From the NCBI GenBank assembly GCA_949292525.1, contig CASEZJ010000003.1:7594-71593 (forward strand): a stretch of 64,000 bases of DNA, read 5' to 3'. Positions within the stretch are counted from its first letter, which is position 1. Each line of letters starts with the position of its first letter. The notes beneath the pieces are model-generated. The model saw only the letters and a program-made list of their open reading frames with translations. It was not told the origin of the DNA and ran no database searches. Made by a program: the position numbers and the translations under genes. Shown one piece after another: positions 1-64,000 of this stretch. The stretch comes from an uncultured bacterium (GTDB taxonomy: Bacteria > Bacillota_I > Bacilli_A > Acholeplasmatales > Anaeroplasmataceae).

Positions 1-1
1 A

Positions 2-496
2 GATCAATTTGGCAATAAAACAGGTAAAATAGTTAATCGTGGAATTCCGCTACAAGATGGCGAATATATGGGGATTGTTACTATAATTTTAATTAATAAA
101 GATGGTAAAATATTAGTAACTAAAAGACACCCAAATAAGGCCCCGGGTTTGATGTGGGAAGTTACAGGTGGCGGAATCTTAGCTCATGAAAATTCTGATT
201 CAGCAGCTGTAAGAGAATTAAAAGAAGAAACAGGAATAGCTATTGAACAATCAGAATTAATAAAGCTTAGAACAATAATAAACAGTATGTTTTATTTTTA
301 TCAATATCTAGTAATATTAGATAGGGATGTTAATTTAAAATTAGGTGAAGAAGAAGTTATTGATTATAATTTCTTAAGTATTGAAGACTTCTTTAATTTT
401 ATTAAAAGTCCTAAATTCATCAGTTACATAGGTGAAAGAATTACGGATGTTAAATCAGAAATAGAGACAATCTATAATGAACATTTTAGGAGATGA
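2..496 (+). CDS. NUDIX hydrolase (5' end runs off the window)
   Basis: Nudix box GGGILAHENSDSAAVRELKEETGI is present. The frame stays open from base 2 (DQFGNKTGKIVNRGIPLQDGEY...), so the ATG at 68 in the ORF track is probably internal. Confidence 0.8.
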   Translation, partial: DQFGNKTGKIVNRGIPLQDGEYMGIVTIILINKDGKILVTKRHPNKAPGLMWEVTGGGILAHENSDSAAVRELKEETGIAIEQSELIKLRTIINSMFYFYQYLVILDRDVNLKLGEEEVIDYNFLSIEDFFNFIKSPKFISYIGERITDVKSEIETIYNEHFRR

Positions 497-1175
497 GCTT
501 TTGAACAAAATTTTTAATTATAAGAATTTTTATGAAATTTTAGCTATAGTTATTGGTTTTATAGCACTAGTTATAATTAGTATTTATATTTATAAGGAAC
601 CGACTATTAATCCGATTGATTTAACAATTAGAGATGCAATGTATAAATTCAGAGGTGAAAAATATGGCTTTTGGTATTTTGTTTTCCGATTAATAACGGA
701 ATTTGGTTTCTTTTATTTTGTGGTGTTAATTGCTATTATAGTAGGTATATCTGTTAGATTTGATCGAAGATTTTGGCTTTTATGTATAGCTACTTTAGTT
801 ACTTATGTAGCTAATGAATCAATAAAATTCATATTTTTAAGAGAAAGACCGATTGCCGAATTACAGTGGATGCACGAAAGTTCAACCTCATTTCCTTCCG
901 GTCATTCGATGGTTTCGGTTGTGTTTTATGGCATAATAATGTATTACATTTATGACAGCTTATATTTTAATGCTAAACAAAAGAAGATCTGGATTGCTAG
1001 TATTAGTGTTTTAATTCTCTTGATAGGATTTTCAAGATTAGTTTTAGGTGTACATTATTTTTTGGATGTGTTAGGTGGTTATGCCTTTGGGGTTGTTATC
1101 GTTGCAATAATAATTTTATTTTATAAAGTTAAATTAAGATTACCTAATATTGAGATAAAGAAAAAGCAAGCTTAA
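477..1175 (+). CDS. PAP2-family membrane phosphatase (BcrC/PgpB-like)
   Basis: All three PAP2 motifs are present: KFIFLRERP, SFPSGHS and SRLVLGVHYFLDVLGG. It has multiple hydrophobic helices and overlaps the upstream gene by 20 nt. Confidence 0.8.
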   Translation: MNILGDELLNKIFNYKNFYEILAIVIGFIALVIISIYIYKEPTINPIDLTIRDAMYKFRGEKYGFWYFVFRLITEFGFFYFVVLIAIIVGISVRFDRRFWLLCIATLVTYVANESIKFIFLRERPIAELQWMHESSTSFPSGHSMVSVVFYGIIMYYIYDSLYFNAKQKKIWIASISVLILLIGFSRLVLGVHYFLDVLGGYAFGVVIVAIIILFYKVKLRLPNIEIKKKQA

Positions 1176-1190
1176 CGGCTTGCTTTTTTA
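1161..1190. terminator. bidirectional rho-independent terminator between convergent genes
   Basis: The stem is AGCAAGC-(loop TTAACG)-GCTTGCT. An A-run lies on one side and a T-run on the other. Confidence 0.6.
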
Positions 1191-1445
1191 AAAATATAAC
1201 ATCATATCAAAGAAAATTAAACCAATAAAGAGAATAATAGTAATGAAAATATAAAAATTATTACTAGATGTTTTAATATAAAATAAAGAAATAATTAAAG
1301 GAATAAAACCTAAAGCACCTAAAACGGCAGCAAAATATCTAGTATCAGCAAAAAACATTAAAATTATGGCAATAACTTCAATTAGGCTAGAAGATAAAGC
1401 TAGATAATTAGTTTTTTTATCTGAATTATTAGTAAAGAGTAACAC
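1188..1445 (-). CDS. small hydrophobic membrane protein, unknown function
   Basis: This 85-aa ORF has 3 predicted TM segments. It ends at the bidirectional terminator, and its start codon abuts the stop of the upstream dehydratase-like gene. Confidence 0.4.
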   Translation of the reverse strand: MLLFTNNSDKKTNYLALSSSLIEVIAIILMFFADTRYFAAVLGALGFIPLIISLFYIKTSSNNFYIFITIILFIGLIFFDMMLYF

Positions 1446-2704
1446 TATATTTGCGCCTTATCAGTTGGTTTAATATTTTCTTTAGCAATGCTTAGCATTA
1501 ATTTTATTCTATTTTCTTGGTTTACTCTAGTAGCAGAAGGATCATAATCAATAGCCACTATATTAGCGTCAGGATGAATTTCTTTTATTTTTTTCATAAC
1601 ACCCTTACCACAAATATGATTAGGAAGGCAACCAAATGGTTGAGCACAAATAATGTTGCCATAACCGATTTCAACTAATTCCATCATTTCAGCAGTTAAA
1701 AGCCAACCTTCCCCCATTTTAGTACCATGTGATAAAACACCTTCAGATAATTCTTTTGTTTCTTTAAAATACTTCATTGGGGTGAATTTAGTTGTTTTGA
1801 TAGCCTTGATCATTAAATCTTCGCGTCTTTCTAAATATTTAATAATAAATTTAGCAATATATTTTTTTAATATTCCACTACCATAAATATTATAATCATA
1901 GATTTGATTATAAATACAGTAGAAGATAAAGCCATATAACCCAGGCACCATGGCTTCAGCATTTTGACTGACTAAGAACTCTTCTAAATTATTATTGCCA
2001 AGACCGGCATATTTAATATAGATTTCCCCAACCACTCCGACTTGTGGTTTCTTATGGCTTAGATCTAGTTCTAAGTTATCAAAGTCATGAGCTATTTTGA
2101 ATAAGTTCTTTTTAATGGAGCTTAAAGATAATCCTTTATTTTTATCAAACTGAATAGATAAATCAGCAATCCATTTTTTAGTTAGTTTAGCGGTATCCCC
2201 TTTATTAACTTCATATGATCGAGCTTTATTACGTAGATACATTAAGAAGTCACCATATGTCATGGCAGCAGCAACCTTTTTTATTAAAGTATATGTAATA
2301 GTTAAACCACTATCTTTTTCAAGATTTGAAGCATTTAAACTTACAACAGGTACATAGGGATAACCGGCTTTAATAAGAGCTTTTCTAAGTAAATGGATAT
2401 AATTAGATGCTCTACATCCCCCACCTGTTTGAGTTATTAGAAGAACGACATTGTGAGTATCTTCTCTATGGTTTAATGCATCAATAAATTGTCCTATTAC
2501 CAATAAAGCAGGGTAACAAGTATCATTATGAACATATTTTAATCCCTCTTCAACAACTTCATGTCCTTCGTTATGTAAAACTTCAACTTTATAACCAGAG
2601 CCTTTTAAAGCATTTTCAAATAAAGTCATATGAATATCGAGCATTGAAGGGATTAATATAGTGTGGGTTTTACGCATATCTTTAGTAAATTTAGGATAAT
2701 CCAT
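1445..2704 (-). CDS. 2-hydroxyacyl-CoA dehydratase-related subunit (HgdB/DUF2229-like partner of the activase)
   Basis: This 419-aa ORF sits 3 nt downstream of the BcrAD/BadFG activase gene. It has Cys-containing motifs (GGGCRASNY, AQPFGCLPNH) typical of this family. The family assignment is from memory of the family, not from a search. Confidence 0.65.
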   Translation of the reverse strand: MDYPKFTKDMRKTHTILIPSMLDIHMTLFENALKGSGYKVEVLHNEGHEVVEEGLKYVHNDTCYPALLVIGQFIDALNHREDTHNVVLLITQTGGGCRASNYIHLLRKALIKAGYPYVPVVSLNASNLEKDSGLTITYTLIKKVAAAMTYGDFLMYLRNKARSYEVNKGDTAKLTKKWIADLSIQFDKNKGLSLSSIKKNLFKIAHDFDNLELDLSHKKPQVGVVGEIYIKYAGLGNNNLEEFLVSQNAEAMVPGLYGFIFYCIYNQIYDYNIYGSGILKKYIAKFIIKYLERREDLMIKAIKTTKFTPMKYFKETKELSEGVLSHGTKMGEGWLLTAEMMELVEIGYGNIICAQPFGCLPNHICGKGVMKKIKEIHPDANIVAIDYDPSATRVNQENRIKLMLSIAKENIKPTDKAQI

Positions 2705-2706
2705 GA

Positions 2707-5613
2707 TTATTTATCTCCTTGCTGTTCATCTAAGGCACTAAATAAAGAACGAAGTCTTATTTTTATAGCCCCTAAATTAGTTATTTCATCAATTTTTAAT
2801 TGCGTATATATTTTATCTTTTTCTTCTAAAATAGATTTCACTTCATCAGTTGTAATAGCATCAAGACCACAGCCAAAAGAAACTAATTGGACTAATTCTA
2901 AGTCTTTAGACTTAGCTACATATTTAGCTGCATCATATAATCTAGCGTGATATGTCCATTGATTTAAGACATTAACTTTAGATTTAGGAGTTAAATAACT
3001 AATGCTTTCCTCAGTAACAATTCCAACATCAAAAGTAGAAATCAATTTATCAATTCCGTGGTTTATTTCAGGATCTAAATGATAAGGTCTACCAGCTAAA
3101 ACAATGATTCTTTTATGGTTCAATCGAGCAGTAGTAATGATTTCTTCACCTTTTTCTCTTAGATATGCTAGATGACTAGCATATTCATTATAAGCCGCTT
3201 CAGTAGCTAATTTTAGCTCTTTTTTGGTGATGCCAGTAAAATATTTATTTAAAATTAATGGTATTTTCTTTAGGAACAATTCTTTATTATGAATACCGAT
3301 AAAATCACAAATAAAATTAACGTCTTTAATAGCTTTTACATTATTTAATATTGTTTCAGGGTAATAAGCAACTATCGGACAATTAAAATGATTATCTCCT
3401 TTACCCTCATCAATATTATAAGACATACAAGGGTAGAAAATATTAGTAAAACCATCATTTATTAATTTTTCAATATGACCATGAACTAATTTAGCAGGAT
3501 AACAAACCGTATCAGATGGGATAGTATGCTGACCTAAAGTGTATGTTTTATGATTTGAAAAACCACTATTAACCACTTCAAAACCTAACTTTGTAAAGAA
3601 AGTATACCAAAAAGGCCATAATTCAAACATATTAAGAACAAGAGGAATTCCTATTTTTCCTCTTTTACCTGGAACAGGTTTATAACTTGCTAAACGTTCT
3701 CTAGTAATTTCATAAAGATTCATATTAGTATTTGTAGTTTTTTTAGTAATTGGTTTTTCACATTTATTACCACTAATAAGTCGTGAATTATTAAAAATGT
3801 TAACTGTTAAAAGACAATGATTTTGACATAAACCACAATTAAAGTTTCTAGTTTCATGTTTGAAATTCTTAATTTCAGCTAAAGTTAAAACATTTGATTT
3901 ATTTAATTTTAAACTCTTAGCATATAATGCCGCACCATAAGCACCCATAACACCAGAAATATTTGGGCAAACAACATTGAAGCCTAATTCTTTTTCAAAA
4001 GCTCTTAAAACAGCTTCGTTATAGAAAGTGCCACCTTGAACAACAATATGTTTACCAAGAGAACTAGCAGAAGTAGCTCTAATTACTTTATAAATAGCAT
4101 TTTTAACAACACTTATTGAAAGACCAGCTGAAATGTTGTCGATTGTAGCACCATCTTTTTGAGCTTGTTTAACACTAGAATTCATAAAAACAGTACAACG
4201 GCTACCAAGATCAACAGGTTTTTTAGCCATTAAACCTAATTTAGCAAAATCTTCAATTGAGTAACCTAAAGCATTCGCAAAAGTTTGTAGGAAAGAGCCA
4301 CAACCGGAAGAACAAGCTTCATTTAAGAAAATATTAGAAATAGTTTGGTGTTCTATTTTAAAACATTTAATATCTTGTCCTCCGATATCGATAATAAAAT
4401 CAACATCAGGCATAAACTTTCTAGCAGCGTAGAAATGAGCCATCGTTTCTACTAAACCGCCATCTAATCTAAATGCTGTTTTAGCTAAATCTTCACCATA
4501 ACCAGTTGAGGCAGCACCCCTTATATCGATATTAGGATGTGCTTCATATAATTCTAAAAAGATATCTTTTAAAACATCTATAGGATTACCTTTATTAGGT
4601 AAATATTTAGAATATCTTATATTTAAATCTTCATCCATTAATAGAAATTTTAAAGTTGTTGAACCACTATCTATACCAAGATATAAAGGCCCATTATATT
4701 CATCTAAAGGTAAGGTTGGAACAAAGTCTAAACTATGTCTTTTTCTAAACTCTTCTAATTCGTTTTCATCAGCAAATAATGGCGAATTAAAGGCATAAGT
4801 TGATTTATTTGTATAATTAGAAATTCTGTTTAATAATTCGGTTAAACTACCTGCATCGCTTGCCATTAAGGCCGCACCAATCGCAACATAATATAAAGAA
4901 TTATCAGGACAAATACCTTTAACATTTAAGGCTTTGTCAAAGGCTTGTTGTAATTCTGATAAAAATGTTAAAGGGCCACCTAAATAAGCAACCTTACCAC
5001 TGATTTCTCTACCTTGAGCTAGACCACCAATTGTCTGGTTTACAACAGCTTCAAAAATAGAAGCAGCGATATCAGACTTAGAAGCACCTTGGTTTAAAAG
5101 TGGTTGAATATCGGTTTTAGCAAAAACACCACATCTAGACGCAATAGAATAAATTTTTTGATGTCCTTTTGCGATACCATTTATTTCTGTTATATCTATA
5201 TTCAATAAGGTAGCCATTTGATCGATAAAAGCTCCAGTACCACCAGCACAAGAACCATTCATTCTAACTTCCATACCATTTGTAAGGAAAAGTATTTTAG
5301 CATCTTCACCACCAAGTTCAATAATACAATCAGTTCCAGGGATTAATTTATTAGCCGCAATTCTTGTCGCATAAACTTCTTGTACAAAGTCTACCCCAAT
5401 ACCATCAGCTAAACCCATTCCAGCTGAACCTGAAATAGCAATAGGTGTATTATCTGACACGATATTATTATCTAAAAGATATTGTATTTTTTCGATTAAA
5501 TTATCTTTAATGTGTGAATAATGTCTTTTATAGTCTTTATAAATTATTTGATCATTTTCTAGCACAATACATTTTATAGTAGTTGAACCTATATCTAAAC
5601 CAATTTTCTTCAT
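2707..5613 (-). CDS. double BcrAD/BadFG-type ATPase (CoA-substrate-specific enzyme activase) fused to a dehydratase-related domain
   Basis: It has two ASKHA/activase N-termini (GLDIGSTTIKC and LGIDSGSTTLKF) and a Cys cluster CGLCQNHC. I moved the start to the ATG at 5613 (MKKIGLDIGS), which is preceded by GAGGTGG; the track start at 5637 is a TTG with no RBS. Confidence 0.8.
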   Translation of the reverse strand: MKKIGLDIGSTTIKCIVLENDQIIYKDYKRHYSHIKDNLIEKIQYLLDNNIVSDNTPIAISGSAGMGLADGIGVDFVQEVYATRIAANKLIPGTDCIIELGGEDAKILFLTNGMEVRMNGSCAGGTGAFIDQMATLLNIDITEINGIAKGHQKIYSIASRCGVFAKTDIQPLLNQGASKSDIAASIFEAVVNQTIGGLAQGREISGKVAYLGGPLTFLSELQQAFDKALNVKGICPDNSLYYVAIGAALMASDAGSLTELLNRISNYTNKSTYAFNSPLFADENELEEFRKRHSLDFVPTLPLDEYNGPLYLGIDSGSTTLKFLLMDEDLNIRYSKYLPNKGNPIDVLKDIFLELYEAHPNIDIRGAASTGYGEDLAKTAFRLDGGLVETMAHFYAARKFMPDVDFIIDIGGQDIKCFKIEHQTISNIFLNEACSSGCGSFLQTFANALGYSIEDFAKLGLMAKKPVDLGSRCTVFMNSSVKQAQKDGATIDNISAGLSISVVKNAIYKVIRATSASSLGKHIVVQGGTFYNEAVLRAFEKELGFNVVCPNISGVMGAYGAALYAKSLKLNKSNVLTLAEIKNFKHETRNFNCGLCQNHCLLTVNIFNNSRLISGNKCEKPITKKTTNTNMNLYEITRERLASYKPVPGKRGKIGIPLVLNMFELWPFWYTFFTKLGFEVVNSGFSNHKTYTLGQHTIPSDTVCYPAKLVHGHIEKLINDGFTNIFYPCMSYNIDEGKGDNHFNCPIVAYYPETILNNVKAIKDVNFICDFIGIHNKELFLKKIPLILNKYFTGITKKELKLATEAAYNEYASHLAYLREKGEEIITTARLNHKRIIVLAGRPYHLDPEINHGIDKLISTFDVGIVTEESISYLTPKSKVNVLNQWTYHARLYDAAKYVAKSKDLELVQLVSFGCGLDAITTDEVKSILEEKDKIYTQLKIDEITNLGAIKIRLRSLFSALDEQQGDK

Positions 5614-5811
5614 TAAAAAAACCACCTCACAAAACAAAACTAATTATATTATACAAAGTATAATTAGTCAATTTTAGGGCTTTAAAAAACAATTGTTTTT
5701 TTAATAAATAGGATAAAAAATTGTTGTTTATATAATCACTTTAATGTATAATATTTGCTAGCAGTGAAAAGAAGCAGGTGTTTTATCTGCATAAAATAGA
5801 TGGAGGTATTC

Positions 5812-7488
5812 ATGAAAGGGTTTAAAAAAATAGCTCTAGTTATTATAACAATGCTTACAGTTTTTGTTATAACTTCTTGTAGCGATACAAAAATTAAAAC
5901 AAATTTAAATGTAGCAAGCAGAAATAATAAACTAACACTAGTAGCAACATTTATAGATGAAGATGAAAAAATATTTACTGACTATACACCATATGCCTAT
6001 ATTTATGAAATGGATGGCAATGAAGTTGGAGACCAATTAGAATCATTATCTTTTACATTAGATGATGAATTATCTAGTGGTGATACATTTGTTACTGATG
6101 AACTTGTTTTTGATGATTTAAGTGAAGAAACAAATTATACAATCCGCATTACTTTAACAATTGATGGTAAGAGCGAGACATTATATGAAGCAGTTCATAA
6201 AACTTCTGATCTAGGTACGGAAGAAAACCCAATTGAAATCGCAGCTGGCGATAAAGAAGCCTTCTTAGCTATGGCTGATGATCGTGAAGCATATTATGTT
6301 TTACTTGGTGATATTGATTTTGCGGGTGAAGAAATTGATCCTTTATTCACTTCAACAACTAGACGTTTTGAAGGTGGGTTAGATGGAAATGGATATACTA
6401 TTAAAAATTTTGCTATTTCTTCAAATAATCAATATAATGGTTTATTTGGCGTGAATAACGGGGTTATTAAAAATTTAAAAATTGATAATGAAACAATTAC
6501 AAGTGAAAGAACAAGCGAAATGAATTGTGGTTTACTTGTTGGTTATAACACTGGTATTATTGATAATGTTACAATTTCTAATTCAACTATTGTATCTAAA
6601 TCTACTGCCTACACTTTAACATATAATCAAAATGTTGGTGGTTTAGTAGGGTATTGTGGTACATCTAATGGTAGTACAGAAGTTACAAATTGTTCTTTAA
6701 ATAATGTTAGAGTAGATGCTGCTGTACGTCATCAAGCTAACGTTGGTGGTTTAATTGGTGAAGTTAGTTTAGCTTATTCAGTTAGAAATGCGCAAAAAAT
6801 TGAAAACAATTATGCTAATGTCGGTATTAGAGTAGCTCAAGAAATTAGAGCATCAATTGCTGATGCTGTTGATATTAATATTGGTGGTTTAGTTGGTTTT
6901 TGTGCTTCTGCATTAACAAATTGTGTAGTAGATACAAATATTTCAGCTAGCGAAGAAGAAAATGCTGTAGCTTCAGGTATTACAGTAACAACAACTAAAG
7001 CTGACAGTGCTAATTATGAAAATGGATTTACTGATTATAATTTAGCAGTTGGTGGTGTTGTTGGTAATTCATATAATAATGTTGCGAGACATTTAAGTAA
7101 TATTGCCTTTATCGGTTCATTAGATGTTGCAGCTAGCCCTGTTTATCAAACTTATGTAGCAGGTTTAATTGGAATATTAGGAAATAATATAGAAGTAGAT
7201 CATGCTTTAGTAAATGTGTCATCTTTAAAAATCGTTGGTCCTAAAGCAGCAACTGAAACAAATGAAACTACAGGTGAAGAAGAAACTGAAACTGCTACAT
7301 ATAACTTATATTATGGTTTATTAATAAGTAGTGAAGTTGAGGCAAATTATTACCAAGAAAATAAAATTATATCTTATAATGCTACCCCAACAATTAGTGT
7401 TGATTCAGATTATGTGACAAGCTATGAAGCTTATAATAGTACAGATATTACAAGTTTCAGTGATTTTGTTAAAGGTTATATTAATTAA
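5812..7488 (+). CDS. surface lipoprotein with GLUG-like beta-helix repeats
   Basis: The signal peptide and lipobox VITS|C follow the ATG at 5812, which is preceded by GGAGG. Repeated motifs include GLFGVNNGVIKNL, CGLLVGYNTG, VGGLVGYCG, VGGLIGE, IGGLVGF and VGGVVGN. Confidence 0.75.
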   Translation: MKGFKKIALVIITMLTVFVITSCSDTKIKTNLNVASRNNKLTLVATFIDEDEKIFTDYTPYAYIYEMDGNEVGDQLESLSFTLDDELSSGDTFVTDELVFDDLSEETNYTIRITLTIDGKSETLYEAVHKTSDLGTEENPIEIAAGDKEAFLAMADDREAYYVLLGDIDFAGEEIDPLFTSTTRRFEGGLDGNGYTIKNFAISSNNQYNGLFGVNNGVIKNLKIDNETITSERTSEMNCGLLVGYNTGIIDNVTISNSTIVSKSTAYTLTYNQNVGGLVGYCGTSNGSTEVTNCSLNNVRVDAAVRHQANVGGLIGEVSLAYSVRNAQKIENNYANVGIRVAQEIRASIADAVDINIGGLVGFCASALTNCVVDTNISASEEENAVASGITVTTTKADSANYENGFTDYNLAVGGVVGNSYNNVARHLSNIAFIGSLDVAASPVYQTYVAGLIGILGNNIEVDHALVNVSSLKIVGPKAATETNETTGEEETETATYNLYYGLLISSEVEANYYQENKIISYNATPTISVDSDYVTSYEAYNSTDITSFSDFVKGYIN

Positions 7489-7490
7489 TT

Positions 7491-7512
7491 AAAAGGAGCT
7501 TGGCTCCTTTTT
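7491..7512 (+). terminator. rho-independent terminator
   Basis: The hairpin is AAAAGGAGC-TTG-GCTCCTTTT, followed by a T-run. Confidence 0.6.
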
Positions 7513-7530
7513 AAGCTAAAAGGAGGACAT

Positions 7531-8856
7531 ATGTTACGCTTTTATAATTCATTAACTAACAAAATTGAAGATTTTGTTCCTCTAAAGGATAAAGAAGTAA
7601 ATATTTATGTTTGTGGTCCAACAGTTTATAACTATATTCATATTGGAAATGCTAGACCAGTAGTTTTTTATGATTTAGTAAGAAGATATTTAATATTTTG
7701 TGGATATAATGTGAAATTTGCTTCTAATATTACCGATATTGATGATAAAATAATAAACAAGGCGGAAGAATTAGGCAAAACAGAAAAAGAAATAGCCACT
7801 TATTATGAAAAAGCTTATTTTAATGATACTGATAGATTAAATTCTTTACGCCCGGATTATATTCCACATGCTACAGAATATATTCCTGATATGATCAATT
7901 TTATTGAAGATTTAATTGCCAAAGGATTTGCCTATAATGTTGATGGTGATGTTTATTTTAGAATTGCTAAAATAAATGATTATGGTATTTTATCAAACCA
8001 AGATCAAAAAGAATTAAACGAGGGCGCTAGAGTTGAAGTCGTAGATAAAAAAGAAAATCCATTAGATTTTACATTATGGAAAAAAACTAGCACAGGAATA
8101 AAATGGCCAAGTCCTTTTGGTGAAGGTAGACCAGGCTGGCATACTGAATGCGTAGTGATGATTCATAAATTATTTGGTAATTTAATCGACATTCATGGTG
8201 GTGGTATGGATTTAAAATTCCCACATCATGAAAATGAAATTTGTCAATGTGAAGCTTTATATAAAACTCATCTAGCCAAGAATTTTTTACATGTTGGCCG
8301 AGTTGATTTAAAAGGCGTAAAAATGTCAAAATCTTTAGGTAATTATATCTTTGTTAAAGATTTTGATACATTAGAAAAAATAATGGTTTTACGTTTAATT
8401 TTGTTATTTTCACCATATCGTGCTAATATTAATTATCAAGATGAATTATTTGAACAATATAAAGCGATATATGAAAAATGGCAAAGAGCTTATAAACAAG
8501 CTTATTATTATTTACAAGCTAATGATTTAACTAATAAAGAAATAGATGAAAACATAATTTCTACCTTTAAATCATATATGGATGATGATTTTAATGTTCA
8601 AAATGTTCAAACTTTATTAGATGAACTTGTGAAAAACATTAATCAATTATTTAGAAATAAAGATTATGCTTCATTAAATATTAAACTAAATACATTTATA
8701 ACTATTACGAATGTCTTTGGTATTAATTTTAATGTAAATGAACTAGACGAAGACACTAAGCACATTTATTTATCATGGCAAGAAGCTCGTAATAATAAAG
8801 ACTTTGAGACTGCTGATAAATGGAGAAATGTATTATTAGATAAAGGAATATTATAG
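7531..8856 (+). CDS. cysS: cysteine--tRNA ligase
   Basis: It carries the HIGN motif (YNYIHIGNARP) and the KMSKS motif (VKMSKSLGN). The RBS is AAAGGAGGA, and the gene sits upstream of mrnC as in Bacillus. Confidence 0.95.
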   Translation: MLRFYNSLTNKIEDFVPLKDKEVNIYVCGPTVYNYIHIGNARPVVFYDLVRRYLIFCGYNVKFASNITDIDDKIINKAEELGKTEKEIATYYEKAYFNDTDRLNSLRPDYIPHATEYIPDMINFIEDLIAKGFAYNVDGDVYFRIAKINDYGILSNQDQKELNEGARVEVVDKKENPLDFTLWKKTSTGIKWPSPFGEGRPGWHTECVVMIHKLFGNLIDIHGGGMDLKFPHHENEICQCEALYKTHLAKNFLHVGRVDLKGVKMSKSLGNYIFVKDFDTLEKIMVLRLILLFSPYRANINYQDELFEQYKAIYEKWQRAYKQAYYYLQANDLTNKEIDENIISTFKSYMDDDFNVQNVQTLLDELVKNINQLFRNKDYASLNIKLNTFITITNVFGINFNVNELDEDTKHIYLSWQEARNNKDFETADKWRNVLLDKGIL

Positions 8857-9228
8857 ATGAGTGCTAATTTATATAATGGCTTAACATTAGCTTATGTTGG
8901 CGATGCGATATTTGAAGTTTATATGCGTAATTACGCTTTAGAAAAAGGCTTAGCTAAAGTGAAAAATCTCCATCAATACGTAGTGCCAAAGGTAAGTAAT
9001 AAAGCAGAGGCTAAATATATTAATTATTTAATAGAAAATGATTATTTAAATGAAGATGAAGTTAATATTTTTCTAAAAGGCCGTAATGCTAAAATTCATA
9101 CAGTTCATAAAAACTTAGATGAATATCATGCGGCTACAGGTTTTGAAGCTTTGATTGGTTACCTGTATTTAGAAAAAAAGTTAGATAGATTAGCAGAAAT
9201 TATAAATTTAGTTAAGGAGCTAGTATAA
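8857..9228 (+). CDS. mrnC: Mini-ribonuclease 3
   Basis: This 123-aa ORF has LAYVGDAIFE and HAATGFEALIGYLYL motifs. It abuts the cysS stop, which is the conserved cysS-mrnC synteny. Confidence 0.85.
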   Translation: MSANLYNGLTLAYVGDAIFEVYMRNYALEKGLAKVKNLHQYVVPKVSNKAEAKYINYLIENDYLNEDEVNIFLKGRNAKIHTVHKNLDEYHAATGFEALIGYLYLEKKLDRLAEIINLVKELV

Positions 9229-12200
9229 TGGCAAAAGACGAATTCATAGTTGAAGATAAACCTAAAAAGAAAACTAGAAAAAAGCCGGTTTTAGAAGAAC
9301 TAGAAGCAATAATTCAAGAAGAAACACCGGTGGTAGCTGAAGAAAAGCCAATTCAAAAGAGTAAAGTTAGTGAAAAAACAACTCCTGAAAAAAAGAATAT
9401 TGTTGAAAAACAAGAAGAAAAAGTTAAAGAAGAAGTGGTTGCTGAAAAAGTAGAAGAAAAACCATCTTCTGAACCAGAAAAAGAAGAAAAAATATCTAGC
9501 AGCTTAGAAAAATTCATTCTTAAACGGCAAAAGCAAAATAAAGCTAAAGCAGAAAAAAGACAAAAAAAGGATGATGAATTAGAACTTAAACGTTATAATC
9601 CCGATCCTGAATATGGTTTAACTGATAGTGATATTGAAAAGCGTAAGAGTCAAGGCTTAACTAATAACGTAAAAGTGGGTTCAACTAAATCAATAAAAAA
9701 GATTATTTTTTCTAACTTAATAACCTTTTTTAATATTTTGACATTTACTATTGCTGGTATCTTAATTTCAGTTAAAGCTTTTACTGATTTATTCTTTGTA
9801 GTAATTGTTAGTGCTAATATTATTATTGGTATTATTCAAGAGATTAAAGCCAAAAATATTATTGATAAATTGTCTTTAATGCAAGCCCCTACCGCCTTTG
9901 TTATTAGAAATGGTGTTAGAAGTGAAGTTGCGGTTAATGAAGTTGTTTTAGATGATATATTAGTATTAGAAGCTGGTAAACAAATTCCTTCAGATGCTAT
10001 ATTACTTGAAGGCAGTGCTGAGGTTAATGAAAGCTTATTAACAGGTGAAAGTGATGCAATTGTTAAAAAGCCTGGTGATACCTTATATAGTGGTTCATTT
10101 ATCATTAGTGGTAATTGTAAAGCTAGAGTAAATAAGGTAGGTAAAGACAATTATATATCACGTTTATCAGGTGAAGCTAAATTATATAAAAAGCCAAAAT
10201 CTGATTTGTTAAAATCTTTAAATGTTATCATTTTAATTATGGCATGCATCATCATTCCAATAGGTTTAACTCTATTCTATATGCAATATATTCAAAATGG
10301 TGTGGATTATGTAACATCAATTAGAAAAACTGCAGGTGCGATGGTTGGTATGATTCCATCAGGGCTTATGTTACTGTCATCAGTAGCTTTAGCAGTTGGG
10401 GTTATACGATTAGCACAAAATAAAGTTATGGTTCAAGAATTATACTGTATTGAAATGTTAGCTAGAGTTAATGTTTTATGTTTAGATAAAACAGGAACAA
10501 TAACAGATGGTACAATGTCAGTTAAAGATGTTATTGAATATGGTAATAATTTTGGTATAACTACTAAAGCAGTTATTAATGGTATGTTAAATGCTTTAAA
10601 AGAAAATAATTTGACGCAAAAAGCATTAGAAGAAAAATTTGGTTCTAATAAAAAGATTAAATATCATTCTTTAATTCATTTTTCAAGTCAAAGAAAATAT
10701 AATGCCGTTAGCTTTGAACGTTATGGTACATTCATAATGGGAGCACCTGAATTTGTTTTAAAAGATGATTTTGAAATATATAAGAAAGAAATAGATGATT
10801 ATTCTAAACGTGGTTATAGAGTTTTAGCCTTAGCACATAAAGAAGGCTATATTGAAAATGGTAATTTACCAGAAGGAGAAATTAGCCTAGTAGCTACAAT
10901 TTTAATTGAAGATAATATTAGACCAGACGCGGTAGAAACTATTAATTATTTCAAGGCAAGTGGGGTTGAAGTAAAAGTAATATCTGGTGATAATCCACTT
11001 ACAGTAGCTAAGATAAGTGAAAGAGCTGGTATAGCTAATGCAAGTGAATGCATTTCTCTAGATGGTATGTCTGATGAAGATGTTGTTAGAGCAGCCACAA
11101 GATACACTGTATTTGGCCGGGTTTCACCAGATCAAAAGCGAATTTTAGTTAGAGCTTTAAAAGAAGCTGGTAAGACTGTAGCCATGACAGGTGATGGTGT
11201 TAATGATATTTTAGCATTAAGAGAAGCTGATTGTTCAATCGCGATGGCTTCTGGTAGTGAAGCGGCTCGTAATGCTAGTCACTTAGTTTTAATCGATTCT
11301 AACTTTAGCTCTATGCCTAAGGTTGTAGCTGAAGGTAGAAGAGTTATTAATAATGTTTCAAGAGTAGCATGTTTATTTTTAACTAAAACAATATTTAGTT
11401 TCTTGTTAGCTATTCAAGCTTTAAATAGTAGTGGTATATATCCAATTAGTACAGTTCAATTATCAATTATTGATTTCTTTGTTGTAGGTATACCGTCATT
11501 CTTCTTAGTATTAGAGCCTAATAATAATGAAGTTGATAGTAAGTTCTTGCCAAACATCTTAAAAGGTGCGTTGCCAGGGGCAATAACGATCTTGATATGT
11601 TCTATTTTAACTTTCCAACTAGTTGAATATTTAAATTATGATTTTATGACTTCATCAACAATAATAATTATTGTTGCAACTAATACATGTTTAATGGTTT
11701 TATTTAAGGTATGTCGTCCATTTAATAGATTACGTAAAATAATTTGCGGCACATCTTATACATTATTTGTTTTATGTATTATTTTCTTACCAAGTTTATT
11801 TGAAATTAGGCCAATTTTTGCCTTTATGGAATATAATTCCGATACGGTAGAAATAACGAGATTAGATAGCACACCTTCAATTGCGATTTCTGAGGATTAT
11901 AACTTTGTTTTAGATGGTGTGGTTTATGACACTAAAGCTACAGCAAATTATCAATATTTAAACACAAGATCAGAAAATGGTAATTTAGCAATCAATTCAG
12001 GTCAAGGTTGGAATGTGGTTAATAAAGACGATGAGCCTTATGTGATTAAAAACCCAGAACTATCAATTGATTCAAATAATAATCTATATGCTGGTGGTTA
12101 TTTAACAGAAGCGTTAAAATTTACCGATGATATATCTAGAATTAAATTGAAAATTGCTAGTGATGGTAAAGTTACAATTTATAGTGTTGGTGATAATGGT

Positions 12201-12998
12201 GAAGAAAGAGAAATTCCTAATCAACCTGATTATTCAATATTACCGCAAATAACGCTTAACAGTGCTGGTTATTTAGTAATTGATGGTAATGAAAATAATG
12301 CTATTTATAAATGGAATGATGGAGAAATAAAAACTATAAGTTTAGATGAAAATTTAAATGTCGTAATAAATGGTGAAATCTATTCTTATACAACAACTGA
12401 TGGTCAAAAATATAACTTAACAGTAGCAATGCCAAGCATTTCATATTCGGTAGATAATCATATTGTTATTGATGCACAAGCAGTTAAATATGAAAATGGT
12501 ACAAACGTAACCTTAACTAGTTTAGGGGAAACTAACCTAGGGGATTTAATTGAATATGAAAGAACAACTTTAAATTATGCGGATAAAAAGATTAAATCAA
12601 ACGGTAACTACTATAATTTTTATAATGTTGATGCTGATAATTATATAACTACAAATATTCCAATTATCATTCCCCAAATCTCAACAACAACTGCCGGAAG
12701 ATATATTATTGATGGTAAATACACTTCTTATGAAGCCTTAACAATTGGTGGTGACTCATCAACTAATTTAAATGTTACTGAAGATGGTTATTTAACTATC
12801 AACGATTTTAAAACTGATTATAAAGCAGATTACAGTATTCAAAAAGGTGGTATAGTTCAAAAACTATCAATCCCTGCCATCTTGATTTTATTAACACTAT
12901 GTTTAGGTTCAGCTCCAATCATTAAAATATTAACTGGATGTGTACCATGGTGTAAACAAACGATAAAAAGTGTTCAAAACATTTTATCTAAATTTTAA
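9228..12998 (+). CDS. cation-translocating P-type ATPase with a KE-rich N-terminal extension and a large insertion before the last TM helix
   Basis: The core motifs are TGES (LLTGESD), DKTGTIT (CLDKTGTITDG) and MTGDGVNDILAL. I count about 10 TM segments. The start ATG overlaps the mrnC stop (TAATG). Confidence 0.9.
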   Translation: MAKDEFIVEDKPKKKTRKKPVLEELEAIIQEETPVVAEEKPIQKSKVSEKTTPEKKNIVEKQEEKVKEEVVAEKVEEKPSSEPEKEEKISSSLEKFILKRQKQNKAKAEKRQKKDDELELKRYNPDPEYGLTDSDIEKRKSQGLTNNVKVGSTKSIKKIIFSNLITFFNILTFTIAGILISVKAFTDLFFVVIVSANIIIGIIQEIKAKNIIDKLSLMQAPTAFVIRNGVRSEVAVNEVVLDDILVLEAGKQIPSDAILLEGSAEVNESLLTGESDAIVKKPGDTLYSGSFIISGNCKARVNKVGKDNYISRLSGEAKLYKKPKSDLLKSLNVIILIMACIIIPIGLTLFYMQYIQNGVDYVTSIRKTAGAMVGMIPSGLMLLSSVALAVGVIRLAQNKVMVQELYCIEMLARVNVLCLDKTGTITDGTMSVKDVIEYGNNFGITTKAVINGMLNALKENNLTQKALEEKFGSNKKIKYHSLIHFSSQRKYNAVSFERYGTFIMGAPEFVLKDDFEIYKKEIDDYSKRGYRVLALAHKEGYIENGNLPEGEISLVATILIEDNIRPDAVETINYFKASGVEVKVISGDNPLTVAKISERAGIANASECISLDGMSDEDVVRAATRYTVFGRVSPDQKRILVRALKEAGKTVAMTGDGVNDILALREADCSIAMASGSEAARNASHLVLIDSNFSSMPKVVAEGRRVINNVSRVACLFLTKTIFSFLLAIQALNSSGIYPISTVQLSIIDFFVVGIPSFFLVLEPNNNEVDSKFLPNILKGALPGAITILICSILTFQLVEYLNYDFMTSSTIIIIVATNTCLMVLFKVCRPFNRLRKIICGTSYTLFVLCIIFLPSLFEIRPIFAFMEYNSDTVEITRLDSTPSIAISEDYNFVLDGVVYDTKATANYQYLNTRSENGNLAINSGQGWNVVNKDDEPYVIKNPELSIDSNNNLYAGGYLTEALKFTDDISRIKLKIASDGKVTIYSVGDNGEEREIPNQPDYSILPQITLNSAGYLVIDGNENNAIYKWNDGEIKTISLDENLNVVINGEIYSYTTTDGQKYNLTVAMPSISYSVDNHIVIDAQAVKYENGTNVTLTSLGETNLGDLIEYERTTLNYADKKIKSNGNYYNFYNVDADNYITTNIPIIIPQISTTTAGRYIIDGKYTSYEALTIGGDSSTNLNVTEDGYLTINDFKTDYKADYSIQKGGIVQKLSIPAILILLTLCLGSAPIIKILTGCVPWCKQTIKSVQNILSKF

Positions 12999-13018
12999 AA
13001 GTGGTTTTTACCACTTTT
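12997..13018 (+). terminator. rho-independent terminator
   Basis: The hairpin is AAAAGTGGT-TTTT-ACCACTTTT. Confidence 0.55.
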
Positions 13019-13068
13019 ATTATTTATAGATATTTGCTATAATTCATACGGAAAAGGCGTGGCATAAA

Positions 13069-13755
13069 ATGATTAAAATTTATGGTAAAAACTTACTAAA
13101 AGAGGCTATTTTAAATAAGGCTCCTCTTAAAGAAATTTATGTATTAAATACAGAAAGAAAAATGATTGATTTATTAAATGAACATAATTTAAAGTATAAA
13201 ATAACGGATAAACAAACTTTAAACAATTTATTTGGTAATAATCATCAAGGGATAGGAGCAATAAGAGCAGATTATAAAACCTACTCTTTAGACTATTTTT
13301 TTAGTGAGGAAAGTGAAAAGAGAATTTTAATATTAGACGGACTTAATGATCCGCAAAACTTTGGAGCCATTATTAGAACAGCTGATGCATTTAATTTTAA
13401 AGGTATAATTTTAGGTAATAACCGTAGTGTACCTATTACCTCAGTTGTAGCTCATGTTTCAACCGGCGCAATTGAATATGTACCTATTTGTTATGTTAAT
13501 AGTTTAGCAAATGCAGTAAAACAACTTAAAGAAAATGGGTATTGGATTATAAGTGCAGAAGCTTTTGGTAATACTAATATTACCGATATCTCATTAGATA
13601 GAAATATAGCCTTAATAATAGGGTCAGAAGGATTTGGTATTAGTAAAACCTTATTAAAAGAGTCTGATTATATTGTTAGTATAGGTATGAAGGGCCATGT
13701 TAATAGTCTAAATGCTTCAGTTTCGGCTGGTATTTTAATGGAAAAGTTAAAATAA
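13069..13755 (+). CDS. rlmB: TrmH/SpoU-family 23S rRNA 2'-O-methyltransferase
   Basis: It has SpoU motifs (LDGLNDPQNFGAIIRTA, LIIGSEGFGIS, SLNASVSAGI). Its position matches Bacillus yacO/rlmB. Confidence 0.8.
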   Translation: MIKIYGKNLLKEAILNKAPLKEIYVLNTERKMIDLLNEHNLKYKITDKQTLNNLFGNNHQGIGAIRADYKTYSLDYFFSEESEKRILILDGLNDPQNFGAIIRTADAFNFKGIILGNNRSVPITSVVAHVSTGAIEYVPICYVNSLANAVKQLKENGYWIISAEAFGNTNITDISLDRNIALIIGSEGFGISKTLLKESDYIVSIGMKGHVNSLNASVSAGILMEKLK

Positions 13756-13763
13756 GGAGATAA

Positions 13764-14279
13764 ATGTATTTAGGGTGGAATGATTACGAATTAATCTATT
13801 TGATTAAAGAAGGTAATTATAAAGCTCTCAACCTTATGTATCATAAATATAGTGCTTTTATTCGTTTAAAAGCTCGTGAATGTGGATTTAAGGGCTTTTA
13901 TTTAGACGATTGTGTTCAAGAGGGATTGATTTTACTAAATAAAGCTCTTAAATTATATGATAGCAGTTATAATAAAAGCTTTTGGTCATATTTTAACTTA
14001 ATTTTACAAAGACGATTATGGCGTTTTTATAAAGAAATTAAACCTAATTATCACGATGTGTTAGCAGTTGAAATAAAGGATGATAATGTTTTTAAAGAAA
14101 GGGTAATTGAATATAGTTCAGTTTTTAAAGATGAACATTTAAAAATGGTTTATAAAGAAATCTATTATTACAACACGAAAGTTGAAGATTTAGCTAACAA
14201 ACTAGGTGTAAAACCATATACAATTTATCGTGACTTGAAAAAAATTAAAGAAATCTTAAGATTAGAGTTTGACTTATAA
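13764..14279 (+). CDS. small sigma-70-family sigma factor (SigH-like by position)
   Basis: It has a region-2-like segment (DDCVQEGLILLNKALKLYD..SFWSYFNLILQRRL) and a C-terminal HTH (VEDLANKLGVKPYTIYRDLKKIK). It occupies the sigH slot upstream of rpmG-secE-nusG. Confidence 0.65.
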   Translation: MYLGWNDYELIYLIKEGNYKALNLMYHKYSAFIRLKARECGFKGFYLDDCVQEGLILLNKALKLYDSSYNKSFWSYFNLILQRRLWRFYKEIKPNYHDVLAVEIKDDNVFKERVIEYSSVFKDEHLKMVYKEIYYYNTKVEDLANKLGVKPYTIYRDLKKIKEILRLEFDL

Positions 14280-14329
14280 GTTAAAAAAATGTAGAATTAT
14301 ATAGACACGGTTAAGGTGGTTTTTTTAAT

Positions 14330-14479
14330 ATGCGAAAAAAAGTTATTTTGATTTGTGAAGAATGTTTAAGTAGAAACTATACTACTACAAAAAGTCCACA
14401 AAAAGAAGGTGTGCGTTTAGAGATTAAAAAATTTTGTCCTAAATGCAATAAATATACAATACATAAAGAAACAAAATAA
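14330..14479 (+). CDS. rpmG: 50S ribosomal protein L33 (missed by the ORF track, 49 aa)
   Basis: My translation is [49 protein letters not shown], which contains CxxC...CxxC. The RBS is AAGGTGG, and the gene keeps the conserved position before secE. Confidence 0.9.
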
Positions 14480-14490
14480 AGGGTGATTAT

Positions 14491-14907
14491 ATGGCTATTA
14501 AGGAAAAACAAGTTGAAAAAAAATCAAAGTTATTAGAAATTTTATCTAAAGATTATCGTTGGGAAAATTACGTTTTCTTTATAATTTCTTTACTAGTATT
14601 AGTTTTAGGTACATTAATATTAACTAACACAATAACTATTAATGAAGATGCATTTTTAATTGGCCCAATCGCTAATATATTTGCATGGCTAATGGTAGCA
14701 TTTGGTGGCTTAGCTTTAATTTATGCAGTTTATCCTTTTTTTAAACCAGCATTTCCAGAGATAAAAAGAGTTACATGGTTAAAAGGATTAAAATACTTTG
14801 GTAATGTATTAAGAGTATTTATTTTCATTATTATTTTAGCTTTGTTATTTGTTCTATATGATTATTTTATTACAGCAGCTTTAGGAAAGATTATGGAGAA
14901 TATCTAA
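14491..14907 (+). CDS. secE: preprotein translocase subunit SecE (long, 3-TM form)
   Basis: The C-terminal part (IKRVTWLKGLKYFGNVLRVFIFIIILALLF) is SecE-like and is preceded by two extra TM segments. The gene lies immediately upstream of nusG, with a TAATG overlap. Confidence 0.75.
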   Translation: MAIKEKQVEKKSKLLEILSKDYRWENYVFFIISLLVLVLGTLILTNTITINEDAFLIGPIANIFAWLMVAFGGLALIYAVYPFFKPAFPEIKRVTWLKGLKYFGNVLRVFIFIIILALLFVLYDYFITAALGKIMENI

Positions 14908-15470
14908 TGAAAAGATGGTATGTAGTTCAAACTTATTCAGGATATGAAAATTCTGTTTTAGAAGATTTAGAATCTAGAAAAGATTCAATGGGTTTATCAA
15001 ATAAAATTTATCAAATATTAGCTCCAGAAATTGAAGAAGAGGTTCTAGATAAAAATGGTAAACCAGCTGTAGATAAAAAAGGAAATAAAAAAGTAAAAGT
15101 ATCTAAAATATATCCAGGCTACATTTTCTTAGAAATGGAAGTTGAAAAAGAAATCGATGATACAACTTGGTTTATTATTCGTAATACACCAAAAGTAACC
15201 GGCTTTTTAGGTTCATCTGGTCATGGTACTAAACCAGTTCCAATTCCTCAAGATGAAATGAATAGAATCTTAGAAAAAATTGGTTTAATTGAAAAAACAA
15301 GTTTCAAAGAAGGGGACCAAGTTGAAGTAATAGCTGGACCTTTTATTGGTCAAACTGGCGTTGTTTCAGCAGTTAATTTAGAAAAAGAAGAAGTTGAAGT
15401 TATGATTGAAATGTTTGGTAGAGCAACACCAAGCGAATTACAATTTGGCCAGGTTAGAAAAATTGCTTAA
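14907..15470 (+). CDS. nusG: transcription termination/antitermination factor NusG
   Basis: It has the NGN start KRWYVVQTYSGYEN and the KOW motif GDQVEVIAGPFIGQTGVV. Confidence 0.95.
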   Translation: MKRWYVVQTYSGYENSVLEDLESRKDSMGLSNKIYQILAPEIEEEVLDKNGKPAVDKKGNKKVKVSKIYPGYIFLEMEVEKEIDDTTWFIIRNTPKVTGFLGSSGHGTKPVPIPQDEMNRILEKIGLIEKTSFKEGDQVEVIAGPFIGQTGVVSAVNLEKEEVEVMIEMFGRATPSELQFGQVRKIA

Positions 15471-15699
15471 TATAGTTAAGAAGAAATTAATAGTTCTAAT
15501 ATTTTTTGCGTTTTTGATTAGCGATATATGTCAAATTATAAAACCGTTAATAGAAACTAATACTTATAACTATGAAAGATTTGATATAGTTTATTCTATA
15601 ATTAATGATCAGGTGGTTATTCATATATCATTAATATATGCCTTGATAGTATTAATCTTATATTTTAGTTTTAATTTCTTTAAGAAATCTAGAGGGTAA
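15406..15699 (+). CDS. possible small membrane protein downstream of nusG (start uncertain)
   Basis: This hydrophobic ORF fills the ~230 nt between the nusG stop and the terminator at 15690. Its only ATG overlaps nusG by 65 nt and has no clear RBS. Confidence 0.2.
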   Translation: MKCLVEQHQANYNLARLEKLLNIVKKKLIVLIFFAFLISDICQIIKPLIETNTYNYERFDIVYSIINDQVVIHISLIYALIVLILYFSFNFFKKSRG

Positions 15700-15717
15700 T
15701 TCACCCTCTATTTTTTA
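15690..15717 (+). terminator. rho-independent terminator
   Basis: The hairpin is AGAGGGT-AATTC-ACCCTCT, followed by TTTTTT. Confidence 0.65.
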
Positions 15718-15737
15718 TTAGAAAAATAAAATTTATA

Positions 15738-15766
15738 TTGCATATTGAATAGATATTTGTTATAAT
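15738..15766 (+). promoter_or_regulatory. sigma-A-type promoter of the rplK-rplA unit
   Basis: The elements are TTGCAT, a 17-nt spacer and TATAAT. Confidence 0.6.
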
Positions 15767-15791
15767 TACAAAGCACGTATTTAGTACGTCA

Positions 15792-15819
15792 GTGGGAGGT
15801 TAAAACCGTTTAACCACAT
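15792..15819 (+). promoter_or_regulatory. 28-nt leader motif GTGGGAGG-N10-TTAACCACAT, copy 1 (candidate L1-binding mimic)
   Basis: The sequence is GTGGGAGGTTAAAACCGTTTAACCACAT, just upstream of the rplK RBS. A same-length copy lies upstream of rplA. Confidence 0.45.
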
Positions 15820-15842
15820 CATTGAAAGAAGGAGGAAATAAA

Positions 15843-16268
15843 ATGGCTAAGAAAGTAGTTAAAGTAGTTAAATTACAGATTCCAGCCGGTAAAGCTAATC
15901 CAGCGCCTCCAGTCGGTCCAGCATTAGGACAGGCAGGCGTTAATATCCCAGGCTTTTGTTCACAATTCAATGATCAAACTAAAGATAAAATGGGATATGT
16001 TCTACCAGTAGTAATTTCTGTATATGAAGACCGTTCTTTCACATTTGTTGTTAAGACTCCACCTGCTTCAGACTTATTAAAGAAAGCTGCAGGCATTGAA
16101 AAAGGTTCTAACAACTCTAAGAAGAACATTGTAGCAAAAATAACTAAAGCGCAAGCTGAAGAAATTGCTAAAATGAAGATGCCTGACTTAAATGCTAATG
16201 ACGTTGAAGCGGCAACTAAAATCATCGCTGGTACTGCTCGTAACATGGGTATTACAGTTGAAGATTAA
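15843..16268 (+). CDS. rplK: 50S ribosomal protein L11
   Basis: It contains [23 protein letters not shown] set the start at the ATG at 15843, after GGAGG; the track start at 15822 is upstream of the RBS. Confidence 0.95.
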
Positions 16269-16296
16269 TTAAAGGTTGTTTATACAGCCTAAATTT

Positions 16297-16324
16297 GTGG
16301 GAGGAAATTCCCGCTTAACCACAT
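16297..16324 (+). promoter_or_regulatory. 28-nt leader motif, copy 2 (candidate L1-binding mimic)
   Basis: The sequence is GTGGGAGGAAATTCCCGCTTAACCACAT, immediately upstream of the rplA RBS AGGAGG. Confidence 0.45.
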
Positions 16325-16338
16325 TTTAGGAGGAAAAT

Positions 16339-17040
16339 ATGAAGAGAGGAAAGAAATACCAAGAAGCAGCAAAATTAGTTGATGCTAATAAAGTTTATTC
16401 AGCTTTAGAAGCTTTAGAATTAGCTTGTAAAACTTCAACTGTTAAATTTGATGCTTCTGTTGATGTAGCATTCCGTTTAAATCTTGATCCACGTAAGGCA
16501 GAACAAAATATTAGAGGCGCTATTGTTTTACCTAATGGTACTGGTAAAACTCGTCGTGTTTTAGTTTTATGCCGTGGTGCAAAACAACAAGAAGCAACAG
16601 CAGCTGGTGCAGATTATGTTGGCGATAGCGAATATATTCATAAAATCCAACAAGGCTGGTTTGATTTCGACATTATTGTTGCTACACCAGATATGATGGG
16701 TGAACTTGGACGTTTAGGTCGTATTTTAGGTCCTAAAGGTTTAATGCCAAACCCTAAAACTGGTACAGTTACAATGGATGTAACTAAAGCAGTTCAAGAA
16801 ATTAAAAACGGTAAAGTTGAATATAGACCTGATAAAGTAGGTAATATTCAAATGACTATTGGTAAAGTATCATTCGGAGCTGAAAAATTAGCTCAAAACT
16901 TAAAAGCAGTTTATGATACTTTAACAAGAGTTCGCCCTTCTACAGTAAAGGGTACATACATTAAAAATATTTCTGTAGCTTCTACAATGGGCCCTGGTGT
17001 TAAAGTTAACCCAGATACTATTGTTGCTGCAGGCAAATAA
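16339..17040 (+). CDS. rplA: 50S ribosomal protein L1
   Basis: It has typical L1 sequence ([10 protein letters not shown]..., [36 protein letters not shown]). Confidence 0.95.
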
Positions 17041-17153
17041 TTTACCAAAGACAGTAGGTGTGCGTTAGCACTTAATTTCTACCGAGGTAGGGAAAAGAAT
17101 CTTCTTTGCCATGCTCGGTAGAGAAGATTTTTAAATTTATACGGAGGTGCAAA
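17041..17153 (+). promoter_or_regulatory. structured rplJ leader (candidate L10 leader)
   Basis: This 113-nt leader contains a GTGC-GTTA-GCAC hairpin and a long inverted repeat, CTACCGAG (17079-17086) / CTCGGTAG (17114-17121), which encloses AAAGAA/TTCTTT. A T-run follows. The position matches the Firmicutes L10 leader. Confidence 0.5.
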
Positions 17154-17654
17154 ATGTCTAGTGCAATAGAACAAAAGAAAACCTTAGTTGCCGAATTAGT
17201 TGAAAAAATTAAAGCTTCAAAATCTATTGTAGCATTCAAATATCAAGGTTTAACAGTAGAAAAATTTCAACAATTAAGAAGAGCAATGCGCGCTAATGGT
17301 TGTGATGTTCAAATTATAAAAAATAACATTACACGTCGTGCAGCTAGCGAACTTGGTTATGCTGCTTTTGCTGATAGCATGTCAGGTCCAATCGCTATTG
17401 CTTTTGCAACTGAAGATATGGTAGCACCAGCTAAACAAATCTATACATTTGCTAAAGATAATACATGTGTAGAAGTTGTAAGTGGTGTTGTAGATGGTGA
17501 CGTATATAATGTTAACCAATTAGAAGAATTATCAAAACTTCCATCATACGAAACATTATTAACTCAATTAGCTGCTGGTATGTTAGGTACAGTAAGAAAT
17601 TTAGCAGTAGCTTTAAATTTGTATGTTGAAGAACATGAAGAAGCCGCAAATTAA
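17154..17654 (+). CDS. rplJ: 50S ribosomal protein L10
   Basis: I set the start at the ATG at 17154 (MSSAIEQKK), after the RBS GGAGGTG. The upstream track start lies inside the leader structure. Confidence 0.95.
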   Translation: MSSAIEQKKTLVAELVEKIKASKSIVAFKYQGLTVEKFQQLRRAMRANGCDVQIIKNNITRRAASELGYAAFADSMSGPIAIAFATEDMVAPAKQIYTFAKDNTCVEVVSGVVDGDVYNVNQLEELSKLPSYETLLTQLAAGMLGTVRNLAVALNLYVEEHEEAAN

Positions 17655-17680
17655 TAAGATATAAATAGGAGGATATAACA

Positions 17681-18058
17681 ATGGCTAAGTTAACAAAAGA
17701 AACATTTATTGAAGCATTAAAAGAAATGACTATTCTTGAAGTAAAAGAATTAGTAGATGCAATGAAAGAAGAATTTGGTATTGATCCAAGTGCAGTTGCT
17801 GCTGCTCCTGCTGCTGGTGCTGCTGCTGGTGCTGCTGCTGCAGAACAAACTGAATTCGATGTAATTTTAAAAGCTCCAGGTGCAGCTAAATTAGGTGTAA
17901 TTAAAGTAGTTAAAGAAATCACAGGTTTAGGCTTAAAAGAAGCTAAAGAATTAGTTGATAATGCACCAAAACCAGTTAAAGAAAAAGTTTCTAAAGCTGA
18001 AGCAGAAGAAATTAAAACTAAACTTACTGAAGCTGGCGCTGAAGTAGAAGTTAAGTAA
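17681..18058 (+). CDS. rplL: 50S ribosomal protein L7/L12
   Basis: It has an Ala/Pro-rich hinge ([15 protein letters not shown]) and a C-terminal domain ([21 protein letters not shown]). Confidence 0.95.
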
Positions 18059-18060
18059 TT

Positions 18061-18086
18061 AAAAGCCTAGTATACTAGGCTTTTTC
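18061..18086 (+). terminator. rho-independent terminator (possibly leaky, since ybxB follows)
   Basis: The hairpin is GCCTAG-TATA-CTAGGC, followed by TTTTT. Confidence 0.6.
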
Positions 18087-18096
18087 TTTAAAAAAT

Positions 18097-18687
18097 ATGT
18101 CACATTATTACTCTAAAAATCCCGATGTATTATCTAACCCTCAAGAAATAAATTATCAGTTTAAAAACAAATTATTTAAATTCAAAACTGATAATGGAGT
18201 TTTTTCTAAACAATATGTAGATTTTGGTACTAATTTATTATTAAACTCTATAACTATAAATAATATTGAATTTCCGCTACTAGACTTGTGCTGTGGTTAT
18301 GGCGTAGTAGGTATAGTCTTAAAATCACAAACAAATAAAGCAGTCTATGCTACTGATATTAATGAAAGAGCAGTTTTATTAACTAAAGAAAACGCTAAAA
18401 TTAATAACGTTAATATTAATGTATATAGTGGTGATATGTTTGAAAACATACCTGATATTAGTTTTAGCCAAATTCTTTTAAATCCACCAATTAGGGCAGG
18501 AAAAAAAGTGGTTTTTAACTTGTATTTAGAATCTTATAATCACTTAGTCACTAATGGTGAATTAGATATTGTTATTCAAAAGAAGCAAGGTAAAGATAGT
18601 ACTTTAAAATATTTAAAAGAATTATTTAAAGAAGTTAATATCATTAATAAAGATAAAGGTTATTTTATAATTCAAGCCAAAAAATAG
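18097..18687 (+). CDS. class I SAM-dependent methyltransferase (Bacillus YbxB-like, RsmC/RlmG-type)
   Basis: It has a SAM motif (LLDLCCGYGVVG) and NPPIRAG. Its position between rplL and rpoB matches B. subtilis ybxB. Confidence 0.8.
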   Translation: MSHYYSKNPDVLSNPQEINYQFKNKLFKFKTDNGVFSKQYVDFGTNLLLNSITINNIEFPLLDLCCGYGVVGIVLKSQTNKAVYATDINERAVLLTKENAKINNVNINVYSGDMFENIPDISFSQILLNPPIRAGKKVVFNLYLESYNHLVTNGELDIVIQKKQGKDSTLKYLKELFKEVNIINKDKGYFIIQAKK

Positions 18688-27701: not shown

Positions 27702-30700
27702 ATGGCAAAACATTATAAATATATTAAAATTGGCTTGGCTTCTCCCGAAGAAATTTTACGTTGGTCTCATGGTGAAGTTAAAAAGCATGAAACAATTAAT
27801 TATCGTACTTTAAAACCAGAACCAGACGGCTTATTCTGTGAAAAAATCTTTGGTCCTACTAAGGATTACCAATGTTATTGTGGTAAGTCAAAAAGAAGTG
27901 CTGATAAAGGTAAAGTTTGTGAAAAGTGTGGGGTTGAATTAACAGAATCAAAAGTTAGAAGAGAAAGAATGGGGCATATAGTTTTAGCTAGTCCTGTTGT
28001 TCATACTTGGTTTTTAAAGAATTCACCATCACCTTTAGCTATTTTATTAGATATTAAAAATAAAGATTTAGAAAGTATTGTATATTTTGCTTCTTATATT
28101 GTTATTGATCCAGGTAAAACACCATTAGCTAAAAAAGATATTTTAGATGAAGCTAAATATTCAGAAATGTATGAAAAATATGGTAATACATTTGTGGCAT
28201 TAACAGGTGCTGAAGCAGTAAAAAAATTATTACAAGAACTTGATCTAAAGAAAGAAGAACAAAATTTAAGAAAACTTTTAAAAACAAGATCTAAACAAAA
28301 ACGTGATAGTGTTATTAAAAGATTAGAGATAGTAGAATCATTCCTACATTCATCAAATAAACCTGAATGGATGGTATTAAGTGTATTACCAGTTATTCCA
28401 CCTGATCTTCGTCCTATGGTTCAACTTGATGGTGGTAGATTTGCTACTACAGATTTAAATGATTTATATAGAAGAATTTTAAACCGTAACAATCGTTTAA
28501 AGAAACAAATAGAACAAGGTGCACCTCACCTTATCACTAAAAACGAAAAACGTATGTTACAAGAAGCAGTTGATGCTTTAATAGATAATTCTAAACGTAA
28601 AAACAATAATGATAAAGCTCATCACTTAAAGAGCTTATCTGATATGTTAAGAGGTAAACAAGGTCGTTTTAGACAAAATCTACTAGGTAAACGTGTTGAT
28701 TATTCTGGTCGTTCAGTTATCGTAGTAGGACCGAGTTTAAAAATGTATCAATGTGGTATTCCTAGAGAAATGGCATTGACATTATTTAAACCATATGTAA
28801 TTAGAGAATTAATGGCAAATGATTCTAGTTTATCTATTCCATCAGCAAAAAAGAAATGTGAAAGACAAGAAGAATGTGTATGGCCATTACTTGAAAAAGT
28901 TGTTGTAGAACACCCTGTTTTATTAAACCGTGCTCCTACACTTCACCGTTTAGGTATTCAAGCATTTGAGCCGGTACTAATTGAAGGTAAAGCTATAAGA
29001 TTACATCCACTTGTATGTACAGCCTTCAATGCCGATTTTGATGGGGATCAAATGGCTGTCCATGTTCCACTATCTTTAGAAGCTCAAGCTGAAGCTAGAT
29101 TATTAATGTTAGCTTCTAATAATATCTTAAACCCTAAAGATGGTAAGCCAGTTGTTACACCAAGTCAGGATATGGTTTTAGGTAACTATTATTTAACTAT
29201 TGAAAGAATAGGTGAGCCTAAAGAAGGCCATTTCTTCCGTGATTATAACGAAGCTTACTTAGCATATAAAAACAACGAAATAACGCTTCATACACGTATT
29301 TTTGTTGATCCACATTATTTACCTGAAACTCGTTTTACAGGTGTTGATATTAATGGTAAATACTTATTTACTACAATCGGTAAAATGATTTTTAATACTA
29401 TTATACCTGTAGATTTCCCATACTTAAATGAAGCTACAGATTATAATTTAACTCAAAGAGTTCCAGAAAATTATTTATTCTCACCTAAAAAAGATGATAT
29501 TAAAGACTTCTTAGCTCATGAAGAAGTTAAACCATTCAAAAAGAAATTCTTAGCTAATATTATTGCTGAAGTATTTAAACGTCATCAAACAACAGAAACT
29601 TCAGCCATGGTAGATAGATTAAAAGATTTAGGTTTCCATTATTCAACTAAATCAGGTATTACAATCTCAATGTCTGACGTACTTTTATATAAAGGTAAAG
29701 ATGTAAGAATTGCTGAGGCTGATCAAAAAGTTGATCGTATTCAAGAAGCATTTGAACTTGGTTTATTAACTGAACAAGAAAGAAAAAATCAAGTTAAAGC
29801 TGAATGGAATAAAGCTCGTTCTGATATTGAAAACGGGGTATGGGCTGAATTACAAAAATATGAAGACAACGCTATTTTCATGATGGCTGATTCAGGAAGC
29901 CGTGGTTCATCATCTAACTTTGCCCAATTAGCAGGTATGCGTGGTTTGATGGCTAATACAGCTGGTGAATCAATAGAAGTTCCGGTTAAAGCTAACTTCC
30001 GTGAAGGCCTATCAGTATCTGAATTCTTTATTTCAACACACGGCTCAAGAAAAGGTTCAACAGATACAGCCTTAAAAACAGCTGAATCAGGTTATTTAAC
30101 AAGAAGACTTGTCGACGTATCACAAGATGTAATCATCGTTACTGAAGATTGTGGTACTGAAAAAGGATTCTGGTTAACTGATGTTTTAGGCGATGATGGT
30201 AAAGTTATGTACCCAGCTTATGAAAGAGCGATTGGTCGTTTCGCCGCTGCTGATATCGTTAATCCACAAACTGGTGAAGTAATCTGCCCACGTAATGAAA
30301 TGGTAGATGAAGAAACAGCTCAAAAAATTAAAGAATGTGGAATTAACAAAGTTTATATGCGTACTAACTTAACATGTAATTGTACTAATGGCGTATGTAT
30401 GAAATGCTATGGCCGTAACCTAGCAACTAATAAATTAGTTGAAGTTGGTGAAGCAGTAGGTATCGTAGCCGCTCAATCAATTGGTGAACCAGGTACCCAA
30501 TTAACAATGCGTACATTCCATACCGGTGGTGTTGCCTCAACAGCCGATATTACTCAAGGTTTACCAAGAGTACAAGAATTGTTTGAAGCTCGTAAACCTA
30601 AAGGTAAAGCTACATTAGCCGAAAACCCAGGTACTATAACTAATATTGAAAGAACTAAATCAGGTCTTGAAATAACAATTAAACCAGATTCTGAAGTCTA

Positions 30701-31445
30701 TGGCGAAGAAGAAAAAGAAGTTGTAGAAGTAACTTCTGAATTATTAGTTCAAGTAGGAGACCATGTAAATCGTGGTGATAGACTAATTAAAGGTCCAATT
30801 CATCCAAAAGAATTATTACGTATTAAAGGTACTGAAGCTGTTCAAAAATATTTAGTAGAAGAAGTTCAAAAAGTATATCGTTCTCAAGGTGTTGAAATTT
30901 CTGATAAACACATCGAAATTATCGTAAGACAAATGTTAAGAAAAATTCATGTTAATCAAGAAGGCTCATCAGATTTATTACCAGGTCGTGATATTTCTAC
31001 TCAAGAATTTAAAGACGCCGTTAAAGCAACTTTAGCTATTGGAGGAGAATTACCAAAAGGTAAACAATTATTACTTGGTATAACTAAAGCAGCCTTAGCA
31101 TCTAACTCTTTCTTATCTGCATGTTCATTCCAAGAAACAACAAGAATTTTAACATCAGCTGCAATAGCAAGCAAAGTTGATGAATTAAAAGGCTTAAAAG
31201 AAAATGTAATTATTGGTGGATTAATCCCAGCTGGTACAGGTTTATTACATGATACAGCATTTGATTGTAAACATGCCCCAGTTGAAGAAGAATTTGAAGA
31301 TGAAGAAGAAACATTAGAAGTAACTGATAACGAACAAAACGTTTTAGATAATGAAGATTTTGAAGATGAAGAAGATGATTCATTTATCTCAGAAGAAGAA
31401 GCATTAGAAGACGATTTAGAATTTGATGAAGAAGATGAAAATTAA
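27702..31445 (+). CDS. rpoC: DNA-directed RNA polymerase subunit beta' (with acidic C-terminal tail)
   Basis: It has the catalytic motif [12 protein letters not shown] and the Zn-finger region CYCGK...CEKCG. The last ~55 aa are mostly D/E. Confidence 0.98.
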
Positions 31446-31472
31446 GGATAAGTTTAAGCTTATCCTTTTTTT
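31444..31472 (+). terminator. rho-independent terminator of rpoBC
   Basis: The hairpin is GGATAAG-TTTAAG-CTTATCC, followed by TTTTTTT. Confidence 0.7.
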
Positions 31473-31676
31473 ATTGTAAAAAAAGGCTCTATTAAAACAA
31501 AAAACAATGCTTAAAGAAAATGTAGTAGAGAAACAAAAAAAGATAGCCTTAAAATTCCACATCTTAAAAGCTATAAAAATGCTGTAAACAAAATAGGTTT
31601 AATTTTAATAACCACATTTTATATTTTTGCAAAAAACCCACAAACTAAGGCAAAAAACACTTTTAAATTGTAAAAT

Positions 31677-31692
31677 AAAAAAAAAAAAAAAA
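31677..31692. repeat. homopolymeric A16 tract
   Basis: I counted 16 consecutive A. The tract ends 43 nt upstream of the -35 element of the giant gene's candidate promoter. Confidence 0.9.
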
Positions 31693-31735
31693 CAATGTTT
31701 TTAGTTATAAACATGTATATTTAATAAGCTCTTTA

Positions 31736-31765
31736 TTGTCAAAGAAAGCGCTTTTTATATATAAT
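31736..31765 (+). promoter_or_regulatory. candidate sigma-A promoter of the giant surface protein gene
   Basis: The elements are TTGTCA, an 18-nt spacer and TATAAT. It lies ~90 nt upstream of the start codon. Confidence 0.5.
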
Positions 31766-31857
31766 ATAAAAACAATGGATTAGTGCGCACTTTTTATGTT
31801 GTTTCTAGTGCTTACTTATTATCTAAAATAATTATTTTTTGATTGGGAGGTAATTTC

Positions 31858-34800
31858 ATGAAAAGAAGAAAAATTATTTACTCAATTGGTTTATTAATTA
31901 TTACGGCCTTATTATTGCTTACTTTTCAAAATAGTAAAATTAAAGGGCAAAAGGATTATGGTCAAACCAATACTGATCACACCATTTTAGTTGGTAAAAA
32001 AGATCCAAATGATCAAAATAATTATGATGAAATTTTTAGTGATATTGCTACAGCTTTAAATGAAGCTGAAGCTGATTATGAAACTATGACAACAATTATT
32101 CTAACTAAAGATACAAGTTTAGATGAAGATATAACTATTAAATCTGGTCAGAATATTAAGGTAGTTAGTAAAGATCAAGATGTAGTAATTGGTGTGACTA
32201 ACCGAGGTTATACTTTAAGTATAGAAAGCACAATATCTTTAGATTTACAATCAAGCTTATCTTTTGATTGTAATGTTGATTTAAAAACAAATGGTAGTAT
32301 CAAGGCTAATTTTGAAAAAATAGGCGATACGTTTTTTTTACCACGTCTTGAAATATATGATTCATTGAACGCTTTAGGTGGTAGCCTTAATACAGATTAT
32401 TTTAATAGCATTAATGTTTATGGTACTATCAATCTAACAGCAGGTAATATTACAAGTTCAAATGAAGAAGAAGAAAATGTTGCCTTAAATATACCATTAA
32501 CGTTACAAGGTACTAATAGTGGTTTAGTTTATACTGGTGGCACATTAAACACTAAAATTGCTGGTGAAGGTTTAGTAGTTACTACAAATGATATAACTAC
32601 AATTGATGCACCTGATACCGTTATGAAAATTAAAGCTGAGGTATTAACTGCTGAGAGTGAAAATAATGTAGAATTATCATCAAAATTATCATCAAAAACC
32701 GCGGGTATTTATATTTTAGATTCAACTATTAACTATTCTCTAACAAGTAGTCTTACTTTAAGTGATGACCTTACATTAATAGCATTAGGTGATGCAACAA
32801 TAACAGTTGGCCAAAATGGTTATTTTAATGTTTCAAATGGTAAGACTTTAAATATCAACGGTTATTTAGATGGTAATTCAAGCTCTAATACTTTTTATTC
32901 TATTGGTGCTAATAATTTAATCATTGATGGTGGAATTACTTGGGAACAAAATAAAAATAATGGTACATATTATTTTGTTACTGATTCATATGAACCAGGT
33001 AAAGGTGATGCTGAGACTTTTGGTAGAGAAAAATATAGTGCTTCAGGCAATACTTCAAGTTACCCATTAATTAGGGTTAATGGTAGCGGTTCTACCCTAA
33101 ATTTATATCAAAATGCAGTTTTACAAAACAGAATAAATACACAACCAGAAGAAAAAAGTAATAATTCAGGTGGCGCAGTAGCATTAAATGGTGAAGCTAA
33201 GGATAAAAGAGTTAATTTAAATATTATTGGTGCTAATATTAGATATAATGCTCTACCTAATGTAGCAAATAGTTCTGGTGGTGCTGGTATTGGTGCATAT
33301 AATGCTAACATTCATATGTATTCAGGTAGCATTGATCATAACACAGTATATAAACAAGCTGGATTTACAGAAATGGAGAATGGTCAGGAAGTTGCTAGTA
33401 CAGATGGTGCTGGTGTATCATTAATTGAAAATGCTAAACTTATTATGGAAGATGGTTATATTAGTTATAATCATGGTAGTAGTAATTATAATTCAGATGG
33501 TGCTGGTATTATGGTTCGCCAATCATCAAATTTAGATATAAGAGGTGGCGAGGTAAGTTACAACTTTACATATGGTTATGGTGGCGGTATTTGTATTTAC
33601 AATTCTCAAGTTGATATTTCTAATGGCCGTATATTTGGTAACCGTGCAACTTATGGTGGCGGTATAGCTTCAAGTCATGAAAATTCAGCTAATTTAGATG
33701 ATACTACCATTAGATTAGGTATAGCTGGTGAAGAATCAAATCTAGATGTTACTTCTAACACCGCATTTACTCCAACAAAAGCTGAAGGTAAAGCTACTGG
33801 TTATGGTGGTGGTGTAGCTTTAGGAAATGATCAATTAAATAATAATCAACAATTAATAGTAAATGACGCTAATATTTATAACAATACAGCTATTTATGGT
33901 GGTGGTATTTCTGCATATACTAATGGTGGAGATAATGGTGGTAGACTTTATTTAAGAGGTGGAAATATTAGTAATAATATTGCTGAAACTTCTAATAATG
34001 GCAATGGTATATATGTTTATAGTAAAGGTAATGATGGTATTAATTCATTAGTATACCTATCAGGTAGTATAAAGATAGATACATCTAATAATATTGTTTT
34101 TGCTGACTTAGATACATTAAATAATTCTCAAAATGATGTAATAAGCAATGATGACTGGCCTAAATGGGAAAACACAAACGTAATAGAACGTGATTTCAAT
34201 GGCCTTGTTCATTATAAATATCAAAATTTAGATGTTGCTGATAATAATTATCATTATTTAGTTATAAATAGTGATGACAGACTAAACACATCAGCAGGTT
34301 ATATATTTGAAATAACCCCATATACAGATGTTACTTTTCACTTTAATCTAATAAGACCATATGGTAAAGGTGATTTATCGACCTCATTTTCAATTATTAA
34401 TAAATCAAATAATACAACCGTTTATACTAAAAATAGTTTAGACAGTTTGGGACGTAGAGGTTTAACTGGTAAGTGGACACCTGATTCAGTTCAATTAATG
34501 GCTGGCATAACATATAGTATTATTGCATCAAAGGATGTAGCTATGAAAGATATTAGTTATTCTAATGCCACTCAAACTCCTATAGTAGTAGAAGATACAT
34601 TAACTGCTACAGGTGCAATAGGTTTAATAACTTATGATGATAGTAATCAATACTCTACACATTCTACTTTAGCAGCTTATAAAAATGGTGAAGCCCAAGA
34701 AGATAAATTCATTATTGATAATGCTAATTATCATGTTTCAGCTCAAGGAAAAGCTATAAAAATTGTTAAAACAGAAACAGATAAAAATTATATTGCTGAA

Positions 34801-37800
34801 GTTGTTAAATTAGATGTTCCTAATAATAAGTTCACTAATTTAAGCGATGCAATAAGCGCAATAACCAAATCTTCTGATACTAATTTTACTATTCAAATAT
34901 TACAAAATGTTAATTTAACAAAAGAAGACTTTATTACTATACCTACTGGTAAACATGTAACTATAACATCAGCAGATGAAAATAGATTTACGTTAAATAT
35001 TCCACCAGAAATAGAAAGTGACGGAAGTACTATATTTACAATAGAAAATGGTGCAAGTTTAACCTTATCTAATATCATTTATGAAGGTGGAGCAAGTAAA
35101 AATAAGGAATTTGTTGTTGTTGAAAATAATGGTACATTTACGCTTGAAAGTGGTGCTGAAATAAACAGTAACTTAGCACCTGATGGTTTAGCTTCTATTG
35201 AAATTGGTAGAGGTAAAACTACTACTGAAATTGCTGGTATAATTAGCAAAAACGAAGGTCAATATGGTGCTATATTCATTCCTTTCTCAGAAGCTAATGT
35301 TAACATTACAAATGGTGCTCAAATATATGACAACCGATATACTGGTAATATTACAGGTTTAGAAAATATCGGTGAATATGTAGATATAGTTTTAGAAAGT
35401 GGGAATCTTAATTTAAATGATTTAACAAAAGATTCTAATATTGGCGTTATAGTTAAACAAGGTAGTGGTAGTATAAATGCTTCTAATTTAGCTAACACAA
35501 CTTCAATTGGAATTAAATTAAATGGTTCATATAACGAACAAACAGATACATACGCAAATTATTATCGTAATGCAGTTGCGGTAAATGTTACGGATTCAAA
35601 TACCTATACTGATAAATTTAAATTAATTGCACCTAACAATCCTCTTGATTCATTAATAAAAGAAGAAGTTGGTAGTGATTTAATCTTAAATATGGTTTTA
35701 GCAGTTGAGATTTCTTTCTCTAATGCATGGAATGCAAATGAAGATAAAACAGGCTATATTAAAGGCGAAACTGTAGATGTAGTTAGTGATGCATATGATT
35801 CTTTTACAGATATTAAAAATATAATTAAAACATTGTTTAACGTTGATGTAAATGAAGACAATTATACTAATTATTTAACTGTAAAAGTAAAAGAAGACAC
35901 TATAATTTTCTATATTGATTCTACTAAACAATTACAATTTAGTAGATTCACTGAAATAACATCACGTGGCAGTTATTATTTGAATGGTTTTGTTCAATAT
36001 GAAAAAAGTGCCGATACTTCTAATACTTATTATGGTACTAGTTCATATATATCAGTTCAAAACTTTAGTCAAAGAACTAATCATATTTATTTAGGTACAG
36101 TTTGGGAACCTAATTCATATGTTTTTGAATTTAATGCAGGTGGATTAAGTACTGCTTTAGGTGAAATGGAAAATCAAACTATTTATCATAATAATTTTGA
36201 TGATTCTACTAAATATCCAAATATTGATACTAACCTATATTATGCAATTGGTTTTTATTTTAAAGGTTGGAAAGTAAAAGCTAAGACAGGATTTGTTCAA
36301 GAAAATCGTGAAGATTTAGTCATAGCTGATGGAGATCAAATAACACCAAGTATGTTAAGTTCGATCACATCTCAAGCTGATGGTGATACATCTTTTGTTT
36401 TTGAAGCTCAATGGGTTTCTATCTTTGGCGATAATAATAATGATGGCTTTGCTAATATTAGTAACGTTGGTACAAGCCGCAATAATCCATTTATTATTAG
36501 AGACGTTGAAGGATTAAATGTTTTAGCAGATACTATTAGTGATGATAACGATTCATATATGGTTGATGAATATAATTACTATACTATCATAACTGTAACT
36601 AATGAAGAAACTAACGTAGTAAATAAAGGTTATGAAACAAATAGTTATGCAGGTTATTACTTTAAATTAGATGATAATTTTGACAATACTAATGATTCAT
36701 TTATGAAGGTTATTGGAACTATAGATTATTTAGGTGATAACTATTTTAAGAATCCGGATAATAAAGATCCTATCTATAGCGACATTTTAAATACTCAAGA
36801 AAATCATCCATTTAGTGGTTATTTTGATGGTAATAAGAAAACAATTAATGTAGACATTAATCCAACAACTAATAAAGACTTTGTTGGTCTATTTGGTTAT
36901 ACAAAAGACGCAACCATTACTAATCTAAATGTTGATGGCATGGTATCTGGTCGTGTTTCTGTGGGTGGTCTTGTTGGTTTAGCCTATGGTGGTAAGATTA
37001 ACAATATCGAAAGTGATGTAGATGTAAGTTTTACAGGTATTAATGCTGGTGGTATTGTTGGTACTTATTACATTGAAACAAAAAACTATAGAAATGGTGA
37101 AGTAAGACATGTTATTAATCGTGGGGAAGTAAAATATACGCCTAGTAGTGATGAGCAAAAAACAGAAGTGTCATTTGGCCCAACTTGGACTGAAAATAAA
37201 TTAATGATTGCTTATCAAGGTACTAGAGCTGGTGGTATTATTGGTCAATCTTTCCATGTTCAATTAATAGAAGCATATAATAGTGGTAATGTCACTGCTC
37301 GTTTTGGTGTTGGTGGTATTATTGGTACTATGATTTCCCAAAACGATGATATTAGTCAGGATAGTGTTGTAAATACAGCATTTAATATAGGTGATGTAGA
37401 AGCAACCTCAGGTCTTGGAACAGATTATGAATACAAAGCCGATAGTACTACAATATATCAAGTGAATGCTTATGTTGGTGGTATTGTTGGTAGAATGTAT
37501 GGTGCATCTACATTATCTAATTCTATGAATGTTGGTAATGTTACAGCATCATGGCGCGGAACATATGATGCAAGTGATCCTAATAACGTAAAATTTACAT
37601 ACAATGATACAAATCCAACACTTGGTGGACGTGGTGCCGGTGGTATTATTGGTGTTACATCTATTGAAATAGATACACTTTTAGGTGGTAATAAATACAT
37701 TAGTAGTGTAATTAACACTGGTAAAGTTAAAGCTTGGAGCCATGCTGGTGGTATTGCAGGTATTTTAGCTTATTCAGATGTTTCTTATAGTATTAACGTA

Positions 37801-40800
37801 GGTGTTGTAGAAGCTGATGGTTATATAACATATAAAGCAGGTAATTATGCATTTACAGGCGCGATAGTAGGTCTTGGTGTAGCAGCTAATTTATCAGCTA
37901 CAGTAGCTTTTGATGGTGACTTAAGCTATAAAACTGAAACAGATTCTATTATTCAAGCAATCGGTGATGATGGTGATGAAAGTGTGGTTTTTGGCTACTC
38001 AGCTAATAGTAGTTTAGCCGCAAAATTATCTTCATCTCACTTGATTTGTCAGCCAAATGATAGTAAACCATATGGTTTATCTTCAACATTCTTTGATACG
38101 GGTTGGGAATGGCAATCATATGACACAGAAGAACCCAAATATTATTATTATCCACAATTAAAATCATTCTCTACAGCAACAACCATTATTTTAAAAGATA
38201 ATAAATCAGTTAGCGAAATATCTGAGGAAGCAGTTAGACTTACAATAAAAGATGGTGAAATAGATAGACCAGTTACAGATGAACATAAAGTTACAATTAT
38301 TCTTAACTTAATGAATGGTAGTATAAGCAATCATAGTCCAATCAAAATTAATGAAGATATCACTTTTAACTATGTAGATAGTGAAAATGTTTGGAAAGCT
38401 GAAAATATCCCTTATAAAAATTATCAACAAGAAGGTAAAACATTAGATTTAGCAGAAATTGAAGAAGTTATGTCTTATCCAGGTTATGATTTTAAAGGTT
38501 GGTATTTAGATGAAGATTACACAGAACCTCCATTTGATGGTTATATTTCTTCTCAAGTTGTACAAACATTATATGCTAAGTGGGTACCTCATCAATATAA
38601 CATTGATTTAACAGGTGTTGTTAAATATTCTAATGGTAATGTTGAATTAAGTAATAATGAAAATTTATCATACACAATAGAAGATACTAGAAAAGGAAAT
38701 GTTAGAGATATCACTTTACCTACAATTAAAGAAAATTCAGCTTACAAATATGAATATTGGATAACAACAATTAATACTACTGAAGGTATAAAAACATATA
38801 ATGCGACAAGTTTTAGCATAACTGAACAAGATAATGGTAACTATTTAATATCTTTCTTTATAAATGGTGTTTCATCTGGACAAGGAACAATTGCCGAATT
38901 ACAACAATTTAATTTTGAATTATATTGTTTAGAAATTAACTATGATATATCATTCATATATAATGATTATACAAGCAATTCAAATCCTACAAGCTTAGAT
39001 GGTGTAACAAATCCTAATTTAGATTCAAATAATACGACTATATCATTCAATATTAATAGTACAGATGGTTTAGAACTTGCTTCTAAACCTGGCTATGAAT
39101 TTATAGGTTGGTTCTATGAAGGCCAAAAAGTAAATACTATTTCCGAAATATTGAAGATTTTAAATAAAGATAAAATCGACATGAAAGATGTCAAACTAGA
39201 AGGTAGATTTGAAGCTGATACCTTTAAGTTAATACTTAATTTAAATGGTGGAACATTTGCGGAGGCAACAGGAAATAGTGTAACACTTGATATAAATGGT
39301 GAAAATTATATACTTGAACGTAATAATGAAGGTGTATGGGTAATAGAAGTACTTTATGGAACTGATATTACATGGCTTACAAAAATTACTTTAAGTCACA
39401 TTAAATCGCCGGCAGGTAAAACATTTATTGAGATGTCAAGCCACATTGATACATCAGAAGATATATTATCTAATATGCCAGCATATGATTTAACAGTTTA
39501 TGCAAACTATGAACCTCAGACTTATAAAATAAAATTAGGAATAACATCTGATGAAGGAACATCTATAAATGGTTTAGCATTTGATTCTACTGATGCAATT
39601 ATACTTATAAATAATGGAACACTAAGTTGGGAAAATGATACATTATATTTAATAACTGAATATGGTGCTGATCTATCAGATGCTTTAAAAACAATACAAA
39701 ATGTTCTAAATGCTAGAAATAAAACAAGTTACAAACCTAGTGGTTATGAAGCTAAATATGATGGCAATATATTTAATTATTACAATGTTAAAATAGATGA
39801 AGAATACGATGAAATTTCAATTAATTTCATTTATTCACAAGAAAATTTCATTGTTGATTTTTATGACTCATTAGGTAACTTCATTGCTAAATTTGAAACA
39901 AAAAATAGTGAAGAAAGTTGGTTAAAAGACAATAAAATCATTGTAAGTGAATTAGAACAAGAATTATCTAGAATTTTAGGTGAATATGAATATAAAGTAC
40001 CTAGAGGTTATACAAGTAATAATAATAATTATAATTATATTATATTTGTTAATGATATTGCTATTACTATTACTGATCCAGAAATATCTGTAGCTGGCGC
40101 TTATACTATAATAGAAATTCAATTAACAGCAAAAGAATATAGTGTTAAATTTGAAACTGAAGGCACAGAAGTTACGGACACTATTAAGTTTACATATAAT
40201 GAGCCTATTGCAAAGTTACCAGATTCAAATCGTGATGGTTATGATCTATCAGGTTGGGAATATAACGGTAGTTTATTAGCTATAGAAACCAAATTTAATG
40301 AAGAACATTTCAGTTTTAATTTCGATAATAGTACAGAAATCACTTTAAAAGCTAGATATGAAGCAGCAACTTATAATATAACTTATGAATTTAAAGCTGA
40401 TGCTTATTGGGCAGGAAATATTTCAAATCAAACTCAAAGTGTTAGATATAATGATTTTGAATTTATAGATTTAAAAACTGAATTTAATAATTTTGAAGGT
40501 TACACATTTAGTTCAGCTAGTTATAATAACACAAATATAACAAATAATATTATTGATAATACTTTCTTAGAAGATTTACAGCAAGAAAGAAATATTACAA
40601 TTACTATTAATTTAATAATAAAAACAATTTATATTATATTTAATGCAGGTGAAGGTCATTTTGTATTTGATAAAGATGATATTACTAGAGGCTTCTATTT
40701 AGAAAATATAGCTGATTTAGGTGATTCATCTAAACATATTACTGAAGATAATGGTGACGATTCTAAACTAAGATATTTAGTAATTGAAGCTAACTATTAT

Positions 40801-43800
40801 CAAAGAGCTGTAGATGCATTACATAATAGACCTATTTTAGCAGGTTATACATATTCAAGCTATATAGCTGAAAACAGCGATATTAACATGAATACTCCTT
40901 TAACTGATAATGAAAACATCTTCAATGCTAACTATAATGCTGATACTTATACTATAACTTATATTGGAGAAGGCATTACAACTGATACTACAACTGCTAA
41001 ATATGATGCTGAAATAACATTACCTACACCAACAAGAACAGGTTATAAATTCACAGGTTGGAAGATTGTAGGTCAAACAGATGATCAGACGTACGAAGAT
41101 AAATATACTGTTAAAGGTAATGTAGTATTTGAAGCGACTTGGGAAGAAAAATTATTCAATTTGATTTTAACAGTTAAAGAAGAATATCGAGGTGCTGTTT
41201 TAGAAGCTTTAGCTAAAATAGATGATAGCTTTACATCTTGGCCAGCTGATAATACCTTTATAATTAAATTTAACACTAATTTACAAGAGTTAAATAGGAT
41301 TAAAACTAATAATTCTCTATTAATTTGGAAAAATGATAATGTTCCTTATACATTTAGTACAATGCCAGCAGATAAGCTAGACTTAACGGCAGAATTAAGT
41401 CAAAGAGACTATGTGGTAATTACAGCTGGAGTAAAGAATGAAAAAACAGAAGAAGTAATATTCACATATCATCTATATGCATTTAAACAAGAAGGACAAG
41501 AGTATTACAAAATTGAATCAATACCAGAAGAATTACCAGAAGAATTAAGAGATGGATATAGCTTTAATATTAATTCTGTAGATTGGCATGAAAATGGTAC
41601 AAATAAAGGTAATTTAGCAAATGCAGTATTTACTAATTCTACAGCCATTTATGCATTCGCAACGCCTGATGACTATACTATTGTTTATACAACCTATGAA
41701 AATGGTGTATTAAAGACAGATACAATAATAGGTTATCATGATCAAATTTTAGTTGATGTATTAAAGGATATTAATAGATCAAGACCAGGTTATGAATTTA
41801 AAAATTGGACTATGAATGGTATTGCAGTAGAAGATAATAAAAAAATCACTTCTAATATAACTGTTGTAGCTGATTGGACCCCAGTTACTTATAAAATAGA
41901 GTTTAAATATGGTGATTTTAATAAAACAACAGAAGCTATAGAATATGATACAGTAATTAATCAAATTCCAACATTTAACGAGTTAAATAGTGGAAAAGAA
42001 GAAGCTTATTATTCAATGAAATTTATGGTAGGAAGTGTTCAATGGAATAAAATTTTTGGTGACGATTTAAGGATGGTTGCTTTAAATGATATACAGGAAC
42101 AATACCCAAAAGAAATTAGAGAAAGTGAAAGTGGTAATGAATATATTATTACTGTAACTATTGAATTAGTTGCTAAAAATTTCACAATTAATTTCATTGG
42201 AACTAATATAGGTGTACCTAATTTTGAAGAATTTAGTGTTCCATTCAATAAAGAATCTAATTTTACAGAAATTACAAAGCTAATAAATAATGGTATTACT
42301 ACTAGTACAAGTAGCTTCAATGATATTATTCATTATAACTGCCTAAAATTTGGTGATGTAACTGTTGCTGAAACTTATGTTTTTAAAGACTTAATTAAAT
42401 TATTTGAAAATCAATATGATGTAGAAGTACGATTAGAATATGAAGCTAAAAAATATAATTTAGTTTATAATGAGCATAATCCAGAATTTACAATTAATTA
42501 TAAGAATGTTAATTTAGATACATTTGCCCCAATATATTCTGGTACGGATGATGCAAAGCATTACTATTTTGCTGGTTGGTATATTAATGGTGATACAAGC
42601 CAAACATTATATAACAATATTATTCCGGTTGATATATTATTAAATTATATTCAAGATGGAAAAGTAGAAATTCTGCCAAAATATGAACCTAGAAATTATG
42701 GAATCATTTTCTATAATAAACTTGGTAATAGCTTAGACACATCATTACCTTATGGCACTAAACTTGATTCTAATGAGTTAAATCTAGATTTAATACTAGA
42801 AGATAATAATGGTTATTATGAATTTAAAGGTTGGGAATATGATGGTAATAAGTATCTAGTTATTGATGATAATATAGATTTAAGTGATTTAACTGTTAAT
42901 GGACATATGTTATTTAATGCTATCTGGGAAGCTAAAGAATTTACTATTACCTATAATAATATAGATGGTTTAACAAATCCGAATCCAAGTACTATAACTA
43001 TTGAAACAAATCCAATTGAATTAAAACCTATCGCTAAATTAGGTTATACATTTGATGGTTGGTATATTGGTGAAACAGTTGTAACAGAATTAGATTTAAA
43101 AACATTAACTGATAAAGATAATATTATTTTAGAAGCTAAATTTACTCCTAATACTTATAAAGTATCATTTGATACTGCAGGTGGTACAGTAGTAGATGAA
43201 CAAAGCTATAAATATGATGATAATAGCTTTACTGGATTACCTACTACTAACAAAGATGGTTATATGTTTGTAGGTTGGTATTATGACAATATTCATATTC
43301 AAACTTTAGAAGATATTGCTAAATATGCAATAGATAATGAAATCAAATTAACAGCTGTATATGAAGATAATAAATATACAATTAAATTTGATTATCAACA
43401 TGGTGAACTTACTGATTCTAATATAGAAAATAACGAAGTAAGTTTAGGTTATTCAGATCCATTTAATTTACCAGGAATTAATAACTTAAGTGCTGATTAT
43501 CAATTTTTATATTGGAAAGTTACAATTAATGATGTAACTACATATTATCAAGCAGGTCAAATGGTAAGTAGACTAGCTACATCTGGTGAAGTAACATTTA
43601 CAGCTATTTATAGTTATACAGTTAAGTTATATGATGATAACACTCCAAAATATGAATTAAATTTAGTATTAGATGGCACAAGTGTAACTTTACCAAGCCT
43701 TCCTGATAAAGAACATTATACTTTTAAAGGTTGGACAACTGGAAATGATTCTAAGGTTTATGTTGCTGGTGAAAATTATAGCTTAACTAAACCATTATAT

Positions 43801-46800
43801 GCTAAATATGAACCTAATACTTATACTATAACTTATGAAATTCATGATGAAAATAATAATAGCTATCATTATGACGTTGTGACTTATACATATAGTAAAA
43901 ATGTTCAAGATTTAAGTTTAAAGGAATTACCAACAAATTCTGATTTATATAATTATGATGGTTGGTATTTAAAGGATGACAAAGTAGAAGACATAAATAC
44001 AATTTATGGTCAAAATGTTACTTTATATGCTAATAGAACAACTAATGATATAACAACTACTATTGTTGTAAATGATGTTCCAAATGTTGATGAATATAAA
44101 ACATATTTAGAAGGCATCAAAGGTGATGCTACTAATGTAGAAATTGTAGTAGATAGTACTACAGTTAAAGTAATATTTACTACTAAATATAATGAATCAA
44201 GAGAAATAATTAATCAGTTCTTTGGTCAAGTTTATCCAACAACAAGCGAAGGAATAAATTACACTCTTGATAAACTTAATATAAATTCAATAACTCCTAA
44301 TAAGAATGAAGAATATCCATTATCATTCTATACAGGTTCAGTTAAGGTAACTTTATATCTTGTTAAAGGAACAAATGTAACTACAATTGGTACATTAAAT
44401 GAATTAGTTATAACAGAAGGTTTAGTTAACGATCGATTAACTAATATTGATACTCTAGGTTATGAATTTAAGGGTTGGAAAGAAAAAGACTCTAATGGAG
44501 AATATGTAGACTATTCATTTACTAATGATGAATTAACAAAAGCTTTAGAATTATATGCCCTTTATGAAGCAATTAGTTATACGATTAGTTATGATGACAC
44601 TAACATTACTGAACAAGTAGCATTTGATGATGGAAAAACAGTTCAAACATTGAATGAACCAGGTCAAAAATTATTAGGTTGGTCTTTAACAGAAGGTGGA
44701 CCTGTTCAATATAGCGCAGGTGAATCAATTAATAATGTTTTAAGAGATCATTTAACTAATGAAGTAAATTTAATGGCTAATGGAAATACAATAACCTTGT
44801 ATCCAGTAACTAGAGAATATTATTTAACTATTAAATTTGATAATGGTAATAGTAGTGCTACTGGTAATATGAGTAGTATTAAAGTTGCTTATTCAGACTT
44901 AAATGGTTATGTCCTACCAGCAAATAAATATGAATTAGTAGGATATACATCTACTTCATGGAAATATAATGAATCTAATGCAAATATTACTGAAATAAGT
45001 GGTGCTTTATTAACTACATTACAACAAAAAATTGCAAGTGAAGATAGTGAAATTATTTTAACTGCTAATTGGGAAGCTAACAAATATAGTGTTACTTACA
45101 TAAATGCAACCATTACAAATGAAAGCACATTTGATGAATATACATATGGTAATGGTCTAACATTACCAGCATTAAATGATTTAGCTGAAAGAGCAGGCTT
45201 TACGTTTGCAGGTTGGTTCATGGCAAGTGATTGTACTGGTGATGTAGTAACTACTATTAACAACACTGAAACAGGTAATAAGACATATTATGCTAAATGG
45301 ACACAAAATAAATATTATTTACAATTTGAAAAATCAGAAACTATAAAATATGTAGATGCGAATGGTAATGATTTTACATTTAGTGATGTTACTGGTGAAG
45401 GATTAGATACTAACTTCTATTATCTAGAAGTAACATATGGCTCAGTTATACCTAAATTGCCAATATTAAAAGAAGCTAATTATATTTTCCATGCTTGGAC
45501 ATATAATAATGTTACTATTAGTGAAGGTAATGTTTATAGTTATGTATCTAACATAATATTAAATGCTAATAAATCAAAACAACCATATACAATATTTATT
45601 GATTTTGATAATGGTAATCAAAATGTTAATGAAGTCACAGAATATGGTGCTTCTATAAATGAATATTTAGATAACTATAGTAATATTACGAAAACAGGTT
45701 ATACTTTAACTGGTTGGTATATTAATGGTACTTCATATACATTAGAACAATTAGAACAAAATGAATTAGCAATTACTTCAAGCACAACAATTAAAGCTGT
45801 TTGGACACCTAATAAATATGATTTAATTATTGATGGTACAACAAACGAGGACTATTTAACATTTGGTCAAGATAATTCATTAGAAGATATAATTGATGAA
45901 TTGACTAAAGATGGTTATCATTTGTTAGGATTTACTGATGAAGAAAATAGTCAAGATGTTAAATTTACAAATTCTTATAAGTTAGAAAAAGATGTTGATA
46001 TAACCCTATATCCAATTTGGGAAGCAAATACTTTAACTATTATTTTCAATAATAATAATGGTTCTGGTACAATGAAACACCAAATTGTAAGTTACGATCA
46101 ATTAGACGATTTTGAATTAGCTGAAAACACATTCACTAAACGTGGTCATGATTTTATTGGTTGGTTATATAATAGTAATCAAAATATTAGCTTTGATAAC
46201 GGAAAATTAGATTTAACTAACTTTATTGCATATGTTAAAGAACAATTAAAAAATGAAAGTTTTACAATTGAATTAGAAGCTAATTGGCAAGCAAACACAT
46301 ATAGTATAACTTATGAATTTGGTGAATTAACGGATGTAATAAATCCAAACGAAAAAACTTATACATATGGTGAAGGTTTAACATTAAAAGATCCTTCAAG
46401 ACTTGGTTATACATTCATTGGTTGGAAAGTAAATAATAATGATGTTGTTAAAGAATATGTAATAGGTGAAGATACTATTGGTGACATAACATTACAAGGC
46501 GTATTTGAAGCTAATATATATAATATAACTTATAAATTTGGTGAATTAACGGATGTAATAAATCCAAATCAAAACACTTATACATATGGTGAAGGTTTAA
46601 CATTAAAAGATCCTTCAAGACTTGGTTATACATTTGATGGTTGGTATTTAAATAACGCAAAAGTTAATGAAATATCAACAACCACTACAGATGACTTAAC
46701 TTTAGAAGGAAGATTCACACCAATAGAATATACTATATCATTTAATTCTGATGGTGGAACTAATATAGAAGAAGTTAAATATAATTATGGTCAAGAACTA

Positions 46801-49800
46801 ATTTTATCTAAACCTTCAAAACCTGGTTATACATTTATTGGTTGGTACTTTAATGATGAAGTTATAACTCCAGATATAATAGCACAAAATGCTATAGATA
46901 ATGCAATCATGTTAACAGCTCGTTATGAAGCAAATGATATAAAAATCACGATTACAATTAGTGATATTGCCACTAGCAATTTAGCCGCTATTATCAATAG
47001 AGAGTTAAATAACAATTTAAAAGGTTATGAATTTACAATTTCTGAAGCTAACGATGGAGCTGTTATTACAGTAACTATCAGTATTAAGTATTCTCCAAAT
47101 GAAGATATAAGTGGTTTAAATAATATTATTAAAACAATAACATATAAAGAAAATGATATAACTTATACATTTGGTGGATATAAATCTAATAATCAAAGTT
47201 ATAATTTTAGTTATTTACCTAATGAAGATATAAATATTACAGCTAATTATTTAACTAGTGAAATGGTGGTATATTTATATGTAGATGATAATGCTCCAAT
47301 ATCTTATATACCAACATTAGAAGATGGTAAATATAGCTTAACTAAGCAAGAATTAGATGGAGAGATTAGTACTAAAATAGGCTATACTTTAAGTGCTTGG
47401 TATGACCAAAATGGGGATGAATTTAACTTTAGTATAGAACAAAATAAATCTATAAGTTTATATGCTAATTTTATTCCAAATACTTATGCTATCACTTTAA
47501 ATGTAAATGGTGGAGATGAATTATCTAATGATAAGTTCGAAGTCACTTATGATAGTCAAATTGGCACAGAATTAGTAGAACCTACAAGAACAGGTTATAC
47601 ATTTACTGGTTGGTTTGATAGTAATAATAACCGAGTAACTAAAGAAACTATTTATAAATACGCAAAAGATATCACTTTAACAGCTCAATGGGAAGCTATG
47701 ACTTATGTAATAACTTATGAAACTGTTGGTGGTTCAACTATCAATGAAGTGTTAGAAATGACTTATGATAAGCCTAGTCATATTACTAACACAACTCCGA
47801 CAAAACGTGGTTATAATTTCTTAGGTTTTGCGACTACACCAAACGCTGAAGAAGCTATATATAGCTTAGGTCAAGAAGTAACAAATATATTATTTGAAGC
47901 TTCAAATAAGACTTTATATGCAGTGTGGAAAGCTAAAACATATACAATTAGCTATCAAGGTTATAGCAATACACAAACATTTAGTTATAATGAAGTTTTA
48001 CCAGAATTACTTGAAGTAAGTTTAGAAGGTAATACATTCATATCTTGGTATTATAACGATATTAGAGTAGAATCAGGACAATTATTAAGCACATTATTAA
48101 CCGATGAAGATGAAAAAGACTTAAATATTACCTTAGTTCCAAAATTTGAAAAGAATAGCTACATTGTATCATTTGATACACTTGGTGGAACTAATATTGA
48201 AGCTATAAACGTAACATATGGTGATTTAATTAATGTTGATAATCCGACTAAAACAGGTTACAACTTCATAAGTTGGCAAATAGATGGTAACGATGTTGAC
48301 TTAGTCACTTATAAAATGCCTGATCATAATGTGAAACTTGTAGCTAGATATGAAATAGTAGAATATAATATTTCATATGTAGGAACTGATTATTCACATT
48401 CTAATAAAGAAACTTATACAGTAAAAGATGTAGTTGAATTTAAAGACGCTACAAAAGTTGGTTATACATTTGCAGGTTGGTATTTAGATAGTAACTTTGA
48501 AACAAAAGTTACATCAACATTAGACTATGCTAAAGATTTAGTATTATATGCTAAATTTGAAGTTATAACATATAACATTTCATATAGTTTAGATGGTGGC
48601 ACTAATGCTAATACAAACCCTAATAGTTATACAGTTGAAGATGTAGTTGAATTTGAAGATGCTACTAAAGTTGGTTATACATTTGCCGGTTGGTATTTAG
48701 ATAGTAATTTTGAAACAAAAGTTGCATCTACATTAGACTATGCTAAAGATTTAGTATTATATGCTAAATTTGAAGTTATAACATATACAATAACATTAGG
48801 AGAAGATGAAATTAAATATACTGTAGAAAAAGTAGTAGAATTACCAGTATTAACAAAACCAGGATATGAATTTGGTGGTTGGTTAATTGCTGGTGAAGCT
48901 AGATTTAATACAATAGATTTAGTTGGTAATTATAATGGTAGTGCTATTTGGACTTTATTAGAATATAACATTTCATATAGTTTAGATGGTGGTACTAATG
49001 CTAATACAAATCCTAATAGTTATACAGTTGAAGATGTAGTTGAATTTGAAGATGCTACTAAAGTTGGTTATACATTTGCTGGTTGGTATTTAGATAGTAA
49101 TTTTGAAACAAAAGTTACATCTACATTAGACTATGCTAAAGATTTAGTGTTATATGCAAAATTTGAAGTTATAACTTACACAATAACATTTGATACATCT
49201 GATACTAGTTTACCTAAATTTGAAGATGTTGAAATTGCGTATGGTGAAACATTAGGCTCTAAATTGCCAAATGTTGATGTTCCATTTGGCACAACATTTG
49301 ATTATTGGTATTATACTAATAGCGAAAACGAAGATGTTGTTGTTACAAAAGACTTTGTTTATAATTTAACTACAAATATAACTTTAAAACCTAAAGTTTA
49401 TGATACGACATATTACTTTATTTATAACCTTGATGGTGGTATCAATAACGATAGTAATATATTTGAAATTACTCTACCTGATTTAAATGAACCAAAAGAA
49501 TTATATAATCCTACTAAAGTTGGTTATAAATTTGTTAGTTGGTATTTAGATAGTGAAATGACTATTGAGGTAGTTCAATTAACAAAAGAAGTTCTAGAAT
49601 ATGCAAATAATAAAAATCAAATCAGTCTTTATGCTAAATATGAAATTGAAACCTACACAATAAAATATTTAGATAATGATAAAACAACCGTCTTAAAAGA
49701 AACTGAAATGCAATATAATACGTTAGCTGAAATCTTTACCCCTACTAAAGATGGCTATATATTTGATGCTTGGTTAAAAGAAGATGGTAAACGTTATGAC

Positions 49801-50604
49801 TTTAACACACCAATTACAGGTGATTTAGTGTTAATTGCCGGTTATCGTAAAGAATTTATTACTTACACATTAAAGACAGAAACAGAAGATGTGGTAATCA
49901 CTGTTCAATCTATTGATGGTAAAGGTTTACCTGCAGATGCTAAATTACAAGTTGTTCTAGTTAAACATGAGATTGATGCGACTGAGGCAATAGATTTATT
50001 AGCTAATATAGGAACTATAACTCGTTTATATGACATTAAATTAGTAGATTCAGCTGGAACTATCATTGAACCTAATGGTGAAGTTAGAGTAACATTAACA
50101 TTACCAGATGGTAAATTCCCTGGTGAAGGTAAAGAATATAAGATCATGTATATCAATAATGATTATTCTAACTATGAAGAATATGATTGCCGAGTTAATA
50201 CAGATGGTCTATTAGAATTCTATACTACTCACTTCTCATATTACGCTATTGTTACAGTTGATAAAGTTATTGACTACACTTGGTTATGGATTGTATTAGG
50301 AGTATTAGGTTTACTATTAATTCAAGCTATTATAGTTATAATAGTTAAGAATCGTAAATATAAGATTACATTCATTAGTAATGGTAATATTAAAGTTAAG
50401 GATATGCGTTACAAGAAAGACGAAAATGTCATCTTACCTATTCCAGAACGTTTAGGCTATAAATTTGTCGGTTGGTATTTAGATTCTAAATACACTCATC
50501 CAGCAAATATTAAGACTATGCCAAATGAAAATATTATCTTATATGCTAGATGGAAAGAAGATCCAATAACTATTGGCTTAGTAGTTAAAAACAAAAAAAA
50601 CTAA
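31858..50604 (+). CDS. giant (~6,248 aa) multi-repeat surface protein / putative adhesin with N-terminal signal anchor and C-terminal TM anchor
   Basis: This is a single uninterrupted 18.7-kb ORF. I chose the ATG at 31858, 7 nt after GGGAGG; the track start at 31843 is a TTG inside the RBS. The N-terminal hydrophobic segment is IIYSIGLLIITALLLLTF. I saw no LPXTG motif. Confidence 0.9.
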   Translation: MKRRKIIYSIGLLIITALLLLTFQNSKIKGQKDYGQTNTDHTILVGKKDPNDQNNYDEIFSDIATALNEAEADYETMTTIILTKDTSLDEDITIKSGQNIKVVSKDQDVVIGVTNRGYTLSIESTISLDLQSSLSFDCNVDLKTNGSIKANFEKIGDTFFLPRLEIYDSLNALGGSLNTDYFNSINVYGTINLTAGNITSSNEEEENVALNIPLTLQGTNSGLVYTGGTLNTKIAGEGLVVTTNDITTIDAPDTVMKIKAEVLTAESENNVELSSKLSSKTAGIYILDSTINYSLTSSLTLSDDLTLIALGDATITVGQNGYFNVSNGKTLNINGYLDGNSSSNTFYSIGANNLIIDGGITWEQNKNNGTYYFVTDSYEPGKGDAETFGREKYSASGNTSSYPLIRVNGSGSTLNLYQNAVLQNRINTQPEEKSNNSGGAVALNGEAKDKRVNLNIIGANIRYNALPNVANSSGGAGIGAYNANIHMYSGSIDHNTVYKQAGFTEMENGQEVASTDGAGVSLIENAKLIMEDGYISYNHGSSNYNSDGAGIMVRQSSNLDIRGGEVSYNFTYGYGGGICIYNSQVDISNGRIFGNRATYGGGIASSHENSANLDDTTIRLGIAGEESNLDVTSNTAFTPTKAEGKATGYGGGVALGNDQLNNNQQLIVNDANIYNNTAIYGGGISAYTNGGDNGGRLYLRGGNISNNIAETSNNGNGIYVYSKGNDGINSLVYLSGSIKIDTSNNIVFADLDTLNNSQNDVISNDDWPKWENTNVIERDFNGLVHYKYQNLDVADNNYHYLVINSDDRLNTSAGYIFEITPYTDVTFHFNLIRPYGKGDLSTSFSIINKSNNTTVYTKNSLDSLGRRGLTGKWTPDSVQLMAGITYSIIASKDVAMKDISYSNATQTPIVVEDTLTATGAIGLITYDDSNQYSTHSTLAAYKNGEAQEDKFIIDNANYHVSAQGKAIKIVKTETDKNYIAEVVKLDVPNNKFTNLSDAISAITKSSDTNFTIQILQNVNLTKEDFITIPTGKHVTITSADENRFTLNIPPEIESDGSTIFTIENGASLTLSNIIYEGGASKNKEFVVVENNGTFTLESGAEINSNLAPDGLASIEIGRGKTTTEIAGIISKNEGQYGAIFIPFSEANVNITNGAQIYDNRYTGNITGLENIGEYVDIVLESGNLNLNDLTKDSNIGVIVKQGSGSINASNLANTTSIGIKLNGSYNEQTDTYANYYRNAVAVNVTDSNTYTDKFKLIAPNNPLDSLIKEEVGSDLILNMVLAVEISFSNAWNANEDKTGYIKGETVDVVSDAYDSFTDIKNIIKTLFNVDVNEDNYTNYLTVKVKEDTIIFYIDSTKQLQFSRFTEITSRGSYYLNGFVQYEKSADTSNTYYGTSSYISVQNFSQRTNHIYLGTVWEPNSYVFEFNAGGLSTALGEMENQTIYHNNFDDSTKYPNIDTNLYYAIGFYFKGWKVKAKTGFVQENREDLVIADGDQITPSMLSSITSQADGDTSFVFEAQWVSIFGDNNNDGFANISNVGTSRNNPFIIRDVEGLNVLADTISDDNDSYMVDEYNYYTIITVTNEETNVVNKGYETNSYAGYYFKLDDNFDNTNDSFMKVIGTIDYLGDNYFKNPDNKDPIYSDILNTQENHPFSGYFDGNKKTINVDINPTTNKDFVGLFGYTKDATITNLNVDGMVSGRVSVGGLVGLAYGGKINNIESDVDVSFTGINAGGIVGTYYIETKNYRNGEVRHVINRGEVKYTPSSDEQKTEVSFGPTWTENKLMIAYQGTRAGGIIGQSFHVQLIEAYNSGNVTARFGVGGIIGTMISQNDDISQDSVVNTAFNIGDVEATSGLGTDYEYKADSTTIYQVNAYVGGIVGRMYGASTLSNSMNVGNVTASWRGTYDASDPNNVKFTYNDTNPTLGGRGAGGIIGVTSIEIDTLLGGNKYISSVINTGKVKAWSHAGGIAGILAYSDVSYSINVGVVEADGYITYKAGNYAFTGAIVGLGVAANLSATVAFDGDLSYKTETDSIIQAIGDDGDESVVFGYSANSSLAAKLSSSHLICQPNDSKPYGLSSTFFDTGWEWQSYDTEEPKYYYYPQLKSFSTATTIILKDNKSVSEISEEAVRLTIKDGEIDRPVTDEHKVTIILNLMNGSISNHSPIKINEDITFNYVDSENVWKAENIPYKNYQQEGKTLDLAEIEEVMSYPGYDFKGWYLDEDYTEPPFDGYISSQVVQTLYAKWVPHQYNIDLTGVVKYSNGNVELSNNENLSYTIEDTRKGNVRDITLPTIKENSAYKYEYWITTINTTEGIKTYNATSFSITEQDNGNYLISFFINGVSSGQGTIAELQQFNFELYCLEINYDISFIYNDYTSNSNPTSLDGVTNPNLDSNNTTISFNINSTDGLELASKPGYEFIGWFYEGQKVNTISEILKILNKDKIDMKDVKLEGRFEADTFKLILNLNGGTFAEATGNSVTLDINGENYILERNNEGVWVIEVLYGTDITWLTKITLSHIKSPAGKTFIEMSSHIDTSEDILSNMPAYDLTVYANYEPQTYKIKLGITSDEGTSINGLAFDSTDAIILINNGTLSWENDTLYLITEYGADLSDALKTIQNVLNARNKTSYKPSGYEAKYDGNIFNYYNVKIDEEYDEISINFIYSQENFIVDFYDSLGNFIAKFETKNSEESWLKDNKIIVSELEQELSRILGEYEYKVPRGYTSNNNNYNYIIFVNDIAITITDPEISVAGAYTIIEIQLTAKEYSVKFETEGTEVTDTIKFTYNEPIAKLPDSNRDGYDLSGWEYNGSLLAIETKFNEEHFSFNFDNSTEITLKARYEAATYNITYEFKADAYWAGNISNQTQSVRYNDFEFIDLKTEFNNFEGYTFSSASYNNTNITNNIIDNTFLEDLQQERNITITINLIIKTIYIIFNAGEGHFVFDKDDITRGFYLENIADLGDSSKHITEDNGDDSKLRYLVIEANYYQRAVDALHNRPILAGYTYSSYIAENSDINMNTPLTDNENIFNANYNADTYTITYIGEGITTDTTTAKYDAEITLPTPTRTGYKFTGWKIVGQTDDQTYEDKYTVKGNVVFEATWEEKLFNLILTVKEEYRGAVLEALAKIDDSFTSWPADNTFIIKFNTNLQELNRIKTNNSLLIWKNDNVPYTFSTMPADKLDLTAELSQRDYVVITAGVKNEKTEEVIFTYHLYAFKQEGQEYYKIESIPEELPEELRDGYSFNINSVDWHENGTNKGNLANAVFTNSTAIYAFATPDDYTIVYTTYENGVLKTDTIIGYHDQILVDVLKDINRSRPGYEFKNWTMNGIAVEDNKKITSNITVVADWTPVTYKIEFKYGDFNKTTEAIEYDTVINQIPTFNELNSGKEEAYYSMKFMVGSVQWNKIFGDDLRMVALNDIQEQYPKEIRESESGNEYIITVTIELVAKNFTINFIGTNIGVPNFEEFSVPFNKESNFTEITKLINNGITTSTSSFNDIIHYNCLKFGDVTVAETYVFKDLIKLFENQYDVEVRLEYEAKKYNLVYNEHNPEFTINYKNVNLDTFAPIYSGTDDAKHYYFAGWYINGDTSQTLYNNIIPVDILLNYIQDGKVEILPKYEPRNYGIIFYNKLGNSLDTSLPYGTKLDSNELNLDLILEDNNGYYEFKGWEYDGNKYLVIDDNIDLSDLTVNGHMLFNAIWEAKEFTITYNNIDGLTNPNPSTITIETNPIELKPIAKLGYTFDGWYIGETVVTELDLKTLTDKDNIILEAKFTPNTYKVSFDTAGGTVVDEQSYKYDDNSFTGLPTTNKDGYMFVGWYYDNIHIQTLEDIAKYAIDNEIKLTAVYEDNKYTIKFDYQHGELTDSNIENNEVSLGYSDPFNLPGINNLSADYQFLYWKVTINDVTTYYQAGQMVSRLATSGEVTFTAIYSYTVKLYDDNTPKYELNLVLDGTSVTLPSLPDKEHYTFKGWTTGNDSKVYVAGENYSLTKPLYAKYEPNTYTITYEIHDENNNSYHYDVVTYTYSKNVQDLSLKELPTNSDLYNYDGWYLKDDKVEDINTIYGQNVTLYANRTTNDITTTIVVNDVPNVDEYKTYLEGIKGDATNVEIVVDSTTVKVIFTTKYNESREIINQFFGQVYPTTSEGINYTLDKLNINSITPNKNEEYPLSFYTGSVKVTLYLVKGTNVTTIGTLNELVITEGLVNDRLTNIDTLGYEFKGWKEKDSNGEYVDYSFTNDELTKALELYALYEAISYTISYDDTNITEQVAFDDGKTVQTLNEPGQKLLGWSLTEGGPVQYSAGESINNVLRDHLTNEVNLMANGNTITLYPVTREYYLTIKFDNGNSSATGNMSSIKVAYSDLNGYVLPANKYELVGYTSTSWKYNESNANITEISGALLTTLQQKIASEDSEIILTANWEANKYSVTYINATITNESTFDEYTYGNGLTLPALNDLAERAGFTFAGWFMASDCTGDVVTTINNTETGNKTYYAKWTQNKYYLQFEKSETIKYVDANGNDFTFSDVTGEGLDTNFYYLEVTYGSVIPKLPILKEANYIFHAWTYNNVTISEGNVYSYVSNIILNANKSKQPYTIFIDFDNGNQNVNEVTEYGASINEYLDNYSNITKTGYTLTGWYINGTSYTLEQLEQNELAITSSTTIKAVWTPNKYDLIIDGTTNEDYLTFGQDNSLEDIIDELTKDGYHLLGFTDEENSQDVKFTNSYKLEKDVDITLYPIWEANTLTIIFNNNNGSGTMKHQIVSYDQLDDFELAENTFTKRGHDFIGWLYNSNQNISFDNGKLDLTNFIAYVKEQLKNESFTIELEANWQANTYSITYEFGELTDVINPNEKTYTYGEGLTLKDPSRLGYTFIGWKVNNNDVVKEYVIGEDTIGDITLQGVFEANIYNITYKFGELTDVINPNQNTYTYGEGLTLKDPSRLGYTFDGWYLNNAKVNEISTTTTDDLTLEGRFTPIEYTISFNSDGGTNIEEVKYNYGQELILSKPSKPGYTFIGWYFNDEVITPDIIAQNAIDNAIMLTARYEANDIKITITISDIATSNLAAIINRELNNNLKGYEFTISEANDGAVITVTISIKYSPNEDISGLNNIIKTITYKENDITYTFGGYKSNNQSYNFSYLPNEDINITANYLTSEMVVYLYVDDNAPISYIPTLEDGKYSLTKQELDGEISTKIGYTLSAWYDQNGDEFNFSIEQNKSISLYANFIPNTYAITLNVNGGDELSNDKFEVTYDSQIGTELVEPTRTGYTFTGWFDSNNNRVTKETIYKYAKDITLTAQWEAMTYVITYETVGGSTINEVLEMTYDKPSHITNTTPTKRGYNFLGFATTPNAEEAIYSLGQEVTNILFEASNKTLYAVWKAKTYTISYQGYSNTQTFSYNEVLPELLEVSLEGNTFISWYYNDIRVESGQLLSTLLTDEDEKDLNITLVPKFEKNSYIVSFDTLGGTNIEAINVTYGDLINVDNPTKTGYNFISWQIDGNDVDLVTYKMPDHNVKLVARYEIVEYNISYVGTDYSHSNKETYTVKDVVEFKDATKVGYTFAGWYLDSNFETKVTSTLDYAKDLVLYAKFEVITYNISYSLDGGTNANTNPNSYTVEDVVEFEDATKVGYTFAGWYLDSNFETKVASTLDYAKDLVLYAKFEVITYTITLGEDEIKYTVEKVVELPVLTKPGYEFGGWLIAGEARFNTIDLVGNYNGSAIWTLLEYNISYSLDGGTNANTNPNSYTVEDVVEFEDATKVGYTFAGWYLDSNFETKVTSTLDYAKDLVLYAKFEVITYTITFDTSDTSLPKFEDVEIAYGETLGSKLPNVDVPFGTTFDYWYYTNSENEDVVVTKDFVYNLTTNITLKPKVYDTTYYFIYNLDGGINNDSNIFEITLPDLNEPKELYNPTKVGYKFVSWYLDSEMTIEVVQLTKEVLEYANNKNQISLYAKYEIETYTIKYLDNDKTTVLKETEMQYNTLAEIFTPTKDGYIFDAWLKEDGKRYDFNTPITGDLVLIAGYRKEFITYTLKTETEDVVITVQSIDGKGLPADAKLQVVLVKHEIDATEAIDLLANIGTITRLYDIKLVDSAGTIIEPNGEVRVTLTLPDGKFPGEGKEYKIMYINNDYSNYEEYDCRVNTDGLLEFYTTHFSYYAIVTVDKVIDYTWLWIVLGVLGLLLIQAIIVIIVKNRKYKITFISNGNIKVKDMRYKKDENVILPIPERLGYKFVGWYLDSKYTHPANIKTMPNENIILYARWKEDPITIGLVVKNKKN
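33160..33920 (+). other. parallel-beta-helix / Pmp-like GG[AG] repeat region of the giant protein
   Basis: Recurring motifs are SGGAVALNG, SGGAGIGAYN, DGAGVSLIEN, DGAGIMVRQ, GYGGGICIYN, TYGGGIASS, GYGGGVALGN and IYGGGISAYT. They are spaced ~25-35 aa apart and interleaved with N-rich turns. Confidence 0.6.
36880..37900 (+). other. GLUG-like repeat region of the giant protein
   Basis: Motifs include GLFGYTKDATITNLNVDG, VGGLVGLAYGG, NAGGIVG, RAGGIIGQS, VGGIIGTM, VGGIVGRMYG, GAGGIIGV, HAGGIAGI and GAIVGLG. The same module type occurs in the lipoprotein at 5812-7488. Confidence 0.6.
46300..46651 (+). repeat. tandem duplication (period 219 bp) inside the giant gene
   Basis: The segment ACTTATGAATTTGGTGAATTAACGGATGTAATAAATCC...GGTTATACATT recurs 219 nt later. 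I saw only a handful of mismatches over ~130 nt. Confidence 0.85.
48364..49176 (+). repeat. three near-identical 207-213-bp modules (48364-48570, 48571-48783, 48964-49176) inside the giant gene
   Basis: By my manual alignment, copies 2 and 3 differ at about 7 of 213 nt. All three encode ...VEF(K/E)DATKVGYTFAGWYLDSNFETKV(T/A)STLDYAKDLVLYAKFEVIT. Confidence 0.85.
50281..50346 (+). other. C-terminal transmembrane anchor of the giant protein
   Basis: The helix is WLWIVLGVLGLLLIQAIIVIIV. It is followed by the positive stop-transfer sequence KNRKYK. Confidence 0.7.
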
Positions 50605-50622
50605 ATAGGGCTTTACAAAGCT

Positions 50623-50660
50623 AAAAAACAGGTCATCGTATTAAACTTTGACCTGTTTTT
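50623..50660 (+). terminator. rho-independent terminator of the giant gene
   Basis: The stem is CAGGTCA-(13-nt loop)-TGACCTG, followed by TTTTT. Confidence 0.6.
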
Positions 50661-50684
50661 ATACATTAAAATTGTAAAATGAAC

Positions 50685-50713
50685 TTGACATTATATGCCA
50701 AGCTTATTATAAT
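50685..50713 (+). promoter_or_regulatory. consensus promoter placed for a leaderless transcript
   Basis: The elements are TTGACA, a 17-nt spacer and TATAAT. The ATG at 50720 begins 7 nt after the -10 hexamer, and there is no SD sequence. Confidence 0.55.
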
Positions 50714-50719
50714 GAAATC

Positions 50720-51448
50720 ATGATTTATGAATTAGGAAATATAACACCATCTAGAAACCTAAACTTAGCATATATTATTCTAGATTGTCTTTTCTTAGTT
50801 ATTTTTTTAACTTTACTAATCATTAAAAAAAGGTATGCAACTACTATCTGGTCACTGTTAGGAGGAGTATTATATTTTATAGTAGACTATGGTTATTTCC
50901 ATTTAATTTCAAATAGTAGGTTTATTTCCTTTAATGGTATGGAAAGCGAAACAATTACAGCATTAATTTTATTATGGATGAGCTTATCATATGGTATTAC
51001 TAATTTTGCCTTTATTTGGCTTTGCTTAAAAAAAGATAAATATTTAAAAGAATGGTTAATATTAATAATTATGTGGTGGCTAATAGCCCCTAGTCTTGCA
51101 AGTTTCGATAACACTAATACAATTATCACTTCAAGAACAACCACAAAATATCATTATATTATGGCTAGTATGTTAATTGTTGGGTACTTGTTTTTAATAA
51201 TAAGAAATTTATTAACAAAAAATAAAGTTAATATATTATGGTTACTTGCTATCGGGGTTGGCGTTCAATTTGGTTGGGAAATATCATTATTAATTAATGG
51301 TATAAGACCTTTAAATGAAGCTAGTTTTATGACATTAATAATAAATTCTTTATTAGAAACCAACTTAGGATTACCATATATGTATTTAATATATAAACTG
51401 TTTAGTAAATATTATAATGATGATTTAACTAAAGTAAAAGAGACATAA
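50720..51448 (+). CDS. polytopic membrane protein, unknown function
   Basis: This 242-aa ORF has about 7 hydrophobic segments. I recognised no motif. Confidence 0.6.
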   Translation: MIYELGNITPSRNLNLAYIILDCLFLVIFLTLLIIKKRYATTIWSLLGGVLYFIVDYGYFHLISNSRFISFNGMESETITALILLWMSLSYGITNFAFIWLCLKKDKYLKEWLILIIMWWLIAPSLASFDNTNTIITSRTTTKYHYIMASMLIVGYLFLIIRNLLTKNKVNILWLLAIGVGVQFGWEISLLINGIRPLNEASFMTLIINSLLETNLGLPYMYLIYKLFSKYYNDDLTKVKET

Positions 51449-51456
51449 ATTTAATG

Positions 51457-51488
51457 AACCCCGTTTCTCATTTTAAGAAACGGGGTTT
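51457..51488. terminator. 12-bp hairpin between convergent genes
   Basis: The hairpin is AACCCCGTTTCT-(7-nt loop)-AGAAACGGGGTT. The flanking T-runs are weak. Confidence 0.5.
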
Positions 51489-51578
51489 AGTTAAATTAGT
51501 GATTCATTACTTTAATTCTAAACAGATAATCATTTTGATATTAACGGTTTTAGTTCTTTTAAAAAAGTGTATCAAAAA

Positions 51579-52835
51579 TTATAAGCCTAAAAGATAAACA
51601 GGAAAAACATAAGCATTTTCATTAATTGGTCTAATTTTATCACTAGTATTAATTATTAAACCAGGGTTAATTTTTAAATTATATTTTTCTAAAACCTTAA
51701 AGTTTTTAGTGGGCTTATTAGGTGTTTCACTTTTTTTAATTTCAATTGGAGTTATTTCATTATCTTTTATAAATAAAACATCAATTTCTCTTTGATCTAT
51801 ATCACGATAATAATAAAGATATTCCTTAGGATTTATGTTGTTATTAGCTAAACTCTTTATTATTTCACTTATAACAAAAGTTTCAAAAAATTGTCCACCC
51901 ATTGCGCAAGCTTCAAGCATTTCACTATTTGGCCATTTTGCCAAATAAGCACATAATCCAGTATCCATAAAATAAAGCTTAGGAGCTTTGATAATCCTTT
52001 TAGAAATGTGAGCCATATATGGTTCTAATAAATAAATAACGCCAGAAGTTTGTAGTATTGAAATCCATCTTTTACAAGTTGTAGAATCAATACCAAGTTC
52101 CCTTGCGTAGACCTCATAATTAATCTCTGTAGCTGTTCTTAACGCTAAATAAGCCATAAATCTTCTAAACTGCATTTCGCTTGATGCAGAAATAAGATTT
52201 CTAACATCTTTTTCTAAATAAGTATCTAAATAAGATTTAAAATAAGTATTATGCTCACTTTCATTTGTCACTACGTCAGGCATACCACCACGGTATATTC
52301 GTTTAAATATTTCTAATTTATTTGCGTATTTAAGACTTGTTTTATTTTCTTTTTCTAAAAGATTATTAATGTTAGGGTTAAACGCCTCTCCTTTTACGCT
52401 TAAAGCTTCTAATTGAGTCATAGAATACATTTCTATGACACCAATTCGTCCGGCTAGAGATTCTGAAATTCCCTGTTGAAGTATAAATTGGTTAGAACTA
52501 GATAATACATACATTAATTTTCTTTTTTTATTGTTTATTAAGCAATCATATCGTTCTTTATCAATTATAATTTTAATCTCATTTAATAATTAAGGCGCTT
52601 TTTGGACCTCATCAATAATAAGTGGCCAAGGATGAACTTCTAAAAAACCCTTAGGGTTAGATAAAGCAAGTTCTAATTCAACTGTATCGTCTAAAGTAAC
52701 AACATTAAAAGAAGAACCAAAAAGTTTATAAAGTGTAGTTGATTTCCCAATTTGTCTAGCTCCATAGATTGCTATTGCTGGGAATGATTTGCTAACTGTT
52801 AAAATTGTTGTTTCTATATCTCGCGTTAAATACAT
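51579..52835 (-). pseudogene. AAA ATPase (DUF4143-type) interrupted by a single in-frame TAA
   Basis: The N-terminal fragment carries the P-loop GARQIGKST and a Walker-B-like LIIDEVQKAP, then a stop at 52590-52592. The frame continues without any shift (LLNEIKIIIDKERYDCLINNKKRKL-MYVLSSSNQ...) into the 311-aa ORF. The RBS is GGGGTGAT. Confidence 0.7.
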
Positions 52836-52869
52836 TCATATCACCCCATCAAGTACTTGTTTCAATATT

Positions 52870-52908
52870 TATCCGATTAAATAACGACTCTAATAGCAAT
52901 TTAATCGG
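52870..52908. repeat. 39-nt hairpin element, copy A
   Basis: The sequence is TATCCGATTAAATAACGACTCTAATAGCAATTTAATCGG. Perfect 10-nt arms CCGATTAAAT/ATTTAATCGG flank a 16-nt loop. Confidence 0.85.
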
Positions 52909-52948
52909 TTTATGAGTAATTTTATCATAATTTTTAAGGAAATCAATG

Positions 52949-52987
52949 TATCCGATTAAATGACGAGTCTAATAGTAATTTAATCGG
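52949..52987. repeat. 39-nt hairpin element, copy B
   Basis: The sequence is TATCCGATTAAATGACGAGTCTAATAGTAATTTAATCGG. The arms are identical to copy A, and all 3 differences lie in the loop. It is 79 nt from copy A. Confidence 0.85.
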
Positions 52988-53082
52988 TGAAGCAATAAAA
53001 CTCAAATTTTAATTTGTGATAATTTTTCCTTTTTTTTAATAGTTTTTTATAATATAATTTATTAAATAGAGGAAGTGATAGA

Positions 53083-54822
53083 ATGTTTAGTTTTATTAAA
53101 AGCATGATGTGGTTTATCAAGAAAAACTGGTATTTTTATGTTGCTATTGTAATTGTAGGAATATCTATTAGTTTAGCTAATTTATTGCCAGCAACTATTA
53201 TTTCAAGTTTGACAGAAGCAATCACTAATGCAACTATTACTAAAGATTTTATTTTAAAAAACATATTATTATATTACTTATTAATAATGTTTTTAATCTA
53301 TTTAGTATCTACTACTAAAAGAGTTTTACAAAATCGTTTAAAAGTTCGCCTTTATTACGCTTTACAAGTTAGATATATGGAAAACATTTTAGTTCAAGAT
53401 GCAAGTTTCTTTGAACAATTCCAAGCCGGTGACCTTTTAACTAGAGCTTTAGGTGATGTTAAATCAGTTAATTTTAGTGGGTCAAACAGATTATTAAATA
53501 TATTTTTAGAATTTGTAACAATAGTGGTGACATTTATAGCTATGTTACTAATATCACCTACTTTAACGCTATTTAGTGTTATACCATTACCGATTATCTT
53601 TTTCTTTAATTTTTATTTAAAGAAAAAGGTTAAGAGAAATTGGAAAGAAGTCAGAGAAGAAGCTTCAAAAATGGGAAATGTGGTACTAGAAAGTATAACT
53701 AATGTAAGAACTATTAGAGCTTTCTCTAAAGAGGAAGAAAATTATCAAAAAAATATCGAATACTCAGACCGAGTTTATAAAATAGAGAGAAGAAACTTAA
53801 AATTAAATGTTGTTTTTCAACCTGTATTTAATAGTATAACAGCTGTTGCTACTATTATTGCCTATGCGGTTGGTAGTTTTTACATCTTAGATAAAGGTAT
53901 GGATATTGATTCTTTTGTTCAATTTACTATTTATTTAGGTATGTTTGCTTCGCCTTTGACTAATATAGGTAATTTATTAAATAATTTTTATCAAAGTTTA
54001 ATTTCAGCCGATCGTATAAATGAAGTTTATGATGCTAAATCAAAAGTTATCGATAGTTCTGATGCTAGCAATATTAATCATGTTGATAAAATTGAATTTA
54101 GAAATTTCAGTTTTAAATATGAAAATGATAATTTTTATGTTTTAAAAAATATTAATTTAACAATTAAAAAAGGTGAAACCTTAGGTATAGTTGGTAAAAC
54201 TGGTTCAGGTAAATCTACTTTAGTAAGACAATTAGTAAGACAATTACCAATTTGTAAGGGCGAACTTTTTATTAATGGCAAATTCATTGAAGACTTTAAT
54301 CAAGAAAGTGTTAGAAGTATGGTGTCATATGTTCCTCAAGAACATGTTTTATTTAGTAGATCAGTTTATCAAAACGTGGCTTTAGGAAAAGCTGATCAAA
54401 CTAGTGATGATGAAATAAGGCATGCGATTGAATTAGCTGATTTTGCTAAAGATATCGATGCACTACCTTATGGTTTAGATACCATTGTTGGTGAATATGG
54501 TGTTACCTTATCAGGTGGTCAAAAACAAAGATTAGCAATAGCTAGAGCATTTTTGAAAAATTCAGATATTCTAATATTAGATGATTCTTTATCGGCAGTT
54601 GATGGTTCAACTGAAGCTAACATTATTAACTCATTAAAAGAATACCGCAAGAATAAAACAAATATTATTGTTGCTCATAGATTAAGTGCAGTTATGGCAG
54701 CTGATCATATTATCGTTTTAGATGATGGTGTTATCATTGAAGAAGGAACGCATGAAGAGTTGATGCGATTAAAGGGTTGGTATTATCATCAATACCTATC
54801 TCAACAAATGGAGGAGGTATAG
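53083..54822 (+). CDS. ABC exporter (TMD-NBD half transporter), subunit with non-canonical catalytic residue
   Basis: It has 6 TM segments followed by an NBD with Walker A GKTGSGKST and signature LSGGQKQRLAIARA. Walker B is ILILDD, with Asp in place of the catalytic Glu. Confidence 0.85.
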   Translation: MFSFIKSMMWFIKKNWYFYVAIVIVGISISLANLLPATIISSLTEAITNATITKDFILKNILLYYLLIMFLIYLVSTTKRVLQNRLKVRLYYALQVRYMENILVQDASFFEQFQAGDLLTRALGDVKSVNFSGSNRLLNIFLEFVTIVVTFIAMLLISPTLTLFSVIPLPIIFFFNFYLKKKVKRNWKEVREEASKMGNVVLESITNVRTIRAFSKEEENYQKNIEYSDRVYKIERRNLKLNVVFQPVFNSITAVATIIAYAVGSFYILDKGMDIDSFVQFTIYLGMFASPLTNIGNLLNNFYQSLISADRINEVYDAKSKVIDSSDASNINHVDKIEFRNFSFKYENDNFYVLKNINLTIKKGETLGIVGKTGSGKSTLVRQLVRQLPICKGELFINGKFIEDFNQESVRSMVSYVPQEHVLFSRSVYQNVALGKADQTSDDEIRHAIELADFAKDIDALPYGLDTIVGEYGVTLSGGQKQRLAIARAFLKNSDILILDDSLSAVDGSTEANIINSLKEYRKNKTNIIVAHRLSAVMAADHIIVLDDGVIIEEGTHEELMRLKGWYYHQYLSQQMEEV

Positions 54823-54823
54823 T

Positions 54824-56632
54824 ATGGCTAAAAAGAATAAAGAATTAGTTTATGGTAAGTCTGAATTATTAAAGAAAACTATACCATATATCAAAAAGGA
54901 ATGGAAGACATTCTTAATTGCATTTTTGTTAGTGTTTGTAATAGCTTTTTTACAAACGTATACTCCTTTATTAACTAAAAGTATAATAGATGATTATATT
55001 TTAAATGAAACAATAACTAAAGCTGTTAAATATGAAGCGATTAGGAATTTGTTAATAATGTATGGTGTAATGACTTTAATCATGGTTGTTTCGCGTTATT
55101 TTATGCAATATTTTATGTCTTTAACTGGAATGAATATTGAAAGAAGATTACGTAATGATGCGATTAGAAAAATAGATTATTTACCAGTTGATTATTATTC
55201 ATTAGAACCAGATGGTAAAATAGTTTCTAAAATAACAAATGATAGTAATGGTGTTAGAGTCTTCTTTGAGACAATGTTTTCAATTTTTCAAGCTCTGATT
55301 AACATTGTAGTTGTTTATGTTGGTATTATTATTTTAATGCCTATGTTAGGATTAATATTATTAGTCTTAGTTCCAGTTCTTTTAATTTGGGTAACAATTT
55401 ATAGAAGAAGAGTTCATGGTTATTATCAAGATTTAAGAGAGACGGGTTCAAGAATAACTGGTAAATTAAATGAATTAATTACCGGAGCTTTAGTTATTCA
55501 AGATTTTAATCAAGAAGAAGCAATGTTAAATGACTATAAGGCTTTAGTTAATCGTTATAATTATAATGATAAAAAAGCCAATACAGTGGCTGCTTACTTT
55601 GGTTGGGAATTGTTAATGTTAATTAAAAGAATAGCTGAAGTATCTATCTTAGTTTATTTTGGTTTTAGATATTTTGAATTAGGTCCTACCGTTATAACAG
55701 TTGGTTTAATTACGACTTTTACAGATTATTTAACGCGAATGATTAATCCGGTTAATGCTATATTTAATAATTTAAATGAATTAGAAGATAGTATGGTAGG
55801 AGCAAATAGAGTATATCTCTTTATGGATGAAGCAAATGATACTAGAGTTTTAACAGGTGCTGAAGCTCCAACAGAAATTATTGGTAAGGTTGAATTTAAA
55901 GATGTATGGTTTGCCTACGTTAAAGGAAAACCAGTTTTAAAAGGAATTAATCTTAAAGTTGAAGCTGGTAAAAACATTGGAATAGTTGGCCATACAGGTT
56001 CAGGCAAATCAAGTTTAATGAATTTATTATTAGCATATAACGATTATGATAGTGGGCAAATCTTAGTAGATGGTGTAGATATTAAAACATATAATAAGCA
56101 AAGTTATAGACAAAACTTAGGTATAGTTTTACAAACCCCAGCTTTATTTGCCGGAACAATAAAGTCTAATTTAACTATGGAAAGAGATATATATCAAGAT
56201 GATGAAATAGAAAAAGTCTTAATTGAAGTAGGCGGTAAAGATTTATTAGCTAAATCAGAAAAAGGAATTTATTCACCTATTTCTTTTAGAGGTGAGAACT
56301 TATCACTTGGTGAAAAACAATTGATTTCTTTTGCTAGAATATTATTAAGAAATCCTAAAATATTAGTATTAGATGAAGCAACCGCAAACATAGATACAGA
56401 AACGGAAAATAAAATAAAACATGCTATGGACGTAGTGTGTAAAAATAGAACTACATTTATTATTGCTCACCGCTTATCAACCATTCGTGACAGTGACTTA
56501 ATTTTAGTGGTCAATGATGGTTTGATTGTGGAGCGTGGCTCGCATGAGGAATTGTTAGCTCAAGACGGGGCTTATGCGGCTTTATATCGCTCACAATTTA
56601 AGGCTAAAGAGCAAGAGGAAATGCAAAGTTAA
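54824..56632 (+). CDS. ABC exporter (TMD-NBD half transporter), partner subunit with a degenerate signature motif; the 3' end is compositionally foreign
   Basis: It has Walker A GHTGSGKSS, Walker B LVLDEATANID and H-loop AHRLSTI. The signature is degenerate (LSLGEKQ). The start lies 1 nt after the upstream stop. Confidence 0.85.
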   Translation: MAKKNKELVYGKSELLKKTIPYIKKEWKTFLIAFLLVFVIAFLQTYTPLLTKSIIDDYILNETITKAVKYEAIRNLLIMYGVMTLIMVVSRYFMQYFMSLTGMNIERRLRNDAIRKIDYLPVDYYSLEPDGKIVSKITNDSNGVRVFFETMFSIFQALINIVVVYVGIIILMPMLGLILLVLVPVLLIWVTIYRRRVHGYYQDLRETGSRITGKLNELITGALVIQDFNQEEAMLNDYKALVNRYNYNDKKANTVAAYFGWELLMLIKRIAEVSILVYFGFRYFELGPTVITVGLITTFTDYLTRMINPVNAIFNNLNELEDSMVGANRVYLFMDEANDTRVLTGAEAPTEIIGKVEFKDVWFAYVKGKPVLKGINLKVEAGKNIGIVGHTGSGKSSLMNLLLAYNDYDSGQILVDGVDIKTYNKQSYRQNLGIVLQTPALFAGTIKSNLTMERDIYQDDEIEKVLIEVGGKDLLAKSEKGIYSPISFRGENLSLGEKQLISFARILLRNPKILVLDEATANIDTETENKIKHAMDVVCKNRTTFIIAHRLSTIRDSDLILVVNDGLIVERGSHEELLAQDGAYAALYRSQFKAKEQEEMQS

Positions 56633-56710
56633 GCCTTTAAAAAAATCTAAATTCACTGCGCTTTAAGAGTAACTTTAGGGTAAAATAGCGCAAATTTTTA
56701 ACCTTAACTT

Positions 56711-56765
56711 CCCTTAAGCTGGGACTTTCTAAAAGAAAGCCCTTAGGGTTGTTTTAATTTTTTTA
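56711..56765 (+). terminator. candidate terminator downstream of the ABC pair
   Basis: An imperfect hairpin GGGACTTTC-TAAAA-GAAAGCCC sits within outer CCCTTAAG/CTTAGGG pairing. T-rich sequence (TTGTTTTAATTTTTTT) follows. Confidence 0.4.
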
Positions 56766-56779
56766 TCGAGGTAAAGGCC

Positions 56780-57373
56780 ATGGGAGCGACTTCTACCGAA
56801 CAGTCATTTGCTCTTTTAAAAGAACGTATTTTAAAAGATGGTAAGTGTTTGCCAGGTGGCATTTTAAAGGTTGATAGTTTTATAAACCATCAAATCGATC
56901 CAACTTTACTGCGCGCTATGAGCGTGGAGTTTGTAAAGCGCTTTAGCGATGTTGAGATCAATAAGATTTTAACTATTGAAGCCTCAGGAATTGCACCTGC
57001 GGTAGTGCTTGGTATGTTACTTGATGTACCGGTTGTTTTTGCAAAGAAGAAAAAACCGTCGACAATGGATAATATGCTAACCACTGAAGTTTTCTCCTTT
57101 ACCAAAAATACCTCCTACACCGTCTGCGTCAGCAGTGATTTTCTCTGCCCTCAAGATAAGATCCTCTTTATAGATGACTTTTTAGCCAACGGTAATGCCG
57201 CTAAGGGTATGATCGATTTAATTAAACAAGCTAATGCCACATTAGTTGGCATGGGCTTTTTAATTGAAAAGGCTTTCCAAGAGGGGGGTAAATATTTGCG
57301 TGCAGCAGGTATTAGGGTCGAGTCTTTAGCCTTAATTGACAGTCTCGATAATTGCCAAATCAAGGTACGCTAA
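56780..57373 (+). CDS. xpt: xanthine phosphoribosyltransferase
   Basis: It matches Xpt well ([30 protein letters not shown]..., [11 protein letters not shown]) and has the PRPP motif [14 protein letters not shown]. The RBS is GAGGTAAAGG. Confidence 0.9.
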
Positions 57374-57375
57374 TA

Positions 57376-58725
57376 ATGCAAAATACCCAAGAAACTATTA
57401 CCGCAGAACAAAAGTCTGAGTTAATTTATGGCCTTGAAGATCGTCCTCCTTTCAGGGACACCTTCTTTGCCGCCTTGCAGCATTTGCTTGCAATTTTCGT
57501 GGCGATCATCACTCCGCCACTTATTATTGCAGGCGCGCTCAATCTTGACTTAGCTACCACTTCCTTCTTAGTCTCAATGGCACTTTTTGCCTCAGGTATT
57601 TCTACCTTTATTCAATGTAAAAGAGTAGGGCCTTTAGGTTGTGGTCTTCTGTGTATTCAAGGTACCTCTTTCTCATTCATCTCACCTATCATAAGTGCAG
57701 GTTTAACTGGCGGCCTTTCATCTATCTTTGGTGCTGTCATTGCAGGATCAGTGGTGGAGATGGGAATTTCCCGCGCCCTTAAATATACAAGACGTATTAT
57801 CACCCCATTAGTTTCAGGTATCGTGGTAACTTTAATTGGTATGTCCTTAATTAAAGTTGGTATCACTGCCTGTGGCGGTGGTTTTGGCGCGATGGAAGAT
57901 GGCACTTTTGGCTCCTTGCAAAACGTAGGTATTGCAGCTTTAGTTTTAATCTCCATTTTAATTTTTAATAGAAGCTCAAATCGCTATTTGCGCATGAGCT
58001 CCATTGTCATTGGCCTGGCTATTGGCTATGCAGTATCCTTTGCTTTGGGGATGGTAGATTTTTCAAGTGTGGAAAGCTATGGTGGTTTAAATGTGCCACT
58101 TCCTTTTAAATATGGCATTTCTTTTGATATTTCAGCCATCATCGGTTTAGGTATTGTCTATTTAATCACCGCCATTGAAGCTTATGGTGATATTACCGCA
58201 AATAGCTTAATTTCAGGTGAGCCAGTCTCTGGTGAGAAGTTTATTAAGCGCGCCTCAGGGGGTATTTTAGCCGATGGCTTTAATTCCATGCTCGCAGGTG
58301 TTTTAAACTCCTTCCCAAATTCTGTTTTCGCTCAAAACAATGGCATGATCCAATTAACCGGTGTAGCCTCACGCTATGTAGGTTTCTTTATTGCCGTCTT
58401 CTTACTCTTATTAGGCATTTTCCCAGCCGTAGGTTTAGTCTTCTCCTTAATGCCAGAGCCGGTATTAGGGGGTGCTACTTTATTAATGTTTGGTACCGTA
58501 GCTGCCGCTGGAATTAGAATTATTGCCTCACAGAAGATCAATCGTAAAGCTACCTTAGTGATGGCTTTATCCTTCTCAATTGGTCTTTCAGTTGAGTTAG
58601 TGCCACAGATCTTACAGCAATTACCTGAAGTTATTCGTGGTATTTTCTCATCTGGCATCACCGCAGGTGGTGTGACTGCCATTTTATCTAATTTCTTAAT
58701 TAGAATTAAAGGCGAAGAGTATTAA
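57376..58725 (+). CDS. pbuX: xanthine/uracil permease (NCS2 family)
   Basis: It is a polytopic NCS2-type protein (LQHLLAIFVAIITPPLII, NNGMIQLTGVASRYVG) and forms an operon with xpt. I set the start at the ATG at 57376, 2 nt after the xpt stop; the track start overlaps xpt. Confidence 0.8.
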   Translation: MQNTQETITAEQKSELIYGLEDRPPFRDTFFAALQHLLAIFVAIITPPLIIAGALNLDLATTSFLVSMALFASGISTFIQCKRVGPLGCGLLCIQGTSFSFISPIISAGLTGGLSSIFGAVIAGSVVEMGISRALKYTRRIITPLVSGIVVTLIGMSLIKVGITACGGGFGAMEDGTFGSLQNVGIAALVLISILIFNRSSNRYLRMSSIVIGLAIGYAVSFALGMVDFSSVESYGGLNVPLPFKYGISFDISAIIGLGIVYLITAIEAYGDITANSLISGEPVSGEKFIKRASGGILADGFNSMLAGVLNSFPNSVFAQNNGMIQLTGVASRYVGFFIAVFLLLLGIFPAVGLVFSLMPEPVLGGATLLMFGTVAAAGIRIIASQKINRKATLVMALSFSIGLSVELVPQILQQLPEVIRGIFSSGITAGGVTAILSNFLIRIKGEEY

Positions 58726-58743
58726 GCAAAGAAGTCCTCTTAA

Positions 58744-58764
58744 CTGCCCAAGTGCTTTGGGCAG
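58744..58764. terminator. hairpin between convergent pbuX and the DUF805 gene
   Basis: The hairpin is CTGCCCAA-GTGCT-TTGGGCAG. There is no clean T-run on the plus strand. Confidence 0.35.
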
Positions 58765-58778
58765 TACTAAAAAAACGC

Positions 58779-59345
58779 CTATTCCTTGCGATTAGTAAAT
58801 TTAAAGGGATTTTGGCGTTTTATTTTATCTTTAACCTCCTCAAAACGCTTTAAAGCCTCCTGAGCCTTATCTTTTTCTGTGTCTTCTTGGTTTGTCTCTT
58901 GCAGAGGATCAGCACCATACTGATTTTCACCTGCGGTACCAGGCTTTTGCATCAAAAAGAGAAAGGCCAAAAAGAAAAAGGCAAAGCCTAAGGCTGCATA
59001 AAAGCAAGCCTCCACAATTTTTTCATCTTGTAAGCGCAAGGCTAAATCGCCAAAGACCACAATTAAAATGGCCAAAAGAAGTGGCATTAAGATGATCGCC
59101 CCTTTTAGGTTTAGATCATGTAAACGGCGCACCCCGACACAAACTAATGGGCACAGTAGGATAATAAAACTTAGTGCAAAGATAAGATCACCTACGATTG
59201 GAATAAAGCGACTTATAGCAAAGATTAAACTTTGGGTAATTACAAAAAAGAGGGCAAAAGACCAAAATTCAAAACGCGAGGCACGCCCTGAAATGCGGTA
59301 AAAGCGCTCTTTTAGGCATAAGAGGATACTGTCTTTAAACTGCAT
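58779..59345 (-). CDS. DUF805-family inner membrane protein
   Basis: The N-terminal motif is RISGRASRFEFWSFALFF. It has 4-5 TM segments and a charged C-terminal tail. Confidence 0.7.
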   Translation of the reverse strand: MQFKDSILLCLKERFYRISGRASRFEFWSFALFFVITQSLIFAISRFIPIVGDLIFALSFIILLCPLVCVGVRRLHDLNLKGAIILMPLLLAILIVVFGDLALRLQDEKIVEACFYAALGFAFFFLAFLFLMQKPGTAGENQYGADPLQETNQEDTEKDKAQEALKRFEEVKDKIKRQNPFKFTNRKE

Positions 59346-59383
59346 AAAACATCCATCATTTAAAAATTAAGGCTTAATTTTAC

Positions 59384-59411
59384 AAAAAAAGCCCCACCTT
59401 TAAGGTGGGGG
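59384..59411 (-). terminator. rho-independent terminator of the GH13 gene
   Basis: Read on the minus strand, the hairpin is CCCCACC-TTAAA-GGTGGGG, then C and TTTTTTT. Confidence 0.7.
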
Positions 59412-59439
59412 TAAGTTAAACTTTGAAAAATTTTTGCCC

Positions 59440-61500
59440 TTAGGCTTTAGCTTGATTGTTTACAATCACCGTGGAGCGGGCGGGGATGGTTAAAGTTTTG
59501 CCTTGGGTTAACTCTTTGATAAATTTTTCTTGGAACTCATCTGAACTCATAGTTAAACCAAAGCTGTAAACCTTTAAATCCTCACGGGCTAAAAGCTCAT
59601 ATAAAGCCTCTAAGCCTTCACCATGATCGGTGCGGCGAACATTACGTCCGGAAAGTGGAATTAACAAAGACTCACCTGTATCTTCACTATCATCTTGGCC
59701 TTCAAGATCGGTTGGAAGATATAAGGCCGCTAATAGCGGTAAGAGCATCGATCCTTGATCTATCTTTATGGCCTGTCTTGCCACATTGACTAAGACTAAG
59801 GAGAAGCGATTGTTATAGAGGCGAATAAAGCCAAAGTGCGCACCACCTGAGGTAATAAAGACTTGTGAGCCATAGGTTAAAGCCTCATTAGAGCGTCTTA
59901 TCGCGGCAAGTTCATGTAAAGCATTTTGGATCTTTGCAGAATAGGGGCTTACATGATGATCGCGCATGGCCTCAAAAGGAAGTGGGGATCTTGGCTGAAT
60001 TTCGTATTGATTAATAGCATCGCCCAACTCATCGCCTTGATAGATACAAGGTATGCCTCTCCAGGTATATAAAGTGGCTAAGGCTGCTAAATAAAGTGAT
60101 TTCTCACCGCCTATGATGCTATAAAAGCGCGGGAGATCATGATTGTCTAATTGATTGATAAGACAAATTTTAACCTGCTGTGCCATACCCACTGAATAAT
60201 TTTCACAGGTGCGACGCAAATCTTCACCAGTATACGGGGTAGGATCACCGGTTAAATTAACCCCACCAAAGAAAGCGCGAATAGGACTTAAAAAGCCAGT
60301 ATAATTAATGGCACCGTCTAAATTATTATCGGTATTTAGAGCATAGCGGCCATCTGAGGGGAAGTCACCAATTAATAAGGTATCCTCGCGCACCGATCTT
60401 GCCTGCTCGCACATTTGCTTTAAGCGTCTTACATTATTTAAAGAAGTACCCTCATCACCTACTTGTGAGGCGGCATCAATACACCAACCATCAATACCAT
60501 AAGGGACTCTTAAATACTTTTTAATAACGCTATTGTGCCCTTTATACATGCTATGGCGCACAGCTTTTGAGCCATAGTTTAATTTAGGATTAGTGGGGAT
60601 ATTGCGATAGTAATAGGCATCATCATTGCCTTTGAAGCTATAAAAATCCCGATAGGGTGAATCCTTGTGATGGCGTGCCCCCTTACCGGTACGCTCTTGT
60701 CTGTCAAACCAGGGGTGATTATCTCCGGTATGATTAAAAGGTGCATTTAAAATCAAGCGCATCTCATAACTAAAGGAGTTCATGCGCAGACGCTTTAGCG
60801 CACCATTGCCTCCAAAGTGCGAGTCAATGACATCATAGTCTTCGACATCATACTTATTAGGTGAGGTGGCTTTGAAAATTGGGGTGAGATATATACCATC
60901 AAAGCCCATGCCACGGATATAAGGGAGCATGTTGGAAATACCATCAAGATCACCCCCACAATGCACTTCATCTAAATCCTTATATTCAAAGGAGTCATTG
61001 TGAATTGGGGTGTCTGCTGCATAGTGAGTGGCATCAATGGTGAAATAGCCTTTAGAGCTTGCAAATCTATCGGGGAAGATTTGATATAAAATCAAATCTT
61101 TAACCCAAGATGGGTGCACATCATTTAGTTCAAAGGCAAAGCAGTGTTGCAGTAAAGGCGGCTCACGTGACATACCAAGGGAGCTGTACCAGACCACATC
61201 AATGGTTTCTTGCTTGTCATTTAAAAGGGCAATCTTAAAGCTATAGCGCTGTAAGTTTGCACCTTCATCTAAAGGAATTTGCGCCACAAAACGGTGAATT
61301 CCAGCTTTAGATCCGGTATAGAGCATATCAACTCGCACCGGCTCATTTTGCGGGAAAGCCACAAGCTTGGCGCTTAAACGTTTAGGACTTGCACCGCGTA
61401 CAAAAAGCACTGTGAACTTATGATTGTCACCTGGTGCTGTACAGGTGTGAAAGCATTGAAACGGAAGGTTGGTCCTCGGTGATGAAGTGTTTTGCCGCAT
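59440..61500 (-). CDS. GH13 alpha-amylase-family enzyme (maltodextrin glucosidase MalZ-like)
   Basis: It has LILYQIFPDRFASS, GFDGIYLTPIF, DGWCIDAASQV and QLDNHDLPRF (GH13 conserved regions). The N-terminal domain layout resembles E. coli MalZ. The exact start is uncertain. Confidence 0.8.
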   Translation of the reverse strand: MRQNTSSPRTNLPFQCFHTCTAPGDNHKFTVLFVRGASPKRLSAKLVAFPQNEPVRVDMLYTGSKAGIHRFVAQIPLDEGANLQRYSFKIALLNDKQETIDVVWYSSLGMSREPPLLQHCFAFELNDVHPSWVKDLILYQIFPDRFASSKGYFTIDATHYAADTPIHNDSFEYKDLDEVHCGGDLDGISNMLPYIRGMGFDGIYLTPIFKATSPNKYDVEDYDVIDSHFGGNGALKRLRMNSFSYEMRLILNAPFNHTGDNHPWFDRQERTGKGARHHKDSPYRDFYSFKGNDDAYYYRNIPTNPKLNYGSKAVRHSMYKGHNSVIKKYLRVPYGIDGWCIDAASQVGDEGTSLNNVRRLKQMCEQARSVREDTLLIGDFPSDGRYALNTDNNLDGAINYTGFLSPIRAFFGGVNLTGDPTPYTGEDLRRTCENYSVGMAQQVKICLINQLDNHDLPRFYSIIGGEKSLYLAALATLYTWRGIPCIYQGDELGDAINQYEIQPRSPLPFEAMRDHHVSPYSAKIQNALHELAAIRRSNEALTYGSQVFITSGGAHFGFIRLYNNRFSLVLVNVARQAIKIDQGSMLLPLLAALYLPTDLEGQDDSEDTGESLLIPLSGRNVRRTDHGEGLEALYELLAREDLKVYSFGLTMSSDEFQEKFIKELTQGKTLTIPARSTVIVNNQAKA

Positions 61501-61512
61501 ACTTATCCTGCC

Positions 61513-64000: not shown

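Follow-up and report, generated by a model that had tools for sequence, protein, structure and literature searches.

An 18.7-kb gene downstream of rpoBC, in the 64,000-nucleotide stretch of DNA analysed here (the window), probably encodes a Sec-exported, adhesin-like surface fibril of 700 kDa from an uncultured Acholeplasmatales bacterium, which would break away from the cell at a candidate self-cleaving domain next to its transmembrane (TM) helix. In the arrangement we propose, a ~230-kDa head (two beta-helix modules plus a GLUG-like region) would be carried on a ~440-kDa stalk of 38 Flg_new beta-grasp domains. The gene and its expression signals are as follows:

31444..31467, plus strand: terminator-like hairpin closing the rpoBC unit (10-bp stem, then a T run)
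31736..31765, plus strand: promoter-like site TTGTCA-18-TATAAT, 5' of the giant gene (11/12 consensus matches; a consensus match only)
31845-31850, plus strand: putative ribosome-binding site GGGAGG, from the sequence
31858..50604, plus strand: coding sequence of the giant surface protein (ATG start, TAA stop, 6,248 aa, 700.6 kDa, pI 4.4)
31858..31941, plus strand: predicted Sec-type signal or signal-anchor (MKRRK, then a hydrophobic core of 18-20 residues, by hydropathy)
50624..50660, plus strand: terminator-like hairpin 3' of the gene, between an A tract and a U tract (12 bp, -16.5 kcal/mol, z = -6.3)

The open reading frame runs uninterrupted over 31843-50604 of the plus strand, with its likely start at ATG 31858, 8 nt after GGGAGG, and fills 18,747 of the 64,000 window bases (29.3%), confirming the original prediction of a single uninterrupted giant gene directly after rpoBC. 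The promoter and terminator that had been assigned to the gene are recovered, as the consensus match and the hairpins after rpoC and after the gene; the protein's parts occur in essentially the order first given; and this is the only adhesin-like gene found in the 64-kb window, in keeping with its nomination as the most plausible adhesion determinant there. A functional tie to rpoBC was rejected, given that two relatives (P0014 and P0020) are sited elsewhere in their genomes and that a terminator-like hairpin follows rpoC; phase variation was rejected too, the only homopolymer tracts being T8 at 32332 and A8 at the stop codon. Hydropathy identifies just two hydrophobic segments in the 6,248-aa protein, aa 3-28 and aa 6137-6166. 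The N-termini of relatives resemble that of the window protein, and several have AXA-like sites; the window protein's own N-terminal segment has no clear AXA site. Were this segment to stay uncleaved, the protein would have a tether at either end, and shedding from the membrane-proximal site would not by itself release the fibril.

It is highly improbable that the gene is an assembly artefact or pseudogene, with a chimeric reading frame or a collapsed or expanded repeat array. The frame stays open for its whole length despite an AT-rich genome, and the protein is collinear with relative P0006 (89% over 4,818 aa). Homologous frames at loci L003 and L004, from two independent genome assemblies, are open beyond 5,400 aa (>5,502 and >5,422 aa, respectively), and relatives of 4-6.4 thousand aa carry matching N- and C-terminal modules, with P0014 and P0008 each intact on two independent contigs. 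The stalk repeats should also be assemblable, because their median pairwise identity is only 22%. What an artefact would account for are the frameshifts in the L001 and L002 homologues, the L001 junction resembling a collapse between near-identical repeats, and one block in the window itself:

48357..49190, plus strand: block of three recently duplicated 228-nt repeat copies (77/100/96% identical)

Judged from its sequence, this is the only stretch with an uncertain copy number, where assembly collapse or expansion is plausible. Two of the four first-recovered homologous loci are broken; short-read assemblies routinely break giant genes, so RefSeq-protein catalogues under-sample them.

Among named genomes, an Acholeplasmatales MAG is closest (RpoC 90% identical), from an order that is wall-less, and the giant gene lies at the same place after rpoC in L003, L004, L001 and L008. 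A comparison of homologue lengths had been suggested alongside the original prediction; at E <= 1e-30 a head-profile search returned 22 representatives, the majority of which measure 3.5-6.4 thousand aa, and about 20 relatives of that size share a common layout of signal or anchor, beta-helix head, GLUG-like region and Flg_new repeats. Between two genomes of one species (rpoBC ~97% nucleotide identity), the head is 96-100% identical and stalk identity drops to <=25%. This pairing of a conserved head with a hypervariable stalk within one species makes the protein a candidate determinant of colonisation and strain variation. Gene neighbours differ among P0014, P0020 and the window. Downstream of the gene, a 242-aa membrane protein is syntenic in L008 (79% identical); it was considered as a partner and rejected, as it matches no family and is not found beside P0014 or P0020.

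The N-terminal third of the protein comprises four predicted regions:

31942..34119, plus strand: head part 1, right-handed beta-helix, aa 29-754 (AF2 pLDDT mostly 85-97, short periodic strands)
34120..34737, plus strand: inserted beta-sandwich, aa ~755-960 (clade of the window protein, P0005 and P0006 only; pLDDT low to moderate)
34738..35727, plus strand: head part 2, second beta-helix-like module, aa 961-1290 (AF2 to aa 1180, pLDDT ~70-95; family-conserved)
36445..38187, plus strand: GLUG-like GG(I/L)(V/I)G repeat region, aa 1530-2110

GG-rich coils (aa ~400-750) fall within the part 1 beta-helix, which is the most widely conserved portion of the head across relatives. The inserted beta-sandwich is missing from relatives outside its clade and gives weak jelly-roll matches in Foldseek to the HA/HE receptor-binding domain. 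Our AF2 model of the head (pLDDT 80, pTM 0.77) consists of short strands throughout and superposes on known right-handed beta-helix proteins: Foldseek matches are to phage tailspikes and pectate-lyase-superfamily proteins (with E values as low as 5.9e-5), with 10 BFVD matches at E <= 1e-3, including a 'Right handed beta helix domain-containing protein' (probability 1.00), and tailspike depolymerases in the PDB at E ~1e-2. Sequence identity in these matches is 8-12%, and the length and multi-domain make-up of the chains keep the TM-scores low. Pfam and NCBIfam searches with the N-terminal 2,200 aa, whole and as nine sub-segments, gave nothing above threshold and no beta-helix family even at E <= 5; PbH1, Beta_helix and Chlam_PMP had no match over aa 1-2200, and a PDB sequence search with the N-terminus returned noise only. 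The beta-helix repeats of the original prediction are therefore upheld by structure prediction (AF2, Foldseek), and its expectation of PbH1/Pmp HMM matches is not. Its GLUG block is best termed GLUG-like: the Glug family (PF07581) reaches 18.0 bits (E 0.0038), under the gathering cut-off of 20.5 bits, and matches two of four homologues at E <= 1, likewise under the cut-off. This region is 54-87% identical among close homologues and has no PDB or NCBIfam match.

A beta-helix head of this kind would equally suit a polysaccharide-degrading enzyme. The protein might then be a surface depolymerase, its head a lyase or hydrolase that is stalk-borne and released at the membrane-proximal domain to forage at a distance, a reading we consider unlikely. 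It would explain why the best head matches are phage capsule depolymerases, pectate-lyase-superfamily proteins and the alginate epimerase AlgG, and glycoside hydrolase activities are the main enzymatic partners of MAIN domains (bioRxiv 10.64898/2026.05.12.724683), the class to which we assign the membrane-proximal domain below. Against this, no catalytic family is matched in Pfam or NCBIfam, and the structural matches have the low TM-scores and identities given above. Beta-helices are, moreover, common in pure adhesins (pertactin, AIDA, Pmp), and an adhesin-like head remains our preferred reading.

The head is followed by the stalk:

38356..49875, plus strand: 38 Flg_new domains (Listeria-Bacteroides / InlB B-repeat), interrupted by six gaps of ~95-200 aa that have no assignment

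Here the proposed repeat family is found far over its cut-off: PF09479 scores 158.5 and 480.6 bits on the two C-terminal thirds (cut-off 27), TIGR02543 scores 87 and 281 bits (cut-off 20.95), Flg_new_2 matches as well, and the fold matches the InlB B-repeat (2y5p, probability 1.00). A self-built repeat HMM detects 38 significant copies over aa 2167-6006, within the roughly 35-40 InlB-B-type modules originally placed at 38284-49870. All 39 repeats ahead of the TM helix are acidic (pI 4.05-5.24). Flg_new and GLUG proteins of gut microbes are classed as adhesin-like (PMC9723798), and by analogy with the usual distribution of Flg_new the lineage is probably host-associated.

Three elements complete the C-terminus:

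49864..50265, plus strand: candidate MAIN (GAIN-B/ZU5-like) beta-sandwich, aa 6003-6136 (AF2, Foldseek and HFS motif; H6125-F6126-S6127 at codons 50230-50238)
50275..50346, plus strand: single TM helix, aa 6140-6163 (hydropathy 3.17; model helix residues 142-165; then KNRKYK)
50359..50577, plus strand: post-TM Flg_new domain, aa 6168-6240 (Pfam 56.6 bits, full-length profile; pI 9.4)

Judged from its motif and modelled fold, the juxtamembrane domain most likely belongs to the MAIN class, which in microbes corresponds to the GAIN autoproteolysis domain. MAIN domains were described in a 2026 preprint by Brogan & Rudner, who gathered the family by PSI-BLAST from Bacillus subtilis YfkN; their hallmark is an H-X-(S/T) motif (HFS in Bacillota) at the turn that joins the final two beta-strands, and YfkN and other members are cleaved between F and S of HFS with the fragments still associated (bioRxiv 10.64898/2026.05.12.724683). 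In our AF2 model (pLDDT 79, from an MSA of 3 sequences only) the window domain is a beta-sandwich, and H6125-F6126-S6127 forms the turn between the last two strands (model E119-124 and E129-136). Foldseek against the PDB places ankyrin ZU5 at the top (E 6.7e-3, probability 0.99), a weak match with none <= 1e-3, together with the GAIN domains of CELSR1, BAI3 and ADGRB2 (8vy2, 4dlo, 8oek); DPAM puts MAIN domains in the same ECOD group as these ZU5/GAIN matches (bioRxiv 10.64898/2026.05.12.724683). The compact Ig-like domain ending in HFSYYAIVT that was first noted is present, with a fold probably better described as a ZU5/GAIN-B-type beta-sandwich (AF2, Foldseek).

Conservation points to the same motif. 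Among sequences just 24-44% identical, no residues of the domain are better conserved than H, F and S: F and S are invariant, and H is found in 9/10 aligned sequences and 10/11 complete relatives. In P0008, SFS replaces HFS and the rest of the module is kept, so cleavage would not be universal in the family. A metagenome scan with alignment A2 recovered one locus, L010, whose domain is 37% identical (E 1e-12), ends in ETDHFSYYAL and is followed by NPSTG, a hydrophobic stretch and KKKH, a sortase-type signal. Pfam, NCBIfam and PDB sequence searches gave no match tying the candidate to validated MAIN domains; with the MAIN profile, a PDB sequence search returned noise only and a further protein search P0004 only, and tblastn of two MAIN domains against plasmids had no match. 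The domain order agrees with that of MAIN proteins (signal, adhesion or enzymatic domains, MAIN, anchor at the very C-terminus), the anchor type differing, and Flg_new is the second commonest MAIN partner domain (bioRxiv 10.64898/2026.05.12.724683).

The beta-sandwich might instead be a spacer with a chance HFS, in a plain fibril that is one polypeptide covalently anchored on its TM helix, which we regard as rather unlikely. Such a fibril would be compatible with the P0008 substitution in an otherwise intact module, the weak ZU5/GAIN fold matches and an N-terminal anchor that is perhaps uncleaved. Many ZU5 domains, ankyrin's among them, are not self-cleaving. Arguing the other way are the top conservation of H, F and S and the placement of HFS exactly at the turn ahead of the last strand. 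Nearly all tested HFS-bearing MAIN domains co-purified as associated cleavage products, and serine-to-alanine mutants (of three MAIN domains besides YfkN) lost cleavage (bioRxiv 10.64898/2026.05.12.724683).

We therefore favour a cleaved fibril, with cleavage predicted, by analogy with these domains, between F6126 and S6127. On folding, H6125 would activate S6127, which would attack the F6126-S6127 bond (N-O acyl shift, then hydrolysis). Because the last beta-strand, SYYAIVTV, would stay inserted in the sandwich, only non-covalent contacts would keep the 683-kDa ectodomain on a 14-kDa stub made of that strand, the TM helix and the basic, predicted cytoplasmic Flg_new domain. A pull on bound ligand would then extract the strand and shed the fibril, sparing the membrane of the wall-less cell, and the MAIN domain would serve as a mechanical fuse or release device. 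Such a break-away fuse is a candidate way for a wall-less cell to bear a 0.7-MDa adhesive fibril with its membrane untorn.

The absence of LPXTG and the presence of a C-terminal TM helix, both claimed originally, are confirmed: there is no LPXTG-type sortase motif near the C-terminus, and LPxxN matches occur only at aa 2787 and 3794. The helix begins about 3-8 residues after the MAIN candidate and has a basic C-terminal flank in all relatives. Anchoring by this helix holds in so far as the helix exists; attachment of the ectodomain is probably non-covalent, through the MAIN candidate, because the juxtamembrane domain is better read as MAIN/GAIN-like. Nor is the helix the last part of the protein, as first thought. 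It is followed by an 85-aa tail, folded in the model, whose Flg_new domain was overlooked earlier and is the 40th of the chain. This domain is present in 11/11 complete relatives, surpasses every other C-terminal part in conservation and is the only basic (positively charged) repeat; since it is both basic and best conserved, we predict it to be cytoplasmic, a topology derived solely from the positive-inside rule. Relatives whose amino-acid composition is very different, of a high-GC type, share this MAIN-TM-Flg_new ending, so the TM anchor is a family trait. The idea that TM anchoring is an adaptation to a wall-less lineage was accordingly set aside for the present, the high-GC-type relatives being judged by composition.

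Most simply, the predicted cytoplasmic Flg_new domain would be an inside 'button' that stops the single helix from leaving the bilayer; it might do so by binding acidic lipids or a partner. A mechanosensory receptor is an improbable alternative, in which shedding would expose the tethered strand or destabilise the stub and the cytoplasmic Flg_new domain would relay this through partner release or intramembrane proteolysis, much as in adhesion GPCRs or the SEAL-domain RsgI anti-sigma factors. The conservation and reversed charge of the tail domain would suit a receptor, as would a further extension of ~210 aa on the predicted cytoplasmic side in P0014, and the preprint, which reports no known signalling role or function for MAIN stubs, treats the matter as open (bioRxiv 10.64898/2026.05.12.724683). 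The tail, however, has no recognisable signalling domain, DNA-binding or anti-sigma motif; no conserved regulator or site-2 protease adjoins the gene, whose neighbours vary among P0014, P0020 and the window; and the conserved downstream membrane protein fits no family. Equally doubtful, and drawn by analogy, is the idea that MAIN-TM-Flg_new is a prokaryotic single-pass analogue of adhesion GPCRs, in which loss of the ectodomain under force would alter physiology through the stub and its Flg_new domain; its outputs may include partner release, lipid or nucleic-acid binding, or intramembrane proteolysis. If this is true, no MAIN protein before it would have had a cis-signalling output, and no Flg_new domain a cytoplasmic role.

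Set against known systems, the break-away fibril that we favour has several partial counterparts. Staphylococcus aureus Ebh likewise combines an N-terminal signal, a very long array of small repeats and a C-terminal TM helix with a basic cytoplasmic tail; the repeat families differ, no homology was detected between the two, and Ebh is not known to have an autoproteolytic juxtamembrane domain. In MUC1 SEA and clostridial RsgI SEAL, a juxtamembrane module that cleaves itself retains a long extracellular chain by non-covalent contacts and is proposed to part under force, for membrane protection (mucins) or signalling (RsgI); these modules differ in fold and in cleavage motif (GSVVV, cut between G and S), and RsgI has a defined cytoplasmic anti-sigma domain, the window protein's tail being a Flg_new domain. 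Adhesion GPCRs (GAIN plus 7TM) share with the window protein, as predicted here, a large adhesive ectodomain, an H-X-S/T autoproteolytic beta-sandwich before the membrane, a last strand tethered to the membrane part and a cytoplasmic portion. The window protein has one TM helix rather than seven, no GAIN-A subdomain and no G-protein coupling, and the likeness is one of fold and logic only, with no detectable sequence resemblance.

The adhesin-like Flg_new/GLUG proteins of Methanomassiliicoccales, Methanimicrococcus and Christensenella, and the InlB B-repeat, use the same PF09479 beta-grasp repeat, and those of the gut often have beta-helix heads and GLUG motifs and are host-associated (PMC9723798; Table S3, bioRxiv 10.64898/2026.05.12.724683). 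They carry few repeats, at most some tens, against 38 plus one post-TM domain in the window protein, and no report places a Flg_new domain of theirs on the cytoplasmic side, where one is predicted here. Closest are the MAIN surface proteins themselves (YfkN, the S. agalactiae IgA-Fc receptor), which have the same order of signal peptide, adhesion or beta-helix domains, a C-terminal beta-sandwich (as modelled here) with HFS in its last beta-turn and then an anchor, frequent Flg_new and pectin-lyase-like helix partners, and large size (bioRxiv 10.64898/2026.05.12.724683). Their cleavage between F and S and non-covalent ectodomain retention are predicted for the window protein, which is about 4x the average MAIN protein (158 kDa) (bioRxiv 10.64898/2026.05.12.724683) and comes from a presumably wall-less organism. 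Known MAIN proteins are mostly wall-fixed (sortase signal, SLH or wall-binding domains) with no cytoplasmic part (bioRxiv 10.64898/2026.05.12.724683), whereas the window MAIN candidate runs almost straight into a TM helix and then a conserved folded domain; in one part of the preprint's tables, none has the order ZU5 then Flg_new (bioRxiv 10.64898/2026.05.12.724683). The original view that the architecture belongs to no named family thus needs qualifying, as a layout of signal, pectin-lyase-like helix, Flg_new, MAIN and anchor is already catalogued (bioRxiv 10.64898/2026.05.12.724683); against that known general layout, a MAIN domain joined directly to a TM helix and a conserved, predicted cytoplasmic Flg_new domain is unusual. 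Because a cell-retained MAIN stub would here be linked to a membrane helix and a conserved, predicted intracellular domain, this family offers a natural test case for MAIN signalling and for GAIN-like uses beyond shedding.

The giant gene downstream of rpoBC probably adds an exceptionally large protein, with a variant anchor, to the MAIN-domain (microbial GAIN-like autoproteolysis) surface proteins. The original prediction is confirmed as an observation and partly supported as an interpretation. As predicted, the gene is a single ORF (31843–50604, plus strand), with a G+C content (0.26–0.32) like that of the flanking genome, and hydropathy reveals only two hydrophobic segments in its product (aa 3–28 and 6137–6166). 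Its supposed own promoter and terminator correspond to consensus-like signals at both ends:

31444–31467: terminator-like hairpin 3′ of rpoC
31736–31765: promoter-like site 5′ of the giant gene, 11/12 consensus positions matched
31858–50604, plus strand: giant-gene CDS (ATG 31858 to TAA 50604), 6,248 aa, 29.3% of the window, GGGAGG 8 nt upstream of the ATG
3′ of the giant-gene stop codon: 12-bp hairpin, −16.5 kcal/mol, z = −6.3

Because the hairpin after rpoC, the promoter-like site and the hairpin 3′ of the stop codon bracket the gene, a separate transcription unit is plausible, as judged from consensus matches only.

An assembly artefact is largely excluded. A genome-collection scan identified two species representatives with the giant gene directly after rpoC (L003, and L004, titled 'uncultured Acholeplasmatales bacterium'); their homologues are 93% (N-terminal part) and 46% identical to the window protein, and their ORFs stay open for >5,502 and >5,422 aa, both reaching the end of the fetched DNA. 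Among relatives from the protein search, P0006 aligns collinearly to the window protein (89% over 4,818 aa), and for both P0014 and P0008 two independent contigs carry the gene intact. Median repeat-to-repeat identity in the protein is 22%, and the only window blocks alike enough for repeat collapse are 48357–49190 (three 228-nt copies, 77/100/96%) and 46289–46655. Frameshifts at sites that are not homopolymers split the homologues at loci L001 (20560–20700) and L002 (9060–9190), and in L001 near-identical repeats seem to have collapsed at the junction; giant genes of this type are easily cut short in short-read assemblies and protein catalogues.

An AlphaFold2 model of aa 6000–6248 (pLDDT 79) comprises a β-sandwich, a helix (aa 6141–6164) and a β-grasp domain, in that order. 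The sandwich best matches ankyrin-B ZU5 (probability 0.99) and the GAIN domains of CELSR1, BAI3 and ADGRB2 in the PDB, with modest E-values, and the invariant TTHFSYYAIV places H-F-S in the modelled turn between the last two strands. MAIN domains are bacterial and archaeal GAIN-B-like β-sandwiches with a conserved HX(S/T), HFS in Bacillota, situated between a large adhesive or enzymatic ectodomain and a surface anchor; they self-cleave between F and S (Edman sequencing of B. subtilis YfkN), and the fragments stay associated (Brogan & Rudner, bioRxiv 10.64898/2026.05.12.724683, May 2026). In that preprint DPAM labels MAIN as ZU5 or GPS, the tables give Flg_new as its second commonest Pfam partner (1,589 counts), and the layouts include 'pectin lyase-like, Flg_new, ZU5 (+ TM helix)' types from Methanomassiliicoccus and Christensenella. 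A metagenome scan recovered a domain in L010 (OWID01000010.1) ending ETDHFSYYAL, 37% identical to that of the window (E 1e-12), after which come a 25-aa linker, NPSTG, a hydrophobic stretch and KKKH. By its motifs this is a predicted sortase-type signal in the canonical MAIN arrangement, the sortase-type counterpart of the window's ending. The L010 protein (at least 852 aa, ORF ending near 3460, 47% G+C organism) has a β-helix-like N-terminal part, a Ser/Gly/Pro-rich linker, the MAIN-like domain and the sortase-type end. Because of the sandwich fold matches, the HFS in the last turn, the preprint's description and the L010 counterpart, we interpret the juxtamembrane domain, previously called Ig-like, as MAIN, with cleavage predicted between F6126 and S6127, which would yield an ectodomain of 683 kDa and a stub of 14.3 kDa (computed).

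That this domain is instead a plain spacer, without cleavage, seems to us improbable: HFS is kept in 10/11 members with a complete C terminus, but SFS replaces it in P0008 (L008 10001–21967; aa 3863–3874), which retains the rest of MAIN–TM–Flg_new and may be a non-cleaving variant.

Beyond the putative MAIN domain, the protein does not end at the TM anchor: the helix is followed by KNRKYK and a complete Flg_new domain that the original prediction overlooked (aa 6168–6240; 56.6 bits over the full profile), a β-grasp fold matching the InlB B-repeat (probability 1.00). The same ending occurs in 11/11 members with a complete C terminus: an HFS-type motif, then 8–17 aa further on a lone TM helix, then one Flg_new domain and no more. 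This is the best conserved C-terminal element (mean pairwise identity 0.47 versus 0.35–0.38 for MAIN and the last two extracellular repeats). Its pI is 9.4 and its net charge +4, against pI 4.05–5.24 for 39/39 repeats before the helix, and the charge reverses across the helix in 8/8 low-GC-type members, the window protein included. Because of the basic charge and the positive-inside rule, the domain is predicted to be cytoplasmic; our literature search turned up neither a Flg_new domain on the cytoplasmic side nor a MAIN stub that carries a folded domain inside the cell. The MAIN stub has no known signalling role (bioRxiv 10.64898/2026.05.12.724683), and we consider one unlikely here, though the domain's ubiquity, conservation and charge favour it. 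P0014 (L005 8001–19913) carries ~210 additional aa after the post-TM Flg_new, a predicted cytoplasmic extension that is rich in charged residues, perhaps helical, and matches no known family, including Pfam.

Sequence searches against Pfam, NCBIfam and the PDB gave no match for the N-terminal 2,160 aa. The predicted β-helix holds at the level of fold, though not of repeat family, because the AlphaFold2 head model (pLDDT 80, pTM 0.77; alignment of 11 profile-search relatives) has short periodic strands and Foldseek matches it to phage tailspike depolymerases and AlgG in the PDB (E ~1e-2) and to right-handed β-helix and pectate-lyase-superfamily proteins in BFVD (ten at E <= 1e-3); the GLUG-like block scores below the GLUG threshold (18.0 versus 20.5 bits). 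The depolymerase and AlgG matches would suit an enzymatic rather than adhesive head, an option made doubtful by the lack of Pfam and NCBIfam matches. A search of 1.84 billion representatives with a profile of aa 29–1180 yielded 184 proteins at E <= 1e-3, of which 22 reach E <= 1e-30; the top matches mostly measure 3.5–6.4 thousand aa. An insertion at aa ~755–960, specific to the window/P0005/P0006 clade, is modelled with low confidence and is weakly jelly-roll-like; in Foldseek, the stretch at ~34210–34650 (aa ~785–930; pLDDT only 50–70) repeatedly matches the jelly-roll with which influenza haemagglutinin and coronavirus haemagglutinin-esterase bind their receptors (probability ~1.0 but E ~1e-2), which hints at a lectin-like module. 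Over the C-terminal two thirds, Pfam Flg_new reaches 158 and 481 bits; a repeat HMM derived from the protein itself finds 38 significant copies (aa 2167–6006) and one weak copy (aa 1621–1688), and six stalk gaps of ~95–200 aa each have no family match.

The window is a conserved cysS-secE-nusG-rplKAJL-rpoBC region (RpoC 90% identical to that of an Acholeplasmatales MAG). Between window and L003, rpoBC DNA is ~97% identical, whereas the giant protein falls from 96–100% (aa 1–1600) through about 88% (aa 1600–2000) and 64% declining to 42% (aa 2000–3600) to 29% or less beyond aa 3600, that is, no orthology; P0006 is a third allele (head 95–96%, stalk 76–88%). Between genera, RpoC is 89–90% identical and the head only 42–46%. 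By these comparisons the giant gene is by far the fastest-evolving of its conserved neighbourhood, with stalk turnover within one species. It follows rpoBC in the window clade and L008; we rejected a functional tie since P0014 and P0020 sit elsewhere, and the placement reflects lineage synteny. P0020, a high-GC-type relative (L007), neighbours smaller Flg_new proteins and a GH97 glycosidase (L007 8671–9891, 30154–31929), a surface-protein and glycan-use cluster in contrast to the window's housekeeping surroundings. The next gene in the window is:

50685–51448: 242-aa membrane protein with 5–6 TM segments

It has no family match and is syntenic and 79% identical in L008. Only 7 nt separate the end of a perfect TTGACA-17-TATAAT from its ATG, which means that the mRNA lacks a leader or that translation truly begins further downstream. 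At E <= 1e-4 Pfam assigns no family to ORFs 5800–7488 (562 aa) and 63385–63867 (160 aa). Three genes that separate the rplL/methyltransferase genes from rpoB (18960–24012; 292, 653 and 725 aa; G+C 0.21–0.23 versus ~0.28–0.31 nearby) include a weak FtsX match (653 aa) and a MacB-like ABC_tran + FtsX protein (725 aa); the slot holds a ParE toxin pair in L001, L008 has a RelB gene just upstream of rpoB, and the slot looks like a variable island. At 56000–63000, which encodes a phosphoribosyltransferase, a xanthine/uracil permease, DUF805, an alpha-amylase and an M20 peptidase, G+C climbs to 0.38–0.42, and this DNA may be acquired.

Past the domain assignments, from which we infer Sec export, every step of a mechanism is conditional. 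The β-helix/GLUG head of the exported fibril would bind (or cut) a polymer, carried by the long Flg_new stalk; at the self-cleaved MAIN joint the fibril would break away under load, and the stub would stay in the bilayer through one helix and a basic intracellular 'button'. Acholeplasmatales are wall-less, and in such a cell a break-away fuse could protect the membrane, a role like that proposed for the SEA domains of mucins.
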